Made by a program: the position numbers and the translations under genes. The notes below the pieces were generated by a model. The model saw only the letters and a program-made list of their open reading frames with translations. It was not told where the DNA came from and did no database searches. A DNA stretch of 64,000 nt, from contig NC_057759.1 of assembly GCF_004010195.1 (NCBI RefSeq), positions 4,737,661 to 4,801,660 of the forward strand, read 5' to 3'. Below are positions 1-64,000 of this stretch, piece after piece (positions within the stretch are counted from its first letter, which is position 1; the number at the start of each line of letters is the position of its first letter). The stretch comes from Chiloscyllium plagiosum (lineage: Eukaryota).

Positions 1-300
1 CCAGTTTCCTGTTTACAGGCACCCTCCTTTGAGATTGATGCCATGTTCCTAACCTCCCTACACTCGAGGTGCTGCACCCTAAAGCTACAGTCTAGTTTCC
101 CATGCCCCTGCAGAGTTAGTTTAAACCCCCCCCCCCCGAGCACTAGCAAACCTCCCCCCAAGGATACTGGTGCCCCTCAGGTTCAGGTGTAGACCATCCT
201 GTTTATAGAGGTCCCACCTTCCCCAGAAAGAACCCCAGTTATCCAGATACCGGAATCCCTCCCTCCTGCACCATCCCTGTAGCCACGCATTTGAGTGTTG
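1..300 (-). mobile_element. CR1-type LINE fragment, ORF1 esterase (SGNH-like) C-terminal region
   Basis: ORF 121..309 reads WLQGWCRREGFRYLDNWGSFWGRWDLYKQDGLHLN, typical of the CR1 ORF1 esterase; homologous sequence also occurs at ~6880-7080. Confidence 0.85.
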
Positions 301-929
301 GGTTTTCACCTCGCATATGCTGTTGTCAGGAGAAACAATTAAATAGAGTGAGGAACATGCTGTTCATTTTCAGGCAGTTTATATTTTCTCCTTCTCTTAG
401 CTGAAAAATACAATAATTTAATTCGACCCAAAACTGGACAACGTGAGGTATCCTTGAAAAGTATTTGGATTGTATGACTCCATCCTGGTTCCCTCCTCGA
501 CGTTGGAGCAATTTATAATTTGAAAATATGCTTATGTGTGTTCTCCTAATTTTTGCACAATAAGTTCCTGACTTCGTCATGTCTGTGTTCAAAGGAAAAG
601 ATTGTTTTCTTAAAATTGAATCCTTAGTTCTGGTCTCCCATGCCCATGGAAAGGTCCATCATCTCTGCTATTGATAGACTGTGCTGAAGATCTTATATGG
701 TGCAATATGAAGAACCCACACTAACATATCTAAAGTTTTATGTCTTTGTAGTGGTTTTTTTAAAATCATGAGCGGGAGGATATAGTGAATAGAGACCATT
801 TCGCAGTGAGTGTGGTTTGTGTATGGAATGAGCTGCCAGAAGAAGTCGTGGAGGCTCGTCCAGTTGCAAAATTTAAAGCTATACATAAAGTCTGTAGTTG
901 ACCACACTTGCAGGCTTGCCCTCATCAAT

Positions 930-2560
930 AATCCTCGTCACCTCTTCAAACATTCGGTAGGTTTGTGAGACAAAATCATGCTGCCTGTCACTAACAAATC
1001 CATTTTTTTTCCAAATGTGCATGTACCTTGTCCCTCTGTATCTTCGCCAAGAGCTTCCCCATCACAGACGTCAGGATTGCCGGACTATAATTTTCTAGAT
1101 TATCCCTGCTTCCTTTTCTTAACGAAGAAAACAACGTTGGTTAATCTCCAATGCGCTTGAACCTTATCTGTAATCAATAAGGATGTGAAAAATACTGATA
1201 TTGCCCCAACTATTTCTTCCCTTGCCTCATGCAGCAACCTGGGATAGATCTTACCTTGTCCCGGGGACCTGTCTACCTTAATACAATTAAGGATACCAAA
1301 ACTTCTTCCTTCAATATATTGACATTCCCTAAAGTATTCAGTCATCCCTGACCTTAACATGAGTCATGTCATTCTCCTTAATGAATACTGATACAAAATA
1401 CTCATTAAGGATTTATCTCATTTCCCGTGGCTCCAAGCACAAGTTCCCTCCTTTGTCCTCAAGTGGGCCTATTCTTTCCTTGCTACGCCCTTTCTTCTAA
1501 TAATGTATTAAAACCCTAAGATTCTCTTTGACTCTGTCTGACAAAGGCATTTCATGGCCCCTTTTAGTCTTCCTAATTCCACATTTAAGTTCCTTCCTAA
1601 TTTCTCTATACTCCTCAAGAGCTTCCTCAGTTTGTAGCTGTCTCGACCTATCATATGCTTCCCCTTTTCTTTGGACTAAGATTACAATTTCCCTTGTTAT
1701 CCACAGTTCCTGGATCCTATTCCTATTCTTCAATTTTGCAGAGACGTTATTATCCTGCACTTTAGTGAACTGGTCTTCAAAAACATCCCACATGCCAGAT
1801 GCAGATGTACCCTCAAATGACTGCTCCTAATCCACATTCCCAAGTTCCAACCTAAAGTGGGTGTAATTTACACTTGCCCATGTAAGCACCCTCACACGAC
1901 CGCCACCCCTGTCCTTGTCCATGATCACTCAAAATCATTAGAAATATGGTCACTGAGCCAAAAATGCTCTCCTACTGAAACAATGATCAACCGTCCTGGC
2001 TCATTCCCTAATATCACGTCTAGTGTTGCCTCCTCGCTGTTTGGATTTTCAACGCACTGTCTAAAAAAGACCTCCTGGACATATCTAACAAATTGCTCTC
2101 CATCTGAGTCCCTGTCTCCGAAAAAATCCCAGTCAATAATAGGAAAGTTGAAATTACCTATCATAACTCAACTGCTTTTTTCACACCTGACCCGTACCTG
2201 TCTAGATATCTGCCCCTCTATCTCCCATGGGCTTTTGGGAGTTCGACAGAATACTCCCAACATTGTGACTTCAACCTTCTTATTCCTGAGATACACCCAT
2301 AATGCATCACTGTCAAATCCCTGCGAAGTGTCCTCCCTTAAAACAGCTTTGAAGTGATTCCTAATCAGCAATGCAATTCACCCGTATACGTGTTGTTCGT
2401 GCTTTCGTCCCAGCTGCCAGTCCTATCCCTAATTAACTAAGTCTCCGTAGCAGCAATAACATCATATTTCATGCAGTAATCTGTGCCCTTGGTTTACCTG
2501 TCTTACCTGGTATACATTTTGCGTTGAAGTAAACTCACTCTCGATATCCAGTCATTCTGA
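930..2560 (-). mobile_element. Decayed CR1 LINE ORF2 (AP endonuclease to start of RT)
   Basis: Broken ORFs with GNFNFPIIDW, ATLDVILGNE, SDH, KVDRSPG..IYPRLL and WRLTNVV motifs. Confidence 0.85.
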
Positions 2561-3769
2561 GCCCCATGATGTCCCTCTGCCTGCTTGACAGACAACATAA
2601 AATAGCCTGTACGTTTACAGACGGGGTAAAGAGGGACCTGGACATATATAGCAAAGATTATTGACGATGTTAGGACAAACGGGGACAGGAGTAAATATCA
2701 CAGAGTAGTTTCAGCGTCGGAACTGTCGACAGGAGGAGGTGTAGCAGGGTGGCTACATGAGTCCTTCCTGGGAGGTGGTCGAGATGATGTGTTGTGAGCC
2801 CACCCTCCTGCCCACCAAGACCACGGGGATTCCATTTTTACTGACTCATCACAACAGGGAAATGGCTTTAGGACCACGGCATTTAAATTGTACCAGTTAG
2901 AAACGGATTTGGCAGTCAGTTCAAAGTGAGAACTGCCCTTCACTGAACATTGCTCCTTGCTCGCTGGTGGGACATTGATGTTTCAAAATCTCCACACGTG
3001 TCATACCGGTCCTCCTACATGACCGGAGGATGTGGGTGAGGGAACGGATATTTGGCATTCCACCATCCGGCAAAGATACAAAATATTAACTTCACTTTTA
3101 ATCACAAACTCTACTTCCTTTCCAAGCATTTCAAACTCCTGAGTCACAAACATATAAGAAGGAACAAGTCTGTTCAGAACCTCAAGTCTACATTTTATCC
3201 AGCTCTGCCTCAGTGCTGTTGCTGAATTAATCATCATCGACCCTTTGTAAATTTCACTTTTTACATATCCAGTTGTCTTCTAACCATTCTTCCAGAGACA
3301 TCTCTTTTTTTTATCACAAACTTATTCTTTTTTCTACAGTTACTTCATAACATGGTCTCTATATCAGAGTAATAATGTCTCTGGACGGGTAATACAGTGA
3401 AACAGGTTGTGACTCAAAAGGCATAGCCTCATATTCTAACGCAGGCAATGACAGAACTTAAATTCGAATGATAAAAATTGGAATGAAACTTTATTTCCCT
3501 CGTGGCAGTCATAAAGCATCAGGAATTATTTTACTGAGGCCGATTCACACATGGCCTTTGGTAAAGAAACTTAACGGTTACTGGAGATGGGAAGAACTTC
3601 AGATGCTGAAAGTCAGAGTCAATAAATAGTGGAGCTGGAAGGCAGAGCAGGTCAGAGAGCATTGGAGGAGCAGCAAAAACGACGACGGCTCCTCATCGAA
3701 ACCGTTGACGTTTCTGCTACTCCAAAACGTCAAATCTATAGTCGTCCAACAATGTGGTTGAACAAAACC

Positions 3770-6700
3770 ATGGAACATAGAATCTTACAGCACAGTACAG
3801 GTGCTTCGGCCCTCAAAGTTTTGCCGATCTGTGAAACCAATCTAAAGCCCATCTAACCTACACTATTCCTTTACCACTCATATATTTTTCTAATTAACAG
3901 TTAAATGTCCTCAATGTCGACGTGTCCACGTCGGCTCTTCCACGACGTTATTATTCCCTGAGAACATAATCTACCTCGTATCTCCCTCCTCTACCTGTCA
4001 CCCACAATTTAAAGGTATGCTCTTTCTTGCTAGCCATCGCCATCTGTGTAAAAAGGCTCACACTGTCCACCCTATTTAATCGTCTGAAAATCTTGTACGC
4101 CTCTGTTATATCTTTTCTTAACATTAGTTTTTCTAAGGAAGCAGCCTCAAAACCCTCAGCCTTTCCTAATAAGGCGTTCTCTCCAAACCAGGCAACATCC
4201 TGGTACAGCTCTTCTGCACCCTTTCTATTGATTCGGCATGCTACCCAAATGTGGCGACCAGAGCTGTATGCAATGTTCCAAGTGCGGCCACAGCAGAGTT
4301 CTATATAGCTGCAACATTACCTCATAGCTCCAAAACTCAATCCGGCTACTAACACAAGCTAATCCACCAAACGCCTTCTTCACAAACCTGTCAACCTGCG
4401 TGGCAACTTTCAGGGATCTGTGGACATTAACACCGAAATCTCTCTGCTCATCTGCAATACAAAGAATCTTACCATTACCCCAGCACTCTGTATTTCTGTT
4501 CCCCCTTCTGAAATGAATCACCTCAATCTTTCTGCATTAAAGTCAATTAGCCCCCTCTCAGCCCAGCCCTGCAGTTTATCTGTGTTCCTTTGTAAATTGT
4601 AACATGCTTCCACACTGTCCCTTACTCCACCAAATGTTATGTCATCTGTAAGTTTAAAAGTCCATCCTTCTACGCCCTCATCCAGGTCATTTATAAAAAT
4701 GACAAACAGCAGTGAACCGAAAACACATCATTGCGGTACACCATTAGAATCTGAATTTCAGCATCCATCAACTACCACAGCCCGTCTTTTTACGCCTAAC
4801 CAATTTATGATCCAAATGGTCAAATCTCCATTAAAAACCATGCCTTCGCATTTTTTGCAAGATCCTACCGTGGGGAAACTGATCAAATATTTTACTGAAA
4901 CCCACATCAACTGGTTTACGCTCATCCACCTGTTTTGTCACCATTACTAAATTTTGTGAGGCATGACCAACCCTTCACAAGACCATCCTTATTCAAATTA
5001 TTCCTTTCTCGATGAGCATAAATCCTATCTCTTATAATGCTTTCTAAAACTTTGCCCATAACAGAAGAAAAGCTTACTGGTCTATAATTACCCGGGTTCT
5101 CTTTACTGTCCTTCTTGAATAAGGGGACAACATTTGTTATCTTCTAGTCTTCTGGCACTATTCCTGCAGACAGTGAAGGATGATGATCAAAACCAAAGGT
5201 TCTACAATCCCGTTCCGAGCTTCCCAGAGAATCATAGGATAAATCCCTTCCAGCCCAGGGACGTATCTATTTTCACACTTTCCAGGATTGCAAACACCTC
5301 CTTCTTATGAACCTCAATACTGTATAGTCCAGTAGCCTCTATCACAGTAATCTTTTCGATAATATTGTCTTTATATTGTCTAATACTGATAAAAATATTC
5401 TTTGACCGCCTGTCCAACACTTCGGTCTCCACGCACAACTTCCCACTACTGTCTTTGAATGTCCCTAATCTAACCCTGGTAATCCTTTTTATTCTTGACA
5501 CATCCACCGAAAGCTTTCGAGTTTTCCTTGATACTACCTACAAAAAAACTTTAATGTCCCCTCCTAGATCTTTTCGCTCTCTCTCTTTAGATCCTTCCTG
5601 GGATCTAAAGAGAGAGAGCGAACTGAGCCTTCACGTCTCATCTTTACATGAGCCTCCCTGACAAGAGAATCAACTTCTTCAGTAAACCATGGTTCCCTCG
5701 TTCGACCACTTCCTTCTTGCCTGACAGGTACATACTGATCAAGAACACGCAGTAGCTGTTCCTTGAACAAACTCCACACTGCGTATGTGCCCATTCCCTG
5801 CAGTTTCCTTTCGTATTCTATACAACCTAAGTCTTGCCTAATCGCATCATAATTGCCTTTCCCCCAGCTATAATTCTTGTCCTGCTATATATACCTATCC
5901 CTTCCCATTGCGAAATTAACTGTAACCGATTTGTGGTCACTGTCACCAAAGTGCTCACTTATCTCCAATTCTAACATCTGGCCTCGTTCATTATCCAGTA
6001 CCCCAATCCAATGCGGCCTCGTCTCTTGTTGGACCATTTGCATACTGTGTCAAGAAACACTCCTGCACACATTGCACAAAACTACTGGAACTGTAGCGTT
6101 TCCATTCAATATTTGGAAAGTTAAGATCCCCCACAACAACTGCACTGTAACTTTCGCTCAAATCCAGCATAATCTTTGCAATCTTATCTTGTACACCTCT
6201 GCAACTATTCGGAGGACTATAAAAAACTCCTAACAGCGTGGCCTCTCCTTTCTTGTTTCTAATCTCAGCCCATATTACCTCAGTAGATGACTCCCCTTAG
6301 AACATCCTTGCTGCCAATGTAAGACTGTTCTTTACAACAAATCCACATCTCCCCCTCCTTTACCACCCTCCCTGAACTTACTGAAACGCCTGAACTCCAG
6401 AACCTGCAACAACAATTCCTGTTCCTGCTCTACCCATGTCTTGACATGACCACAGCATCGAGGTACCAGGTACCAACCCATGCTGCAAGTTCTGTTACGG
6501 TGATGACTGCAGATGCTGGAGATCAGAATTGAGAGTATATTGCTGGAAAAACCCAGAAGGTCAGGCAGCATCCGAGAAGCAGGATAAATGACGTTTTAGG
6601 TCGGACCCCTTCACCAGAAATTCCTGATGAAGAGCTCCAGCCCGAAATATCCATTTTCCTGCTCCTCAGATGTTGTCTGACCTGCTGTGCTTTTCCAACA

Positions 6701-7790
6701 ACGCACTCTCCATGCTGCAAGTTCATCCACCATATTCCAGTTGCTCCTGGAATTGAAGTAGTCGCACTTAAAACCACCTTCCTGCCTGCTGGTATACTCC
6801 TGCGACGTTGAAACATTATTCCGGACTTCAAAACTCTTACTCTCCTGCACGTTGGAGCTACAACTCAGGAGCTCATCCCCTGCTGAATTAATGTTAACCC
6901 GATAAAGAGCAATAGCAAATTACTCCACCTCGCCCCAATGATATTGGTACCCCTCTGGTTCAAGGGTTTACCATCCTGTTTTTTTTTCAATGTCCCACCT
7001 ACCCCAGAATGTGCTCCAATTATCAAGGTATCTGAATCCCTCCCTCCTGCATCATCCCTGTAGCCACGTGTTTAACAGGTCTCTCTCTCCCTCTTCCATT
7101 TTCTCACTTGCACGTGGCATGTGTAACAAACAAGTGGTAACAATTATTTTTGTTCTAGCTCTATGCTTCCACGACAACTCACTGAATTCCTACCTTACAT
7201 CCCTATCCCTTTTCCTACCATATCGTTATTGCATATGTGGACCAAGACTTGGGGCTTCTTCCCCTCAAATTTAAGGATTCCAAAAACACGATCGGGGACA
7301 TCATGTACCCTCGCACCTGGGAGGCAACACAGCAACTGCAAATCGTTCTCGTTCCCACAGAATCTCCAGTTGTCCCCTAATTATGGACTCCTGCAATACC
7401 TAGTGCTCTACTCATCTTCCCCATTCCCTTGTAACAACAGAACAGACTGTGTGCCAGAGACCTGTACCTCATGGCTTATCCCAATAAGTCATCACCAGCA
7501 ACAATATCCAAAACGATACAACTGCTTCATCCCCGTTCGAACAGTCACCCAACTATTTGCATTTCTAGGAGTATTCACTTCGGAGTAGTTTCTTTCTAAA
7601 ACGGCCACTGCCACCCGAATGTTCCTGAGTTAATCCAGTTCCAGCTCCAGTTCCTGAACACGGTCTTCAAGGAGCTAGATTTCGGCGCACTTCCTACAGG
7701 TGTACCCGGCTAGGACACTAATGTTGTCGCCCACCTCAAACATCCAACAGGAAGAATATTGCACTGCCTGGGGTCCCATCCCTGCTAAGG
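3770..7790 (-). mobile_element. Near full-length decayed CR1 LINE (ORF1, endonuclease, RT, 3' end), interrupted by a Penelope hairpin
   Basis: ORFs 4225..4521 (LQLYRTLLWPHLEHCIQLWSP), 5232..5507 and 5564..5794 (EPWFTEEV); ORF1 esterase-like sequence at ~6900-7350. Confidence 0.85.
6493..6709. mobile_element. Short palindromic Penelope-derived insertion (family A) with 15-bp TSD
   Basis: Inverted arms centred at ~6620; perfect direct repeat CCATGCTGCAAGTTC at 6478-6492 and 6710-6724; CTGATGA...GAAA core at 6624-6647. Confidence 0.8.
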
Positions 7791-8454
7791 TCGTCTTATT
7801 GTCTTGTAAAAGAAAGCCTCGCGGTCAAGGGCAATTAGTGATGGACAACAAATGCTGCCTTTGCCAGTGAAGCTGACATCCCATGAAACAACAACATTAA
7901 CGGTGAAATAAACAAAGGATGTTTGGAGATCGAAAACAAAATTCTACAACATCTGAAAGTGTGTTAGAATATCAGCAGGTATGGCAGCCTCTGGAAGCAG
8001 AATAACTTTAAATTTACAAGTCCAATGACAGGTCGTCAGATGGAGAGAAAGAGCGAGAAAGAGAGGGAGATAGAAGCAAACACACAAAGGGATTGCAGGT
8101 AATGAACTGAAACAAAAATAAAATGGGAGTTTATTCTAACATTTCCCTTTTTTTCCATAATCCCGAATGCAAGGTCCGTTTTGTTATCTCCTTGTTTAAA
8201 GTGAGTTTTGTTCCCTCTGTCTCTATTTCTGAGTGTGCTAGCCAACTCCACCAGCAACACTGGTGCTGCCATTATCGCTGCTGAAATACAGAGAAAGGTA
8301 ACATTTCAATGTCGACTATATCTTTGCAGAGAGGAACTGTTATTGTGGGACAGTGCAGAGATGCAATGACAGAAGAGATACTGAGTAGAGGCAAGAATGT
8401 TCAATACTGAATACAGAAACCATGCTTGTAGGGATTTGATCTGGTCCTGTCATT

Positions 8455-9610
8455 GGAAAGTCAGTGGACATAGCGTGCAGAGTTCAGGAAAACTCCAAAA
8501 CATTTTATTCGTAGTTAAGGAGCAAAACGGTAACGAGGGAAAAGGGTTGGATCACTCGAGGACAAAGGAGGAAAGATAAACGTGGAGTCAGAGAAAATGG
8601 GTGAGTTTCTTAATGAGTACTTTTCATTCGTATTCACCGAAGGGAGGGACATGGTGGATATTCCAGTTAGGGATAGATCGCTCGTTATTCTAATTGAAGA
8701 CGACATAATGAGGGATAAGGTATTGTATATTCTAAAAGGCATTAAGGTGGACAAGTCAAAGACCGTATGGAATCTATCCAAGGTTACTAAGGAAAACGAG
8801 ATGGGAAGTAGTTGGGGCTTAAACAGGTATATTTGCAGTAGCCTTGAATATTGTAGAGATCCCAGAGGACTGGAGAATTGCTAATATTGTCCACTTGTTT
8901 TAGAAGGGTAGCAGTGATAATCCAGGTAATTACAGACCTGTGAGTCTGATGTCAATGATGGGTAAGCTACTGGAGAAGAAACTAAGTGATAGGATAAATA
9001 CCCATTTGGACGAAAATGGGCTTATCAGTGATAGAGAGCATGGTTGTATGCAAAGAAAGCCATGTCTTAAAAATCTATTAGAATTCTTTAATCAGGCGAA
9101 AATGTTTATTGATGAGTGAAGGAACGGAGATGTCATATACATGGACTTTAGTAATGTGTTAAATAAGGCTCCCCATGGTAGGTTGATGAAGAAGGTGAAG
9201 TCGCATGAAGTCCAGGGTGTTCTAGCCAGATGCATAGAGAACTGGTTGAGCAACAGGAGGCAGAGAATAGTAGTGGAAGGGAACTTCTTTAAAGTGGTGT
9301 CCCACAAGTGTCGTGCTGGGGCCACTGTTGTTTGTGATATACATATATGATTTGGAGGAAAGTGTACACTGCCACATTAGCAAGTTGACAGATGATATTT
9401 AGATTGGTGAAGTATCATACAGTAAAGAGGTTGTCAGAGAATACAGCAAAATATAGATAGTTTGGAGAGTTGTGTAGAGAAATGCCAGATGGATTTCAGT
9501 ATGGACAAATGCGAGGTGATGTATTTTGGAAGATGGAATTCAAGAGCGAAATTAACAGGAAATAGAAAAATCCTGGGGGAAATTGGTGTACCGAGACATG
9601 TTGTTTCAAA
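8455..9610 (+). mobile_element. Decayed CR1 LINE ORF2 (RT)
   Basis: LNEYFSFVFT, IKVDKS, MDFSNVLNKAPHGRL, IENWLSNRRQRIVVEG. Confidence 0.85.
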
Positions 9611-9929
9611 TATGAGGTAGTCACTGAGCTGTATCCCCTCATAAAGAATAACCTGTAGCCTCATACCAGGGGCAGGACTGTGCTGACTGCTCACCATGAA
9701 GTGAGCAGGATTGATTCTGGAACTTTGCAGGCAGGAATTAGTGGCATATTCATTATTTCTGAAGTGCAACTTTTTTATGGATTGACGAGCTGACAGTGCC
9801 TGCTGTGAGGAATATATTGGTTCCGTCTCTACAGAGGAAAGTACAGAAACTAACTTCCAGAAGTGTGAGTGTACAAGGTGACTGATGAAAACGAGAAACT
9901 GCAGGAAATTTGAAAATCTCATTGTATTG

Positions 9930-10960
9930 AATGCTACTAATTTTCTGTATCCGATGAGCTACATCCGAGAGTATCGAGGAGGTGGCAATAGAGCGAGTGA
10001 AAGAATTATGATAATTCTTCAAAGCTGGTTAGATTCTGGAATGGGTCCCGCAGACTGGAAAACAACTATTGTAAACCTAAATATTTAGAACAGGATGGAG
10101 AGCGAAAACAGAAAATGAAATAGTGTATAGCTTGATATCATCTGTGAGAAAAAATATCTTTGAACATTTTATAACGAATAATTAGACATGTGGAGAATAT
10201 TATACGATTTGGTAGCGTCTCCCTAGATTGAGAAATGGGCAATGAACTTTTATAAACCTGCTTGTGGAGGATGTCCGTTGTGACTTTGACAATTTAGACG
10301 CAGTGGGAATGGAGTACTTGAATTTTCGGAAGATTTTTGACATAGTTGTTTACAGGCGAGTGAAAAATGTTAGAGTCCATGGGTAGGTAGGGTGGAATTA
10401 TCCTACATGGGTTAAAAAATTGGGAAATGGGGAGAATAAAGAGATTAGTATTTTACTCCGGAGTGAAGGCTTGGGGGTATCACTAGGATCATTGCTTGGA
10501 AAATATTTGTTCGCAAGACATAAAAATGATTCAGATGTGGACAACAAATACTAAAGTTTTCATTTTATTTTTAAATTGTGAGAGGTGAGGAAGTGCTGTG
10601 TTGTAAAGGACTTGGGCGCCATTGGTCATAAGCCACTAACAGCATTATTATGGGGTTGCAAGTCATTCGGACTGTAAATGATACATGGCCCTTCATGAAA
10701 AATGACGAAAGTAGAAGAATTAATATATTTATACTAATGCTAGTGTTTTGTTGAGAGAGTATTGGGGCATTGTGTACAGGTTTGGTCTGCTACATAAATA
10801 AAGATCTCCTTGTCGCTGGGGCAATGCAAAGGAGTTTCACCTAACTTAACCTTGCCATGATGTTTCCACGAGGAGAGACTGAAGAAACAAAGTCGTTAAA
10901 CTGTAGTACTGTGAGGGAATAGGAAGTTGAAAGTTGCTGATTATAAATGGACACTCTGCA
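9930..10960 (+). mobile_element. Highly decayed CR1 RT remnant
   Basis: PADWKTTIV motif and collinear nucleotide similarity to the other CR1 RT copies. Confidence 0.6.
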
Positions 10961-11062
10961 CGTCCCAAACAGCCATTGAGTGTTTGAGAATTACATACTT
11001 TCTGTACAAAGTTAAAAATCACACAACACCGGGTTATAGTCCAACAGGTTTAATTTGAAGCA

Positions 11063-11097
11063 CTCTAGCTTTCGGACCGATGCTCCTTCATCAGGTG
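11063..11097 (-). ncRNA. Minimal type I hammerhead ribozyme motif
   Basis: Minus strand reads CAC-CUGAUGA-AGGAGCAUCGGUCC-GAAAGCUA-GAG. Confidence 0.65.
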
Positions 11098-12527
11098 GTA
11101 GTGGAGGGCTCAATCCTAACACACAGAACTTATAGCAAAAATTTACAGTGTAATGTAACTGAAATTATACATTGGAATATTGATTGTTAAGCCTTTCATC
11201 TGTTAGAATATAGTGATAGTTTCACTTCTTTCATGTGTAAATCACAAAACCGTTTTTTAAAAAAGTGCATTCTCGGGTTAGCTGTTAACAATGGTGATAG
11301 CTAGACAATATGTTGAAGGTGTTGGCCCCCTGTGTTCTCTGTCTATGCCATGATGTTTAGATTGATTCTAATCTAAAAAGTGAGATAACGGAGTTTTACA
11401 TAAATTCATGCAGTTTTTGAGCTCAGAGTTCTACATGAATGCATGCAGTTTTTGAGCAAAGTACAATGTAACCCTGCAAGTACAAATTCACCCCACAAAA
11501 TATATGTGTGCATGTGGGTCTTTGTCTGTCTGTGCGTGTGTCTGTCTGGGCTGGGGGTTGTGAGTGTGAGAAAGTGTATGCGTGTGTGTGTAGTGAGTTC
11601 AGAGTGTCTTAAGTCTGTGTGGGGTTGCATGTGTCTGTACGTTTGTGTGTATGTGGGTATAGGAGTACCTGTGTGTGTGAGTGTGTGTGTATAGTGTCTC
11701 TGTCTAGTGAAATGGTAGTGAACTGTAATGCGACATAAACCCAAGATCCCGGTTGAGGCCCTCCCTGTGAGTACCGAACTTAGCTATCAGCCTCTGCTCG
11801 GCCACTTTTCTCTGCTGCCTATCCCGAAGTCCACCTTGGAGAATGGTCACCCGAAAGTCCGAGGCTGAATGTCATGGACCACTGAACTGTTCCCCACCTG
11901 TGAGGGACACCTCCTGTCTGTTGATTGTTGTGTGGTGCCCATTCATCCGTTGTCGTAGCCTTTGCTCAGTTTCCCCAATGTACCATGCCTCCGGGCATCC
12001 TTGCCCGCAACGGGTAAGATAGACAACGTTGGCTAAGTCACATAGGTACCTGCCATGTATAAGGTGGGAGGTGTCCCCACGCGTAATAGTGGTTGGTATC
12101 TGTGTCCATACTCTGACACGTCTTGCAGCGCCTACCATGACAGGGTTGTATGGAGTTATCCTGTGAGCCGGACAGCTTGCTACGAACCACGAACTGCATG
12201 CATTCTTGTAGAACTCTGAGATCAAAAACTGCATGAATTTATGTAAAACTCCGTTATCTCACTTTTTAGATTAGAATCAATCTAAACATCATGGCATAGA
12301 CAGAGAACACAGAGGGGCAACACCTTCAACATATTGTCTAGCTATCACCATTGTTAACAGCTAACCCCAGGTTTTGTGATTTACACATGAAAGAAGTGAA
12401 GCTATCACTGTATTCTAACAGATGAAAGGCTTAACAGACAATCAATTTTTCAATGTATAATTTCAGTTACATTACACTGTAAATCTTTGCTATAAATTCT
12501 GAGTGTTAGGATTGAGCCCGCCACTAC

Positions 12528-12562
12528 CACCTGATGAAGGAGCGTCACTCCGAAAGCTAGCG
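12528..12562 (+). ncRNA. Minimal type I hammerhead ribozyme motif
   Basis: CAC-CUGAUGA-A-GGAG-CGUCA-CUCC-GAAAGCUA-GCG; intact core, stem II GGAG/CUCC. Confidence 0.7.
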
Positions 12563-13229
12563 TGCTTCCAATTGAACCTGTTGGACTATAACCTGGTGTC
12601 CTGTAATTTTTAACTTTGTACAGCCCAGTCCAACACCGACATCTCCAAATCATACTTTCGGTAGGATGCTTTCTTCCCGATAGTTTGCGTGCCTGTTCTG
12701 CGACCCCATGTCTATTGACAGAGAGGTACAGATCCTGAATGAACTCTGGACACATTTAATGTGCATTTACTGTGTGATGCTGCACTGATCGTTACATTGC
12801 ACAATATCTTCTCAGCAGCTACCATACCTTCATTCTGAAACAATTAATCATTTCCCATTAGCTTCTCACTTCCATCGAGAACATGGGTCTGTTCTCTCAG
12901 AGCTGAAAGACTTTGGGAGTAGTTTTTTTTTAAAAATTGGCTTCAAAGAAGAATATACTGAAGTAACATGTGTGCACTATGAGCAACGAAGTCACGCAGA
13001 TCAATTTGGCGCAGTGAGTCTATGCATTTTCTGCTCTATTTGTTTGTGATGTTGGAACATCTGCGACATCATCGTGTTTCTATGTTAGTGACTTGAGAAA
13101 CTGAATAACCTCCACCTGCCCCTTTGTAAGTAATTCTGGGTTTGAAATGATCTCTTTCTGATCCCGTGAAAGTGGCACGTGGGGCAGACCAGAGTCCTTG
13201 TTTTCCTGTATAACTGGCTGTCCCTCTTC

Positions 13230-14415
13230 TTGTCCAATAGTGTTGATGGGCTGAATGGCTTTCCCATATTCTTGTGAAACCAGTCTGAGGTGCTGAATGA
13301 TCTGCACCGATTACTGTGGAAATATGCAGTGTTTAGCACCAGTGAATTGTGCGTGTTACCCACACTTTAAAAGCACGAACTTGAACGTTGTCCAGGTCTT
13401 GTTGCACATAGACACAGGCTGTTTCAGGAGCTGACAAATTGTTCTGAACATTATGTGATAGTTACTGAGAATCCGCACTTCTGATCGTTTGTGAATTCAA
13501 TGTGCTGATGGCCTGCTTCCACGCTACAGAGAATCTATGGAGACAAACTGGAGATGCCTAGGCTAATGAAGGTACCCTGAGGGTCTCGTACAGTATGTCC
13601 CACGGCTGAGATAAACATCATCTCCTGTGCTATGAATGACTCTAACCAGGAGAGAGTTCACAATCGATTCTCATGACTGAAATTTTGCTCGGGCTCATTG
13701 ATGTCATCCTCGGTTAAATACTGACTTGCATTCTTATCCGAACCCGTGTGTTACCACTTTTGTTAATATGAAGAGGTAATGGTGTAGGAGCAGGAGGTGG
13801 TTTCTCCAAAGGAAGAGTAGTGAAGGTCATGAATTCGCTTTTCCAAAGAGTTAGAAAAGCTAGATCACTGGAAGTATGAAAACCTTAAGACCGTAAGACA
13901 AAGGGACAGAAATTCATCCATAAGACAAAGGGACAAAATTCGTACATTCTGCCCACTGAGTCTACTCCACTATTGAATCATAGCTGATAAGTTTCAGAAC
14001 GTCATTCTTCCACCTGCTCCCCATTACCCCTAATCCTCTTGACAATTTAAAGATGAATAGACTTTTGACCTGTCAGAGATTTGCAGGCCATTGAGATTTG
14101 GACTTCATAGTGGTTTTGAGACTTCTGCAGACCAACCGTGACCTTAGTGAAGGGCAAGGCAGGATTTGGGGCGGGAGTGGGTGAGGTGAACGACGTGTTG
14201 CTGTTTTTGATGTTCTTACATTCTGTTATTGGAAAGTTAGTGAATGTTATTTACTTGGATGTTCTGCTTTTGAATGTTGCAGTCAGGGATATGAGACTAT
14301 TTTGTGAACCACCTCTGGGGTTGATATTCATAGTGATTGTAGATCTAAAACATGACCAGCAAATTAAGCAAAAGGCACAGAACGTAGAGTCTCTGTAAAG
14401 AGAGATGAGGGGCTT
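13230..14415 (+). repeat. Old segmental duplication, copy 1 (paralog of ~41520-42920)
   Basis: Collinear shared anchors: GGGCTGAATGGCTT, GAGGTGCTGAATG, GCACATAGA, GCTAGATCACTG, TTTTGACCTGTCAGAGA, CTGTTATTGGAAAGTT, TGAATGTTGCAGTCAGG, TCTCTGTAAAGAGA. Confidence 0.75.
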
Positions 14416-14789
14416 CGTTTCCAATTACATTTTTAAAAAACTAACCCAAACCGTGTGTAAGAGCTTTGAGGGGCTGAATGGTCTCCTCTGTTTCTGAGTA
14501 ACAGGTTATATGAGTAAACATGTTTGAGGGGTTGAATAGAATATAAGAACATAGGACTAAGGAGCAGGACTGGGCCATTCGACACTTTGAACATTTTGAC
14601 ACTTTCACCAAGCAGTGAGTTTGTGGCAGATCAGGTTGTGGTCTCCACCACACTTTTCTGTCTGTCTAATTATCTGTGACCCACTTCTCTCAGACATACT
14701 TAACTAACTCAGTTTTAATAGATGTAAACAGAGGCACCACAAATTTCTGGGGAAGAGAATTCCCTCTCTAAAAGCCTGTCCAGGATTTT

Positions 14790-16125
14790 TCCTCACATCT
14801 CTTATTGAGTCATACAGCACGGCACTTGTCCACAGTGACTGGACATCCCAATCTGATCTGATATCACTTGCCAGCAATAGGGTCATATCACTCTAAATCA
14901 TTCCTATTAAAATGTACATCGAGATGCTTTTTATTTATTGGAGCCAGAATCCATCACTTTCTCAGGGAGCTCGTTCTTTACACACAGCACTCTCTGCATG
15001 AAAATATTGCCCCTAAATTAACTTTGAAATCTTTTCCTTCTCACCTTAAAACTTTGCACTCCAGTTTTTGATTCCCCAGTGCATGGAAAAATGCCTTGGT
15101 TATTCATACTATCCATGCCGCTCATGATTTTATAAACCTCTGTAATGTCCTCCCTCAGCCATTCCATAGTAAAAAGTACCAGGTTGTCCAGCCTCTCGCG
15201 GTAGACCAAACCCTCCCATCCTGGCAAAATCCTTGTAAATCTTTTCTTCACCCTCGAATGTTTAACAAGGTCCTTCCTGTAGCAGAGTGAACCGAGCTGA
15301 ACGCAGTATTTTAAATGTGGCCTCACCAACGTCCATGACGTCCTAACTCCCATTCTCAATGCACTGATCAATAAAGACAAGCATATCAAGTGCCTTCTTC
15401 ATCACCCTATCTACCTGCAACTCCACTTTCAAGTAACTACGGCCCTACACCCCTTTGATAAACAGCATTCCCAAGCCTGCCCTCCCCATTCACTGCATAA
15501 GTTCTGCACTGCTTTATCTTACCAAAATGCAATACTACATTTTTATTTAAACTAAATTTCATCTGCCGCTCCTCGGCCCATTGGCCCATCTGATGAAGGT
15601 CCCATCCTACTCTGAGATAATTTTCAGCACTACATCGCAAATGTTGATGTCATCTGCAAACCTACAGGCATATATTCGCATCCAAATGATTCATATATAT
15701 GATGAAAAGCAGTATACTCAGCACTGATCTTTGCGGCACACTGCTGGTGACAGGCCTTCAGTCTGAAACACAACCCTTTATGCTCACAATCTGACTGCTA
15801 GCTTCAATCCAATATTGAATTCAATTGGCTAGCTCTACTTGGATACATTTATGACCTAACCTGACTAACTTGCCTGCTATCTGGAATCTTGTTGAACGCC
15901 TTGCTGAAGTCTATTTGGACAAATTCTGCTGCACTACTTTCGTCAATCTTTTTTGGCATCACTTAAAAAAACACAATCAAGATAGTGAGACATGATTTCC
16001 CATATACAGAGCCGTGTTCATGATGCCTAATCAGTCTTGCCTTTGCAAATACATGTAAACCAATCCTTTCAAATCCTTTCCAACAACTTACCCAGTACTT
16101 ATGTCAGGATCACCAGTCTATAGTT
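14790..16125 (-). mobile_element. CR1 LINE 3' part (RT C-terminus and 3' UTR)
   Basis: ORFs 15018..15389 (LVRPHLKYCVQLGS..RFTRILPG) and 15437..15640. Confidence 0.85.
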
Positions 16126-16226
16126 CGAGTCATAATTTTCTATCCTCGTTGCATTCTCCACTGGTTATAGCAAATGTTTAATTGAAACAGTTTGGTGATA
16201 ACAGACCTCAGACTTGTCAGGGTCAA

Positions 16227-16976
16227 TGTTATGAACAAGTCAGGCAGGTTTTTTAATCTGTTAAAATTAACAGATTTATGGCCAAAACAAAGTTATTCAA
16301 ACTGTGATGGAAAGAAGAATGATAAACAGTTTGGATATTGGAAATATGTCCACTAATGTTTCACTTTCTAAAAATACTGATACATGCGCACACTTGATGA
16401 CAAACTGAAAAATAAAGTCTTGATTTTAAAAAGTATGACCAAATATTAATTGAGATCATGGCAAAGGAAAATTGAGAGATTGCATCAAACACTATTCAGC
16501 TTATCCAGTTAATGTTTTCTTATAAGCTGCTGGTGATGGGATTTCTTCCTGAAACAGTTAGAATCGCCTGAATTCGCTCTGCATTAGGCAGTGGGGAAAT
16601 TCCATTGAATCCTCATCAGGAATCATCTACGAGTAGTAAAACTGACTGAGGGGTTTTCAACTCACACATATTGCTGTGAGGAGAACAAGGAAACAGAGAG
16701 GGAACAATAGGCCGGCCCTTCTCGGAAGTATTACATTGTCTCCCTCTTGAGTCGAATCACTCAATGCTATCTGAAGCCAAACTGCACCGTGCAAGGTCTC
16801 CATTAACGTTGTCCAACAAGTGTTACTCTATCACACCCCCTGCACCATGTAAGTACATCATTGCTGCTGTCATACCCGGAGCTATTTCTTTCATAACTAA
16901 TGACCCCACTTGATTTGAAGGTGCATTTATATGTACCTGTGCAATTTAAAAATAAAAAAAGTTTCATATATTCACA
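16227..16976 (-). mobile_element. Possible solo LTR
   Basis: TGTTATG...TTCACA termini; start resembles the LTR at 61002; no clear TSD. Confidence 0.3.
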
Positions 16977-17744
16977 ATATCTGTTTTTAACGATTGTGTC
17001 TCATTCTTTAATGACTTCCCCAGTTTTATTCTCCACAGAAGAAAACCATCTATCAGTTAGTCACCAGTTATAATGTCGACGAAATGTTTTATGGTCAATG
17101 AGGACATCTCTTATTCTCAGGGCTAAACTGTGAATCTTTCAGAGCATAATGTATTTTGAGCTCCAATCAATTCAAGCCCTTATTCTGAGTCATTAATCTA
17201 GATTGTAAATTGTTGATGACTGCACACTGATCCTTGAGGAATTGCACGAAGTACAGCATTCCAACCTTGAAATCAGTAATTTTCTCTACTCGGTCTTCCC
17301 TGCTGGCTAACCTCAGCTCCCCGTTCCTGAAGTTGTAGCCTGGAAAGTTTTCATGGACTCCTGCTATGATGTTTTGCTGGTTGTCGAAATGTTTCTGCTG
17401 TCAGATCATCGGGTGGATGTCGTACTGCCAATTATCATGATCCCTGAGAGTTTAAAAGACGAGCACAACATATAGACTAACATTTGAGTAGACCGCTGCA
17501 CGGTCCAAAATGCTGTCTTTCAGATGCAGTAAAACATCTTGTCTTCCCTCAAAATCAAGTTCTACGTTTTCCACGAACATGTGTTCAGGAGGAGGGGAGA
17601 TTTCCTATCAGCCTGGTGAAGATGTGTTTTTTTTAACAACAACACCAATACAGATAATCGTCGTCATTAATTTGTTTTTTGGCTGTGGATGTTGTGTGGA
17701 AAAATTGCCGCAGTCCCTACACATTGAAATAAAAAGAAGTTGTC

Positions 17745-19575
17745 TTTGAGTGGTGACCTTATAAAGGTTTAGAAACTCATGAAGGACATAGATAGAGTAA
17801 ATAAGCAAGTTCTTTTCCTCAGAGTGGGAAAGGCCAAATCCAGGGGATATTGGTTTAAAGTGAGAGGGAAAAGCTTTAAAAGAGACCTAGTGGACAACTT
17901 CTTTTCCTGCAGAGGATTGTGTATGTACAAAATGAGCTGTCAGAGGAATTGGTGGAGTCAGATACAATTACAACAAAAACAGTTCTTCGTCCAAATACAC
18001 AGAACAGCATTGGGCCCACATCTACACCCCAATATGCCAACATAATCGTACACAAGTTCATTGCTGCACAGGGACTCCAAACAGCACTGTGCAACAGATA
18101 TAATGGCAACATTTTCTTCCTCTTAATCAATGGCGAGGAGTTACTAAAACAACTACACAGTGATATCAAGATATTTCATCCTATCATCAGATTTGCCATG
18201 CACTACTCTTTAGCATAGAGTAAATAGGCAAAGTATTTTCCCTGGGGTCGGGGAGTCCTGAACTAGAGGGCATAGGTTTAGGATGAGAGGGGAAAGATAT
18301 AAAAGAGATCTAAGGGGCAACCTTTTCACGCCGAGGGTGGTACGCGTACGGATTAGCTGTTAGAGGAAGAAGTGGAGGCTGGTACAATTGCAACATTTAA
18401 GAGACATTTGGATGGGTATATGAGTAGGAAGGTCTGGAGGGATATGTGCCGGGTGCTGGTAGGTGGGACTAGATGGGGTTGGCATATCTGGTCGGCATGG
18501 ACGGGTTGGACCGAAGGGTATGTTTCCTTGTTGCACATCTCCCTGACTGTCTGACTTTATATCAACTGTAGGGAAATAGATGGTGACACCTTGCAATATG
18601 TTCATATTACAGAGGAGGAAGTGCTGGATGTCTTGAAACACATAAAGGTGGATAGATCCCCAGGATCAGGTGTACCCTAGAACTCTGTGGGAAGCTAGAG
18701 AAGTGATTGCTGAGATATTTGTAACATTGCTAGTCACAGGTGAGGTGTCGGAAAACTGGAGGTTGGCTAACGTGGTGCCACTGTATAAGAAGGGTGTTAA
18801 GGATAAGCCAGGGAACTATAGACCAGTGAGCCTGACCTCGGTGGTGGACAAGTTGTTGGAGGGAATCCTAAGGAACAGGATGTACATGTATTTGAAAAGG
18901 CAAGGACTGATTAGGGATAATCAATACGGTTTGTGCGTGGGAAATCATGTCTCCCAAACATGATTGAGATTTTTGAAGAAGGAACAAAGAGGATTGATGA
19001 GGGCAGAGCGGTAGATGTGATCTATATGGACTTCAGTAAGGAGTTCGACAAGGTTTCCTATGGGAGACTGGTTAGCAAGGTTAGATCTCACAGAATGCAG
19101 GGAAAACTAGCCATATGGATACAGAACTGGCTCAAAGGCAGAAGACACAGGGTGATGGTAGAGGGTTATTTTGCAGACTAGAGGCCTATGGCCAGTGGAG
19201 TTCCACAAGGATCGGTGCTGGATCCTTTACTTTTTGTTATTTACATAAACATTTTAGATGTGAGCATAAGATATACAGTTAGTGAGTTTGCAAATGACAC
19301 CACAGTTGCAGGTGTAGTGGACAGCGAAGAAGGTGATCTCAGATTACAACAGGATCTTGATCAGATGGGCCAATGGGCTAAGAATGGCAGATGGCGTTTA
19401 ATTTGAATAATTGTGAGGTGTTGCATTTTTGGGAAAGCAAATCTTAGCAGGACTTATAGATTTAATGGTAATGTCCTGGGGAGTGTTGCTGAACAAAGAG
19501 ATCTTTGAATGCAGGTTCTTAGCTCCTTGAAAGTGAACTCGCAGCTAGATAGGATAGTGAAGGCGGCGTTTGGTA
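17745..19575 (+). mobile_element. Mosaic of CR1 fragments (two 3' ends and an RT segment at 18560-19575)
   Basis: ORFs 18670..18963 (NWRLANVVPLYKKG..PGNYRPVSLTS), 18933..19181 (MDFSKEFDKV) and 19188..19406 (SGVPQGSVL..FAND). Confidence 0.85.
17975..18210 (+). mobile_element. Penelope-like RT core fragment
   Basis: FFVQIHRTALG then PQYANI..LCNRYNGNIFFL..IKIFHPIIRF, a decayed form of the G.AMG / RYIDDIF / FHP.I.F motifs of Penelope RT. Confidence 0.7.
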
Positions 19576-19838
19576 TGCCCACCAACTTGTCCACCACCGA
19601 TGTCAGGAACACCAGTCTATTGTCGCCTGGTTTTTCCTTCTCCGTTTGTTTAAAAATGGCACAATATTAGTAAACCTAATGTCTTCCAGCTCCTCCTCTA
19701 TGGCATCGTTTGGTCAAAACATCTTTGGAAAGGACCCAGCAATCTGTCCACAGCTTTCCAGAGAGTTCTTGCGTACACTGATCAGGCCAAAACGGCACAT
19801 TCTTTAACATAGCATGTGGTTCGCATATGGGATGAAAT

Positions 19839-20635
19839 ATGCAGTACACCAGAACTGCAAAAAGAAGAAGAGGAACACCTATACAAGGTATTCGCCAAAA
19901 ACGGATACCCCCACAACTTCATCAACAGATGCCTAAGAGAAAGACCACGGAACGAGGACATACCACAACCAAAAGGACTAGCCACACTACCATACATCAG
20001 GAGCATCTCAGAACTGAGAGCCAGACTACTGCGACTCCTAGGACTCATAACGGCACACAAACCAACAGCCACGCTCAGACAACAACTCACCAGAATGAAG
20101 GACCCGATACCCAACATGAGCAAGACGAATGTAGTGTACAAAATACCACGCAAGGACTGAACTAAACACTATGTAGGACAAACAGGAAGACAGCTAACAA
20201 TCCGCATACATGAACATCAACTAGCCACGAAACGACACGACCAGCTATCCTTAGTAGCCACACCCACAGACAACAAGCAACATGAATTCGACTGGGACAA
20301 CACTACTATCATAGGGCAAGCCAGACAGAGAACAGCCAGTGAATTCCTAGAGGCATGGCATTCATCCACAAACTCCATCAACAAACATATCGACCTGGAC
20401 CCAATATACCAACCACTACAGCGGACAGCTGAAACTGACAACCGGAAGCGGCAGGGACAGACCACTTTCAACACCGGAGGAAACATCAAAGAAGCGCTTC
20501 GCAGGAGGCTCCCAAGCACTGATGATGTCGCCTAGCCAGTGGACGAAACGTTTGCAACAAAAACTTCCAGCTTCGCGAACAGAACCACAGCAACGAGCAC
20601 CCGAGCTACAAATCTTCGCACAAACTTTGAACAAT
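19839..20635 (+). mobile_element. 5'-truncated Penelope-like element (family C, Poseidon-like) with GIY-YIG and pLTR
   Basis: FAKNGYP..LPYI..NVVYKIP..*TKHYVGQTGRQLTIRIHEH..FLEAWH; 13-bp TSD TA(T/C)GGGATGAAAT at 19826-19838 and 20636-20648, inside a CR1 3' end. Confidence 0.9.
20516..20555 (+). ncRNA. Minimal hammerhead ribozyme motif in Penelope pLTR
   Basis: GCA-CUGAUGA-U-GUC..GAC-GAAAC-GUU-UGC. Confidence 0.7.
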
Positions 20636-21602
20636 TACGGGATGAAATCCCTGAGGGTATAATGGATATGGGTAAAGTTACAACGTTTAAAAGACATTTG
20701 ATTAAGTCCAAGAATAATAGAAAGTTTAGAAAAACATGGGCCAAATGCAGGCAGGTGGAACTGGTTTAGTTTCAGATGATGGTCAGCATGGGCTGATAGG
20801 TCTGTTGCCAAAAAACGTGTATAACTCTATGACTCTATGTGTGTTTGTTTGTCCAAGTACGTGCCTGCATAGTTCAGTCCCTGTTTGTCTCTTTCCATGT
20901 ATATGTGTGTATGTGAGTTTGTGTGTGTGCCCCTCTGTGTGTACGTAATTCTCAGTGCATGCTATGCTATTCCTGCATTAGTGTGTATATGTATGTTTGT
21001 ATCTCTGTCTCTGCAATGGAAACCCGTTTTGTTTCTGGGTGAATCATTAAAATGGAGATCAAAGCCTCGTTCCCTCCCTGTCCCTCTCCCTCTCCCTCTG
21101 TCTGTCCCCTTTTGTTTAAAATAATACAATTATACAATCTACTGGTCTGTTTTAGGACTTTTCAATCGTTTCTCACATGCATGAGTATTTTAAGAGTAAT
21201 TCACTAAACCTGGCAAGTTATGGAAAGTGCAATAAAATTCATCTCATCTCTTTACAAAATGGTTCATTCGGTCTTGCTTGGATATAAGTGCAACAGAAAC
21301 GCTGTTTAATGTGTATAATATGTGCCAGGAATACTGCCCAAAGACAAATCATTTCCACATTGCAGAGGGAGCACAGACATTTCACAAAATGTGCAAGTTC
21401 TGCTCTGAGGGCCTCAGTACTACGCCAATCCTCGCCACTCCAAGTGTGTGTGTGTGTGTGTGTATGTGCGCACAAACGCGCGTGTGTTGATGGTGTTGTC
21501 AGCTGGATGGTGCTGTCAGCTGCCGCCGTCCCTATTGCCCTCCCGAATGGTTTTCACCCTCTGCCACAAACGCTTGAACAGTTGCGAGGGGAGCCCAGCA
21601 AA

Positions 21603-21900
21603 GGGCGGCACGGTGGCACAGTGGTTAGCACAGCGCCAGAGACCATGGTTCAATTCCCGCCTCAGGCGACTGACTGTGTGGGGTTTGCACGTTCTCCCTG
21701 TGTCTGCGTGGGTTTCCTCCGGGTGCTCCGGTTTCCTCCCACAGTCCAAAGATGTGCAGGTCAGGTGAATTGGCCATGCTAAATTGCCCGTAGTGTTAGG
21801 TTAGGGGAAAATGTAGGAGTATGGGTGGGTTACGCTTCGGCGGGGCGGTGTGGACTTGTTGGGCCGAAGGGCCTGTTTCCACTTTGTAATTAATCTAATC
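21603..21900 (+). mobile_element. tRNA-derived SINE (elasmobranch HE1-like)
   Basis: A box TGGCACAGTGG, B box GGTTCAATTCCC, conserved core CTCCCACAGTCCAAAGATGTGCAGG, TAATC tail; further copies at 34165, 42496, 63265. Confidence 0.85.
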
Positions 21901-22956
21901 AAAGACTGACAACAGAAAGCTCAAAAGGTCTGGTAGCATCTGTTGAGAGAAATGGAAGTTAACATTCTGCGTCGAGAGAGTGTTCCTCAGAACTCATATC
22001 AGGGGGATATTACATCATTTTAAACACACCAGAGACTGCCAACAGGCCCCATACATATACACGCAAAGACAACACACGAATCCAGAGACATAGAGATATT
22101 CACTAATACACCGACACTGATGCAGACATGTAGAATCTGTCAGTTTTTCCCTTGCTGCATGGTGAGCTTTTGAATATTTCAGTCGCTCTGTGTGGTGCTA
22201 TGTCAGTATTTCAGTATGTCCTTGGAGAATGTATCAGCATTGCACTTTCTCACACTAATAGTTTTGTCAGTATTTCTGTGTCGAGCGTGACTGTAGTGTA
22301 ATTGCAATGTTGATAGATACCAAACCTGAAAGAATTGTAATGTGAATGGACGACAGTGTGGAACTCCATCAGAACAGCAACAAGTTAACGTAGCGTACAT
22401 GTATATGGCAGATGAGGATCAATACAGAACAGTGTGAGATGATGTTTATTGGTAGCAAGAACAATGAAAGACAATATAAACAAACCGCACCGTTATAAAG
22501 GTGCTGCAGGAGATGAGAGCGCTGGGTGTATATTAGCACAGATTATTGAAGATATCAGGGCTAATAGGGAGATTAATACATATCGTGGATCAGTTTTAGT
22601 ATCTGTGCTGTTTACTGGAAGATATGCAGAAGGGACCCTCCATACACCGTTCTTGCGAGGTGGTGGAGACCGAGACCATGGAGACTTCATTTACACCAGT
22701 TCGATACAAAGGGAGATGGCATTAGGTCAACGGCTTCTAAATTGTGCCACAAGGAAACGGAACTGACAGTGGGTTTAAAGTCAGAATAGTTCTTCACTAA
22801 ATATTGCTCCTTACTTGGTTTCTTAGTTAAAGTAGACGTTGGGAAATTGTTTCCATTGAAAGGAGTGTCTCGGTCCCGGAAGGCTTTGAGTAAAGGGAAG
22901 TGTTTTTAGAACGGTGGGCGGCACGGTGGCACAGTGGCACAGTGGTAAGCACTGCT

Positions 22957-23456
22957 NNNNNNNNNNNNNNNNNNNNNNNNNNNNNNNNNNNNNNNNNNNN
23001 NNNNNNNNNNNNNNNNNNNNNNNNNNNNNNNNNNNNNNNNNNNNNNNNNNNNNNNNNNNNNNNNNNNNNNNNNNNNNNNNNNNNNNNNNNNNNNNNNNNN
23101 NNNNNNNNNNNNNNNNNNNNNNNNNNNNNNNNNNNNNNNNNNNNNNNNNNNNNNNNNNNNNNNNNNNNNNNNNNNNNNNNNNNNNNNNNNNNNNNNNNNN
23201 NNNNNNNNNNNNNNNNNNNNNNNNNNNNNNNNNNNNNNNNNNNNNNNNNNNNNNNNNNNNNNNNNNNNNNNNNNNNNNNNNNNNNNNNNNNNNNNNNNNN
23301 NNNNNNNNNNNNNNNNNNNNNNNNNNNNNNNNNNNNNNNNNNNNNNNNNNNNNNNNNNNNNNNNNNNNNNNNNNNNNNNNNNNNNNNNNNNNNNNNNNNN
23401 NNNNNNNNNNNNNNNNNNNNNNNNNNNNNNNNNNNNNNNNNNNNNNNNNNNNNNNN
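22957..23456. other. Assembly gap (500 N), preceded by a SINE head at ~22917-22956
   Basis: N run. Confidence 0.99.
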
Positions 23457-23789
23457 GTAAAGAATGCGAGATGATTAGTTAAACTCAGGGTCCGGTCACA
23501 GATAAGGGGGAAGCATATGTCAGGGAGAGAGCAGGAACAGAGTTTTTTTCAATATCCATTCACGGGATGAAGGTGTCGCTGGCTAAACCAGCCTTCATTG
23601 CCCATCCCTAACAGCCTAGAGGGCAGTTGAGGGTGAGTCGGATTGCTTTGGATCCGGAGTCACATATAGGTCGGTCCTGGTAGGGATGGCAGCTTGCTTC
23701 CTCACAGAAGGTTAGTGAACCAGTTGGGTTTTCTGAATTAGAAAGTGGAATCATGATCATCATTATACTCTTAATTCCTGATTGAAAGT

Positions 23790-24480
23790 GAAACCGTAGA
23801 AGTATCTAAAGACAGTTGGAGTGCACCTATGAAGAAAATCGGGTGCCAAAAATGTGACATGAGGTAGCATTGGCAAATAAAGTTATGGAGAAACCAAAAG
23901 AATTCTGCATATACATTAAGGACAAAAGAATAGCTCTGGAGAGAATATACTCCCTTCAAGATCAGCAACGTTGCCGATGTGCAAAACTACAGGACATGGA
24001 GAAGTTACCAAACAAGGATTTTTTTTACTGTACTGGAGGATATGGATGTTTGAGAACTTGGTAAATAAATAATGACATCTTGAAAAGTATCTGTATTAGA
24101 GAGGAGGAGACGCTGGTGGTCTTAAAATGTATAAAGTTGGTGAACTGATCAGACATATCCTAGAACTCTGTGGGAAGCTAGTGAAGTGATTTCTGAGCCC
24201 CTTGCTGAGATATTGTTTGATTGACACCCACAGGTGAGATCCCAGAAGACTGGAGGTTGGATAAAGTGTAGCCATTGTTTAAAGAATTTAAGAAATGTGG
24301 TAAGGAAAATTGTGGGTACTATATCCTGGTGAACCTGACGTCAGTGGAGGGCAACTTGTTGGAGGGGATTGTGAGGCACAGGATTTACATGTATTTGTAA
24401 AATCAAGGACTGATTAGCGACAGCCAACGTGGCGTTGCACGTGCAAAATCATATCTCACTAACTTGATTGAGTTTTTTTT
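23790..24480 (+). mobile_element. Decayed CR1 ORF2 fragment
   Basis: LANKVMEKPKEFCIYIKDKR; collinear with the CR1 segment at 18560-18960. Confidence 0.75.
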
Positions 24481-24484
24481 CGAG

Positions 24485-24580
24485 AAGTCAAAACGTGTGG
24501 TGCTAGAAAAAGCACAGCAGTTCAGGCATCATCCAAGGAGAAGGAAATTCGATGTTTCGGGCATGAGCCTTTCATCAGGG
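24485..24580 (-). mobile_element. Penelope family A pLTR fragment with hammerhead core
   Basis: Minus strand CUGAUGA-AAGGC-UCAU-GCCC-GAAAC-AUC at 24551-24578; matches the arm at 6530-6620. Confidence 0.65.
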
Positions 24581-25039
24581 ATTGCTGATAAAGCAGTACG
24601 TATTTTTACCCTTATTTATGGTCTCTAGAAATTTCTCTACGAGATGCTGCATGCAGCTGTTTGTTATTTTATCCCTGTCTCCTTTTACAAACTAAGTGGA
24701 ATGTAAACAACCCTGCATTGTTCTGGAGCTCATACAACACAGAAAGAGGAAAGATTACAAGAATTGTAAGATTAATGCTCCATCTCTCAGCAACTCTCAC
24801 ACATTCAATGCAGAGCGAGTAAATGTTTCCTTTTATTTTGATATGATAAAAGATACAAGGAAGGGGTTAACTGAACATGTTCAGCGACTATCATTAATGT
24901 CAATCTCTATGGATTTTACTTACCCCAGTGGAGGGTCTCCATCTTTTAATGATAAATTGGCTACACTCAATGATGTATCCCATAATATATGCGGAAGCAT
25001 CACTGACAGCATCAATTGGTCTAGAGAGAGGGTGTGGAG

Positions 25040-25214
25040 AAATCAGAATCTAAGAACATTAAACTGGAACATTGCAACAATGGGCACGGTTAATCCATTT
25101 GTGTTTGAGGGACTTCTGTATACTGTTAGTTGCCATTATTATTGTTGATCTATTTTCTACCTTCGATTACTTAATATCTTTACAATTGTGTCCTGGCTAT
25201 CCTTGGTGTTCCTG
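25040..25214 (+). pseudogene. Decayed first coding exon of a GPR139-like GPCR
   Basis: Ends in Y-L-Y-N-C-V-L-A-I-L-G-V-P-G|GTAAGT (phase-1 donor at 25215), matching the family TM1 start YYPxLAxxGVP; in-frame TAA at 25172-25174 and a frameshift relative to the upstream NQNLRTLNWNIATM segment. Confidence 0.65.
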
Positions 25215-25869
25215 GTAAGTCTTATTGTCCAGTAAGTATTTGTGTTTAAAAAAGGTATCACTATATTGTTGTTCTTTTCTTTTACTCTGCATTCCTTGCC
25301 ACCATTGTTCCTGCTGTGACTCTGAATCTGGCTATTCAGTGCACAAACCACTACTAACTGCAACAATGAGCATGTTAATTCATTCTGTTCCTCTGCTTCT
25401 GACATTGTCCAACGTGCCATCTCTCTGTTGACCTACACAGTTCTAGCTGTGAACACTGATTAATTGTACCACTGTTTTTGTTATTTAAATATTGGGAGCA
25501 TGGTCACTGCCTTCTGGTTACAAACTCCGTTTCCTTTCTTTGACTCCATACCATTCCTGGCCAATATCTGATGCTGAGACAGAGGAATCACATCTGTGGG
25601 GATTCCTTTGGCCACGATCTGATTCTTGACAAAATACCCTGACCATTCCTAATTGTAACTACCATCCCCTCCAGAATATATTTCATTGGCTCATCCCATC
25701 TGTTATTTGAACCTTGAATTATGAACTACGGCCTTAATGATACCACTAATTCGCTCTTGACTCTCCCAGCTTCAAACCTGCAGAAGCAATTCTGAGTCGA
25801 AACTCCACGGCTCATGTCTGAACTTACACCTAAATCTCATCCATCTATCACACTTTGCACAATGATCTT

Positions 25870-26060
25870 CATTATAGAGATGCTAGAGTTGTACTGGAGT
25901 AGACAATGTCAAAAATCAAAATGTATTAGGTTACAGTTCTGATTGCAAGCTGTCGGAGTGCTAATCCTTTTTCCAAGCCTGAGGACGGAGCTCAACTCCG
26001 AAAGCTTGCAATCTTCAAATAAACCTTTTGGACTACAACCTGCTGTTGTTTGATCTTTAA
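25870..26060. mobile_element. Degraded palindromic Penelope family B-like hairpin
   Basis: CTGAGGA-C-GGAG-CTCAA-CTCC-GAAAGCTT at 25979-26007 with a decayed inverted arm to the left. Confidence 0.55.
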
Positions 26061-26999
26061 TGCCATCGATATTGCTATTGGGTCTGGCATCATCTTTGTT
26101 TTAATATTCTCAAGGACGTCATCACATCTGTCCATGAAATGTCCGTCTGTCTCTCTGTCAATTACACAAACCCCTTGTTAGTTGTTCATAATGAAACATG
26201 TTTCCTGTATCACTGTTCTATCTCAAAGAATGTTTTTTCACATCTAATACCGCGCACACACACACATTTCTGTAACTTGTAGTGGTGAAATGGAGATAGA
26301 AGGGAATAATTACTGGAGGCCCAACTTACTGTGACTCACAGTATGGGCTGTGAATTTTCCCATGGTATGTTATTATCTTGAAAAGCATAACACTAATATG
26401 CTGACAAAGGTTTGCAATACTCCTCATGCTAGGCCGACAGCCCAGTTTATGGAGCAATATACTAGAGTGGTCTATATAGCTCTCCAGACTGGGCTCTCCA
26501 TACTCCGTCTCCATTCATTGACCGTGGATATATGATGGTGATGAGGCAAATGCAATGTTTTCTCCTTCATCAGGGAGCTGCCAGGAATATCCTTCTCTTC
26601 CCAGAATAGCGGGATTCCCGGTGGTGTACATGGCTCTGCGGGGTCCACTGTCAACCGAGAGAAGTAGAGGAACTGAAGGAACTCTCTTCCCATTAGTGTT
26701 GCAGTATGACTATGCATAGTGCATCATGCTGGTGAATCATGTCCTGGTAGCAGCCACAGTCTCTTCATTCAGAATCAGACAGGCATTCCAATCATCTTCG
26801 GGTCTACATGTAGGAAGAAAATTTGGTAGGTTTGATAACGTCCACCGCTCCTCTTCAACACTCATCACAACTGACCAACTACATCAACATATCCCGTGCG
26901 TACTGAGAAAACTTTGGTCACTGTGAACATCAGGGAGCAGACCATCAGGGAGATGGACCAACACTTCTGATGACTGAACTGGTCAGAGTGAATCCGACA

Positions 27000-28700
27000 G
27001 TATACACCGTATCACTAAGTTCTGTAATCTCTCTCCATTTCAGTAACATACTGCCTTCCATTCTTCCTGTAACAAGACACGTTATATTTCACGTTTTGTC
27101 CACCTGTCAAACTCTTTTCCATTGACTTTTCCTATCTCTATCTATGTGCAGATTCTCCACCTGCTCTTGATAATTTAATTTTCTTCTCAGCTTCGTGCCA
27201 TCACCAAACTTAGTTCGAATACTATGGTACCACTCTTCAAGATCATTGATATAGATTGAAAATTGTTGATGACTTCGCACTGGTCACTGTGTGACTTCAC
27301 TGGTTATGTTCTGCCAAACTGATTAACTCTGAGTTATCCCGATGCCTACTTCATGTTTGATCACCAAGCCTCACCCATTTACGTGTAGCATATTCGATGG
27401 GCTGAGTAAGAGCTAGGAGCATCAGTCGGCAATCCAGCCACTGTAGCCTGCTCCACCATTGAATATTATCATGGTTAATGCCATAACTCCCACAGTTCCA
27501 TTTTTCTGCCTGTTCTCCATAACCCTACATTTATGCAATCTCCCAGCATCTTCTGCACTCTGTAGCAGTGAATTGCACAGGGTCTCAAACCTTTCAGAGA
27601 AGTATGTTCTCCTCACCCCTGTTTTAAATCTTCTCTGCCTTATCCTAAAACTATTATCTCTTGTTCTAGATCGCCTCACATGAGGAAACATCCACTCCAT
27701 TTCGACATTGTCAATCACCCGTAGTATCTTCTGAACCTCAATGAGATCTCTTATTCTTCTAAACTCCAGCGAATATAGGCCTGAGCTACTCAGTCTCTCT
27801 TCACAAGACAAACTCGTCATCTCTGGAATCATTCCAGTGAGTCTCTTCTGAGTTGCTTCTAATGCAACTGCATTCCATCTGCAGTCAGGGCAGCAAAACT
27901 GCACAAAGTACTCCAATTGCGGTCTCACTAATACCTTGTAGATTTACAGCAATTCTTCCCTTGTTTTATAGTCTATTCTTTTGCAAAGAAACACTGAAAT
28001 TACACTTGCCTTCCTCATAATCTGCAGTACCTGCATGTGAGTTTTATGTGATATGCATAAGGGCATCTGGATGCCACTCAGTGTAAGCACTCTGAAGTTA
28101 CTCTGCATTTGGATAATAAGTTGCAATTCTGTTCCTCTGATCAAAATGGATAAACCCTTAGTTATTCATGTTAAATTTTATCTACCAAATGCTGGCCCAT
28201 TCATCGAAACTTTTCATATCAGTTAGTTTTTTTTTCACATATTAACTGCATAAACCTACATTTCCACCAATTTTGGCATCATCTGAAAGTTTGGCTGGAG
28301 GGTTTTCTATCCTCTTATCGAATTAATACAATAAATGAAAAAAGTAAGGGCCTGTGGTCTGAACGCTGTGGCACACCAAAAGTTGTCAACCAAGCTGGAG
28401 AAGTGAAATGGATTCATCCATTTATTGTGTGTGAGTCAGCCTTCTGTTGCTGACTCCTTCTGGTGATCTTTGTAAAAATAAGACCATTTTTCATTCTTGT
28501 AGCTCCAATGGATAAAGATCACCCTGATTATCCTGTCCTTATAAGTTAACTTTATCATTGCAGAAGTCAATTATGGAAACATCTCTGAGCTACTTCCAAA
28601 ACAGTAATATCCTTTCCTCACTGAGGAGATCAATTCTGAACACACTACTTCAGATGTGATCTCAATAAGACCATGTACAGCCAGAGCAACACTTTGCCAG
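27000..28700 (-). mobile_element. Decayed CR1 LINE 3' fragments
   Basis: ORF 27422..27928 (RPQLEYFVQFCCP..GLYSLEFRRIRDLIEV). Confidence 0.8.
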
Positions 28701-29849
28701 CCTGCTGTGAGGTTCCCATTCAGGTTAGAACACTCTCAACTCTCTGGGGAATGCACAGCATTGTTGAAAGTGCATGTCCTTGTCTAATCTACCGGCATAA
28801 CTGTAGATCTGGTGAAAATGTCACAATGACACTTGAGAAGAATGATTAAGATATGATTGAGTGGTTTCAGTATCTCGACAGAACTCGCCAAGTATCTCGC
28901 CTGAATTTGCCATTAATCTCCACAGTGCCCACGTCGTTCATATTATACAGAATCTGCTAAGGCGGAGGTTAGAAGCAGCCAGGAGAAGCAAACGTTGATG
29001 TAAGTTATATGTCAAAGTCAAAACCGCAACACAATTGGCATGTTGTAGAACAGAAAATTAGATATGCAGGTTTGTGTGCACTACAGTAATAATGGACAGC
29101 TTCAAGTTTTTCTAAACCATGTTTGAACCCAACTGAATGATATTGCTGGGAAAAATAGTTTTATGAGCATGTAAGAGATGATTCGCTTTAACATTATTTT
29201 GAGCACCGGGGTAGATATTGGGCTTGTTTGGAAATGATGTCTGGTGATCGGAAGAGGTAATTGAAAACCTTGCAGTAAAGGAACCTTTGAGAATAGTGAT
29301 GATAAAAATTTTATATGACGTCAGAATGCAAAACCTTGTTTCTATAATGGTAAGACACCTGAAGTGTGCAAGCTATCATGAGGAGCATGTTGACTTCAAC
29401 GTATTAGCTAAGAACATTGAAAAGAGATTTAATGGCTGTTGTTTAATTAAACACCGTAAGATATGCAATATACATATTCCCATCACAGTGACAAGAGTAA
29501 AAAGGAAAGGTGACTCAATGATGGTTAACAATAAAAGTTAAAGATTGCATTAGATGAAAGGAAACGTCTCAGAAAAATGCCTGATATTGTCAGAAGCCAT
29601 GGATTTAACGTCATTTCGGACCCAGCAAAGGAACACCAATAAACTGACATGGAAATCAAAGAGAACAAGAATGCAAACTAACAAGAAACATCAACAAAGT
29701 GAAGGCAAGTTCAAAGGTGGAGTCGTGAATATCCAGACAGGTTAATTTATTCCAGAGAACTAAGAAATTACAGTGCGACTAAACAGTTACTTTCATGTCG
29801 ATCTTCGTAGAGGCAAGATTATTTTATGAGGAAACTCTGTCTTTGTTCT

Positions 29850-31780
29850 CTCGTGATTCAGAAAATGCAAGGTGATCTCAGTGAAACTTAGAAAATTCAC
29901 ACAGATGGGATTGACTAACACAGGGGTATGGAGAATTACAAACAGGCAAGGTTAGAGAGAATGCGAAGATACTCTAAAAGTACGTCAAGCGGAACAGCAT
30001 ACGTTGAGAACAATTAGCACTGATTGGAAATCAAGGGGGCATCTATGTGTGTAGCTGAAGAACATTGATATATTATTACATGAGTGCTTCACATCTGTTT
30101 TATTTGGGAGAAGGAGGTTGCAGGTACAAAATTCGAGAAGTTGGTCTTTGAAGCTCTTGAACAGATTGATTGAATATGAGCGCAGGGATTGGGGGCTTTC
30201 TCTGGTACAAAATTGGATCAACCACCAGGTCGGAATCAGTTCTACCTCAGGCTGCTCTTCGACAAAAGGCCCTGACCAAAACGTTTCAGTAGAATTTGTC
30301 TACAAGAGAGGTGTCAGAGGACTGGACAACAGCTAATGTGGAGCCATTTAACAGGAAAATGTTGACCAGAGAGTATCAGGTCAGTGTCATGGAAACTATT
30401 GGAGGAAATACGGAAAACGAAAATTCATCCACATTTACAGAGACAATGATTGATCAGGGATCGTCATCATGACTCCATCAGAGGGAAATCATGCCTAACG
30501 AGGAGGTATTTTATATAGATTTTCATCAAGGCCTTTGACAAAGCCCCAGAAGTGAAGCTGATAAATGAAACCGAATCCGACAGTATCAATTTTAAAAATT
30601 ATTTTAAGATGATTTTTGAAAGGTTTTGGGGAAGTTTCAGGGTTAAGTTCTTTCCACAGAGTGTGGTATGTGCTTGTAATGCATTGCCAGCGTTGATAGT
30701 AGAGTTAGATACGTTAGGAATATTTAAGTATTTCTTACAGGAGGATAGAAAAATGGCAGAACATTGATGGCCGAAGGGGCTATACTCCTCTGTACTGTTC
30801 TTGTTCTATTTTCTACAGCATTCGAAAAGTCAGACGGGCAGATCAATGACAGATGGAATTTAAACCTGACCTCCAAGGTATATGCAGGGCAGTGAGTTCT
30901 GAAGCCAGGCGTCAACACTGGGAATAGCAATAGCACGCTGACCAGTGTACATAGGCTACCAAGCTGTATCATTGAAAAGGATCTGGATCTCTTGGTACAC
31001 CAGACAGTGAAAGCAATATCGCAGGAGCAGAAAGCAGTTAAGTTAACAGATTGTATGTTAACCTTTACTTCGAGGAGATTTGCATACAAGAATCAGGATG
31101 TCTTACTGCAGCTGTACTGGGCCTTGGTTCGACCCCATCTCCAATATTGTGCAGCATTGTGTGCAGTTTTGGTCTCTTTACGTAATAAAGGACAAACCTG
31201 ACACTGAGAGAGTGCCGCGAAAGATGACTGGACTGATCTCTGGGATGACAGGCTTGTTGTGAGAGCAGAGATTGATCGACTGGGCCTGTATTACATATGG
31301 TTAAGGAATATGAGTGGAGATCTCAATGAAATATGTAAAACTCTTGACAGGGTGAGACTTATTGGAAGCAGGGATGAAATCCTCCGGCTAAGACGTCTAA
31401 AACAATTGAATACAGGCATTCCACTCTGCATCGAGATGAGAATAAATGTCTGGTCTCAGAGACCGGTGAACCTGGGGAATTTTCATCCACATAAGGTACT
31501 GAATATAAATAAGGATTTTTTTTGACAGTGTAAGGATAGTGATAGAGTGGTGATAGAGGATCAGGCATCATTATATTGAATCGAGAGAAAAATGATGGAC
31601 TGAAGAGAGTACTGCAGTTCCTATTTATATTTTTTTCCGTTTGTTGATCACATTAAGGGATATGTACATTTATGGGAAAAGTACATTGAGTAGATGTTAG
31701 GCCATGAACTCGAATGGGGACGGCTCAATGCGTTGATTGGCCTACTCCTTGCCCGATGTTTCTGTGCAGTCTGTGGGAAA
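29850..31780 (+). mobile_element. Cluster of decayed CR1 fragments
   Basis: LLQLYWALVRPHLQYC and FFPQSVVCACNALP motifs. Confidence 0.65.
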
Positions 31781-32279
31781 GCTCTGTAAGTGTTGCCACA
31801 GACTCTCATGTTAGGAAGAAGGCCTCTTCAGGGTCAACAGAGCGTGTTTCCGGTTCCCTTTTCCAATACCGACACTTGTGCTGGATGTGCTCTCTGGTTT
31901 TAACCTTTAAGACCCTGGAGGAGTTTGATGCAATTGAGTGTCTTGCTTGTCCATTTCAGAGACCATTGAAGAGGTTATCACATGCCTTTGTGTCTGGAGT
32001 CACTTTTAGGACAGACGAGCAAAGCGGGGAAATTTGCTTTCTGAAGATATTATGAAGAAGCAAATTTGTGTCTGCAATCGAGATTGGCTTTCAAGGTCAC
32101 TATTACAACACAATATTTTAGATCTCGAGATTTTATTAATTGTTTTTAACTTCTGCCAATTGACAGAACATTAGCCTGATCTGGATTGGTAATCCAGAGG
32201 CATTTCCACAACAGCATCAGCTACGCATGAGACCGATCAGAAACAGAGCATGTGATTTCTGTGCTGCTTGACAGTTGTT

Positions 32280-33512
32280 TTGAGCATGTAACTCTGAAGA
32301 TGGACGAGGGACATCCAGTAGATGTAGTGTACCGGGACTTTCAGAAAGCTTTTGATAAAGTCCCACATAGGAGGTTAGTGAACAAAATTTGGGCGCATGG
32401 TATTGGGGGCAAAGTACTAACTTGGATTAAAAGTTGGTTGGCTGACAGGAAACAACGGGTAGTGATAAACGGCTCCATTTCGGAATGGCAGGTAGTGACC
32501 AGTGGGTTACCGCAGGGATCAGTGCTGGGACCGCAGCTTTTTACAATATATATTAATGATATAGAAGATGGTAGTAGTAATAACATTAGCAAATTTGCTG
32601 ATGATACTAAGGTGGGTGGCAGGGTGAAATGTGAGGAGCATGTTAGGAGATTACAGGGTGACCTGGACAGGTTGGGGAGTGGTCAGATGCATGGCAGATG
32701 CAGTTTAACGTGGATAAATGTATGGTTATTCACTTTGGTGGCAAGAACAGGAAGGCAGATTACTACCTAAATGGAAATCAGTTTAGGCAAAGAGGCAGTA
32801 CAAAGAGATATGGGTGATCTTGTACACCAGTCAACGAAGGTAAGCATGCAGGTATAGCAGATAGTGAAGAAGGCTAATAGCATGCTGGCCTTCATAACAA
32901 GAAGGATTGAGAATAGAAGCAAAGAGGTTCTTCTGCAGCTGTACAGGGCCCTGGTCAGACCACACCTGGAGTATTGTGTGCAGTTCTGGTCTCCAAATTT
33001 GAGGAAAGACACTTTGTCTATTGAGGGAGTGCAGCCGTAGGTTCACGAGGTCGATTCCTGGAATGGCGGGACTACCTTATGCTGAAAGATTGTAGCTACT
33101 GGGCTTGTATACCCTTGAGTTTAGAAGACTGAGAGGGGATCTGATTGAGACATATAAGATTATTAAAGGATTGGACACTCTGGAGGCAGGAAGCATGTTT
33201 CTGCTGATGGGTGAGTGCCAAACCAGAGGACACAGCTTAAAAATGCAGGGTAGACCATTTAGGACAGAGATGAGGAGAAACTTCTTCACCCAGAGAGTGG
33301 TGGTTGTGTGGAACGCTCTGCCCCAGAGGGCAGTGGAGGCCCAGTCTCTGGATTCATTTAAGAAAGAGTTGGATAGAGCTCTCAAGGATAGTGGAATCAA
33401 GGGTTATGGAGATAAGGCAGGAACAGGATACTGATTAAGGATGATCAGCCATGACCATATTGAATGGTGGTGCAGGCTCGAAGAGCAGAATGGCCGACTC
33501 CTGTCTATTGTT
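32280..33512 (+). mobile_element. Relatively young 5'-truncated CR1 LINE (RT to 3' end)
   Basis: DFQKAFDKVPHRRL, SGLPQGSVLGPQLFTIYIND, KFADDTK, RRLRGDLIETYKI, FFTQRVV. Confidence 0.92.
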
Positions 33513-33539
33513 GTCAAAAATAACTTTCAACAATTTGAT

Positions 33540-34590
33540 TATTGTGGACTGAGGATGTGGTATCGGTCAGATTGTAATTGTTCCTCTCTGAGAGGACTGG
33601 ACATCGATGTGTAATTTTCGACAGGCCAGTTAGATGTCAGAGTTGGAACTGGAATGAAACATCTTCCACAGGGACATGGCTTGTTGTGCAGCACTTGTCT
33701 TAAGTCCTTTTGCAGGAATGGTGTCAGGTCCCATTGTCTTTGTTGAATCTAGTATGTTCAGCTGTATCTTGATGTTAGGTGCAGCGAATCGAATTGTTTG
33801 AATCCGACATCGTGATTGTGTGGGCATCATGACGAGAATGAGATGGATGATCCATGCAACACTTCTGGTTGAGGATAGTGCAGATACTGCATCCTTGTCT
33901 TTGAAACAGTTGTGCCAGCTTCTGTGTGTAACGTATTTGTGTTTTTCTCTGGTTGTCTCCCCTACCACGATTAAGATCTGTGCAGTGTTAGTGATGCCAG
34001 TCATATGTAGCATCAGAACCACTTATTAAGATGGGCAATTGTAGAGCCCTGTCTTCCAGTGAGTTGTTTAACAGTCCATTATCATTTATGACTGTTTTTG
34101 GCAGTAGTGCAGAACTTCGATCTGATCTACTGGTATTTGGATCATTTTGTCTTCTGCATCAGGTGGGCGACACTGTGGCACAGTGGTTAACACTGCTGCC
34201 TTATAGCGCCACAGACCCGGGTTCAATTCCCACCTCAGGCAACTGTCTGTGTGGAGTTTGCACATTCTCCCCGGTTCTGCGTGGGTTTGCCCCGGTTTCC
34301 TCCCACCGTCCAAAGGTGTGCAGGTTAGGTGAACTGGCCATGCTAAATTGCCCGTAGCGTTAGGTGAAGGAGTAAATGTAGGGAAATGGGTCTGGGTGGG
34401 TTGCTCTTCGGAGGGGCAGTGTGGACTTGTTGGGCCAAAGGGCCTGTTTCCACACTGTAAGTAATCTATTCCAGTTGTTTGGAATATAAGCAGTCAATTG
34501 CGGTAGCTTTAATGGATTATCATCAGGTTTAGGTGATCATGGTTCCGATCCTGGCATTTTCATCCACACTCTTCACTGAACCCTAGATCA
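33540..34590 (-). mobile_element. Decayed LINE (CR1/L2 clade) interrupted by a SINE
   Basis: LDSTKTMGPDTIPA motif. Confidence 0.55.
34165..34468 (+). mobile_element. tRNA-derived SINE
   Basis: High similarity to 21603-21900. Confidence 0.85.
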
Positions 34591-35359
34591 GATTGTTGAT
34601 AATGATAGAGTAAGGGATTATCCTGGGGGAAAAGTTACAGATTGTGATTGAATATAATTCTGTTTCTGCTGCTGCTGTGGTCCACAGCACCACACCAATG
34701 CTCAGTTTGGAGCTGCAATTTCTGCAATGCAATTCTGCTCCCTGTCCCCAGTTGACATCGAGACCCCATTCACCCATCCGCCCTGTACTCAGTGACCTGC
34801 TCTGGTGTCTGATGTGGTAACACTTCCATTTTACTATTCTCATCCTGCTGGGTGTTCTCTCCTTGCTGTCAATCGTCCAATTTGCCACATTCATCAAAAC
34901 CATTTAAAATATTAATTTCAATCTTTTCCCTTCAGTAGTGTCGTCTTGTTTTAAAGTGAATGTCTCTCTCTCTCCCTCTCTCTCCCTCTCTCTCTCCCCT
35001 TCTCTCTCTGACCATGATAAAGAGCTCTGCAGTGTCAGTGATGTCAATCTTATGCAGTTTCAGAACCAATTAATTTTTGCACCTTGCATTGTCACTCACT
35101 TCCCATGTATGTCGCTCTGTGTTGAACAAGGCATAGAAGCTGATTTGACACATGAAGTGTCATTGAAACGTGTTCAAAACAGAAACTATTGGCGAAATTA
35201 AGCAAGTCTAGCAGCATATTGAGTGAAAGCAGAGTTAATATTTCGAGAGCTGTGACCCTTCTTCAAAGCTCCCATTTCCTCCAGCACTTTTTGTTTTTGT
35301 TACAGATTTCCAGTGTGCACAGTACTTTGTTTTACTGAAAATGTTTCCTTGCCTGTCTA

Positions 35360-36090
35360 TTTCTGGAGAAACTCAACAGGTCTGGCAGCGTCTGTGGAGA
35401 CAGGAAACAGGCTTAACATTTCAAGTCCAACGTGACACTTCGTCAGAACTGGTCAGAATTGGAAAAATGGCTGTTTAATCCCGTCATAAAAGTAAAGGAA
35501 GAGTGACTGGAAAGAAAGGGTGTGGTGGCCCAGTGCAAAAGACAAATGGGCTTTAGTCGTAATGGAAGAGAAATAGATGTAAAATGTGTGTGAATTCTGG
35601 TGTGGGTGGGTGAAATGGACATTGGGGAAAATGCGAATGGACAATACTGAGTGCAAGAGAAAGAAGATATAAACAAAACAATGTCATTCAGAGTTGGGTG
35701 GGAGAATGTATGAAAAATGGAGAAAACTCATAATAATCGGGCAGGCTGTGAAGTTGTGGAATTGAATATTATGTCCTACAGGCTGTAACGTACCAAAATG
35801 TAAAGTTAAGTGTCACTCGAGCTTGGTGTGCTTCGTTTGAACATTGCAGCAGCTCAGAATAGAAACATTAGCATGATAGCAAGATAGGTTATTGGAATGG
35901 GCAGGACTGAGAAGGTAAGGGTTATCCCTACAGATAGAGTGAAAGTGTTCCACAAAATAATCTCTGTTTGCTCTCGTCAATGTAAAGAAGACAGTAGTGT
36001 GACCAGCTGTGATAGGACATTGGATTAAAAGAGTACACGTGAAATGCTGCTTTACCTCGAAAGTGTGTTTTGGGTTGCTAAGCAATTAAA
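35360..36090 (-). mobile_element. Old Penelope-like 3' fragment (GIY-YIG remnant and pLTR)
   Basis: FEVKQHFTCT..YFVEHFHSIC; minus-strand CUGACGA..GAAA motif near 35415-35447. Confidence 0.6.
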
Positions 36091-36379
36091 AAAAAGAGTC
36101 AAATGCCTGGCGTTACTTCGTTTTCGATATAGACGATATGGCAGCACGTTGGGATGTAGTCAGCAACAGCAGCAATGGTGTTTTATTGAGTTCTTTTCTA
36201 TTTACTGAAAAGCTGTTCCCCACACCCTGGAAACAGGGATAGGCAGCAATAATGTTTCATATGTATCTACCTGCTTCGAACCAGCTTCCTTTGTCTAAAC
36301 GGCACTTGCTAGTCTGGTCCATGCATAATGCTTATTATGCTGTAGTTTAAACACGCAATATTCAATCTACTCCACAACT

Positions 36380-37196
36380 TTCTCGCTTTGGTGCACTATA
36401 CCTCTTCGTATAAATTCAGGGAACCATTAAGACTTCTTAACAACAGATTCGACTTTCCTGATCATTATAACTTCCTGTGGTCTGCATCTGTCTCATTTTA
36501 AACTGGGAATGTTATATTTGGCAGCCGTCTTGAGTACTCCCTGACTCCTGTGATTCCTGGAAGATCACTATCAAAGCTTCCACAATCTCCTCAGTTACCA
36601 TCTTAGAAAAATAGGGTGTGGTCCATTTGTTATTGGGTGATTTATACACTTTCAGAGCATTCAGCTTTCCCAGCACCTTTTCCTTAGTGATGGTCGTTAT
36701 ACTTACCTATGTCCCCTGACATTTTTTAAAGTTCTGGGAGGCTGCTGGTGTCTTCAACTGTAACTCTTCAACACCACTGACATTTCTTTGTTTCCTATTA
36801 GTACTCCAACCACATTTCCCAGCAGTCTAATGTTTGCCCTTGATTCCCTCTCCTCCCTTTTATTTATCTAAAATCCTTTTTCAAAGTTTTATTATTTTAT
36901 TAACAAGCTTATCATCATATTTTATCGTCTCCTCCTTATTTTTTCTCTTAGTGATCTTCCACTTGTAGTTAAAGACTCATTAATCCCGCAGATTCCAATA
37001 AGCTTCACCACATTGTATGATTTCTCTTTTGTTTATATGTTGTCCCTTACTTCCTTTTTCAACCACTGTAACGTTGTCTTCTCCTGAGTATGTTTCTTAT
37101 TCCTTGGAATGAATGTCAACTGTACTTCTGAATTAACCCCAGAAACTCCTGCTATTGTGGCTTCATTGTCTACCCTGCCAAACTTCCCTTCCAATT
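36380..37196 (-). mobile_element. Decayed CR1 ORF2 fragment
   Basis: Nucleotide similarity to the minus-strand CR1 segments at 1000-1800 and 5050-5800. Confidence 0.55.
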
Positions 37197-38425
37197 ACCG
37201 TCTCCACAATGCAGAGAAGACCATATTGACGGCAATTGACACAGATCATGAGGTGTTTGGATGTGAAGGAAAATCTCTGCCAGCTGTTGAATGATCATTG
37301 GGGTCTTGGATAGAGGTGAGAGAGAAGGTGTTGGCGTAGATGTTACCCCTCTTGCCGTGGCAAAGCATAGTGCTGGTAATGGAGGATGTAGGCGTGGATC
37401 TATGGCGGTTGTTGTGGAGGGAATAGCCTGTGTGGAATGGCTGAAAGAGTGGGGAAGGAAACAAATCTCTGGTGGTGGGGTCTGACTTTATGTGGCGGAA
37501 ATGGCAGAGGATGATACGCTGTATCCGGAGATTAGTTGAGTAGAATGTGAGAACCAAGGGAATTCTAACTTATTGTGGTTGGAGGGATGGGCTTCAAGGG
37601 TGGAGGTGCGGGAAGTGGACGAGATGCGCGGGAAAACATTGTTGAATACTTGTGTGTAAAATTGTGGTCTTTGAAAGAGGAGGTCATCTGTCATGTGCTG
37701 GAGCGTAATGGCTCCTCCTGGGAGGAGGTATGGCTGAGGTGGAGGAATTGAGAGTAAGGTAAGGGGTAGGGTTTTTTTCTGGATTGGAGGTGGAAGGAAT
37801 TGGGTTAGGAAGAGGTGTAATCCAGGAATCTGTGAGACTCGGTAGGTTTGAAGTAGATACCCGTGGTAAATCAGCCACTGAAAATGAAGACAGAAAGTTA
37901 CAGACAGGGAAGGGAAGTGTCCGAGATGGTCCAGATGAACTTGGGATCAGGGCAGAAGATGTTTATCAATGTGATGAACAGTTCAACATGCTCACCTGGA
38001 GCAAGGATGCCTCATCTACTGCCTTCAGGCTCTCCAACAACACGGCATCCATGTCGATTTCACCAGTTTCCTTACCTCCCATACACCCACCTCATCCCAG
38101 ATCCATCCTTCCAAATCTGCACTGCCCACTTTGTCTGTCCTACCTGTTTATCTTCCTTCCCACCTATCTGCTACATCCTCTTCTCTGGTCAATCACCATT
38201 TTTTCCCCACCTGAATTGCCTTCCCAGCTTTCTTTATTCCAGCCCCACACATTTCTATTTATCTCAAAGCCCCCTTCTCGCCCAAGTCCACAATCCAGAT
38301 GATAGGCTTATGGCCGAAATGTCGATTCCCCTGCTGCTCAGATGCTGCCTGAGATGTTGTGCTTTTCCAGCGCCACGATTTTCGACTCTGACGCCCAATA
38401 TCTGCAATCCTCACTTTCTTCCCTT
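37197..38425 (-). mobile_element. Penelope-like element (family A) body with inverted pLTR at ~38000-38425
   Basis: Minus strand VLTFYSTNLRIQRIILCHFRHIKSDPTT and ..C..YGLLCIVET (decayed LYIGET); plus-strand pLTR with mutated core CAGATGA..GAAATGTC at ~38296-38323. Confidence 0.75.
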
Positions 38426-38584
38426 CCAAATACGTCCGGAGAGTTCCTCCCCCTTGTCCATATATTTACGTTACTCAATTTTATTTGTGTTTCACCCAAA
38501 AGTTAGCAATAGATATAACTGAAAGAGGACGTTTTCAGAGACGGGGCACGGAGAATGATAAAAGGATTAATTAACTGAATGCAA

Positions 38585-38616
<32 letters not shown>

Positions 38617-38979
38617 TATAGATAACGAGAAAACTCATAACCAAGCGAAAAACTAGATTGTCAATAGAAGTAAATGTACTTTCCTATTTGTTTTAGCAAT
38701 TCCCTTGTGCTGTAGTTCTTTGTACAGTGTGTACAACAGAGCAATATTTTCAAAAGCTGGGGTCTGATGACAGAAATATTATCTGCAATAACATGACACA
38801 CACCAGTTGTTGACAGAACTCAGAAGGCCAACACATTGATTTCCCGGTAGGAAGTGGATTAATTGAAATAAAGTGTGACACTAGCATCAGGAATTTGTTA
38901 AGAATGGGAAGCGACAGCAGCGAATCCCTGAAAGAAGAGGGGGAGAAGGTTCTGGATGGGAGGTTGGCTGGAACCGATG

Positions 38980-39730
38980 CACAGACCCCCTGCTCCTAAC
39001 ACCCACATCACATCGATCCGCTGCAGAAGGCAACATTTTAAACTTACAGGTCCTCAATAGGACCAGCCAGAACACCACCTTCCTCACCATCTGGACAGGA
39101 CCCAGACCCGTCATCTCCAGACCTACAGCGGCACGAATTTTATCTGTGGCCGCAAAGCCTACCCCTGGTTGCCGGTATCCTGGACTGGGAGCTGTTATGT
39201 TGGGTACGCCGTTCCATTCATTTATCACTCCCAGTCCCCTCCCTTCCCACATCCCGTGACCTGCAGCAGACGAGCCCTCGCTGCCATTGAAGCAGCTCTC
39301 TACCTGATGTCACTCCACTTTGCAACCCTACGGTTACAGGTCGAAGCCCATAAACTCGCAGCCGCATGAGAGGAGGTGGCAAACTCCACAGCACACGCTG
39401 TGAACGTACTCGCTAGGCTGAACGCAGAGGCTGTCACCATCCGTACTGTGGCTCTGCAGAACAGGATGGCCCTGGACTACCTGCTCGCTGCAAAAGGGGC
39501 ACATGCACCCTTATTGGTGCTGACTGCTGCACTTACATCCCTGACCCCAGTGAAAAAATCACAGACCTGGCCCAACATATCCAGCAGGCAGCTTCTGTCC
39601 TGCATAAGCAGAACACCCGTTGGGAGCTATGGGACTGGGCAGCCTCCTGGCTGGGGTCATGGGGGACAGGCCTCATTGCTATCATTACCCGCCTTATAGT
39701 GCTAGCCATGGCCATCTGGCTGTGCTACTA
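38980..39730 (+). pseudogene. env: Endogenous retrovirus env remnant (gamma-type, SU C-terminus plus TM)
   Basis: FICGRKAYPWLPVSWTGSCYVG, cleavage-like SRR|AL, immunosuppressive domain LQNRMALDYLLA, then after a frameshift CTLIGADCC (CX6CC), TYIPD and a hydrophobic anchor; in-frame TGA at 39367-39369. Confidence 0.92.
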
Positions 39731-39928
39731 ATACCTATGTGCATTCCTCTGCCCCCCTCACCACTCAGCCAGCACAGATCCCTGCACCGGGATAGCCTCT
39801 GCTGGGCCAGACTCGGACGCTGAGAGCTAGCTGTCCGATACGGAGCACCCACCTCCTACCTGACAATCTCCCCGACTCTGGATACATTGTCACCTTCTCG
39901 TCCCTCCCCTAAGCACAAAAAAGGGAAT

Positions 39929-40559
39929 TGTGGGAAAAGCTTTGCTATCCCATGATAGGCCCACAAAAGCAAATTGGCCAAATTGTACCAGGGCACCCAG
40001 AATTCCCGAGCAGCTCAAGAACTGGGTCAGACGGCACGCAGACAATGGAACATGCTTTCAGGCTCCCATGGACATGACAGAGATCTCAAAGCCTTCAGGA
40101 CAGTTTCACAACCCAGCAACAAAAGCCCCACAAAGAGCAGAACATACAGACAGGCACAATGGGAGAATGGAAGCAACTCACCACTTCAGAAAAGACTTTA
40201 ACACCTATCTGTGAAGATGAATGGAACCATGATATCATTAGGATGTTGCATTGTGTGAAGGAATAGGACATTCATCCGATAAACTGTTTTCCAATTAGCA
40301 TCCTTACAACTAAATTACTGCATTTCCAGAAACATTGTAGTTTCCCATTTCTTAATTAGTGTCATTGTGCAGCATTACTATACAACTGGTCTCATCCTCA
40401 GCTCTGGGAGGAGAAATCAAATTCTCTGTGCAGACTGTCAATTTTGTGTCAGCTCGTCTGTTTTCTCCTCCAGTGATATCTCTTGCAATAAACTGTTTGT
40501 CAATTTCACTTCGAGCTGTGTTTTGTGATCTCTAACCTACTGGATACATTTCTCCGACA
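39929..40559 (+). mobile_element. ERV 3' LTR preceded by polypurine tract
   Basis: PPT AAAAAAGGGAAT at 39917-39928; termini TGTGGGAAAA...TTTCTCCGACA (imperfect inverted); AATAAA at 40487-40492. Confidence 0.8.
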
Positions 40560-40815
40560 GCATGTAAAATGATTTTCCTCCAATCCATTTGAAATTACAT
40601 TTTTCTTGATATTGTCACTTGTCATTCCTTATTTCAAGTATTTCTGTTTCTTTCTCGATATTTTACTTTAAACTGTCTATCAAGAAGATATTGATGACTG
40701 GGGATATCTCTTTACTCCCGTCCAGACTCGACAGGCACTGTTTCCGATTCCTTTCTGTTTCTAACCAATGGCACACAAATACTGTCTCTGTTTAACAGCT
40801 TGATGTGCTGACTGG

Positions 40816-41453
40816 TGTGATGATGCTATAGCCTTAAGGAGTTACTTTGTCCTGATTTCTTTTAAGAAAGTGATCGAACGAGAGATGAAAAGCTGGCTAG
40901 TTCAGATCACTTCTGTAAAGAGCTGAGGAGGCATTGAGTTTATTTTAATGCAGCCTGAATGAGTGTGGCCAGCTCTCACAGATTAGGATACCTGCGTTTT
41001 GGTTTCTCTTTAACAGCAAAAACTATTAGGGTCTCATCAGAGTTGGAAGCTTCATTGAATGTCTACTGGATGCTACTCTCTCTGAATATTCTCTTCATGT
41101 GTTTTCTTTCTGGACTGGAGAAGTGCATGCAACAATCTACGTGTGAATGTGTTTTTTTGCCAAAAGTTGTGTTTGCGGGATGTTACTAAATTGGAATATT
41201 TAATTGGTAACATGTACTGCCTCTATTATTACGTTAAGTTTTCCAATGGTCACATTATTCTAAAATCTGTTTTCTTTTGTTGTATTTTAGCTACGAGAGT
41301 TTGAATAAATTGTTTTGCTTAGCATCGAATAATGTGACAGTTACATTGCATCTGGAACAGACACAATTAATCCTGCCTTTAAAATAATAAAACGTTATGG
41401 TCTAAGCTCATGCCTCTAAATAATTTTGAGGGGCTTTTGTATGATCGATAACA
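40816..41453 (+). mobile_element. Probable solo LTR
   Basis: TGTGATGATGCT...GATAACA termini, internal AATAAA; ends resemble the reverse complement of 61002-61595. Confidence 0.55.
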
Positions 41454-41519
41454 ATATACTTCTTACCTTCCTGTGAAATAAGCCGGAGGGACTGAAGAGT
41501 CTGAACCTCTTTAGGTTGA

Positions 41520-42920
41520 ATAGATTCATTGGGCTGAATGGCTTCCTCATATTCCTATTGCTTGAGGTGCTGAATGTACTCCTTCTTTTACTATAGAAAT
41601 GCGCAGTGTCTAACAGCGCTGTTACATGAAAGCTACCGACATTTTAACGGCATACGCTTGAATGTTGTTCAGGTCTTACTGCACATAGATACAGACTGTT
41701 CCAGGAGCTGGGGGAGGTGGGGTGTGGGGGTGTGGCGGGAAGGGGAGGGGAGAGGTGGGGAGGGACTTGTTCTGAATCCTGTGTCACCTTCAATGAAGAT
41801 TATTACTTCTGATCTTCTGGTGGCGAGAGACATTGGTGAAGCAGCTGAAGATGTTTGTATTGATGAAGATACCCTGATGATCACCTGCAGAGGTAACCGG
41901 TACTGAAAAGATTGATTTCCACCATCCACAATCACCTTCCTTTTTGCTTTAAATCATTCCAGTAGTGGGAATTTTACAGCTAATTCCCATGACCAGCAAT
42001 TTCGTTCTTGTTCCTTGATACTATCCTCAGTTAAATGGTGTTTGATATTAGGACCGGTCGACTCTTACTGGAGCCCTTGTGTTTACCTCTTCTGTTCATA
42101 TCAAAACTTCTTGGTGTAGGGTCCGGAAACGTTTCTTTTTAAACAGAGAGCAGCAAATGCCAGGAATTCTCTATTACAGAGAGTTGGTGGTGCTAGATCA
42201 CTGCAAGTGTTTAAAGAGGAGGTACATGGATTTTGACCTGTCAGAGAGATGAGAGCTGTGAAGATTGAGCATTGAAGAGGATTTGAAACCTCGAGCATAT
42301 CAGCCATGATCTTCGTGAAAGGCAAGACAGTTGTAGGGGTTTAGGGGAGTGGCAAACGACCTGCTTCTATTTCTGATGTTCTCATAAACTGTTATTGGAA
42401 AGTTGATGGGTTTTATTTTCATGGAAGTTTTGTTATTGAATGTTGCAGTCAGGAAGTTCAGCGAATTTTGAGAGCCATATCTGAGTGACACATGGTAAGA
42501 TTAGATTACATTACAGTGTGGAAACAGGCCCTTCGGCCCAACAAGTCCACACCGACCCGCCGAAGCGAAACCCACCCATACCCCTACATTTACCCCTTAC
42601 CTAACACTATGGGCAATTTAGCATGGCCAATTCACCTGACCCTGCACATCTTTGGACTGTGGGAGGAAACCGGAGCACCCGGAGGAAACCCACGCAGACA
42701 CGGGGAGAACATGCAAACTCCACACAGTCAGTCGCCTGAGGCGGGAATTGAACCCGGGTCTCAGGCGCTGTGAGGCAGCAGTGCTAACCACTGTGCCACC
42801 GTGCCGCCCACACGTCTGTTGGTGTCTGTTATCACAGTGAATCAGGGTCTACAATATGATCAACAAATGAAGCACATGTTGCAGAGGGGGAATTCTCTGT
42901 AAAGAGATATGAGGTATCTC
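41520..42920 (+). repeat. Old segmental duplication, copy 2 (contains a later SINE insertion)
   Basis: Same ordered anchors as 13230-14415. Confidence 0.75.
42496..42809 (-). mobile_element. Full-length young tRNA-derived SINE
   Basis: Reverse complement of 21603-21900 with a complete tRNA-like head. Confidence 0.9.
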
Positions 42921-44964
42921 TTTCATACTCTGCTTTGGCCATTTTTCCTTTTACAGACTGTTTCTCCTGGAATAGGAGAAAGGGAGGGAGTGAAGGTGGG
43001 AGTGGATAGTCCGACTGTTGGTGCTGGAGTAGGTGGGCGGGGAAATAATGCAGTTTCTCGAGGGTGTTACTCCACAGTGTTCTATCCATGCAGTGTTTTT
43101 AGTGTGAGGTGCAGTGGGGAGGAGAGAGGGAGAGAGAGAGAGAAGTGCTGTACACATTAGTGAGAGGAGTGGAGCATGAGCCTTGTTCAGGGTTACGTGT
43201 GAAAACAGATGTACAGTGGATGCGAGGGACGAGAGAGAATATGGTGATACAGAATGGGAAAGGTTATTGATGCTGTTCCTGCCTTGCTAGACAGTTCTTC
43301 AGATCGCAGACGGTGCACTGATCTGCGTGGTGAGCTCAGACTATGCTCGATGGTGCAGCCTTCTTTTGGAAGAGAATGGTGCTGTGAGGTAGCAGTGCTA
43401 GCCAATGAGCCACCAGGCTACTCTGATAACTCCATTAATCTAAATTGTTGATATCAGTGTCAAATAGTTGAGGAGCCAGCATTATTCATTGCAATTGGTA
43501 CTTTATGTTCAACTGACAAGGACATCCCTAATTAAACCTTGCTTCTGGCTCAATAACCAGTCTTCCCCGTATTCTTGTGCAGCAGCATTGAAAGGCTGAA
43601 TATTCCGTTTCGTTTCCTGTGTAACAGTTATGTGGGATTAAAAGATCTGCTCCAATTGCTGAGTAACAAGCTTGAATGTCTGAATGACTTATTTATGCTC
43701 CTGTTTAAAACTCCTGAAGATCCGAATAGACTTTTCAGTGCAAGTGCTGTTGTGAACAGTGCTGATAATTTTGGAACCATGACAGAACAGCACACTCCTG
43801 ACATTATCATGGATGGAAGGCCATTGATGCTGCAGCGACTGATGGCTAACTGTTGTTCATGGATGTCCATTTTTCGTTGCTCAATCCTTTATAATATGAC
43901 CAACTAAGCAGGAGGTAGTTCAATGTAATACAATTTTCACTATCTTCAGTATGAAGCTGAGACTTTCCCTCCACGAGGACTGTATGCTGGGTGCTCCTGC
44001 AGATGCTGTTAGTGACAGATACATCACTGAAAAGTTTGGTGAGAATGCTTCCTTCTAGTTGGTTAAACCATTATTTCCCACAGTTTGGCTGCAGTGTATT
44101 TGAGGCCTCGCCCTTCTCAGTCAGTGGTGGGCCTGTGGGTGGACTTTTAAGTATTACACCCGGAATACTTTATGCATTCTTGCTTCTTCCAAATTGTTTC
44201 AACATCGAGAGGAACTGATTTATCACCGAGTGTGTATGGAGGGCAGGAGATGTCCACCATAAGGACATTTTCTTCACCATCTTTAATCTGTTGCCATGAG
44301 ATTTCCCGGTTCATAAAATTGGGGAATTCCAGTGGAACGCCTTTCCTGAAAATATACTATGGCGTCTCCACCACTGGTGGGTCTGTCCTGCTGGTAGGAC
44401 AGGATATACCCCGAGAGCGCGATGGAGCTCCATGAAACATTACTCATCAGGACTGATGATGTGAGTATGACGTTGTCAGACTGCTTCTTGACCAGTCAAA
44501 TTGAGGAATATAGGTGATAATAGAGCAGTAATAATGGTTTAAAAACTGAATGAACTAAACTCTATCTGCATGTCCTGTTGTATTCTCAAAACAGATGGAG
44601 GAATTCAGTGCATTCATCGAGGTAATTGGTAATGTTATAATGACATTAGAGTGACATGGGTGATCGATATTGAAAACTGAAGAACCAGAACATTTTACAG
44701 CTGGGTGTGTGATACAAAACTGAAAAGGAGGTGGGGGAGATCTCAGAGTAAAGGATGACATCTGTATGTTCGTAAAAGAGGATCCTACATCAAATAATTT
44801 GAGATATTGTCTTCATCTTATTATTTTTGTGGACAAAGTGCCAGTTGAATTGGTTTTAGAGAGAGATTTCCATCGTGAGTCAGAGTGAGAATCACCACAA
44901 GTTCTGGGCCGAAGGGCCTTTGTGCTGTGGGTCTTTATGACTCTATCATATTCCATAGTCGACT

Positions 44965-45255
44965 TTCTGCAGAACATTTTATACCTGACATTCACCAGAA
45001 CATTGTATCCCCAACATTCCATGGAACATTCTGTACCGGACATTCCCCAGAACATTGTATACCCCGAATTCCGTGGAACATTGTACAACAGACATTTACT
45101 GGAGCATTATTACCCGTTATTACCTCGAACATGCTATAGCCAAATTGCCTGGAGAATCCAATAACTGACATACCCGAAAATATTCGAGAAATGACATTTC
45201 CCAGAACATTCTGCAAGCAGCATTCCATGGAACATTTTATATCCGACATTTCTTG
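44965..45255. repeat. Degenerate minisatellite, ~26-bp unit, about 11 copies
   Basis: Units approximating CCAGAACATTGTATACCCGACATTCC. Confidence 0.75.
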
Positions 45256-45836
45256 GACCTTTCTCTAACTGATAATATTTGTGAAAAGCTGGACGTCTGT
45301 GAATTGAACAAAGGATAGGATCCTCAAGGGGTGAGAGCCCGTTCCAGGGAGAAGAAGGCACTCTTCTGAAGCCACCTCAGGTAATTAAAGGGGTGGATAC
45401 AGTTTCCCTGTATTTAACTTTCTTTGTGACAGAGGGTCACATACATGTTAGACGAAAAGACAGAAAGTTCTAAACTCTGTTTGACTTCAAGGAGCTGGGA
45501 GTGAATCCTTCAGGGCGGCTATGTTTTCAACCTGTGTCTGAGGAACTGTAAAGAAGTGATCTGTGTCTGTGCTTGAGTGATTGAGTGCGTGGGAATTTTC
45601 TAGAAACTATTTATTCTCAGCATATTTGTCTGTGTGTTTGGGGAGGGAGGGTAGATTTTGTCTTATATCACATTTTTCGAAATAACACAGAAAATGCCAC
45701 TTGTTATTTCAACTCCAATTATTTCAGTACATCGTTGAATACAGTGGCATGTTTGAAAATCTTTCTCTGCCCTCCATCAAACTGGGAATTTTGACCCCAG
45801 GCTGATGCATAATTTGTTTGTTTTCCTTCCTCACAG

Positions 45837-46744
45837 TTAATGTAATGACGATCTACGTCTTGCTTTATAAAGATTGTGGATTGTCTCCATGTGTCAGACG
45901 TTACCTAGTGGCCATGGCAGTGGCGGATATGCAGGTCATTATACTCGACCTGATATTGAGACACATTCCCATTGTTTATAAGGAACAGTTTTATTTCCTG
46001 GAGTCCATCCCATTGTGTAATATTCACGCTGTTCTGCTTTATGCAGCCACTGACTGTTCAGTCTGGTTCACCGTCGCTTTCACCTTTGATAGATTTGTGG
46101 CCATTGGTTGCCACAAGCTGAAAAGGAAATATTGCAGTGAGAGAACAGTGGCTGTGGTTCTGGGAACACTAACTGTGCTGAGCTGTTTAAAGAATATTTT
46201 CTGGTATTTCATGGTCTCAGATCGATATGGGATGTGGAACTCCCCCTGGTTTTGTGAGGGAAGAATTGGTGTTCTTGAATCTCGTGCCTGGGCCGCAATC
46301 AGGTTCCTCCACCACATTCTAAACCCAGCACTCCCATTTCTCCTGATTCTGCTGCTCAATGTTTTCACGGTCAGACACATTTTAGTGACCAGCAGAGCAC
46401 GCAGGAGACTCCGGGCTCCCACCAACGGGGGTGCTCAGTGTGACACAGAAATGAGAAATCGAAGAATGTCAATCATTTTACTGTTTGTGATCTCGGCCAA
46501 TTTCATACTGTTATGGTCAACGTTAATGGTATATTCTATATGGATACAGATGAAGTGGATTGGCTATCGGTCTGTGTATCTCCATCCTTTTATGCGGAAA
46601 TTGGGATTCACGCTGCAGCTCCTCAGTTGCTGCACAAACACCGCAATTTATGCTGTGACCCAAACAAAGTTCAGAAAGCAGCTGAAGAATGTACTGAAGT
46701 ATCCCTTTACCAAAATTCATCAAGCAATCAAATTCACTCATTAA
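45837..46744 (+). CDS. GPR139/GPR142-like orphan class A GPCR, main coding exon (mid-TM1 to C-terminus), intact
   Basis: Acceptor TTTTCCTTCCTCACAG ending at 45836; open frame with CGLSPCVRRYLVAMAVAD, SVWFTVAFTFDRFVAI, LPFLLILLLN, SIILLFVIS, LLSCCTNTAIY..TQTKFR; AATAAA at 46953-46958. Confidence 0.9.
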
Positions 46745-47419
46745 TCAATCCATCCATGCTTTTCTCATTTCAGTTCAATGTTTCAGCAATGAGGCAGCCT
46801 GTGGCTATTGAAACAGTGAGAGGGTAATGCTGGTTTATGCAACCTTATCACACAGGAGGCAACAGGGACACATTTAATGTTTCTCTAAAGTCAAGGGACA
46901 GTGAAAAAAGGCACCATCCCACTGAATTTATTTATCACTTCAATTTGTGAACAATAAAAATGGTCAATCAAAAGTGAATTACATTGTTGTTTGTCTTCCT
47001 GTTGATGCATCTGAGCTGGAGACAAGCAGACTCATAGAGTAGTAGGGGCGTGAAATGTGCTGTCTATAACAGTAGAAGTCAACTTTCAGTGCATTTAAGT
47101 AGACGTTTGATAAACAGATTTATGAAAATGAAATAATTTAGGTTAGATTGGGTTCAGAATGGTTTCACAGATGGCCATGACATCGAGGGCCGAAGGACTG
47201 TAATTCACATTAATGTTCTATGTTCTAGATTCAGCTCCAAGTTCTGGTTCTCTGGGAAGGGGAGGGTTTGGAGCGGAGATCAGGATTTCCTTTTAAGTCA
47301 CTCTGTCCTTGTTTTCAAATCCGCTCCATCCATTGGGACCTGGCCTTGGCACATGTAAGCTTAACACTCTTGTTCTCTCTCAATCCATACCGAACATGAC
47401 AGTTGGCTAAAGTGAGGGG

Positions 47420-48260
47420 AGAGAGGTTGATGGGTAGGCAGGTAGGGGAAGTATGCTTGACTTTGGATAAATGTGCGGGGAAGTGAGCATGATGGTGGGT
47501 GAATGTGCAGGGGAGTCAGCATTACGGTGGGTGACTGTGTGGGGAAGTGACCATGGCGCTGGTGGTGTGTGTGTGTGTGTGTGTGTGTGGGGGGTGGTGA
47601 GTGAGGGTGACAGTGGGGNNNNNNNNNNNNNNNNNNNNNNNNNNNNNNNNNNNNNNNNNNNNNNNNNNNNNNNNNNNNNNNNNNNNNNNNNNNNNNNNNN
47701 NNNNNNNNNNNNNNNNNNNNNNNNNNNNNNNNNNNNNNNNNNNNNNNNNNNNNNNNNNNNNNNNNNNNNNNNNNNNNNNNNNNNNNNNNNNNNNNNNNNN
47801 NNNNNNNNNNNNNNNNNNNNNNNNNNNNNNNNNNNNNNNNNNNNNNNNNNNNNNNNNNNNNNNNNNNNNNNNNNNNNNNNNNNNNNNNNNNNNNNNNNNN
47901 NNNNNNNNNNNNNNNNNNNNNNNNNNNNNNNNNNNNNNNNNNNNNNNNNNNNNNNNNNNNNNNNNNNNNNNNNNNNNNNNNNNNNNNNNNNNNNNNNNNN
48001 NNNNNNNNNNNNNNNNNNNNNNNNNNNNNNNNNNNNNNNNNNNNNNNNNNNNNNNNNNNNNNNNNNNNNNNNNNNNNNNNNNNNNNNNNNNNNNNNNTGG
48101 AAATGTGTGGGAGTGTGAGGTGACAGCAGGGGAGTTTGTGGAAGAATGAGCGTGATGGTGGGCGAGTATGTGTGGAAGTGAGAATGACGGTGAGGAATGT
48201 GTGGGGTTTTGAACGCGACAACGTGGGAGTGTGTGGAGGAGTAAGCATGATGGTGAGGAA
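47420..48260. repeat. GT/G-rich low-complexity minisatellite spanning an assembly gap (47619-48097)
   Basis: Repeated GTGAG..ATGATGGTG units and (GT)n on either side of the N run. Confidence 0.75.
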
Positions 48261-48309
48261 TTCTGAAGGTGTCCCAATGGGGAGGATCACCCAACAGCAT
48301 ATGCTACCT

Positions 48310-49570
48310 GGGTTTGGCTGATGCTAATTCCAAATATGCTGAGATAGAAAAGGTTTGGCTGTCATCTTTGGTGTAATAAATTTCCAACAATATCTTTACG
48401 GACTTAAACTTGGCATAACAACAGACCACAAACTTCTGATGTGCGAGGTAAAGAAGACAAAGCTGTGTCGCCCATAGCTTCTGGTCGAATTCTAGCCTTT
48501 ATTCTCAGTGCCTAGAATTACAAGTTGCAGAACCCTCCAGGAGCCAACTGGTTGCTGTGAGTGTCTTGAGCTGCCTTATACTGTCAGATACAGCGTTAGT
48601 GTCACCTCCCTGGAAGAGGCCATTATGTTTTTAAACGTTCGGTCCATTCGTCCACTCACCACTGACCATATCCGAATGTGTACACACACATTAAAAAAAA
48701 GCCCTGCCAAAACTAAAACAGCTGGAGTTAGTGGGAGAAACAATCTGGCCATCACAACTGCAACTGAAACTTTTGGGACCCAGCAATGTCACATCAGCGT
48801 GCAGGACCGCATATTACTATGGGGAGCAAGAGTGAATCTCCTGAGAAAATATCCTCGGCAGAAACTGGCTGAACTCCAGCAGCAGCATCCACGGGTTTCC
48901 AAGGTGAAGTTGTTGGCAAGACGTTACGTCTGGTGGTCAGTATTGAATATCGACATTGCTGCGTTGGTGGCTGTCATGAAAATTAAATCGATTTAACTGA
49001 AACGCTAGCAAGCGCCAAGAAAAAGTTTATTTTTAACCTCTGAAAGACGCCTGATAGCTTTGACATATTCCCTTTATACCATAATTCACTTCACCTTATC
49101 AACACCTCAAGACCAGGAGTCTGGAACATTCGAGTTCCTTTCCGTACATGGAGGTGTTTTTCTCATTCCTTGACTGTTGATATGGTAGTTTACTGGCCTT
49201 GTAAGTCTTGCTGTTAGGTCGGTTTAACGTTACATTTTTTTCTATCTGTCCGCAATGCTTTGCAAAGTCCGGCCCTCACTTCTTTGTTTCCCTATGCTTT
49301 TATAGATTTCACAATAAATGTTCATTTTCCATTACAGTGTTGCAGTGCCCAGAGTGAAAACAAAGATAAAACCTACCGCCAGCAGTACCTCCACCATCGT
49401 GGGAACGGCCAGGCAAACCCTTGGACTCAGTAACACGTCAAATATGCCGGGCATTTTTAGAGATGAATATCCCTGATTGTTGTGAATGCCCATTCAGAAT
49501 GGTTGGAGGTGAATAACGTTTGTCCAGCTAACACATGGATATCGATTGAAAAACTGCGAACATCGTTTTG
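48310..49570 (+). mobile_element. Ty3/Gypsy pol remnant (RNase H and integrase), interrupted at ~48975-49330
   Basis: YAEIEK..LAVIFGV..FQQYLYG..TTDHK; HPRVSKVKLLARRYVWW; decayed W..PGKPW..H..YAG..LIVV.AHSEWLEV. Confidence 0.8.
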
Positions 49571-49869
49571 AATGGGGGGGATCAGAACGCTGAACTTTGC
49601 ATTGAATTGTTTCCTCTTTCCGCCCGTTAACCCTCTTTATTTCTGTTACGAAAATCATCTCCTTTATCCATACCATAGTGTTGTGACCACTATCAATAAC
49701 GTTTTCCCTTACTGTCACGTCGAACATCTGCACAGCTCCATTCCCCAGATTGATGTCCAAACTGTATTGTTCCTTGTAGGACCATCTGCACGAAACGCGG
49801 TCATATGTACATTTCAGTACAGCTGGCCTCACTAAACACTTTCTACTGTTATGATCGTAATTAATATTG

Positions 49870-50940
49870 GGGGAAAAAGAATAATTTCCGATTTAATTAC
49901 CGAAGTTTGGAATTTAAAACTATTATAAATTGGCAACATTTATGATCCTCAAATGCCGCTGACTGTTAGGAGCCTATAATATACTCCTACCCGTGTGACT
50001 GCCGCTTTTGACAGTACTTCAATGATAGACCCCTCCTTAGTGCAGTATCTGGATCGATAACTAATAATGCGACGCCAGCTCTGTGTTTGTACTCTCCTCT
50101 GCCTTGGCTGGTGACCCTGTATGCTGGAGTGTAAACTTGTCTGGGGCGTCATTTCATCAAGCAGTTCTCTGTGTCAATCTATGCTCAACCAGTCTGTTTT
50201 AGCTCTAATGTTTCTGCCATCCATACACGTCTTTGACGCTTGAGACATGACACAGCTGAAATGGCTTTGCCTTGGTTCATTTACTAATTGATGTTGTGCT
50301 TCTATTGAGGTAATTCAGTTTGAACTCTGTTGAAACACGTGAAACTCCTCGCAACAGCACATGTCCTACCTGTTAACTGATCACATTCTGATTCGAGTTT
50401 TCTAGTCTGCGCGGAGAGCACCCACCTTCCCCAGAAATGATGCATGTGATCTAGAATCAAAACGCTCCCAATTCTTGGGCCAGTCGTCCATCTGCTGTAT
50501 CCTCCTATTTCTGTGCTCATTAGCCCATGGGATTGTGTATGATCTTGAGACTATAACCTTCAGAATCTTACTTATTGATATTGTCGCTACCCGTACTGGT
50601 TATACAAGGCCTTATCCCTATTACGAGCTATGTCACTAATGCGTGCCATGGCCTCTGCCTTATTATTGTTTCTCTTCAGGATGCAATACAACCAGTCAGC
50701 AGCATCAGGGGGACAACACACTAAATTGGAAACACGGAAGCGCCGACCTACTCCTTTAACTGATGAATCACTTATCACCACTGTTCCATCTTTCTTGTTT
50801 CCTTCCTCCAGTACGACCAGCCCGTTTTGGATGCCAGAAGGAAAGTCCTCACTGCATTTTCTAGATATGCCAAACCTTCCTAAATTCCAGACAGAAAACC
50901 GGCTTATGAGTGGAGCCACAGGAGCCTTCTGCACTGTATG
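49870..50940 (-). mobile_element. Decayed CR1 5' part (ORF1 esterase and start of endonuclease)
   Basis: VVISDSSVKGVGRRF..VCCPP; TRVGVYYR. Confidence 0.65.
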
Positions 50941-50954
50941 CCTGTTGATTAGCC

Positions 50955-52300
50955 TTTTTTATTTATTCACTTTGTATGATGTGGGGTTCACTGCCTGGCA
51001 AGCATTTATTGCCCGTCCCTCGTTACCCATGAGAAGGTGGTGGTGAGCTACCTTCTTAAACTGCTGCAGTCCACCTGCAGAAGATTATCCCAACAATGCC
51101 ATTAGAGGGAGGGAATTCCAGGATTTTGTCGCAGTGACTGTAAAGGGACATTGACATGTTTGCAACTCAGAATGGTGAGTGACTTGAAGGGAAATTTGAA
51201 AGTGTTGGTGTTCGGAAATGTTTGCTGCCCTTATCCTTGGAAGTGGAAGTGGCCGTGTGTTTTGAAGGTGCTATCTGAGGATGTTAGGTGAATTTCTGCA
51301 GTGCATCTTGTCGATAATTTCTACTGCTTATACTGAGTACTGGATTTGGAGGGAGTGGCCACTTCCTGATGCAATGCCAATCAAGGAAGCTGCTTTGTCC
51401 TGGCTGGTTTCAAGCTTCTTTAATGTTTTTGGGGGTGCACTCATCCAGGCAAGTGGGAAGTGTGACATCACACTCCTGACGTGTGCCTTGCAGATGGTAT
51501 AAAGGCGTTGAGGAGTCTGGAGGTGAGTTAGGCCGCAGTATTCATAGCCTCTGATCTGGTCTTGTAGCCACTACGTTTATGTCGTGAGTCCAGTTGAGTT
51601 TCTGATCAATGAACACTCCAGGATGTTCGGGATTGGGGATTCATTGATGGGCTATATTTGGTACAAATGCTAGTTGTCAGTTGTCAATCCAAGCCTTGAT
51701 CATGTCCAATTCTTGTTCCATTTGGACACGGACTTTTTCAGTGTCTGAGGAGTCGTGAATGGTGTGGAGCATTGTGCAATCATCAGTGAGCATCCCCACG
51801 TCTGACCTTAAAATGGATGGAAGGTCACTGATGACGCAGCTGATGGTTGGACCGAGGAACCTAATCTGAGAAACTCTTGCAGAGGAACTGACTTGACTGA
51901 CCTCCAACAAACGTGACAATTGTCTGATGTGGCAGGTATGACTCTAAACACTGAGAATGTGCCTCATGATAACCATTCTTTCCAGTTTTGCTAGGCTGAA
52001 TTGATGGGCTATTGGGTTGAGTGCAGCCTGGATGCCAGGATGTCACTCTCATATCACCTGTGGTCGTCAGTTCTTTCGTCCATGTTTGGACCAAGTCTGT
52101 AATGGTGCCAGAAGCTGAGTGGCCCTGGCGGAACCCAAACACAGCAGGGTATTGCTGAGCAGGTGCTACTTGATAGCGCTGTTTATGACAACTTTCATCA
52201 TTTCACTGATGATCGAGAGTAGATGCTGAGCCGTTAATTATCCGGTTTTATGTGTAGTACATACTTGGACAATTTCCCATATTGTCAGGTAGATGGAACA
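50955..52300 (-). mobile_element. LINE (CR1/L2 clade) RT and 3' end
   Basis: FGFRQGHSASGTITDLVQTWTKEL; LGPTISCVISDLP..MLTDDCTM. Confidence 0.8.
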
Positions 52301-52525
52301 GTTTTCTGGGAGAGGGTCAGGTTCTGGAGCACAAATCCTATCGGCCCTTTATCTATGGTGTGACAACTTAAAGAACTTTCAAACTTAATTTAAAGACACA
52401 TTATTTCTTATAAGAGCATGCCACGAAGCGTCCCTACAACTTTTACATACAGGCGTCAGTTGGATCTAGTCAGCAACCGCACCACGGATGTGTCTTGCTG
52501 AACAGCAGTCTCTATACTTTAACCT

Positions 52526-52762
52526 AAGTTAAAAAAAAATCACACAACACCAGGTTATAGTCTAACAGTTTTTTTCTGGAAGCACTAGCTTCTGGAGTGT
52601 TGCTCCTTCATCAGGTAGTTTTGGGGCAAACCCACTATCAAATGATGAAGGAGCAGCACTCCAGAAACTAGTGCTTCCAGATAAAGCTGTTGGACTATAA
52701 CCTGGTGTTGTGTGGTTTTTAACTTTGCACATCCCAGACCAAAACCAGGACCTCCAATTCAT
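52526..52762. mobile_element. Short palindromic Penelope family B hairpin
   Basis: Inverted arms 52526-~52620 and ~52630-52725 match the termini of 11003-12650; one-sided tail to 52762; ribozyme GAAA box mutated in both arms. Confidence 0.85.
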
Positions 52763-54346
52763 ACTTAATTCCAGCACACCATTGAATGCATTTCTAACCA
52801 TGACCTGTGTGCAGCAAGTTGAAAGTGCAAGCTTTATTTTTGTCCTTTCAAAGCAGCAATCTTATTCATGATGCAACATCAGATATGATTCCAAAGCAAG
52901 CAAATGTTCTTCAACTCGATTTTTAAGATTCTGTCAGGCATTATTAAGTACAGCATCGAGCGAAATAGAAAATACGGAGAGACACTCATTCCAAAACCAC
53001 ATTCTCAGGAAATCGGGTTCAATCTTGAGTTAAAAAGTGAAAAAATCTCTTGTCCCACGGAGTAGCTATAAACCCCACAGTGGGTAATCTTCATAAAGCA
53101 ATTGATAAACTCCAACGCTTGCAATGGGCAGGGCAAATGCTATTGATGGAATAGCTAAACACATCAAACAAACAAAATGCCTTTCCTGCACTCAAAGAAA
53201 GTCTTTATGAAGGTTCCAAAACGTTACTATCGCAAACAGACAGATGCTATTGTCAGGACACTGAATGTTTCTATCCCGCCATCTATCAGAATTAATAATG
53301 CATCTGGAAATTATTGGCAGCTTTTTATGTACAAAGTCTTCCGAATCAGCGGCAAATTGATTCTGGAAACAGCACATCAATTGCAAAAGATTTCTTATTA
53401 AGACTCCGATAAGACGCGTGTGAAACAATAACTTGACTAAAAATGAAAGAAAAACTGCAAGTGTATCCAAATTGTAGTCTCAGGGAACTATTTGATGTTA
53501 ATGAGCGCTGGACAACATACACAAAACATGTTGCTCCTTGTCCGTCACGATACACCACATATCTGGTTAAGACAATGTCACCAATTCAGAGTTCCAGTAG
53601 TGTGCTAATTCATTCTCGATGTAATTAGTCTAATCCACGAAGTATTTCTGCCTGAGGTCTATGCCCCAGATAAATATTTGCAGTGCATGCAATCAATTTC
53701 TAACTGGTGAACTGGAAATTGTTTCGAGACCTTTTGAGCAACATTTTTTCTTCTTCTTTTTGACAAGGGCATTTGCGATTACCATATCAAAAGATCAGAG
53801 ATGATGAATAACTTGGAGTATCACTCATTTCTGCAATTATGGAGAAATAGCTGTTTGGAGCAGCATAAGAGGGTGCAGAAATGTCTAACTTAAACACCAA
53901 GATGATACTGCACCGTGACGCCAGAGTCTTTAAAATGACTTGGTGAAAGTGAACACAGAGTTGAAAAGCGTAAATCTTGGCATTTCCGGACAGAAAGCCG
54001 TCATTGAAGTATTATATCTTCAAACATATTTCTCACTGATGTGTTCAGTTATAATATCGCACTTCAGGATCTGATGGGACCGGCACCCAGGCTGTCCTGG
54101 TACTGCGATAAAGACACTGCCAGTGCACCACAAGGACCTACAGCATTTGACTTTAAGACTGTGCATGCTTACTGATTTATCCTTAATATGACACTGCCAG
54201 TTCTTAATTATCCAGCTTATGATGTCCGTGCCAGACATTTTATGCATTTGTTTGTTTTCAAATATTCTATTTCCTCGTTTGGGAGAAGATTTGTAGCTCG
54301 GGTGCTCGATGTTGTTGTTCTGTTCGCCGAGCTGGGAATTTGTGTT

Positions 54347-54386
54347 GCAGACGTTTCGTCCCCTGTCTAGGTGACATCCTCAGTGC
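54347..54386 (-). ncRNA. Minimal hammerhead ribozyme motif
   Basis: Minus strand GCA-CUGAGGA-U-GUCACCU-AGAC-AGGGGAC-GAAAC-GUC-UGC. Confidence 0.75.
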
Positions 54387-54528
54387 TTGGGAGCCTCTTG
54401 TGAAGCGCTTCTGTGGTATTTCCTCCGGCATTTATAGTAATTTATAGTGATATATTTATAGTGATATATACAAATCACTATAAATGCCGGAGGAAATATC
54501 ACTGAAGCGCTTCACAAGAGGCTCGCAA

Positions 54529-54568
54529 GCACTGAAGATGTCACCTAGACAGGGGACGAAACGTCTGC
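54529..54568 (+). ncRNA. Minimal hammerhead ribozyme motif
   Basis: GCA-CUGAAGA-U-GUCACCU-AGAC-AGGGGAC-GAAAC-GUC-UGC. Confidence 0.75.
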
Positions 54569-56834
54569 AACACAAATTCCCAGCTCGGCGAACAGAACCA
54601 TAACAATATCCTATTTTCTGTTCCCGTATCTTCTAGTTAACTTTTGTATTTTCTTCTTTTCATCGCTGTTTAGCCTCATTTACTTGACTGCTGATACATT
54701 CAATAATACAACTTACATTTTAGCGTTCCTGTCGTTTTATAATACTATCTATTCGCATGATAGAGAATAGATAGTATTACAAACAATTTAGAAGAGAATT
54801 TAGAATAACTTATTTGAAAACCCAACCGACTGTTTTGCAACTGATAAAACTTTTGCAATCTCTGCAACATCGTGTAAACACCTCCCAGGCATAATGTAAA
54901 TTCAAACACTCGAAGTAATTGAACTTGGAGAAGTGGCCACTTCCCTGCCATTATTCAAAGTAACGATTCCCAGATAAATCTGCAAGAACAACATAGCCTT
55001 TCTTTAAAGAGGCAGCATCTTCACGATCACTCACTCGCAGGCAAATAAACACACCCGTATCAGAGCTCAAAACGCACAAATGTAACATGATCTTTGAGAT
55101 CACATTTCTATATGTTACCCAAAACAATTCACTCTTCCTCCACCCTCAAATATATTTAGTCCTGACACTAAAATATTTTCTCTGATGAGTACAGTAAACT
55201 GATGGTTTTTTTCACCACACATTTCCGAACATGGAAGGCTTATGTCGCTCTGAGCATTAATTGAGACTTTCTCGCAACTTATAAGAAACTGTTACAGTAT
55301 TGTGACGGGATTAGTTTCCACCATGCCTATTTGTCCTTGGTGTTCAGCTGCATGAATCAGTCAGTTTGCAGGGTTGACTGCTGAATAAGTTTTCTTGATT
55401 TTCTTCAGTGTTCTTACTTCTCTTTTCAAGCCAGAACTACTTTATTGTATTCTATTCCTTTTCTCCACTTCCATATGCTTCGTCCCAGCCACTTCTACAA
55501 TCTATAAACAATCCCCAGGTGCAGCAGTGAACATCCCCACAAGTCCTCCGGAGATGCAATGCATTCCTTTGAAAAGGTTGTGCCTGACCATGAATTGACA
55601 GCAATACCACAACATTATAACCATACAGTTCTCAGCAAGTCTTAAACCAACAATGAACCTCCCTATCATTCTATTCTCACTTAAATGTGCCAACAGGAAC
55701 AAGGTACAGATTCTGTGTCCTATATTGTAATTTCCTCACTTAGCAGGTCTTCTTATAACACTGCAATCTCTCGGGATGGTGTACACAATAAATTCAGAGA
55801 CGTATCTGTCAGCGATTTGTTAACATTAATTTACTCCATAGTTAGATTTTAATTTCATATCTATATCCACTGAAACATTTTTTTCAGTGGACGTTTGATT
55901 AATTTTGTTGTACATAAGGCGTTTTAAACGCACTTGAAGGAGTCGATAGGGCAGAGAGAGAGCAAGCACTGAGATTTTCCGACATTACCTAATTCACAAC
56001 AGGATGGGTCAATTTCCTTCTATTCTGGTTTATCGTTTTTTCTCCCAATGTCAGCTTCACAGACCCGAACGGAAGTAGTTGAAAACATAACGGCAATTTA
56101 CTCCTGTATTACATCGCAGTTGGAAACTGAATTTGATTGTTGCCATAGGGTCCTATAGCACGGAGACAAGCCTGTTGGCCCAAACTGGTCCATGCCGTCC
56201 ACAATCTCTGCCCACACTAACCCCATTTCCCAGCACTTGACGCATATCCTTCTGTTGCTTTCCTATCCCCTCTTGTGTTTACGATGTTCCATCTGTCTGA
56301 AACGGTAAATCATATACGTAAAACAAACTTCTGAGAGAAACATAATGTGAAGTAGAACCAAAAGTTTCAATAATCAGGTCGAGAAACTGGGGACAACATG
56401 TGTGTGGCTGTGTGTGTGAGAGAGAGAGAGACAGGGAGCGAGGGAGAGAGTTAATCAAACAGTGAAAAGTAGAGAATGGGAATGAGACAGTGTGACATTG
56501 GCCATAGCATAAACCATAGCATGAATGCATTGAGTAACAGGAGGTGGCGCAATATCTGTGATGGTCAGAGTGAATTTCGAAATACAAGATTGACATTTTT
56601 TTTAAATTGCTTATGAGTTTGAAGCAATATTGAATTCCAATGGCAGAATATTTTTTAGAAACAAATCAAACATGATACAAATGAACCGCAAAGCAGACCG
56701 GGTGGGCTTAATGGCACTGACATTTGTTATCTGATACTACATTTCAATGGATATCCAAAAACTCATGACCCTAACGTAACAGGTCCCCACTAAAAGTAAA
56801 TCGGACCACTGAGCTGATGCATGAGCAAGTTCTA

Positions 56835-57741
56835 TTAAGAAGGGAATACCTTCAGTTTTTTGCTGAAGTTTAACATCAGGCTCTTTAGATATTTGAGGGC
56901 ACTCTTCAAGTCTGCCCTGAATTTACTCTGAGTTCCAGCATAAAAAGTGGGTTGGTACAAGAACTCAAAAGCTGAAACATGATTCCGATTTCTTCCAGAA
57001 TAAAGTTTAATTTGTTGGAATTGTTTCCGGAATAATAACTGACTCTCGCAATCCTGACGTACGGGAAAGTTATGAGAACCCAAATCCATGGGAGTATGAA
57101 GTTCCCTGAGATGGCGAAGAGTAAAACAATAGACTTTCTGCGGTTCTCCATCTCAGGGTCACATTTACCTCCATTGCTCTGGATCGGTAGTCTCCTACGA
57201 ACTTTACTGACCACTTGAATGTGTCTGACAGTCCGAGCATTGAGCAACAGAATCAGCGTGAATGCGAGGCAAGGTGTTAAAATATGAAGAATCAGGTCGT
57301 ATGCTACCCAAGCTGATGACGTATAAAATATGATTTTAATGCAGCAAATCCAGGGTGTATTGTTAATTATGTACAAAGGTTCATATATGATATACAGGAA
57401 AGAACATATAAAACAGCACACTATGAAAACCACTCCAATTATATATGCCGCAGTTTTCTTTCATCTTCTGGCAACAAATAGCTATAAGTCGATCAAAAGT
57501 GAAAGCCATTGTTAGCCAGGTGGAGCTGCCTAGTGCGACAATGTTTAACATAGCACTGAAACCGCATAACGGTGTAATAGAAAGGAAACTGACTGGGAAG
57601 TAAATACTACAAATCCTGTTTAATATCACGGCGGCAAAAATGACAAGAAGATCGGATACTGCCAACGACATCAGGTACCGAGTGACACATCTCGAGAGGG
57701 CTCATCTTCCTTGGATAGAACCACAATGGCCGCCGTATTAG
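56835..57741 (-). pseudogene. GPR139-like GPCR pseudogene, exon 2
   Basis: Acceptor TTACAG then (A)NTAAIVVLS; pieces in different frames: YLMSLAVSDLLVI..TMAFTFDRLIAICC, LTPCLAFTLILLLN..DPEMENRRKSIVLLFAIS..LLSSCTNP, FYAGTQSKFR; at least 3 frameshifts. Confidence 0.9.
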
Positions 57742-58199
57742 CTGTAACATACACACACAGAGTGAAAAGGGTGAGCATACAGAAAAAGAGGGAAAGTGTA
57801 CCCCCTTGCTTTGTTAGGGATTGGTGTGATGGAGATGGGAGGTCAGGAGGACGACTGTTTGGGATAGCAAATAGAAATCTACCTATTCAAAAGACAATCA
57901 GATTTTATGTAGTTTTCTTAAGATCAATCTCCAATACACATTCGAATACCATCACTTTACTAGCCTATGCGGTTTCTTTGCTGACTCTATGCCTGTTGAT
58001 TAATCCTTGACATGCCGATCTGAATTAGTGACATGAAACTTAATAAGAATGATGAATATGCCATATATTTGTCGAAATTAAACAAAAAATAAACGAGACT
58101 GAAACACCCTGCTCCTAGTCCAGAAGGCAAACTTTTTCACTTACGAACATGTGGCAATGAACCCGTTCAAAAATGCATTCAGAGATTTGTTTTAAAAAA

Positions 58200-58362
58200 T
58201 CTGAAGATTTTGGAATGCAGGAGGCTGGAAGAACACTGCAGGCTAGGCTGGAAGAACACTGCAGGCCAGGCAGCATCCGGCGGTGTAGAAGTCGGCGTTC
58301 GGTTGAAACCCTTCTTCAGAACCATTCCGAAGAAGGATTATACCCGAAACGTTAACTTCTCC
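58200..58362. mobile_element. Penelope pLTR-derived partial hairpin in the GPCR pseudogene intron
   Basis: CCCTTCTTCAGAA..TTCCGAAGAAGG..CCCGAAACGTT; same family as 63775-63940; contains a 23-bp tandem duplication. Confidence 0.6.
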
Positions 58363-58480
58363 CCCCGAAAATGTATTCAAGCAGACAAAGACGAACGGGT
58401 CGTTAGCTTTATGTGAAATGTGGCTGTTACGATTGTTACGTCTCCATGATTATTCCTGGAGCACAGTTGGGAAGTCACGT

Positions 58481-58700
58481 ACTACATAGAACATACAAAA
58501 ATACAGCGCAGTAGAGGCCCTTTGGCCCCCATACCTGGAAAAAGATTCTCACTGTCGGCCCTATCTAAACCCCTAATCATCTTGTACACCTCTATCAAGT
58601 CACCCCTAAACCTTCTTTTCTCCAATGAAAACAACCCCAAGTGCCTCAGCCTTTCCTCATACGATCTCCCTACTATACCAGGCAACATCCTGGTAAAACC
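58481..58700 (-). mobile_element. CR1 3' fragment
   Basis: FTRMLPG..SYEERLRHLGLFSLEKRRFRGDLIEVYKMIRG. Confidence 0.85.
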
Positions 58701-59359
58701 AGGATGAACCTGCAGAGTTGAACCACAGGATGGGGCAGAATTTGAGGTCTGAATCGTAGAGGATAATTTCCTCATCTACTGACGAGAAGCAGAAACACTG
58801 CCGCTAAGCAGGATAATGTCGCTTTTAGGATTATACTTTAAATTTCATGGAACAACATATGAATTCAATAATTTCAAATAGGGAGCTACTTTCAAAACAT
58901 CCATTGACGCGTAATTAACAGTGCATCTTCACTTTCACGTTGATACCGAGTGACAAATTCCTCATTCTAAATGGGCAATAAACAATAAAACAATAAAAAA
59001 AATGCTGATATAAGCAATTGTGCAATTTGTGGAATGCAATGCGATTAGACAAGAGCAGATAATACCATTAATGTAAACAACTTAGTTATGTGAAGAAACC
59101 GTGTACAGAAGAGTTGACGTCATGCTGGTAAAGGGCGAACATGTAACACTAAGAAGAAAAAATTTAAACTGGAAACCTGTACATTTAAAGCAGTAAAAAC
59201 TGATACAGTAAAAGTAGGAAGTATGTCAACTTAAAGACAAGTACGTGATTGCTTTTCTTTTAAAAGATAAGCTGTCGCTATAAAATGAAACGAAGATATG
59301 CAGCAGTGAGTCAGTAAAACTGTGATTACCTCAAACAGTGGCTAACTGCTTTGATTTAC

Positions 59360-59427
59360 CTCGAACACCAATCGCTGCAAGGATAGGAGTAAATAGCAGA
59401 CATAAGGCTCTTTGGTTATCCGTGCAT
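59360..59427 (-). pseudogene. GPR139-like GPCR pseudogene, exon 1
   Basis: ATG CAC GGA TAA ... ATT TAC T CCT ATC CTT GCA GCG ATT GGT GTT CGA G|GTAAAT, i.e. MHG*...IY-PILAAIGVR with a phase-1 donor; one stop and one frameshift. Confidence 0.8.
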
Positions 59428-61001
59428 TTCTTCAGAAATGTGAACTCTGCAGTTCATGGAAATATATACTTAATGTCAATTTTTTTTAACATGAATGATT
59501 CTAATTGAATCAAACATATTTATAAAGTTGCTGACAATTTAATTTTATTATTTTGAAAAGTTATATTTGACTTTTAAAAAGTCGCACATACATTCACGAT
59601 GGAGGCCCATAGACCATTCCATGACATCAGATATGCTTCATTATTATTTATAAAAAAAAATAAGAAGTAGCCCCATTGGTTCAACGAGCATTTGTTCAAT
59701 AGAAAATTATTGACATAAGGGCCTTCCTGCCGAGTTAGGTGGTTTGAGCATAATCCATTACTGATCAATGAAAGGCGGTCTGTGTTGACATCCCGAAACA
59801 CTGCATGTGCACTCATTCAAGGATGTCCATGAACAGAGCTCCATTCCCGCTATGTGACGTGAAATTTCGATGAAGACACACAGAAGTGGCACTACACAGC
59901 TGCCAAGAAGTTATTATGTCACTGAGCAATTAATGCAAAACCTTGACTTGATGATACTGTACTGGTATGTGGCTAAATGCCATCATGAAAAGTAGTGAAA
60001 TTTGAATTCAATAAAAATCCAAAGTCGAAAGCCAGCAGAATGTTGTATTTTTAAACTAAATATGATTCTCTCATGTATTTCCGGGATTTCTTTTTGTTGT
60101 TCTTGCCATTGATTTTTACATGCAAGAAGGTACAATCGAGTTTTGCAATCGTAACTCCACTGCTTTGTCGACCATCTAGATGAAATGTTGATTCATGACC
60201 TATACTTCTTCTTCACTTCCAAGGAAAAGTCCGTTTGGTACAATGTTGATACTGATCCTCAATAAGCAGGATAAAATCAGAATATCCAATCAACAACATG
60301 GATTTTGTCTTCTTTGTCTGCAAACTCATTGTCACGGTTTCCAGCATTATAACAACGATATAATTTCAAAACTGACTCATTAATAGCAAAGATGCATGTA
60401 GCACCTCTCGCTGTGAAAAGTGCAATGTCCTCGCGGCAACTTCTCATTCTTTCTTCCTCGATTATCATTGCCTATAAAGTAATAGTGTCACACCAGTTTA
60501 TCAGCGAATGGTACATCCTTCCCTGCCACAGTCTCCAATAATATTCAAATCATTTATTCCACAAATGCTGATCTAATAACTACACTATTCTTTCAAACAA
60601 ATGTTGGAAAGCAAATACTTGCATAACATTGCACTGCGTTAATTTCTTGTACTTCAGACAAAACAATTTGTTGAATTCGCAGAAAAGAATATTGGGCGTT
60701 GAGTTTAATTGCTTTCAAGGAAACACCTTTTGGGAGACAACAAGAAAATCCGGAATCTGCTTGCTACCGTCAGTACGTTTTGGCCCTGACAGTAAGAGCG
60801 AATTCAGATTATTAAACAATTTGTTTTCTTGGTTCACTTATTGTTTGTTGTTTTCCTTCCCCATTGTTTCGTGAAATTATAGGTTCTCAGTTTAATTACT
60901 GATCAAGACGTCACAGGACACTGTTGTAAATTGTTGTTCAGAAATACTCAGTTGGAATAGAAACCTGTTCAGAAAAAGACATGAGCCATTTCACTCACTC
61001 A

Positions 61002-61595
61002 TGTCATGGATCAGGCCAGAACATGTCAAAACATTTCAAGAAGGCAGCTTAGGCCCTAACTTTGCTCGTCGTTTTAAGCAGGTGTAGAGTAGATGTTCGA
61101 GGAGTGATGCAGCTGGCCAAACCACAGAGTAAGTGAATCAGAATTTATTTGCACATTTACCGAAAGACACAGACTAACTAAATTATTTAAAAACTCAACA
61201 GACCACCAATTTATTGATGTTGTTCCAAATTCCTGCAACAATCCCCATAAGCACCCCTTGGCAAGAAAGGTTAAACCAAACACAGGGTATTACAGGAGAG
61301 TGAGATGTCAGAGCGGTTCAGCATGGAACACCTTCTTCCGTGTAGCAGTTTCTTTTGGATTCAAAGCTAACAAGTGACCAACAGTTCTGAACACTCAGAT
61401 TGCTAAAGAAAAATCAAAGCAATCCAAACCAGGGAAAAGCTGAGCTTGGAGAACTGACGACTCAACATTCATTGTTTGTTTTAAAACTGAAAGGCTTCTT
61501 CAACTAGATATCACCGGGCATTTCAGAATCTATGCGTTTACGATCCCTCTAAAAAAAAGACAACGTAAAATTGTTAACATAGCAGCATGGCCACA
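61002..61595 (-). mobile_element. Probable solo LTR
   Basis: TG...CA termini, flanks CTCA/CTGA (3 of 4 TSD match), ends similar to 40816-41453 in reverse. Confidence 0.55.
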
Positions 61596-62369
61596 CTGAG
61601 AACATAGAGCATTGAACTTGACCGATAAAAGAGTAATTGCTCCAATTAGTCATCAAAGCAGAGTAACTTTAGTTTTGAAAACAAAAACAGCTTCCCAGAA
61701 AAAGACCACGTTCGAAACATTTCATAAAATGAAGTGTAGGAAGAAAGGTACAAAAGTGTAAAATAATGGATTATGGCTGATGCCTGTTCCCATTAAAGAA
61801 TTCCTCTATGTTACACAAAATGTTATGTATGCTCCCGGTTTGATAGGATGGTCCACATGATTGAATATTATCACACAGTTTCCAGGGGAAATAAAAGTTC
61901 AACTGGCACGAGGAAATGGACATGACGCATCAAGATAGAGGAAAAGGTGTGAAGTCCGCATGAAAAACAAATAACGATCAGTTGTTATTTTATTTGACAT
62001 GAAGAGGTGGCCTGTTGTCATTTTACTGAACTCGTTATAAAGTATTCCCGGCTACAAATGTAAAGGCAAACGTTTAAAACGTTACATAGTAGCCATGGGG
62101 GCTTACATTCAAGTAAAAAGATTTGTTGTTCCCCTCTGAAACACGAAAAAAAGCTATCACCAATTACTATGAACCACAATTCTGGCTCATGAATGTTCTA
62201 TCATCAAGGCCAGCTGCCATCCTTACACCTTCTGTTTTCAGCATCAGTACGACTGGATGAGAAAGTCTAACGTTGCAGCGCACTGAGTGTGGAGCCTGAA
62301 ACATTCATATGGCCTAGAAACATGAATTCACGGCGGGCAGGGCCTGCACACGCAGCTGCAGCTACTGCC

Positions 62370-63125
62370 ATGGAGAAACCCGAGGAATGCCACCACGTGG
62401 ACTAACCGTGGAAGTGGGGCAACGTGCGTGCCACGTTTGCCTTGGAGACTTATGGGTGCAATCACACTGGGGAGAGACTGTTCTCCTGCACCGAGTGTGG
62501 GAAGAGCTTTCCCAAGCCTCCCACCCGGTTTCCCACTGGCAGGTCCACACCAAGGACTGGCGGTCCACGTGCCCCGTGTGCAGGAAGGGTTTTACCCAAG
62601 CCTCCTGCCTGCTGTCCCACCAGCAGGTCCACACTGGGATTGGCGGTCAACCTGTCCCATGTGCAGGAAGGGCTTTACCCAATCTTCCCACTGGCGGGTC
62701 CACACTTGTGACTGGCCGTTCACCCACTCTATTTGCGGCAATAGTCTGAACCACTCCTCCCACCTGATGGCCCACTAGTGGGTCCACAAGGGAAATCCAT
62801 TTCTCCTGCTCCAGATGCAGGAACGGCTTCACTCAGGCCTTACACCTCCAGATGCGCTGGTGTGTGCAGAAGGGGGAGAGTCTGTTCTTGTGCCCCAAGC
62901 GCGGGACGGGCTTCACTCTCTCTTTCCACTTGCTGATCCACCGGTGACTCCACATTGGGGAGAGGTCCTTCAGCTATCCCGAGTATGGGGAGGGTTGACC
63001 CACTCCTATCACCTGATGATTCATTGGCGGGTCCATGTTGGTAAGAGGTTGTTCACCTGCCTCGAGTACGGGCACATGTTAACGTTGCCCTGCAACGTCC
63101 GGAGGCACCCACAGCGGCAACCAGT
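62370..63125 (+). pseudogene. Intronless C2H2 zinc-finger pseudogene
   Basis: MEKPEECHHVD*PWK, HTGERLFSCTECGKSF, CPVCRKGFTQASCLLSHQQVHTG, HWRVHVGKRLFTC spread over several frames with stops. Confidence 0.85.
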
Positions 63126-63264
63126 GATCCCAACAATCAGACTCCACCGGTGTCGCTGCTGTGGGTCTCTCCCAGGATTGAAACTTCTGCCCATTCTGAC
63201 AGTGGGTGCAGTCAGAGAGTTGATGGGCATCTTGTTTTGTTTTCTGTAGGAAGCCACGGTGCTC

Positions 63265-63625
63265 AGGGGTGGCACAGTGACTCAGCGGCTGGCACTGCTG
63301 TCTCACAGCTTCAGGGACACAGCTCGATTCCACCTTTGGACTGAATGTCTGTGTGGAGTTTGCATGTTCTCCCTCTATTGTTTGCGTGGCTTTCCTTTGA
63401 GTGCACTGGTTTCCTCCCACAGTCCAAAGATGTTTAGGTTAGGGTGAACTGGCGAAGCTAAATTGCCCGCATTGTTCAGGGATGTGCATGTGTGATGCAT
63501 CATTTATGGATAAAGGTAGGCTAATAGGGTAGGAGAACGTGTCTGGGTGGGTTAATGTTCGGAGGGGCAGTGTGGACTTGTTGGGCCGAAGGGCCTGTTT
63601 GCACATTGTCTGGATTCTATTGTTC
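63265..63625 (+). mobile_element. Older tRNA-derived SINE
   Basis: Shares CTCCCACAGTCCAAAGATGT core and GTGGACTTGTTGGGCCGAAGGGCCTGTTT 3' part with the other copies. Confidence 0.8.
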
Positions 63626-63774
63626 TATGCACTTTGCTTTCAGTTGGCGCTGCTGCTCGTTGCCCCCAGGCTGCACGTCCCCACTGAAACGATCTGCAGA
63701 AACTTGAGACCACAAGACCAGCAGAGCAGAAGTTAGGACATTCGGCCAATCGAGTGTGCTCTGCCAGTCGTTGG

Positions 63775-63940
63775 AGACAAAAAGAAAGCTGCAGATGTTG
63801 GAATCCAAAGTAGGCAGGTAGGAGGCTGGGAGAACACAGCAAGCCAGGCAGCACCAGCTGGTGGAGAAGTCAGAGTTTCCTGTATTGACCCTTTTTCAGG
63901 ACTGAAGAAGTGTTCCACTCGAAACGTTGACTTCTCTATC
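63775..63940. mobile_element. Penelope pLTR-derived partial hairpin with hammerhead-like core
   Basis: CTGAAGA-AGTG-TTC-CACT-C-GAAAC-GTT at 63902-63928. Confidence 0.6.
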
Positions 63941-64000
63941 AACGAAGATTTTCCACGATGTTGCTGGGGATTGGAGGGTTTGAGCTAAAGGGAGATGTTG

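What the first reader, a model, noticed from the sequence alone, without database searches (positions are those of the whole stretch)
6478..63940. Three or more unrelated Penelope families share one insertion architecture: TSD, inverted pLTR pair, one-sided 28-38 nt tail
Seen in sequence: family A (6493-6709, tail on the left ~38 nt, 15-bp TSD), family B (11003-12650, tail 12623-12650; 52526-52762; ~25870-26060) and family C (54276-54604, tail ~34 nt) differ in sequence but have the same geometry. About a dozen intact or decayed hammerhead cores are scattered over 64 kb. Established: inverted pLTRs with a 3' extension are a hallmark of Penelope integration. Inference: the short forms are either extreme 5' truncations or a self-propagating class of ribozyme-bearing MITE-like retroelements.
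Basis: partly seen in the sequence, partly recalled or inferred. Interest (0 to 1): 0.7.

Follow-up and report, generated by a model that had tools for sequence, protein, structure and literature searches.

The report
Penelope jumping-gene stubs in a shark
The mirror-image inserts are real but ordinary in kind: they are end-pieces of three Penelope-type jumping genes laid down in a pattern already described for this class, and they look like separately made stubs rather than a self-copying mini-element.

Summary
Real, mostly known. Three Penelope-like (PLE) families in a carpet-shark-like genome form head-to-head pLTR pairs with a one-sided 34-38 nt tail, as already described for PLEs (PMC3846280, PMC8557442, PMC11167929). 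Each family's arms match the 3' end of an RT/GIY-YIG-bearing copy in this window. TSDs beat chance for 3 of the 5 named copies. A self-propagating MITE is not favoured: centres differ in all 8 two-armed copies, and all 15 best-supported of 121 joints have 1-2 contigs. Extras: a 1.2 kb family A copy with an internal twin-priming-type inversion and 16-bp TSD; and poly(A) reads ending inside the B pLTR, upstream of both termini. Together these suggest run-off cDNA from the 5' pLTR (inferred). No whole genome was available. The scan reported this architecture and clustering before on other pieces of this genome.

The parts
6478..6492 (+). Family A short copy: left TSD (15 bp, perfect; right copy 6710-6724)
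6493..6709 (.). Family A head-to-head pLTR pair; tail about 6493-6531 on the minus-strand arm; facing hammerhead cores at 6617 (-, decayed) and 6624 (+), 6-nt centre
11003..12196 (-). Family B long arm: 5'-truncated ORF end (linker C-x4-C-x2-C and GIY-YIG, 12196-11713), CA-rich 3' UTR, pLTR with hammerhead at 11094, tail-less end
12192..12653 (+). Family B inverted pLTR arm with hammerhead at 12531 and 34-nt tail 12620-12653; about 5-nt overlap with the long arm at 12192-12196; 13-bp TSD 10994-11006 / 12651-12663 (1 mismatch)
12569..12591 (+). Position of the family B poly(A) signal (AATAAA in the read consensus, mutated in this copy) and of poly(A) addition at 12588-12591 in RNA reads of a related organism
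   Evidence: table 7
19840..20635 (+). Family C 5'-truncated ORF end (RT thumb to GIY-YIG; 87% to P0025), pLTR with hammerhead at 20519, tail; no inversion; 13-bp TSD 19826-19838 / 20636-20648 (1 mismatch)
24485..24603 (.). Family A decayed copy: minus arm with core at 24578 and a stub of a second arm (core-like at 24585); no TSD
25872..26062 (.). Family B (divergent variant) short pair, tail on the left, core 25979 (+), about 1-nt centre; no TSD above chance
37199..37978 (-). Family A long copy, inverted 5' segment: RT C-terminus, thumb, linker and GIY-YIG start
   Evidence: (P0047 residues 52-309, combined E 2.7e-26)
37993..38417 (+). Family A long copy, 3' segment: end of GIY-YIG (weak match, E 1.4), pyrimidine-rich UTR, decayed hammerhead at about 38296, tail; 16-bp TSD 37183-37198 / 38418-38433 (1 mismatch)
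52526..52762 (.). Family B short pair, tail on the right (about 52727-52762), 27-nt centre; both arms share the same core-breaking change in the GAAA box; TSD not above chance
54276..54604 (.). Family C short pair, tail on the left (about 34 nt), cores 54383 (-) and 54532 (+), arms reach about 21 codons into the ORF end, 22-nt AT-rich centre; 15-bp TSD 54261-54275 / 54605-54619 (2 mismatches)
58182..58367 (.). Family A-type pair: tailed minus arm with a 23-nt tandem duplication, 7-nt centre, tail-less arm only about 40 nt; 12-bp TSD 58170-58181 / 58368-58379 (1 mismatch)
63775..63945 (.). Family A-type pair: tailed minus arm, 2-nt centre, core 63902 (+), short tail-less arm; no TSD
3578..3735 (.).
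35345..35480 (-). Family A-like single arm of another subfamily, core 35446
21905..22000 (-). Family A-like decayed single arm

Best explanation
These are insertions of three autonomous-type endonuclease-bearing PLE families (A and B with a linker zinc-finger motif, Neptune-like; C without it, Penelope/Poseidon-like). The GIY-YIG nicks both target strands 12-16 nt apart, giving the TSD. Each nick primes its own cDNA at one of two fixed internal start sites about 34 nt apart in the pLTR, so one arm carries the tail and the other does not. The two cDNAs stop independently and are joined head to head, sometimes through a few bases of microhomology or filler. The hairpin is therefore built at each insertion. 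Short forms arise when both cDNAs are short; many stop at the hammerhead's 5' edge (RNA 5' end or RT stop). Shown here: geometry, two fixed termini, link to RT-EN copies, differing centres, edge clustering. From the literature: both-strand cleavage and extension, two internal RT starts. Inferred: head-to-head joining and the cause of the edge stop.
For: Arms match ORF-bearing copies: C 54276 to 19840-20635 (82-87%; ORF 87% to RT-bearing P0025); B short copies to 11003-12653 (ORF piece 75-83% to four Chiloscyllium punctatum proteins); A 6493 to the end of 37199-38417 (0 of 300 shuffles reach the score; ORF identified). Family B termini at 12619 and 12652/12653 in contigs: X1 279 and 255+656, X13 194 and 395, X12 157 at 12653 only. 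Centres of 8 two-armed copies: 6, 6, 7, 2, 27, 1, 148, 1436 nt, all different sequences. The 15 best-supported of 121 joints have 1-2 contigs and depth 24-57 against bin depths of 1e4-3e6. The tail sits on the ORF arm in two copies and on the inverted arm in B11003. The 37199-38417 copy shows that a second priming can occur inside the ORF. In vitro a PLE protein cleaves and extends both strands and starts RT at two internal sites that bound the tail (PMC11167929).
Against: No whole genome, so the copy census was not done; only 3 B, 2 C and about 8 A-type copies were seen whole. The 6-nt centres of A6493 and A24500 could descend from one centre. Contigs resolve tight hairpins poorly, so a high-copy shared centre could be missed; 106 joints were not shown. 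In 4 A-type copies the tail-less arm ends well inside the usual end, which also fits fold-back synthesis or truncation of a hairpin RNA. Both B52526 arms share a core-breaking change, which fits fold-back or conversion as well.
Confidence: 0.72

Rival explanations
1. Fold-back synthesis: one cDNA primed at the tail runs to the RNA 5' end, snaps back on a short palindrome and copies itself, making the second arm. The hairpin is still built per insertion.
For: Near-palindromic 1-7 nt centres in 5 copies; short tail-less arms in 4 A-type copies, one with a 12-bp TSD; shared private change in both B52526 arms. Self-priming was proposed from junction palindromes in rotifer PLEs (PMC3846280).
Against: It cannot make B11003, whose tail-less arm holds ORF sequence absent from the tailed arm, nor A37199. 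It does not explain the sharp tail-less terminus at 12619.
Confidence: 0.13
2. Self-propagating hairpin mini-retroelements: a few master palindromes are transcribed and mobilised in trans by PLE proteins.
For: Similar size of many copies; A6493 and A24500 both have 6-nt centres; depth is several-fold higher over the last 100 nt than over the ORF (crude). pLTRs suffice for mobilisation in trans (PMC3846280), and putatively nonautonomous PLEs exist in Chlamydomonas (PMC8557442).
Against: All three B centres differ (1, 27, 1436 nt); no listed joint exceeds 2 contigs; joints sharing the 12522-12526 end have different partners; both hammerheads of B52526 are broken; no separate promoter was identified (not searched for).
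Confidence: 0.12
3. The hairpins arose after insertion, by a second PLE copy landing next to the first or by deletion within a long inverted pair.
For: PLEs tend to insert next to existing copies (PMC6765202).
Against: One TSD encloses both arms in A6493, B11003, C54276 and A58246; the tail is on one side only; arm identity of 93-95% in three copies fits one event.
Confidence: 0.03

Closest known systems
Inverted-pLTR insertions with optional 30-40 bp tail of endonuclease-bearing PLEs (Arkhipova et al. 2013, PMC3846280; Craig et al. 2021, PMC8557442; Schostak et al. 2008, PMC2377424)
   Same: One TSD around an element plus an adjacent inverted 5'-truncated pLTR; tail at one end only; inverted repeats of copy-dependent length; palindromes at the junction.
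   Different: Here most copies have both arms cut to about 40-140 nt with no ORF; TSDs are 12-16 bp versus 8-10 bp in the rotifer examples; the host is a shark. None of the passages read treats sharks.
Poseidon of Anolis carolinensis, in vitro (Frangieh et al. 2024, PMC11167929)
   Same: Two internal RT start sites bounding the tail; both strands cut and extended; hammerhead upstream of the tail.
   Different: The text read (parts 1-2 of 4) does not describe the inner ends of arms, head-to-head joining or a poly(A) site in the pLTR. Families A and B carry the linker zinc-finger motif that Poseidon-type C lacks.
[quoted passage not shown]
   Same: Unpaired base before stem II, G10.1-C11.1, palindromic 15.2-16.2, no stem III; thousands of solo motifs and opposite-strand pairs 100-700 bp apart ascribed to truncated PLEs.
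   Different: Here facing cores are often 7 nt or less apart.
Metazoan non-LTR retrozymes (Cervera and de la Pena 2020, PMC7229834)
   Same: Short, non-coding, type I hammerhead; PLEs suspected as mobilisers.
   Different: Retrozymes are head-to-tail tandem repeats with canonical hammerheads; these are head-to-head pairs of PLE ends with minimal hammerheads.
L1 twin-priming 5' inversions (recalled, not from a call)
   Same: Copy 37199-38417: TSD, inverted internal segment, deletion, non-inverted 3' segment, TSD.
   Different: PLE with GIY-YIG, and a tail instead of poly(A).

Membership tests
Endonuclease-bearing Penelope-like elements | RT followed by C-terminal GIY-YIG in one ORF, ending at the pLTR | tested here: met
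   Window fragments align to RT/GIY-YIG proteins for A, B and C. Pfam GIY-YIG scores are weak (window B fragment E 0.093; 1 of 7 relatives above cut-off). No full-length copy lies in the window.
Endonuclease-bearing Penelope-like elements | pLTR, direct or inverted, with optional 30-40 nt tail at one end | tested here: met
   two termini 34 nt apart in public contigs for family B
Endonuclease-bearing Penelope-like elements | Minimal type I hammerhead in the pLTR | tested here: met
   8 strict matches versus 0 in 50 shuffles. Monomer MFE folds did not give the ribozyme fold (8 of 8, z -1.3 to 0.75).
Endonuclease-bearing Penelope-like elements | Hammerhead self-cleavage | not testable with these tools
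   No pile-up of read ends was listed (table 6), but the RNA library was poly(A) single-cell and unsuited.
Endonuclease-bearing Penelope-like elements | Target site duplication | tested here: met
   6 of 13 copies above the best of 300 random pairs; 7 of 13 not
Neptune/Nematis clades (families A, B) | Zinc-finger-like motif in the RT-EN linker | tested here: met
   Present in the window's B fragment, in 13 of 24 B relatives and 15 of 43 A relatives scanned (many are fragments); decayed in the window's A copy.
Penelope/Poseidon clade (family C) | No linker zinc finger | tested here: met
   0 of 19 C relatives carry the motif
Named PLE clades | Placement in an RT tree with reference elements | not tested
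   No reference set was fetched; Neptune and Nematis were not told apart.
MITE-like non-autonomous family | Many copies share one internal junction from a master | tested here: not met
   8 different centres in 8 copies; 15 best of 121 joints have 1-2 contigs. Small sample; contigs handle hairpins poorly.
MITE-like non-autonomous family | Symmetric ends flush with the TSD and short fixed-length TSD | tested here: not met
   One-sided tail; TSDs of 12, 13, 13, 15, 15, 16 bp
Metazoan retrozymes | Head-to-tail tandem units with canonical hammerheads | tested here: not met
   Pairs are head to head and motifs minimal
Metazoan retrozymes | Abundant circular RNA | not testable with these tools
   Only a poly(A) library was laid.

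The most novel reading that the evidence does not exclude
The short arms are PLE 'strong-stop-like' cDNAs. The normal transcript starts 5-10 nt upstream of the hammerhead in the 5' pLTR and, in family B, is polyadenylated inside the 3' pLTR upstream of both RT start sites. The only start sites on such an RNA lie in its 5' pLTR, so most reactions give about 90-125 nt run-off cDNAs that are integrated singly or head to head, and only read-through RNAs give ORF-bearing arms. This would explain fixed-size hammerhead stubs without a master element and would map the PLE start site from genomic junctions.
Probability: 0.35. Interest if true: 0.55.

Novelty: new member of a known kind. Interest (0 to 1): 0.27.

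Why it matters
The architecture itself is textbook PLE biology. Its value is as a natural data set: PLE pieces cover about 9% of this window (5.7 of 63 kb, boundaries by eye), and tens of thousands of contigs per run lay on one family's end. How PLEs form tandem and inverted structures is stated to be unresolved (PMC8557442). Two fixed outer ends, an inner-end hot spot at the hammerhead edge, an internal twin-priming copy and a poly(A) site upstream of the RT start sites give concrete predictions for the existing in vitro system (PMC11167929). It also warns annotators that such hairpins can be mistaken for MITEs or microRNA precursors (all 10 Rfam hits were sub-threshold microRNA models).

Tried and rejected
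No whole genome was held, so the census was not possible. Pattern scans for other genomic copies found 0 matches in prokaryote genomes, metagenomes and viral contigs. Rfam: no hammerhead family hit; 10 microRNA hits, all below gathering score, rejected as generic hairpins. Monomer folding of 8 hammerhead regions gave no signal over shuffles. The word-index homologue search for the family A fragment found 0 of 38 candidates; the full scan found 44. No RNA holder was listed on record for the B arm; this is not evidence on expression. An apparent A/B terminal similarity (71% local) fell to chance outside the hammerhead (29 of 300). TSD candidates for B52526, B25870, A3593, A63788, A24500, A35349 and A21910 were not above chance. 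Literature searches with no hits: Penelope+shark+palindromic+hammerhead ribozyme; Penelope+hairpin+inverted+non-autonomous+shark; Penelope1_Vert; Penelope+pLTR+twin priming; Penelope-like+pLTR+strong-stop. Penelope-like+pLTR+polyadenylation signal gave one review whose passages concern another ribozyme. Luense et al. (PMC5785218) was not held. PMC12910113 passages were not informative. The library lacks most subscription papers, including Arkhipova 2006, and Repbase/Dfam were not searchable.
Full report
Context. No whole genome is held for this window. The best protein hits of its retroelement fragments are from Chiloscyllium punctatum and Hemiscyllium ocellatum (75-88% identity), so the host is inferred to be a carpet shark.

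Observation. Self-comparison finds local inverted repeats at 6524-6717, 11002-11450/12192-12623, 52535-52720 and 54310-54605; the decayed pair at about 25872-26062 is found with the B arm as query. Arm identities are 73% (A6493), 94.6% (B11003), 92.8% (B52526) and 94.2% (C54276). Each has an extension on one side only: about 38 nt (A6493), 34 nt (B11003), about 36 nt (B52526), about 34 nt (C54276). TSDs were scored for 13 copies against 300 random pairs, whose best score was 8. Six exceed it: A6493 (15 bp, perfect), A37199 (16, 1 mismatch), B11003 (13, 1), C19840 (13, 1), C54276 (15, 2) and A58246 (12, 1). Seven do not, among them B52526 and B25870. Boundaries were chosen by eye, two after a first pass. 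A strict minimal-hammerhead descriptor matches 8 places versus 0 in 50 Markov shuffles; two more keep both boxes and about 8 are decayed (by eye). Rfam finds no hammerhead, and monomer folds show no signal; minimal PLE hammerheads are reported to need dimers (PMC4209133).

Do the arms match autonomous-type elements? Yes, for all three families, inside this window. C: 19840-20635 encodes RT thumb to GIY-YIG (87% over 230 aa to P0025, which carries RVT_1) and ends in the same pLTR and tail as 54276-54604 (82-87%). B: the minus arm of 11003-12653 encodes a C-x4-C-x2-C linker and GIY-YIG. The linker motif occurs in 13 of 24 B relatives and 15 of 43 A relatives scanned but in 0 of 19 C relatives; by the definition in PMC8557442 A and B are Neptune/Nematis-type and C is Penelope/Poseidon-type. 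No tree was built. The families' ends are unrelated outside the hammerhead, but RTs are 28-32% identical.

Beyond the window (family B only). Public data were laid on 11750-12720: 33,604, 18,967 and 31,885 contigs of three runs and 3,350 RNA reads of a fourth, from coded organisms that may differ from the window's species. Of 2,298 loose-end rows 24 were shown. Loose ends with diverse flanks lie at 12652/12653 (X1 255+656, X12 157, X13 395) and 12619 (X1 279, X13 194). These are two termini 34 nt apart, matching the two RT start sites that bound the tail in the Anolis element (PMC11167929). The 15 best-supported of 121 joints have 1-2 contigs and depth 24-57, against bin depths of about 1e4 to 3e6, so no amplified junction was seen. 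This negative is limited: contigs resolve tight hairpins poorly and 106 joints were hidden.

Junctions. The centres between facing cores are 6, 6, 7 and 2 nt (A-type), 27, 1 and 1436 nt (B) and 148 nt (C), all different in sequence; in A3593 the second arm starts inside the hammerhead (not in that count). A6493 and A24500 could share an ancestral centre. Inner ends cluster at the front edge of the hammerhead: 5 of 7 short copies have centres of 7 nt or less, and 5 of the 23 distinct listed joints have an end at 12522-12526, 5-9 nt before the core (0.56 expected in that 10-nt window, P 3e-4; P 0.036 for any 10-nt window). Their partner ends differ (11791, 11798, 12578, 12595, 12619). A shared breakpoint on one side with varied partners is what a fixed RNA end or RT stop predicts, not a single master. 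B11003 joins through about 5 nt present in both arms; C54276 has a 22-nt AT-rich centre.

Other geometries. C 19840-20635 is tailed, TSD-flanked and not inverted. In A 37199-38417 residues 52-309 of the PLE protein P0047 map to the minus strand (37978-37199, combined E 2.7e-26) and residues 342-363 to the plus strand (37993-38058, E 1.4 alone), followed by UTR, hammerhead and tail, all inside a 16-bp TSD. This is the layout of L1 twin priming (recalled). It suggests that the inverted pLTR is the case where the second primer uses the tail-less start site.

Poly(A). In the single-cell poly(A) run X21 (organism B, about 2% read), 370 and 417 of 3,350 reads carry an A-run after 12588 and 12591, 12-15 nt after an AATAAA in the read consensus and before a GT-rich stretch; the window has no A-tract there, and depth is strongly biased to one strand. 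Such RNAs stop about 30 nt before the tail-less terminus and cannot template either end from their 3' pLTR. This is one sample, and the reads may come from a few host genes using the repeat as a 3' end.

Mechanism. Best reading: two nicks, two cDNAs primed at two fixed internal sites, joined head to head at each insertion (0.72). Fold-back synthesis may contribute to short copies but cannot make B11003 or A37199 (0.13). Master hairpin elements remain possible (0.12). The boldest open reading is that short arms are run-off copies of the transcript's 5' pLTR (0.35), which would be a refinement within the best reading.

What is known. Inverted 5'-truncated copies and a 30-40 bp tail at one end are described as typical of PLEs (PMC8557442, passages; PMC3846280, passages; PMC2377424, passages). 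Solo and opposite-strand minimal hammerheads were ascribed to truncated PLEs (PMC4209133, parts 1-2 of 4). I read parts 1-2 of 4 of PMC11167929 and passages of PMC7229834, PMC6765202 and PMC12910113; other papers only as search listings. No supplements were opened; Fig. S2 of PMC11167929 may bear on arm-end distributions. Searches found no paper on shark PLE hairpins, PLE twin priming or a pLTR poly(A) site; one search listed two papers that mention Penelope once each and were not opened. The library lacks most subscription papers and repeat databases.

Earlier scan notes on other pieces of this genome reached the same verdict and noted the edge clustering; I wrote my own note of the clustering before seeing, and they are not independent evidence. 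Word searches for twin priming and polyadenylation returned no notes.

Verdict. Observation real with corrections; known architecture; new members of a known kind; interest 0.27.

Noticed in passing
window 37199-38417: Family A PLE copy with an internal twin-priming-type inversion (inverted RT-to-GIY-YIG segment, about 60 codons missing, 3' segment with tail) inside a 16-bp TSD.
   Followed up: yes
window 12569-12591: Family B pLTR position where 787 of 3,350 RNA reads of a related organism carry poly(A), 12-15 nt after AATAAA.
   Followed up: partly
window 12651-12657: Loose-end consensus behind 12653 starts with GACT in three contig runs (low overall agreement, 0.36-0.37), which would make the tail end run into an ATG; possibly the ORF start of the next unit.
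   Followed up: no
window 17974-18212: Isolated internal RT fragment of a family B-like PLE (profile E 2e-16) with no pLTR found nearby.
   Followed up: partly
window 45806-46744 (+) and 56906-57460 (-): Two rhodopsin-family GPCR reading frames (7tm_1, E 7e-15 and 3e-7); the first is an open 312-codon frame, the second partial.
   Followed up: no
window 62318-63249: Frameshifted C2H2 zinc-finger array (84-nt-period repeats), probably a pseudogene.
   Followed up: no
window 21603-21890, 22916-22955, 34163-34470, 42510-42811, 63267-63621: Copies of a SINE-like repeat, up to 95% alike; resembles the shark HE1 SINE (label recalled, not tested).
   Followed up: no
window 44946-45281: Diverged 26-nt tandem array just upstream of the GPCR frame.
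   Followed up: no
window 5573-5622 and 54736-54783: Two short hairpins (about 50 nt, 86-88% self-complementary) without a hammerhead.
   Followed up: no
window 32231-32770: LINE-type RT fragment (RVT_1 E 1.6e-17); similar CR1/L2-looking pieces at about 15018-15398 and 27422-27943 (by eye).
   Followed up: no
window 22957-23456 and 47619-48097: Assembly gaps (500 and 479 N); the first follows a SINE start, so repeats here may be under-assembled.
   Followed up: no

What the first reader, a model, noticed from the sequence alone, without database searches (positions are those of the whole stretch)
54276..54604. Young 330-bp non-coding hairpin element carrying an intact hammerhead ribozyme core on each strand
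Seen in sequence: near-perfect inverted arms, a TSD-like flank (15 bp, 2 mismatches), and in each arm a full core CUGA(A/G)GA-stem II-GAAAC-GUC closed by a GCA/UGC stem I. Established: Penelope-like pLTRs carry minimal hammerheads with a vestigial, palindromic stem III that are thought to cleave as dimers. Inference: transcription from either side gives an RNA holding one ribozyme plus its antisense copy, so self-cleavage would compete with long dsRNA formation. It lies between the 3' ends of two convergent GPCR loci, where read-through is plausible.
Basis: partly seen in the sequence, partly recalled or inferred. Interest (0 to 1): 0.75.

Follow-up and report, generated by a model that had tools for sequence, protein, structure and literature searches.

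The report
Back-to-back Penelope retrotransposon stub, shark
This 329-base DNA hairpin is real but ordinary: it is two back-to-back copies of the end of a very abundant Penelope-type jumping gene, and the small self-cutting RNA motif in each copy is predicted to be locked shut in any RNA that reads through the hairpin.

Summary
In detail: 54276-54604 has 137-bp arms (94% complementary), a 15-bp target-site duplication and a complete minimal hammerhead per strand. It is not a special hairpin element. Each arm is the 3' end of a Penelope/Poseidon-type retroelement: ORF end, hammerhead and ORF start. Only the left arm carries the 33-bp 'tail'. This layout is published (PMC3846280, PMC8557442), as are opposite-strand hammerhead pairs (PMC4209133). 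The 33-mer core occurs 7,492 times exactly, and 14 of 16 close pairs sampled face outward. The arms point outward, so any read-through RNA makes the antisense copy first; folding predicts the ribozyme is always paired, with no competition. Copies show no covariation and no measurable selection after insertion. The copy is not especially young: it predates a segmental duplication. One flanking GPCR is frameshifted, and no RNA reads lay in the unique right flank. Two side results: 30 of 32 unbiased palindromes have exactly one tail, and two junction types recur at unlinked loci, so some palindromes were re-copied. The scan noted such stubs before on other DNA.

The parts
54261..54275 (+). Left target-site duplication, 15 bp
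   Evidence: perfect match to the right copy in paralogue L002
54277..54309 (-). 33-bp 'tail' of the Penelope-like element (about ORF nt +69 to +101), on this arm only; about 5 nt shorter than the family's usual tail end
   Evidence: reads and contigs from other loci leave the element at 54277 and 54310 in near-equal numbers
54277..54438 (-). Left arm: 5'-truncated 3' end of a Penelope/Poseidon-type element (ORF end, hammerhead, ORF start, tail), pointing left
54347..54386 (-). Minimal type I hammerhead, left arm; predicted cut after 54350; the most common family sequence
54439..54468 (.). Central junction with short re-copied pieces of the arm end; 14 bp longer than in the paralogue; found only here and in the paralogue
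   Evidence: (D1)
54469..54604 (+). Right arm: same element end without the tail, pointing right; TATAAA near its inner end, ORF stop at 54546-54548, ORF-start ATG at 54538
   Evidence: the same ATG frame continues into the RT ORF in L111
54529..54568 (+). Minimal type I hammerhead, right arm; predicted cut after 54565; differs from the left one only at the free position N7
54605..54619 (+). Right target-site duplication, 15 bp
19780..20630 (+). Context: longer 5'-truncated copy of a sister subfamily (GIY-YIG end, hammerhead at 20516-20555, tail) that identifies the parent element; left limit approximate
45806..46744 (+). Context: open 7tm_1 GPCR frame (312 aa), ending 7.5 kb left of the element
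56889..57701 (-). Context: 7tm_1 GPCR paralogue with two frame changes (likely pseudogene), ending 2.3 kb right of the element

Best explanation
The feature is a single TSD-flanked insertion of two 5'-truncated, outward-facing copies of the 3' end of a Penelope/Poseidon-type retroelement, likely made when both strands of a staggered target cut primed reverse transcription at the element's two start sites, and its hammerheads are inherited passengers predicted to be base-paired shut in read-through RNA. Shown: identity of the arms, the one-sided tail, the TSD, the family's size, both arms sharing subfamily state, and a junction found only here and in the paralogue. Inferred steps: (1) the element's endonuclease cuts both strands about 13-15 nt apart; (2) one 3' end primes at the distal start site (tailed arm) and the other about 33 nt upstream (tail-less arm), on the same RNA or sibling RNAs; (3) both cDNAs stop after about 135-165 nt and are end-joined with short templated filler; (4) gap fill gives the TSD. 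Afterwards the stub decays like neutral DNA. About 0.95 that it is an inverted PLE stub, about 0.6 for the two-primer route, about 0.85 that it has no ribozyme-dependent host role.
For: Parent element: the same arm sequence ends a 658-aa RT plus GIY-YIG-type frame in L111, and its ATG frame opens the ORF there. RVT_1 hits are E 8e-7 and 1e-11. Best homologues are bamboo-shark proteins at 87-89%. Architecture: 63 of 72 examined loci hold an outward pair spanning 223-4020 bp, and 52 of the 63 have a >=10-bp TSD (loci were chosen by similarity, not at random). On C1, 14 of 16 close core pairs face outward and 0 face inward. 30 of 32 palindromes picked by their centre alone have exactly one tail (p 1e-7 against independent choice). 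An RNA run and a run of unrecorded kind show loose ends at the two sites in about equal numbers, 48/59 reads and 36/37 contigs. Arms of one locus differ by 4.2% against 7.5% between loci (0 of 5000 permutations), and agree at subfamily sites 51 of 54 times against 28 expected. Either arm can be the longer one at the centre. Ribozyme is a passenger: 40 of 110 arms are broken; arm-to-arm changes at critical sites number 21 against 26.6 expected, p 0.16; 20 of 32 informative near-full-length copies run through the whole upstream ribozyme and 1 of 32 starts at the cut. Literature: PMC3846280 (inverted pLTR, 31-bp tail, TSD), PMC8557442, and PMC11167929 (both strands cut and extended, two RT start sites bound the tail, ribozyme dispensable in vitro).
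Against: The two-primer route is not shown: fold-back or self-priming (PMC3846280) also predicts arms of one subfamily and a central loop. In vitro, PMC11167929 saw no difference in start site between the strands, which does not by itself give a strict one-tail rule. Not every junction is new: two junction types recur at 4 and 3 unlinked loci. All 4 differences between subfamily majority ribozymes fall on free positions, so the ribozyme was kept intact in source elements, although overlapping reading frames confound this. CpG changes at critical sites are somewhat fewer than outside (17/167 against 71/444, p 0.07). TATAAA near each arm's inner end could drive outward transcripts that escape the hairpin; family reads in X10 are about 10:1 one strand, read as element-sense. 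Pfam GIY-YIG is only weak (E 0.025), and no tree with named PLE references was built.
Confidence: 0.82

Rival explanations
1. Same element, but built by fold-back: one cDNA (or an antisense template) self-primes at its truncated end and copies itself back, and the endonuclease resolves the intermediate so that a tail is left on one side.
For: Proposed in PMC3846280 (Discussion, read whole); PMC8557442 ascribes the tail to EN-mediated resolution (passage). It explains shared subfamily state and perfect small central palindromes such as L074, L075 and L086.
Against: Either arm can be longer at the centre, by up to about 200 nt, and some joins hold nested inversions or filler. The window's join holds re-copied arm-end pieces rather than a clean loop. 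Both tail ends are RT start sites in Anolis (PMC11167929).
Confidence: 0.3
2. The short palindrome is itself a non-autonomous mobile unit, MITE-like or retrozyme-like, spreading as a hairpin.
For: One junction with a private one-arm variant occurs at 4 loci on 4 contigs, and another with a private 1-nt insertion at 3 loci, all with unrelated flanks. Two of these 7 (L114, L119) are bare palindromes with their own TSD.
Against: The window's junction occurs only here and in its segmental duplicate. Most of the 33 centres differ. Five of the 7 shared-junction loci are larger three-arm insertions, as expected if the junction came from a longer source element. There are no tandem ribozyme units, the mark of retrozymes (bioRxiv 10.64898/2026.07.22.740005, part 1).
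Confidence: 0.07
3. One reading: GPCR read-through RNA either self-cleaves or forms long dsRNA, which would regulate or terminate the GPCR transcripts.
For: Both cores are intact; the GPCRs are convergent; a 137-bp duplex would be a plausible substrate for ADAR or Dicer (general knowledge).
Against: The antisense copy always precedes the ribozyme. Single minimal hammerheads did not cleave and dimers cleaved weakly (PMC4209133); the Anolis ribozyme needed the element's protein (PMC11167929). The nearer GPCR is frameshifted. No right-flank reads. Both-intact cores are common, 25 of 59 loci.
Confidence: 0.05

Closest known systems
Insertion units of endonuclease-bearing Penelope-like elements, e.g. 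Pen2a_Av of Adineta vaga (PMC3846280) and the general scheme in PMC8557442
   Same: Head-to-head inverted pLTR, 30-40-bp tail on one end, TSD, pLTR that includes the ORF's first codons, TATA-like motif near the inner end.
   Different: Both halves are cut down to about 135-165 bp, with no ORF body; TSDs are longer here (median about 13 bp, against 8-10 bp quoted for A. vaga); copy numbers are far higher.
Poseidon of Anolis carolinensis, PAc (PMC11167929)
   Same: ORF starts at the start of hammerhead stem II; the cut lies 28 nt after the ATG (26 in PAc); two fixed element ends bound a tail; RT then C-terminal GIY-YIG.
   Different: Ends lie at about +68 and +101 to +106 here (PAc's initiation loop is given as +111-118). 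The stub lacks the first 172 ORF nt that PAc needs on its template. No direct sequence comparison with PAc was made.
Minimal hammerheads of metazoan PLEs, including Schistosoma Cercyon pairs on opposite strands 100-700 bp apart (PMC4209133)
   Same: Core without a stem III loop, palindromic 15.2-16.2, extra base between 9 and 10.1, G10.1-C11.1, long stem II, dual opposite-strand occurrence.
   Different: Stem I is 3 bp (4-5 in S. mansoni), and stem II has an internal A.G mismatch.
Non-LTR retrozymes (bioRxiv 10.64898/2026.07.22.740005)
   Same: PLE-derived, non-coding, carries a type I hammerhead.
   Different: Retrozymes are tandem repeats with a ribozyme in each unit on one strand; here the copies are inverted, and no RNA holds two sense ribozymes.
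LINE-1 twin-priming inversions (recalled, not from a call)
   Same: Both target strands likely prime cDNA; inverted join with microhomology or filler; TSD.
   Different: In L1 the two primers copy mostly different parts of the RNA; here both copy the same part, from two fixed sites about 33 nt apart.

Membership tests
EN+ Penelope-like element (parent family) | Single ORF with RT and C-terminal GIY-YIG endonuclease | tested here: met
   L111 holds a 222-aa and a 658-aa frame (one frameshift between them); RVT_1 E 8e-7, and L103 E 1e-11. VVYK..YIG with CxxC and two His is visible by eye; Pfam GIY-YIG is only E 0.025.
EN+ Penelope-like element (parent family) | pLTR made of ORF end plus ORF start, in partial tandem or inverted arrangement | tested here: met
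   The arm sequence is found at both ends of L111 and upstream of the ORF start in 36 of 40 long copies; outward pairs in 63 of 72 loci.
EN+ Penelope-like element (parent family) | 30-40-bp tail at one end, and a TSD | tested here: met
   33-bp tail at 54277-54309 and 15-bp TSD.
Penelope/Poseidon clade | [quoted passage not shown] | tested here: met
   No cysteines between the thumb region and VVYK in L043, L104 and L111.
Penelope/Poseidon clade | RT phylogeny groups with named Poseidon/Penelope elements | not tested
   No named references were among the 120 listed homologues; no tree was built.
Minimal type I hammerhead of PLEs | CUGANGA / GAAA core, NUH triplet, stems I and II, extra nt after A9, palindromic 15.2-16.2 | tested here: met
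   both arms
Minimal type I hammerhead of PLEs | Match to an Rfam hammerhead model | tested here: not met
   0 matches at gathering score; no hammerhead among 29 matches at E<=10.
Minimal type I hammerhead of PLEs | Covariation in stems | tested here: inconclusive
   0 compensatory changes in 110 arms; 4 of 4 subfamily differences at free positions; copies are too alike and coding overlap confounds.
Minimal type I hammerhead of PLEs | Self-cleavage as dimer or with protein | not testable with these tools
   ViennaRNA cannot represent the crossed dimer; genomic 5' ends do not pile at the cut, 1 of 32.
Non-LTR retrozyme | Tandem units, each with a sense-strand hammerhead | tested here: not met
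   Inverted, not tandem.
MITE-like or non-autonomous palindromic family | Many dispersed copies of one fixed unit with a shared centre | tested here: not met
   The window's junction is found at 2 places, one of them a segmental duplicate; small shared-junction groups exist for other copies.

The most novel reading that the evidence does not exclude
Poseidon-type elements integrate by obligate paired priming: one ribonucleoprotein uses its distal start site on one target strand and its proximal site on the other, giving the one-tail rule (30 of 32). The resulting inverted joins are heritable: read-through RNA, whose hammerhead is silenced by the upstream antisense arm, is re-copied, so palindromic stubs can seed small non-autonomous lineages. 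Shark genomes would then hold a thousand-copy fossil record of this reaction.
Probability: 0.3. Interest if true: 0.5.

Novelty: new member of a known kind. Interest (0 to 1): 0.2.

Why it matters
The locus itself matters little: it is one stub among many. The family data bear modestly on an open question, how Penelope-like elements make their inverted insertions and what their hammerhead does. The strict one-tail rule, the shared subfamily state of the two arms and the inherited junctions constrain the mechanism, and can be tested with the published Anolis Poseidon assay. Most long copies were made from RNA that was not cut at the ribozyme. Because all such pairs face outward, the roughly thousand hairpins would be sources of dsRNA rather than ribozyme switches when read through.

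Tried and rejected
Rfam scans gave no hammerhead model; the miRNA hits are generic hairpin matches below gathering score. The 'open frames' over 800 aa that were fetched (5 loci) were assembly N gaps; a real long copy came. Cofolding two ribozyme copies gave a non-hammerhead duplex, and the program cannot hold the crossed dimer, so there is no verdict. A lead that long copies begin at the cut site (L112) was tested on 40 copies and rejected: 1 of 32 informative copies (the anchor was misplaced by 65 nt and corrected). Two attempts to map composite loci on a full unit failed on a bad anchor; only the pairwise part and the printed ends are used. The look-up of sequencing runs: no RNA holder listed. 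X11 laid 0 reads, so no test. The 3' single-cell library cannot show cleavage ends, so the absence of end pile-ups is weak. A-to-I editing could not be judged because the reads come from many loci. The sigma-70 promoter scan is irrelevant to an animal. Paper searches: 'Penelope' + 'twin priming' + 'inverted' gave 2 unrelated papers; 'Penelope-like' + 'shark' + 'hammerhead ribozyme' gave 1 review; one search showed nothing on paired start-site use; the primary paper on dimer cleavage of small PLE hammerheads did not appear among the 10 listed. The library lacks most subscription journals and Repbase, and no supplements were read (the PAc sequence and alignments of PMC11167929 and PMC4209133 may bear on clade placement). 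A fixed MITE-like family, a retrozyme and a GPCR regulatory switch were considered and ranked low.
Full report
Observation. The sequence holds a 329-bp insert at 54276-54604 between two copies of a 15-bp target site (54261-54275 and 54605-54619). The inverted arms are 137 nt and 94% complementary, and the RNA hairpin folds far better than all 100 shuffles (z = -29.7). Each arm carries a complete minimal hammerhead, at 54529-54568 (+) and 54347-54386 (-), with predicted cuts after 54565 and 54350. Rfam does not recognise them. The left arm extends 33 bp further than the right.

What the arms are. A core-motif scan found 7 matches in the window against 1.8 expected. One of them, at 20519, ends a frame that reads like the C-terminus of a GIY-YIG endonuclease and continues into sequence like our left arm. 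That peptide has 77,776 first-look candidates in the genome, 150 of them scored. Walking upstream through longer copies gave L111, a near-complete copy. Its ORF starts at the ATG inside the hammerhead, contains an RT (RVT_1) and ends, after the endonuclease, in the same arm sequence. The arms are thus the element's pseudo-LTR: ORF end, ribozyme and ORF start. The best protein relatives are bamboo-shark (Chiloscyllium punctatum) proteins at 87-89%, then unnamed metagenome proteins and flatworm proteins at about 39-55% (120 of 1334 listed), so the host is likely a bamboo shark or a close relative (inference). The linker lacks the Neptune-type cysteine motif, which points to Penelope/Poseidon; no tree was built.

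How common. The left arm's 33-nt core occurs exactly 7,492 times (control 0). Among the first 100 places listed on C1, 16 neighbour pairs lie within 3.5 kb: 14 outward-facing, 2 tandem, 0 inward. That extrapolates to about a thousand such pairs. Of 72 loci examined (47 short ones chosen by similarity or by centre pattern, 25 longer ones chosen by a tailed end or an endonuclease match), 63 hold an outward pair spanning 223-4020 bp, and 52 of the 63 have a TSD of 10 bp or more (one mismatch allowed). The window's copy lies at the short end of a continuum.

How it was likely made. Thirty-three palindromes were picked by their centre alone. After dropping one tandem duplicate, 30 of 32 have a tail on exactly one arm, one has two tails, and one has none on its inner palindrome but a tailed arm further out (p 1e-7 against independent choice). 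Reads and contigs from two public runs leave the element at the same two points in near-equal numbers (48 and 59 reads; 36 and 37 contigs). In 59 of 61 non-duplicate loci (2 dropped as too short), arms of one locus differ by 4.2% against 7.5% between loci, and agree at subfamily-diagnostic sites about 51 of 54 times against 28 expected. Two CpG columns show no such agreement. Both arms were therefore copied in one event from one source. PMC11167929 (parts 1-2 of 4 of the text read) shows that the Anolis Poseidon protein cuts and extends both target strands and starts at two sites that bound the tail. Two-strand priming at the two sites is the simplest reading, but it is inferred. PMC3846280 (passages and the Discussion read) prefers self-priming, and PMC8557442 (passages) ascribes the tail to endonuclease resolution. 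The window's join holds short re-copied pieces of the arm end, which suggests end-joining (the mechanism is recalled, not tested).

Against 'every join is new'. One junction with a private one-arm variant occurs at exactly 4 places, and another with a private insertion at exactly 3, all with unrelated flanks. Five of these 7 are larger three-arm insertions and two are bare palindromes. Inverted joins can therefore be inherited from a source copy. The window's own junction occurs only here and about 157 kb away in an inverted segmental duplicate, so this copy left no detected dispersed daughters.

Age. The duplicated block is at least 19 kb, about 97-98% identical, and includes both GPCR loci. 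The paralogue has a perfect TSD, so both mismatches arose later. The window's arms differ by 4.7%, against a median of 3.5%, and 36 of 59 loci are more alike. The copy is not especially young.

The ribozyme. It fits the minimal PLE hammerhead of PMC4209133 (parts 1-2 of 4 read). That paper reports dual motifs 100-700 bp apart on opposite strands in Schistosoma, no cleavage by a single motif and weak cleavage by dimers. In PMC11167929 the ribozyme needs the protein and is dispensable for insertion in vitro. Here, the isolated arm gives stem I a probability of at most 0.02. In the full RNA of either strand the antisense copy comes first and pairs 39-40 of 40 ribozyme bases as they are made. Across 110 arms there are no compensatory changes, 40 are broken, and 25 of 59 loci keep both intact. 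Arm-to-arm changes at critical sites are not significantly depleted (21 against 26.6, p 0.16; CpG sites p 0.07). In favour of a role in the source elements, all 4 differences between subfamily majorities fall on free positions (naive p 0.0014, confounded by two overlapping reading frames, and the sister group is only 10 arms). Of 40 long copies, 4 had no adjacent pLTR match and 4 ended in gaps. Of the remaining 32, 23 extend upstream of the cut, 20 of them through the whole ribozyme; 8 start downstream and 1 starts at the cut. Uncut RNA is the usual template.

Context and expression. The GPCR frames are convergent. The left one is open and ends 7.5 kb away; the right one has two frame changes and ends 2.3 kb away. 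In a poly(A) single-cell run (2% read), 246 and 53 reads lay almost wholly on the arms and run on into other loci. They are about 10:1 on one strand, read as element-sense, and they cover the cut site without a dip. None lay in the right flank, and 2 divergent reads lay in the left flank. The family is transcribed; transcription of this locus is not shown, and the test is weak.

Verdict. The feature is real, and its layout is described in print for other animals. It is a new member of a known kind, and the proposed cleavage-versus-dsRNA switch is not supported. Earlier AI notes of this scan reached similar readings on other DNA; I formed my reading before seeing them, and they are not counted as support. 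Interest 0.2. The one-tail rule and the inherited junctions are the parts worth following.

Noticed in passing
L114-L117 (G000 C1:87398360, C2:135611440, C6:54793820, C16:29236212) and L118-L120 (C12:13046547, C12:64621642, C20:31645015): Two groups of insertions share a central junction and private variants at unlinked sites. In the first group the tail sits on opposite arms relative to the junction in L114 and L116. Five of the 7 are three-arm composites.
   Followed up: partly
window 44647-64000 and beyond, against G000:C50:4625000-4644999: Inverted segmental duplication of at least 19 kb, about 97-98% identical, holding both GPCR loci and the element.
   Followed up: partly
window 54418, 54398, 54497, 54517 against L002: At two positions the window's arms match each other in the non-majority state, while the paralogue has it in one arm only. 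This could be patchy arm-to-arm conversion or recurrent mutation.
   Followed up: no
window 56889-57701 (-): GPCR paralogue (45% identical to the 45806-46744 frame) with two frame changes; likely a pseudogene.
   Followed up: partly
window 24554-24578 (-), 63902-63925 (+), 11872-12258 (-): Hammerhead-like cores of other repeat families, and a GIY-YIG-like fragment of another Penelope-like family.
   Followed up: no
L111:250-2223 (-): After sharks, the listed named relatives of the RT are almost all from parasitic flatworms (Spirometra, Dicrocoelium, Clonorchis, Schistosoma; about 39-53%). This could be annotation bias or old horizontal transfer.
   Followed up: no
window 54736-54783: Second small palindrome (19-bp arms, 95%, 10-nt loop) 130 bp right of the element.
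   Followed up: no
L061-L065: Several long outward pairs have multi-kb assembly N gaps between the arms, so long inverted insertions are under-assembled in this genome.
   Followed up: no
window 54476-54481 (+) and 54432-54437 (-): TATAAA near the inner end of each arm; if it is the pLTR promoter, the stub could transcribe outward from its centre.
   Followed up: no
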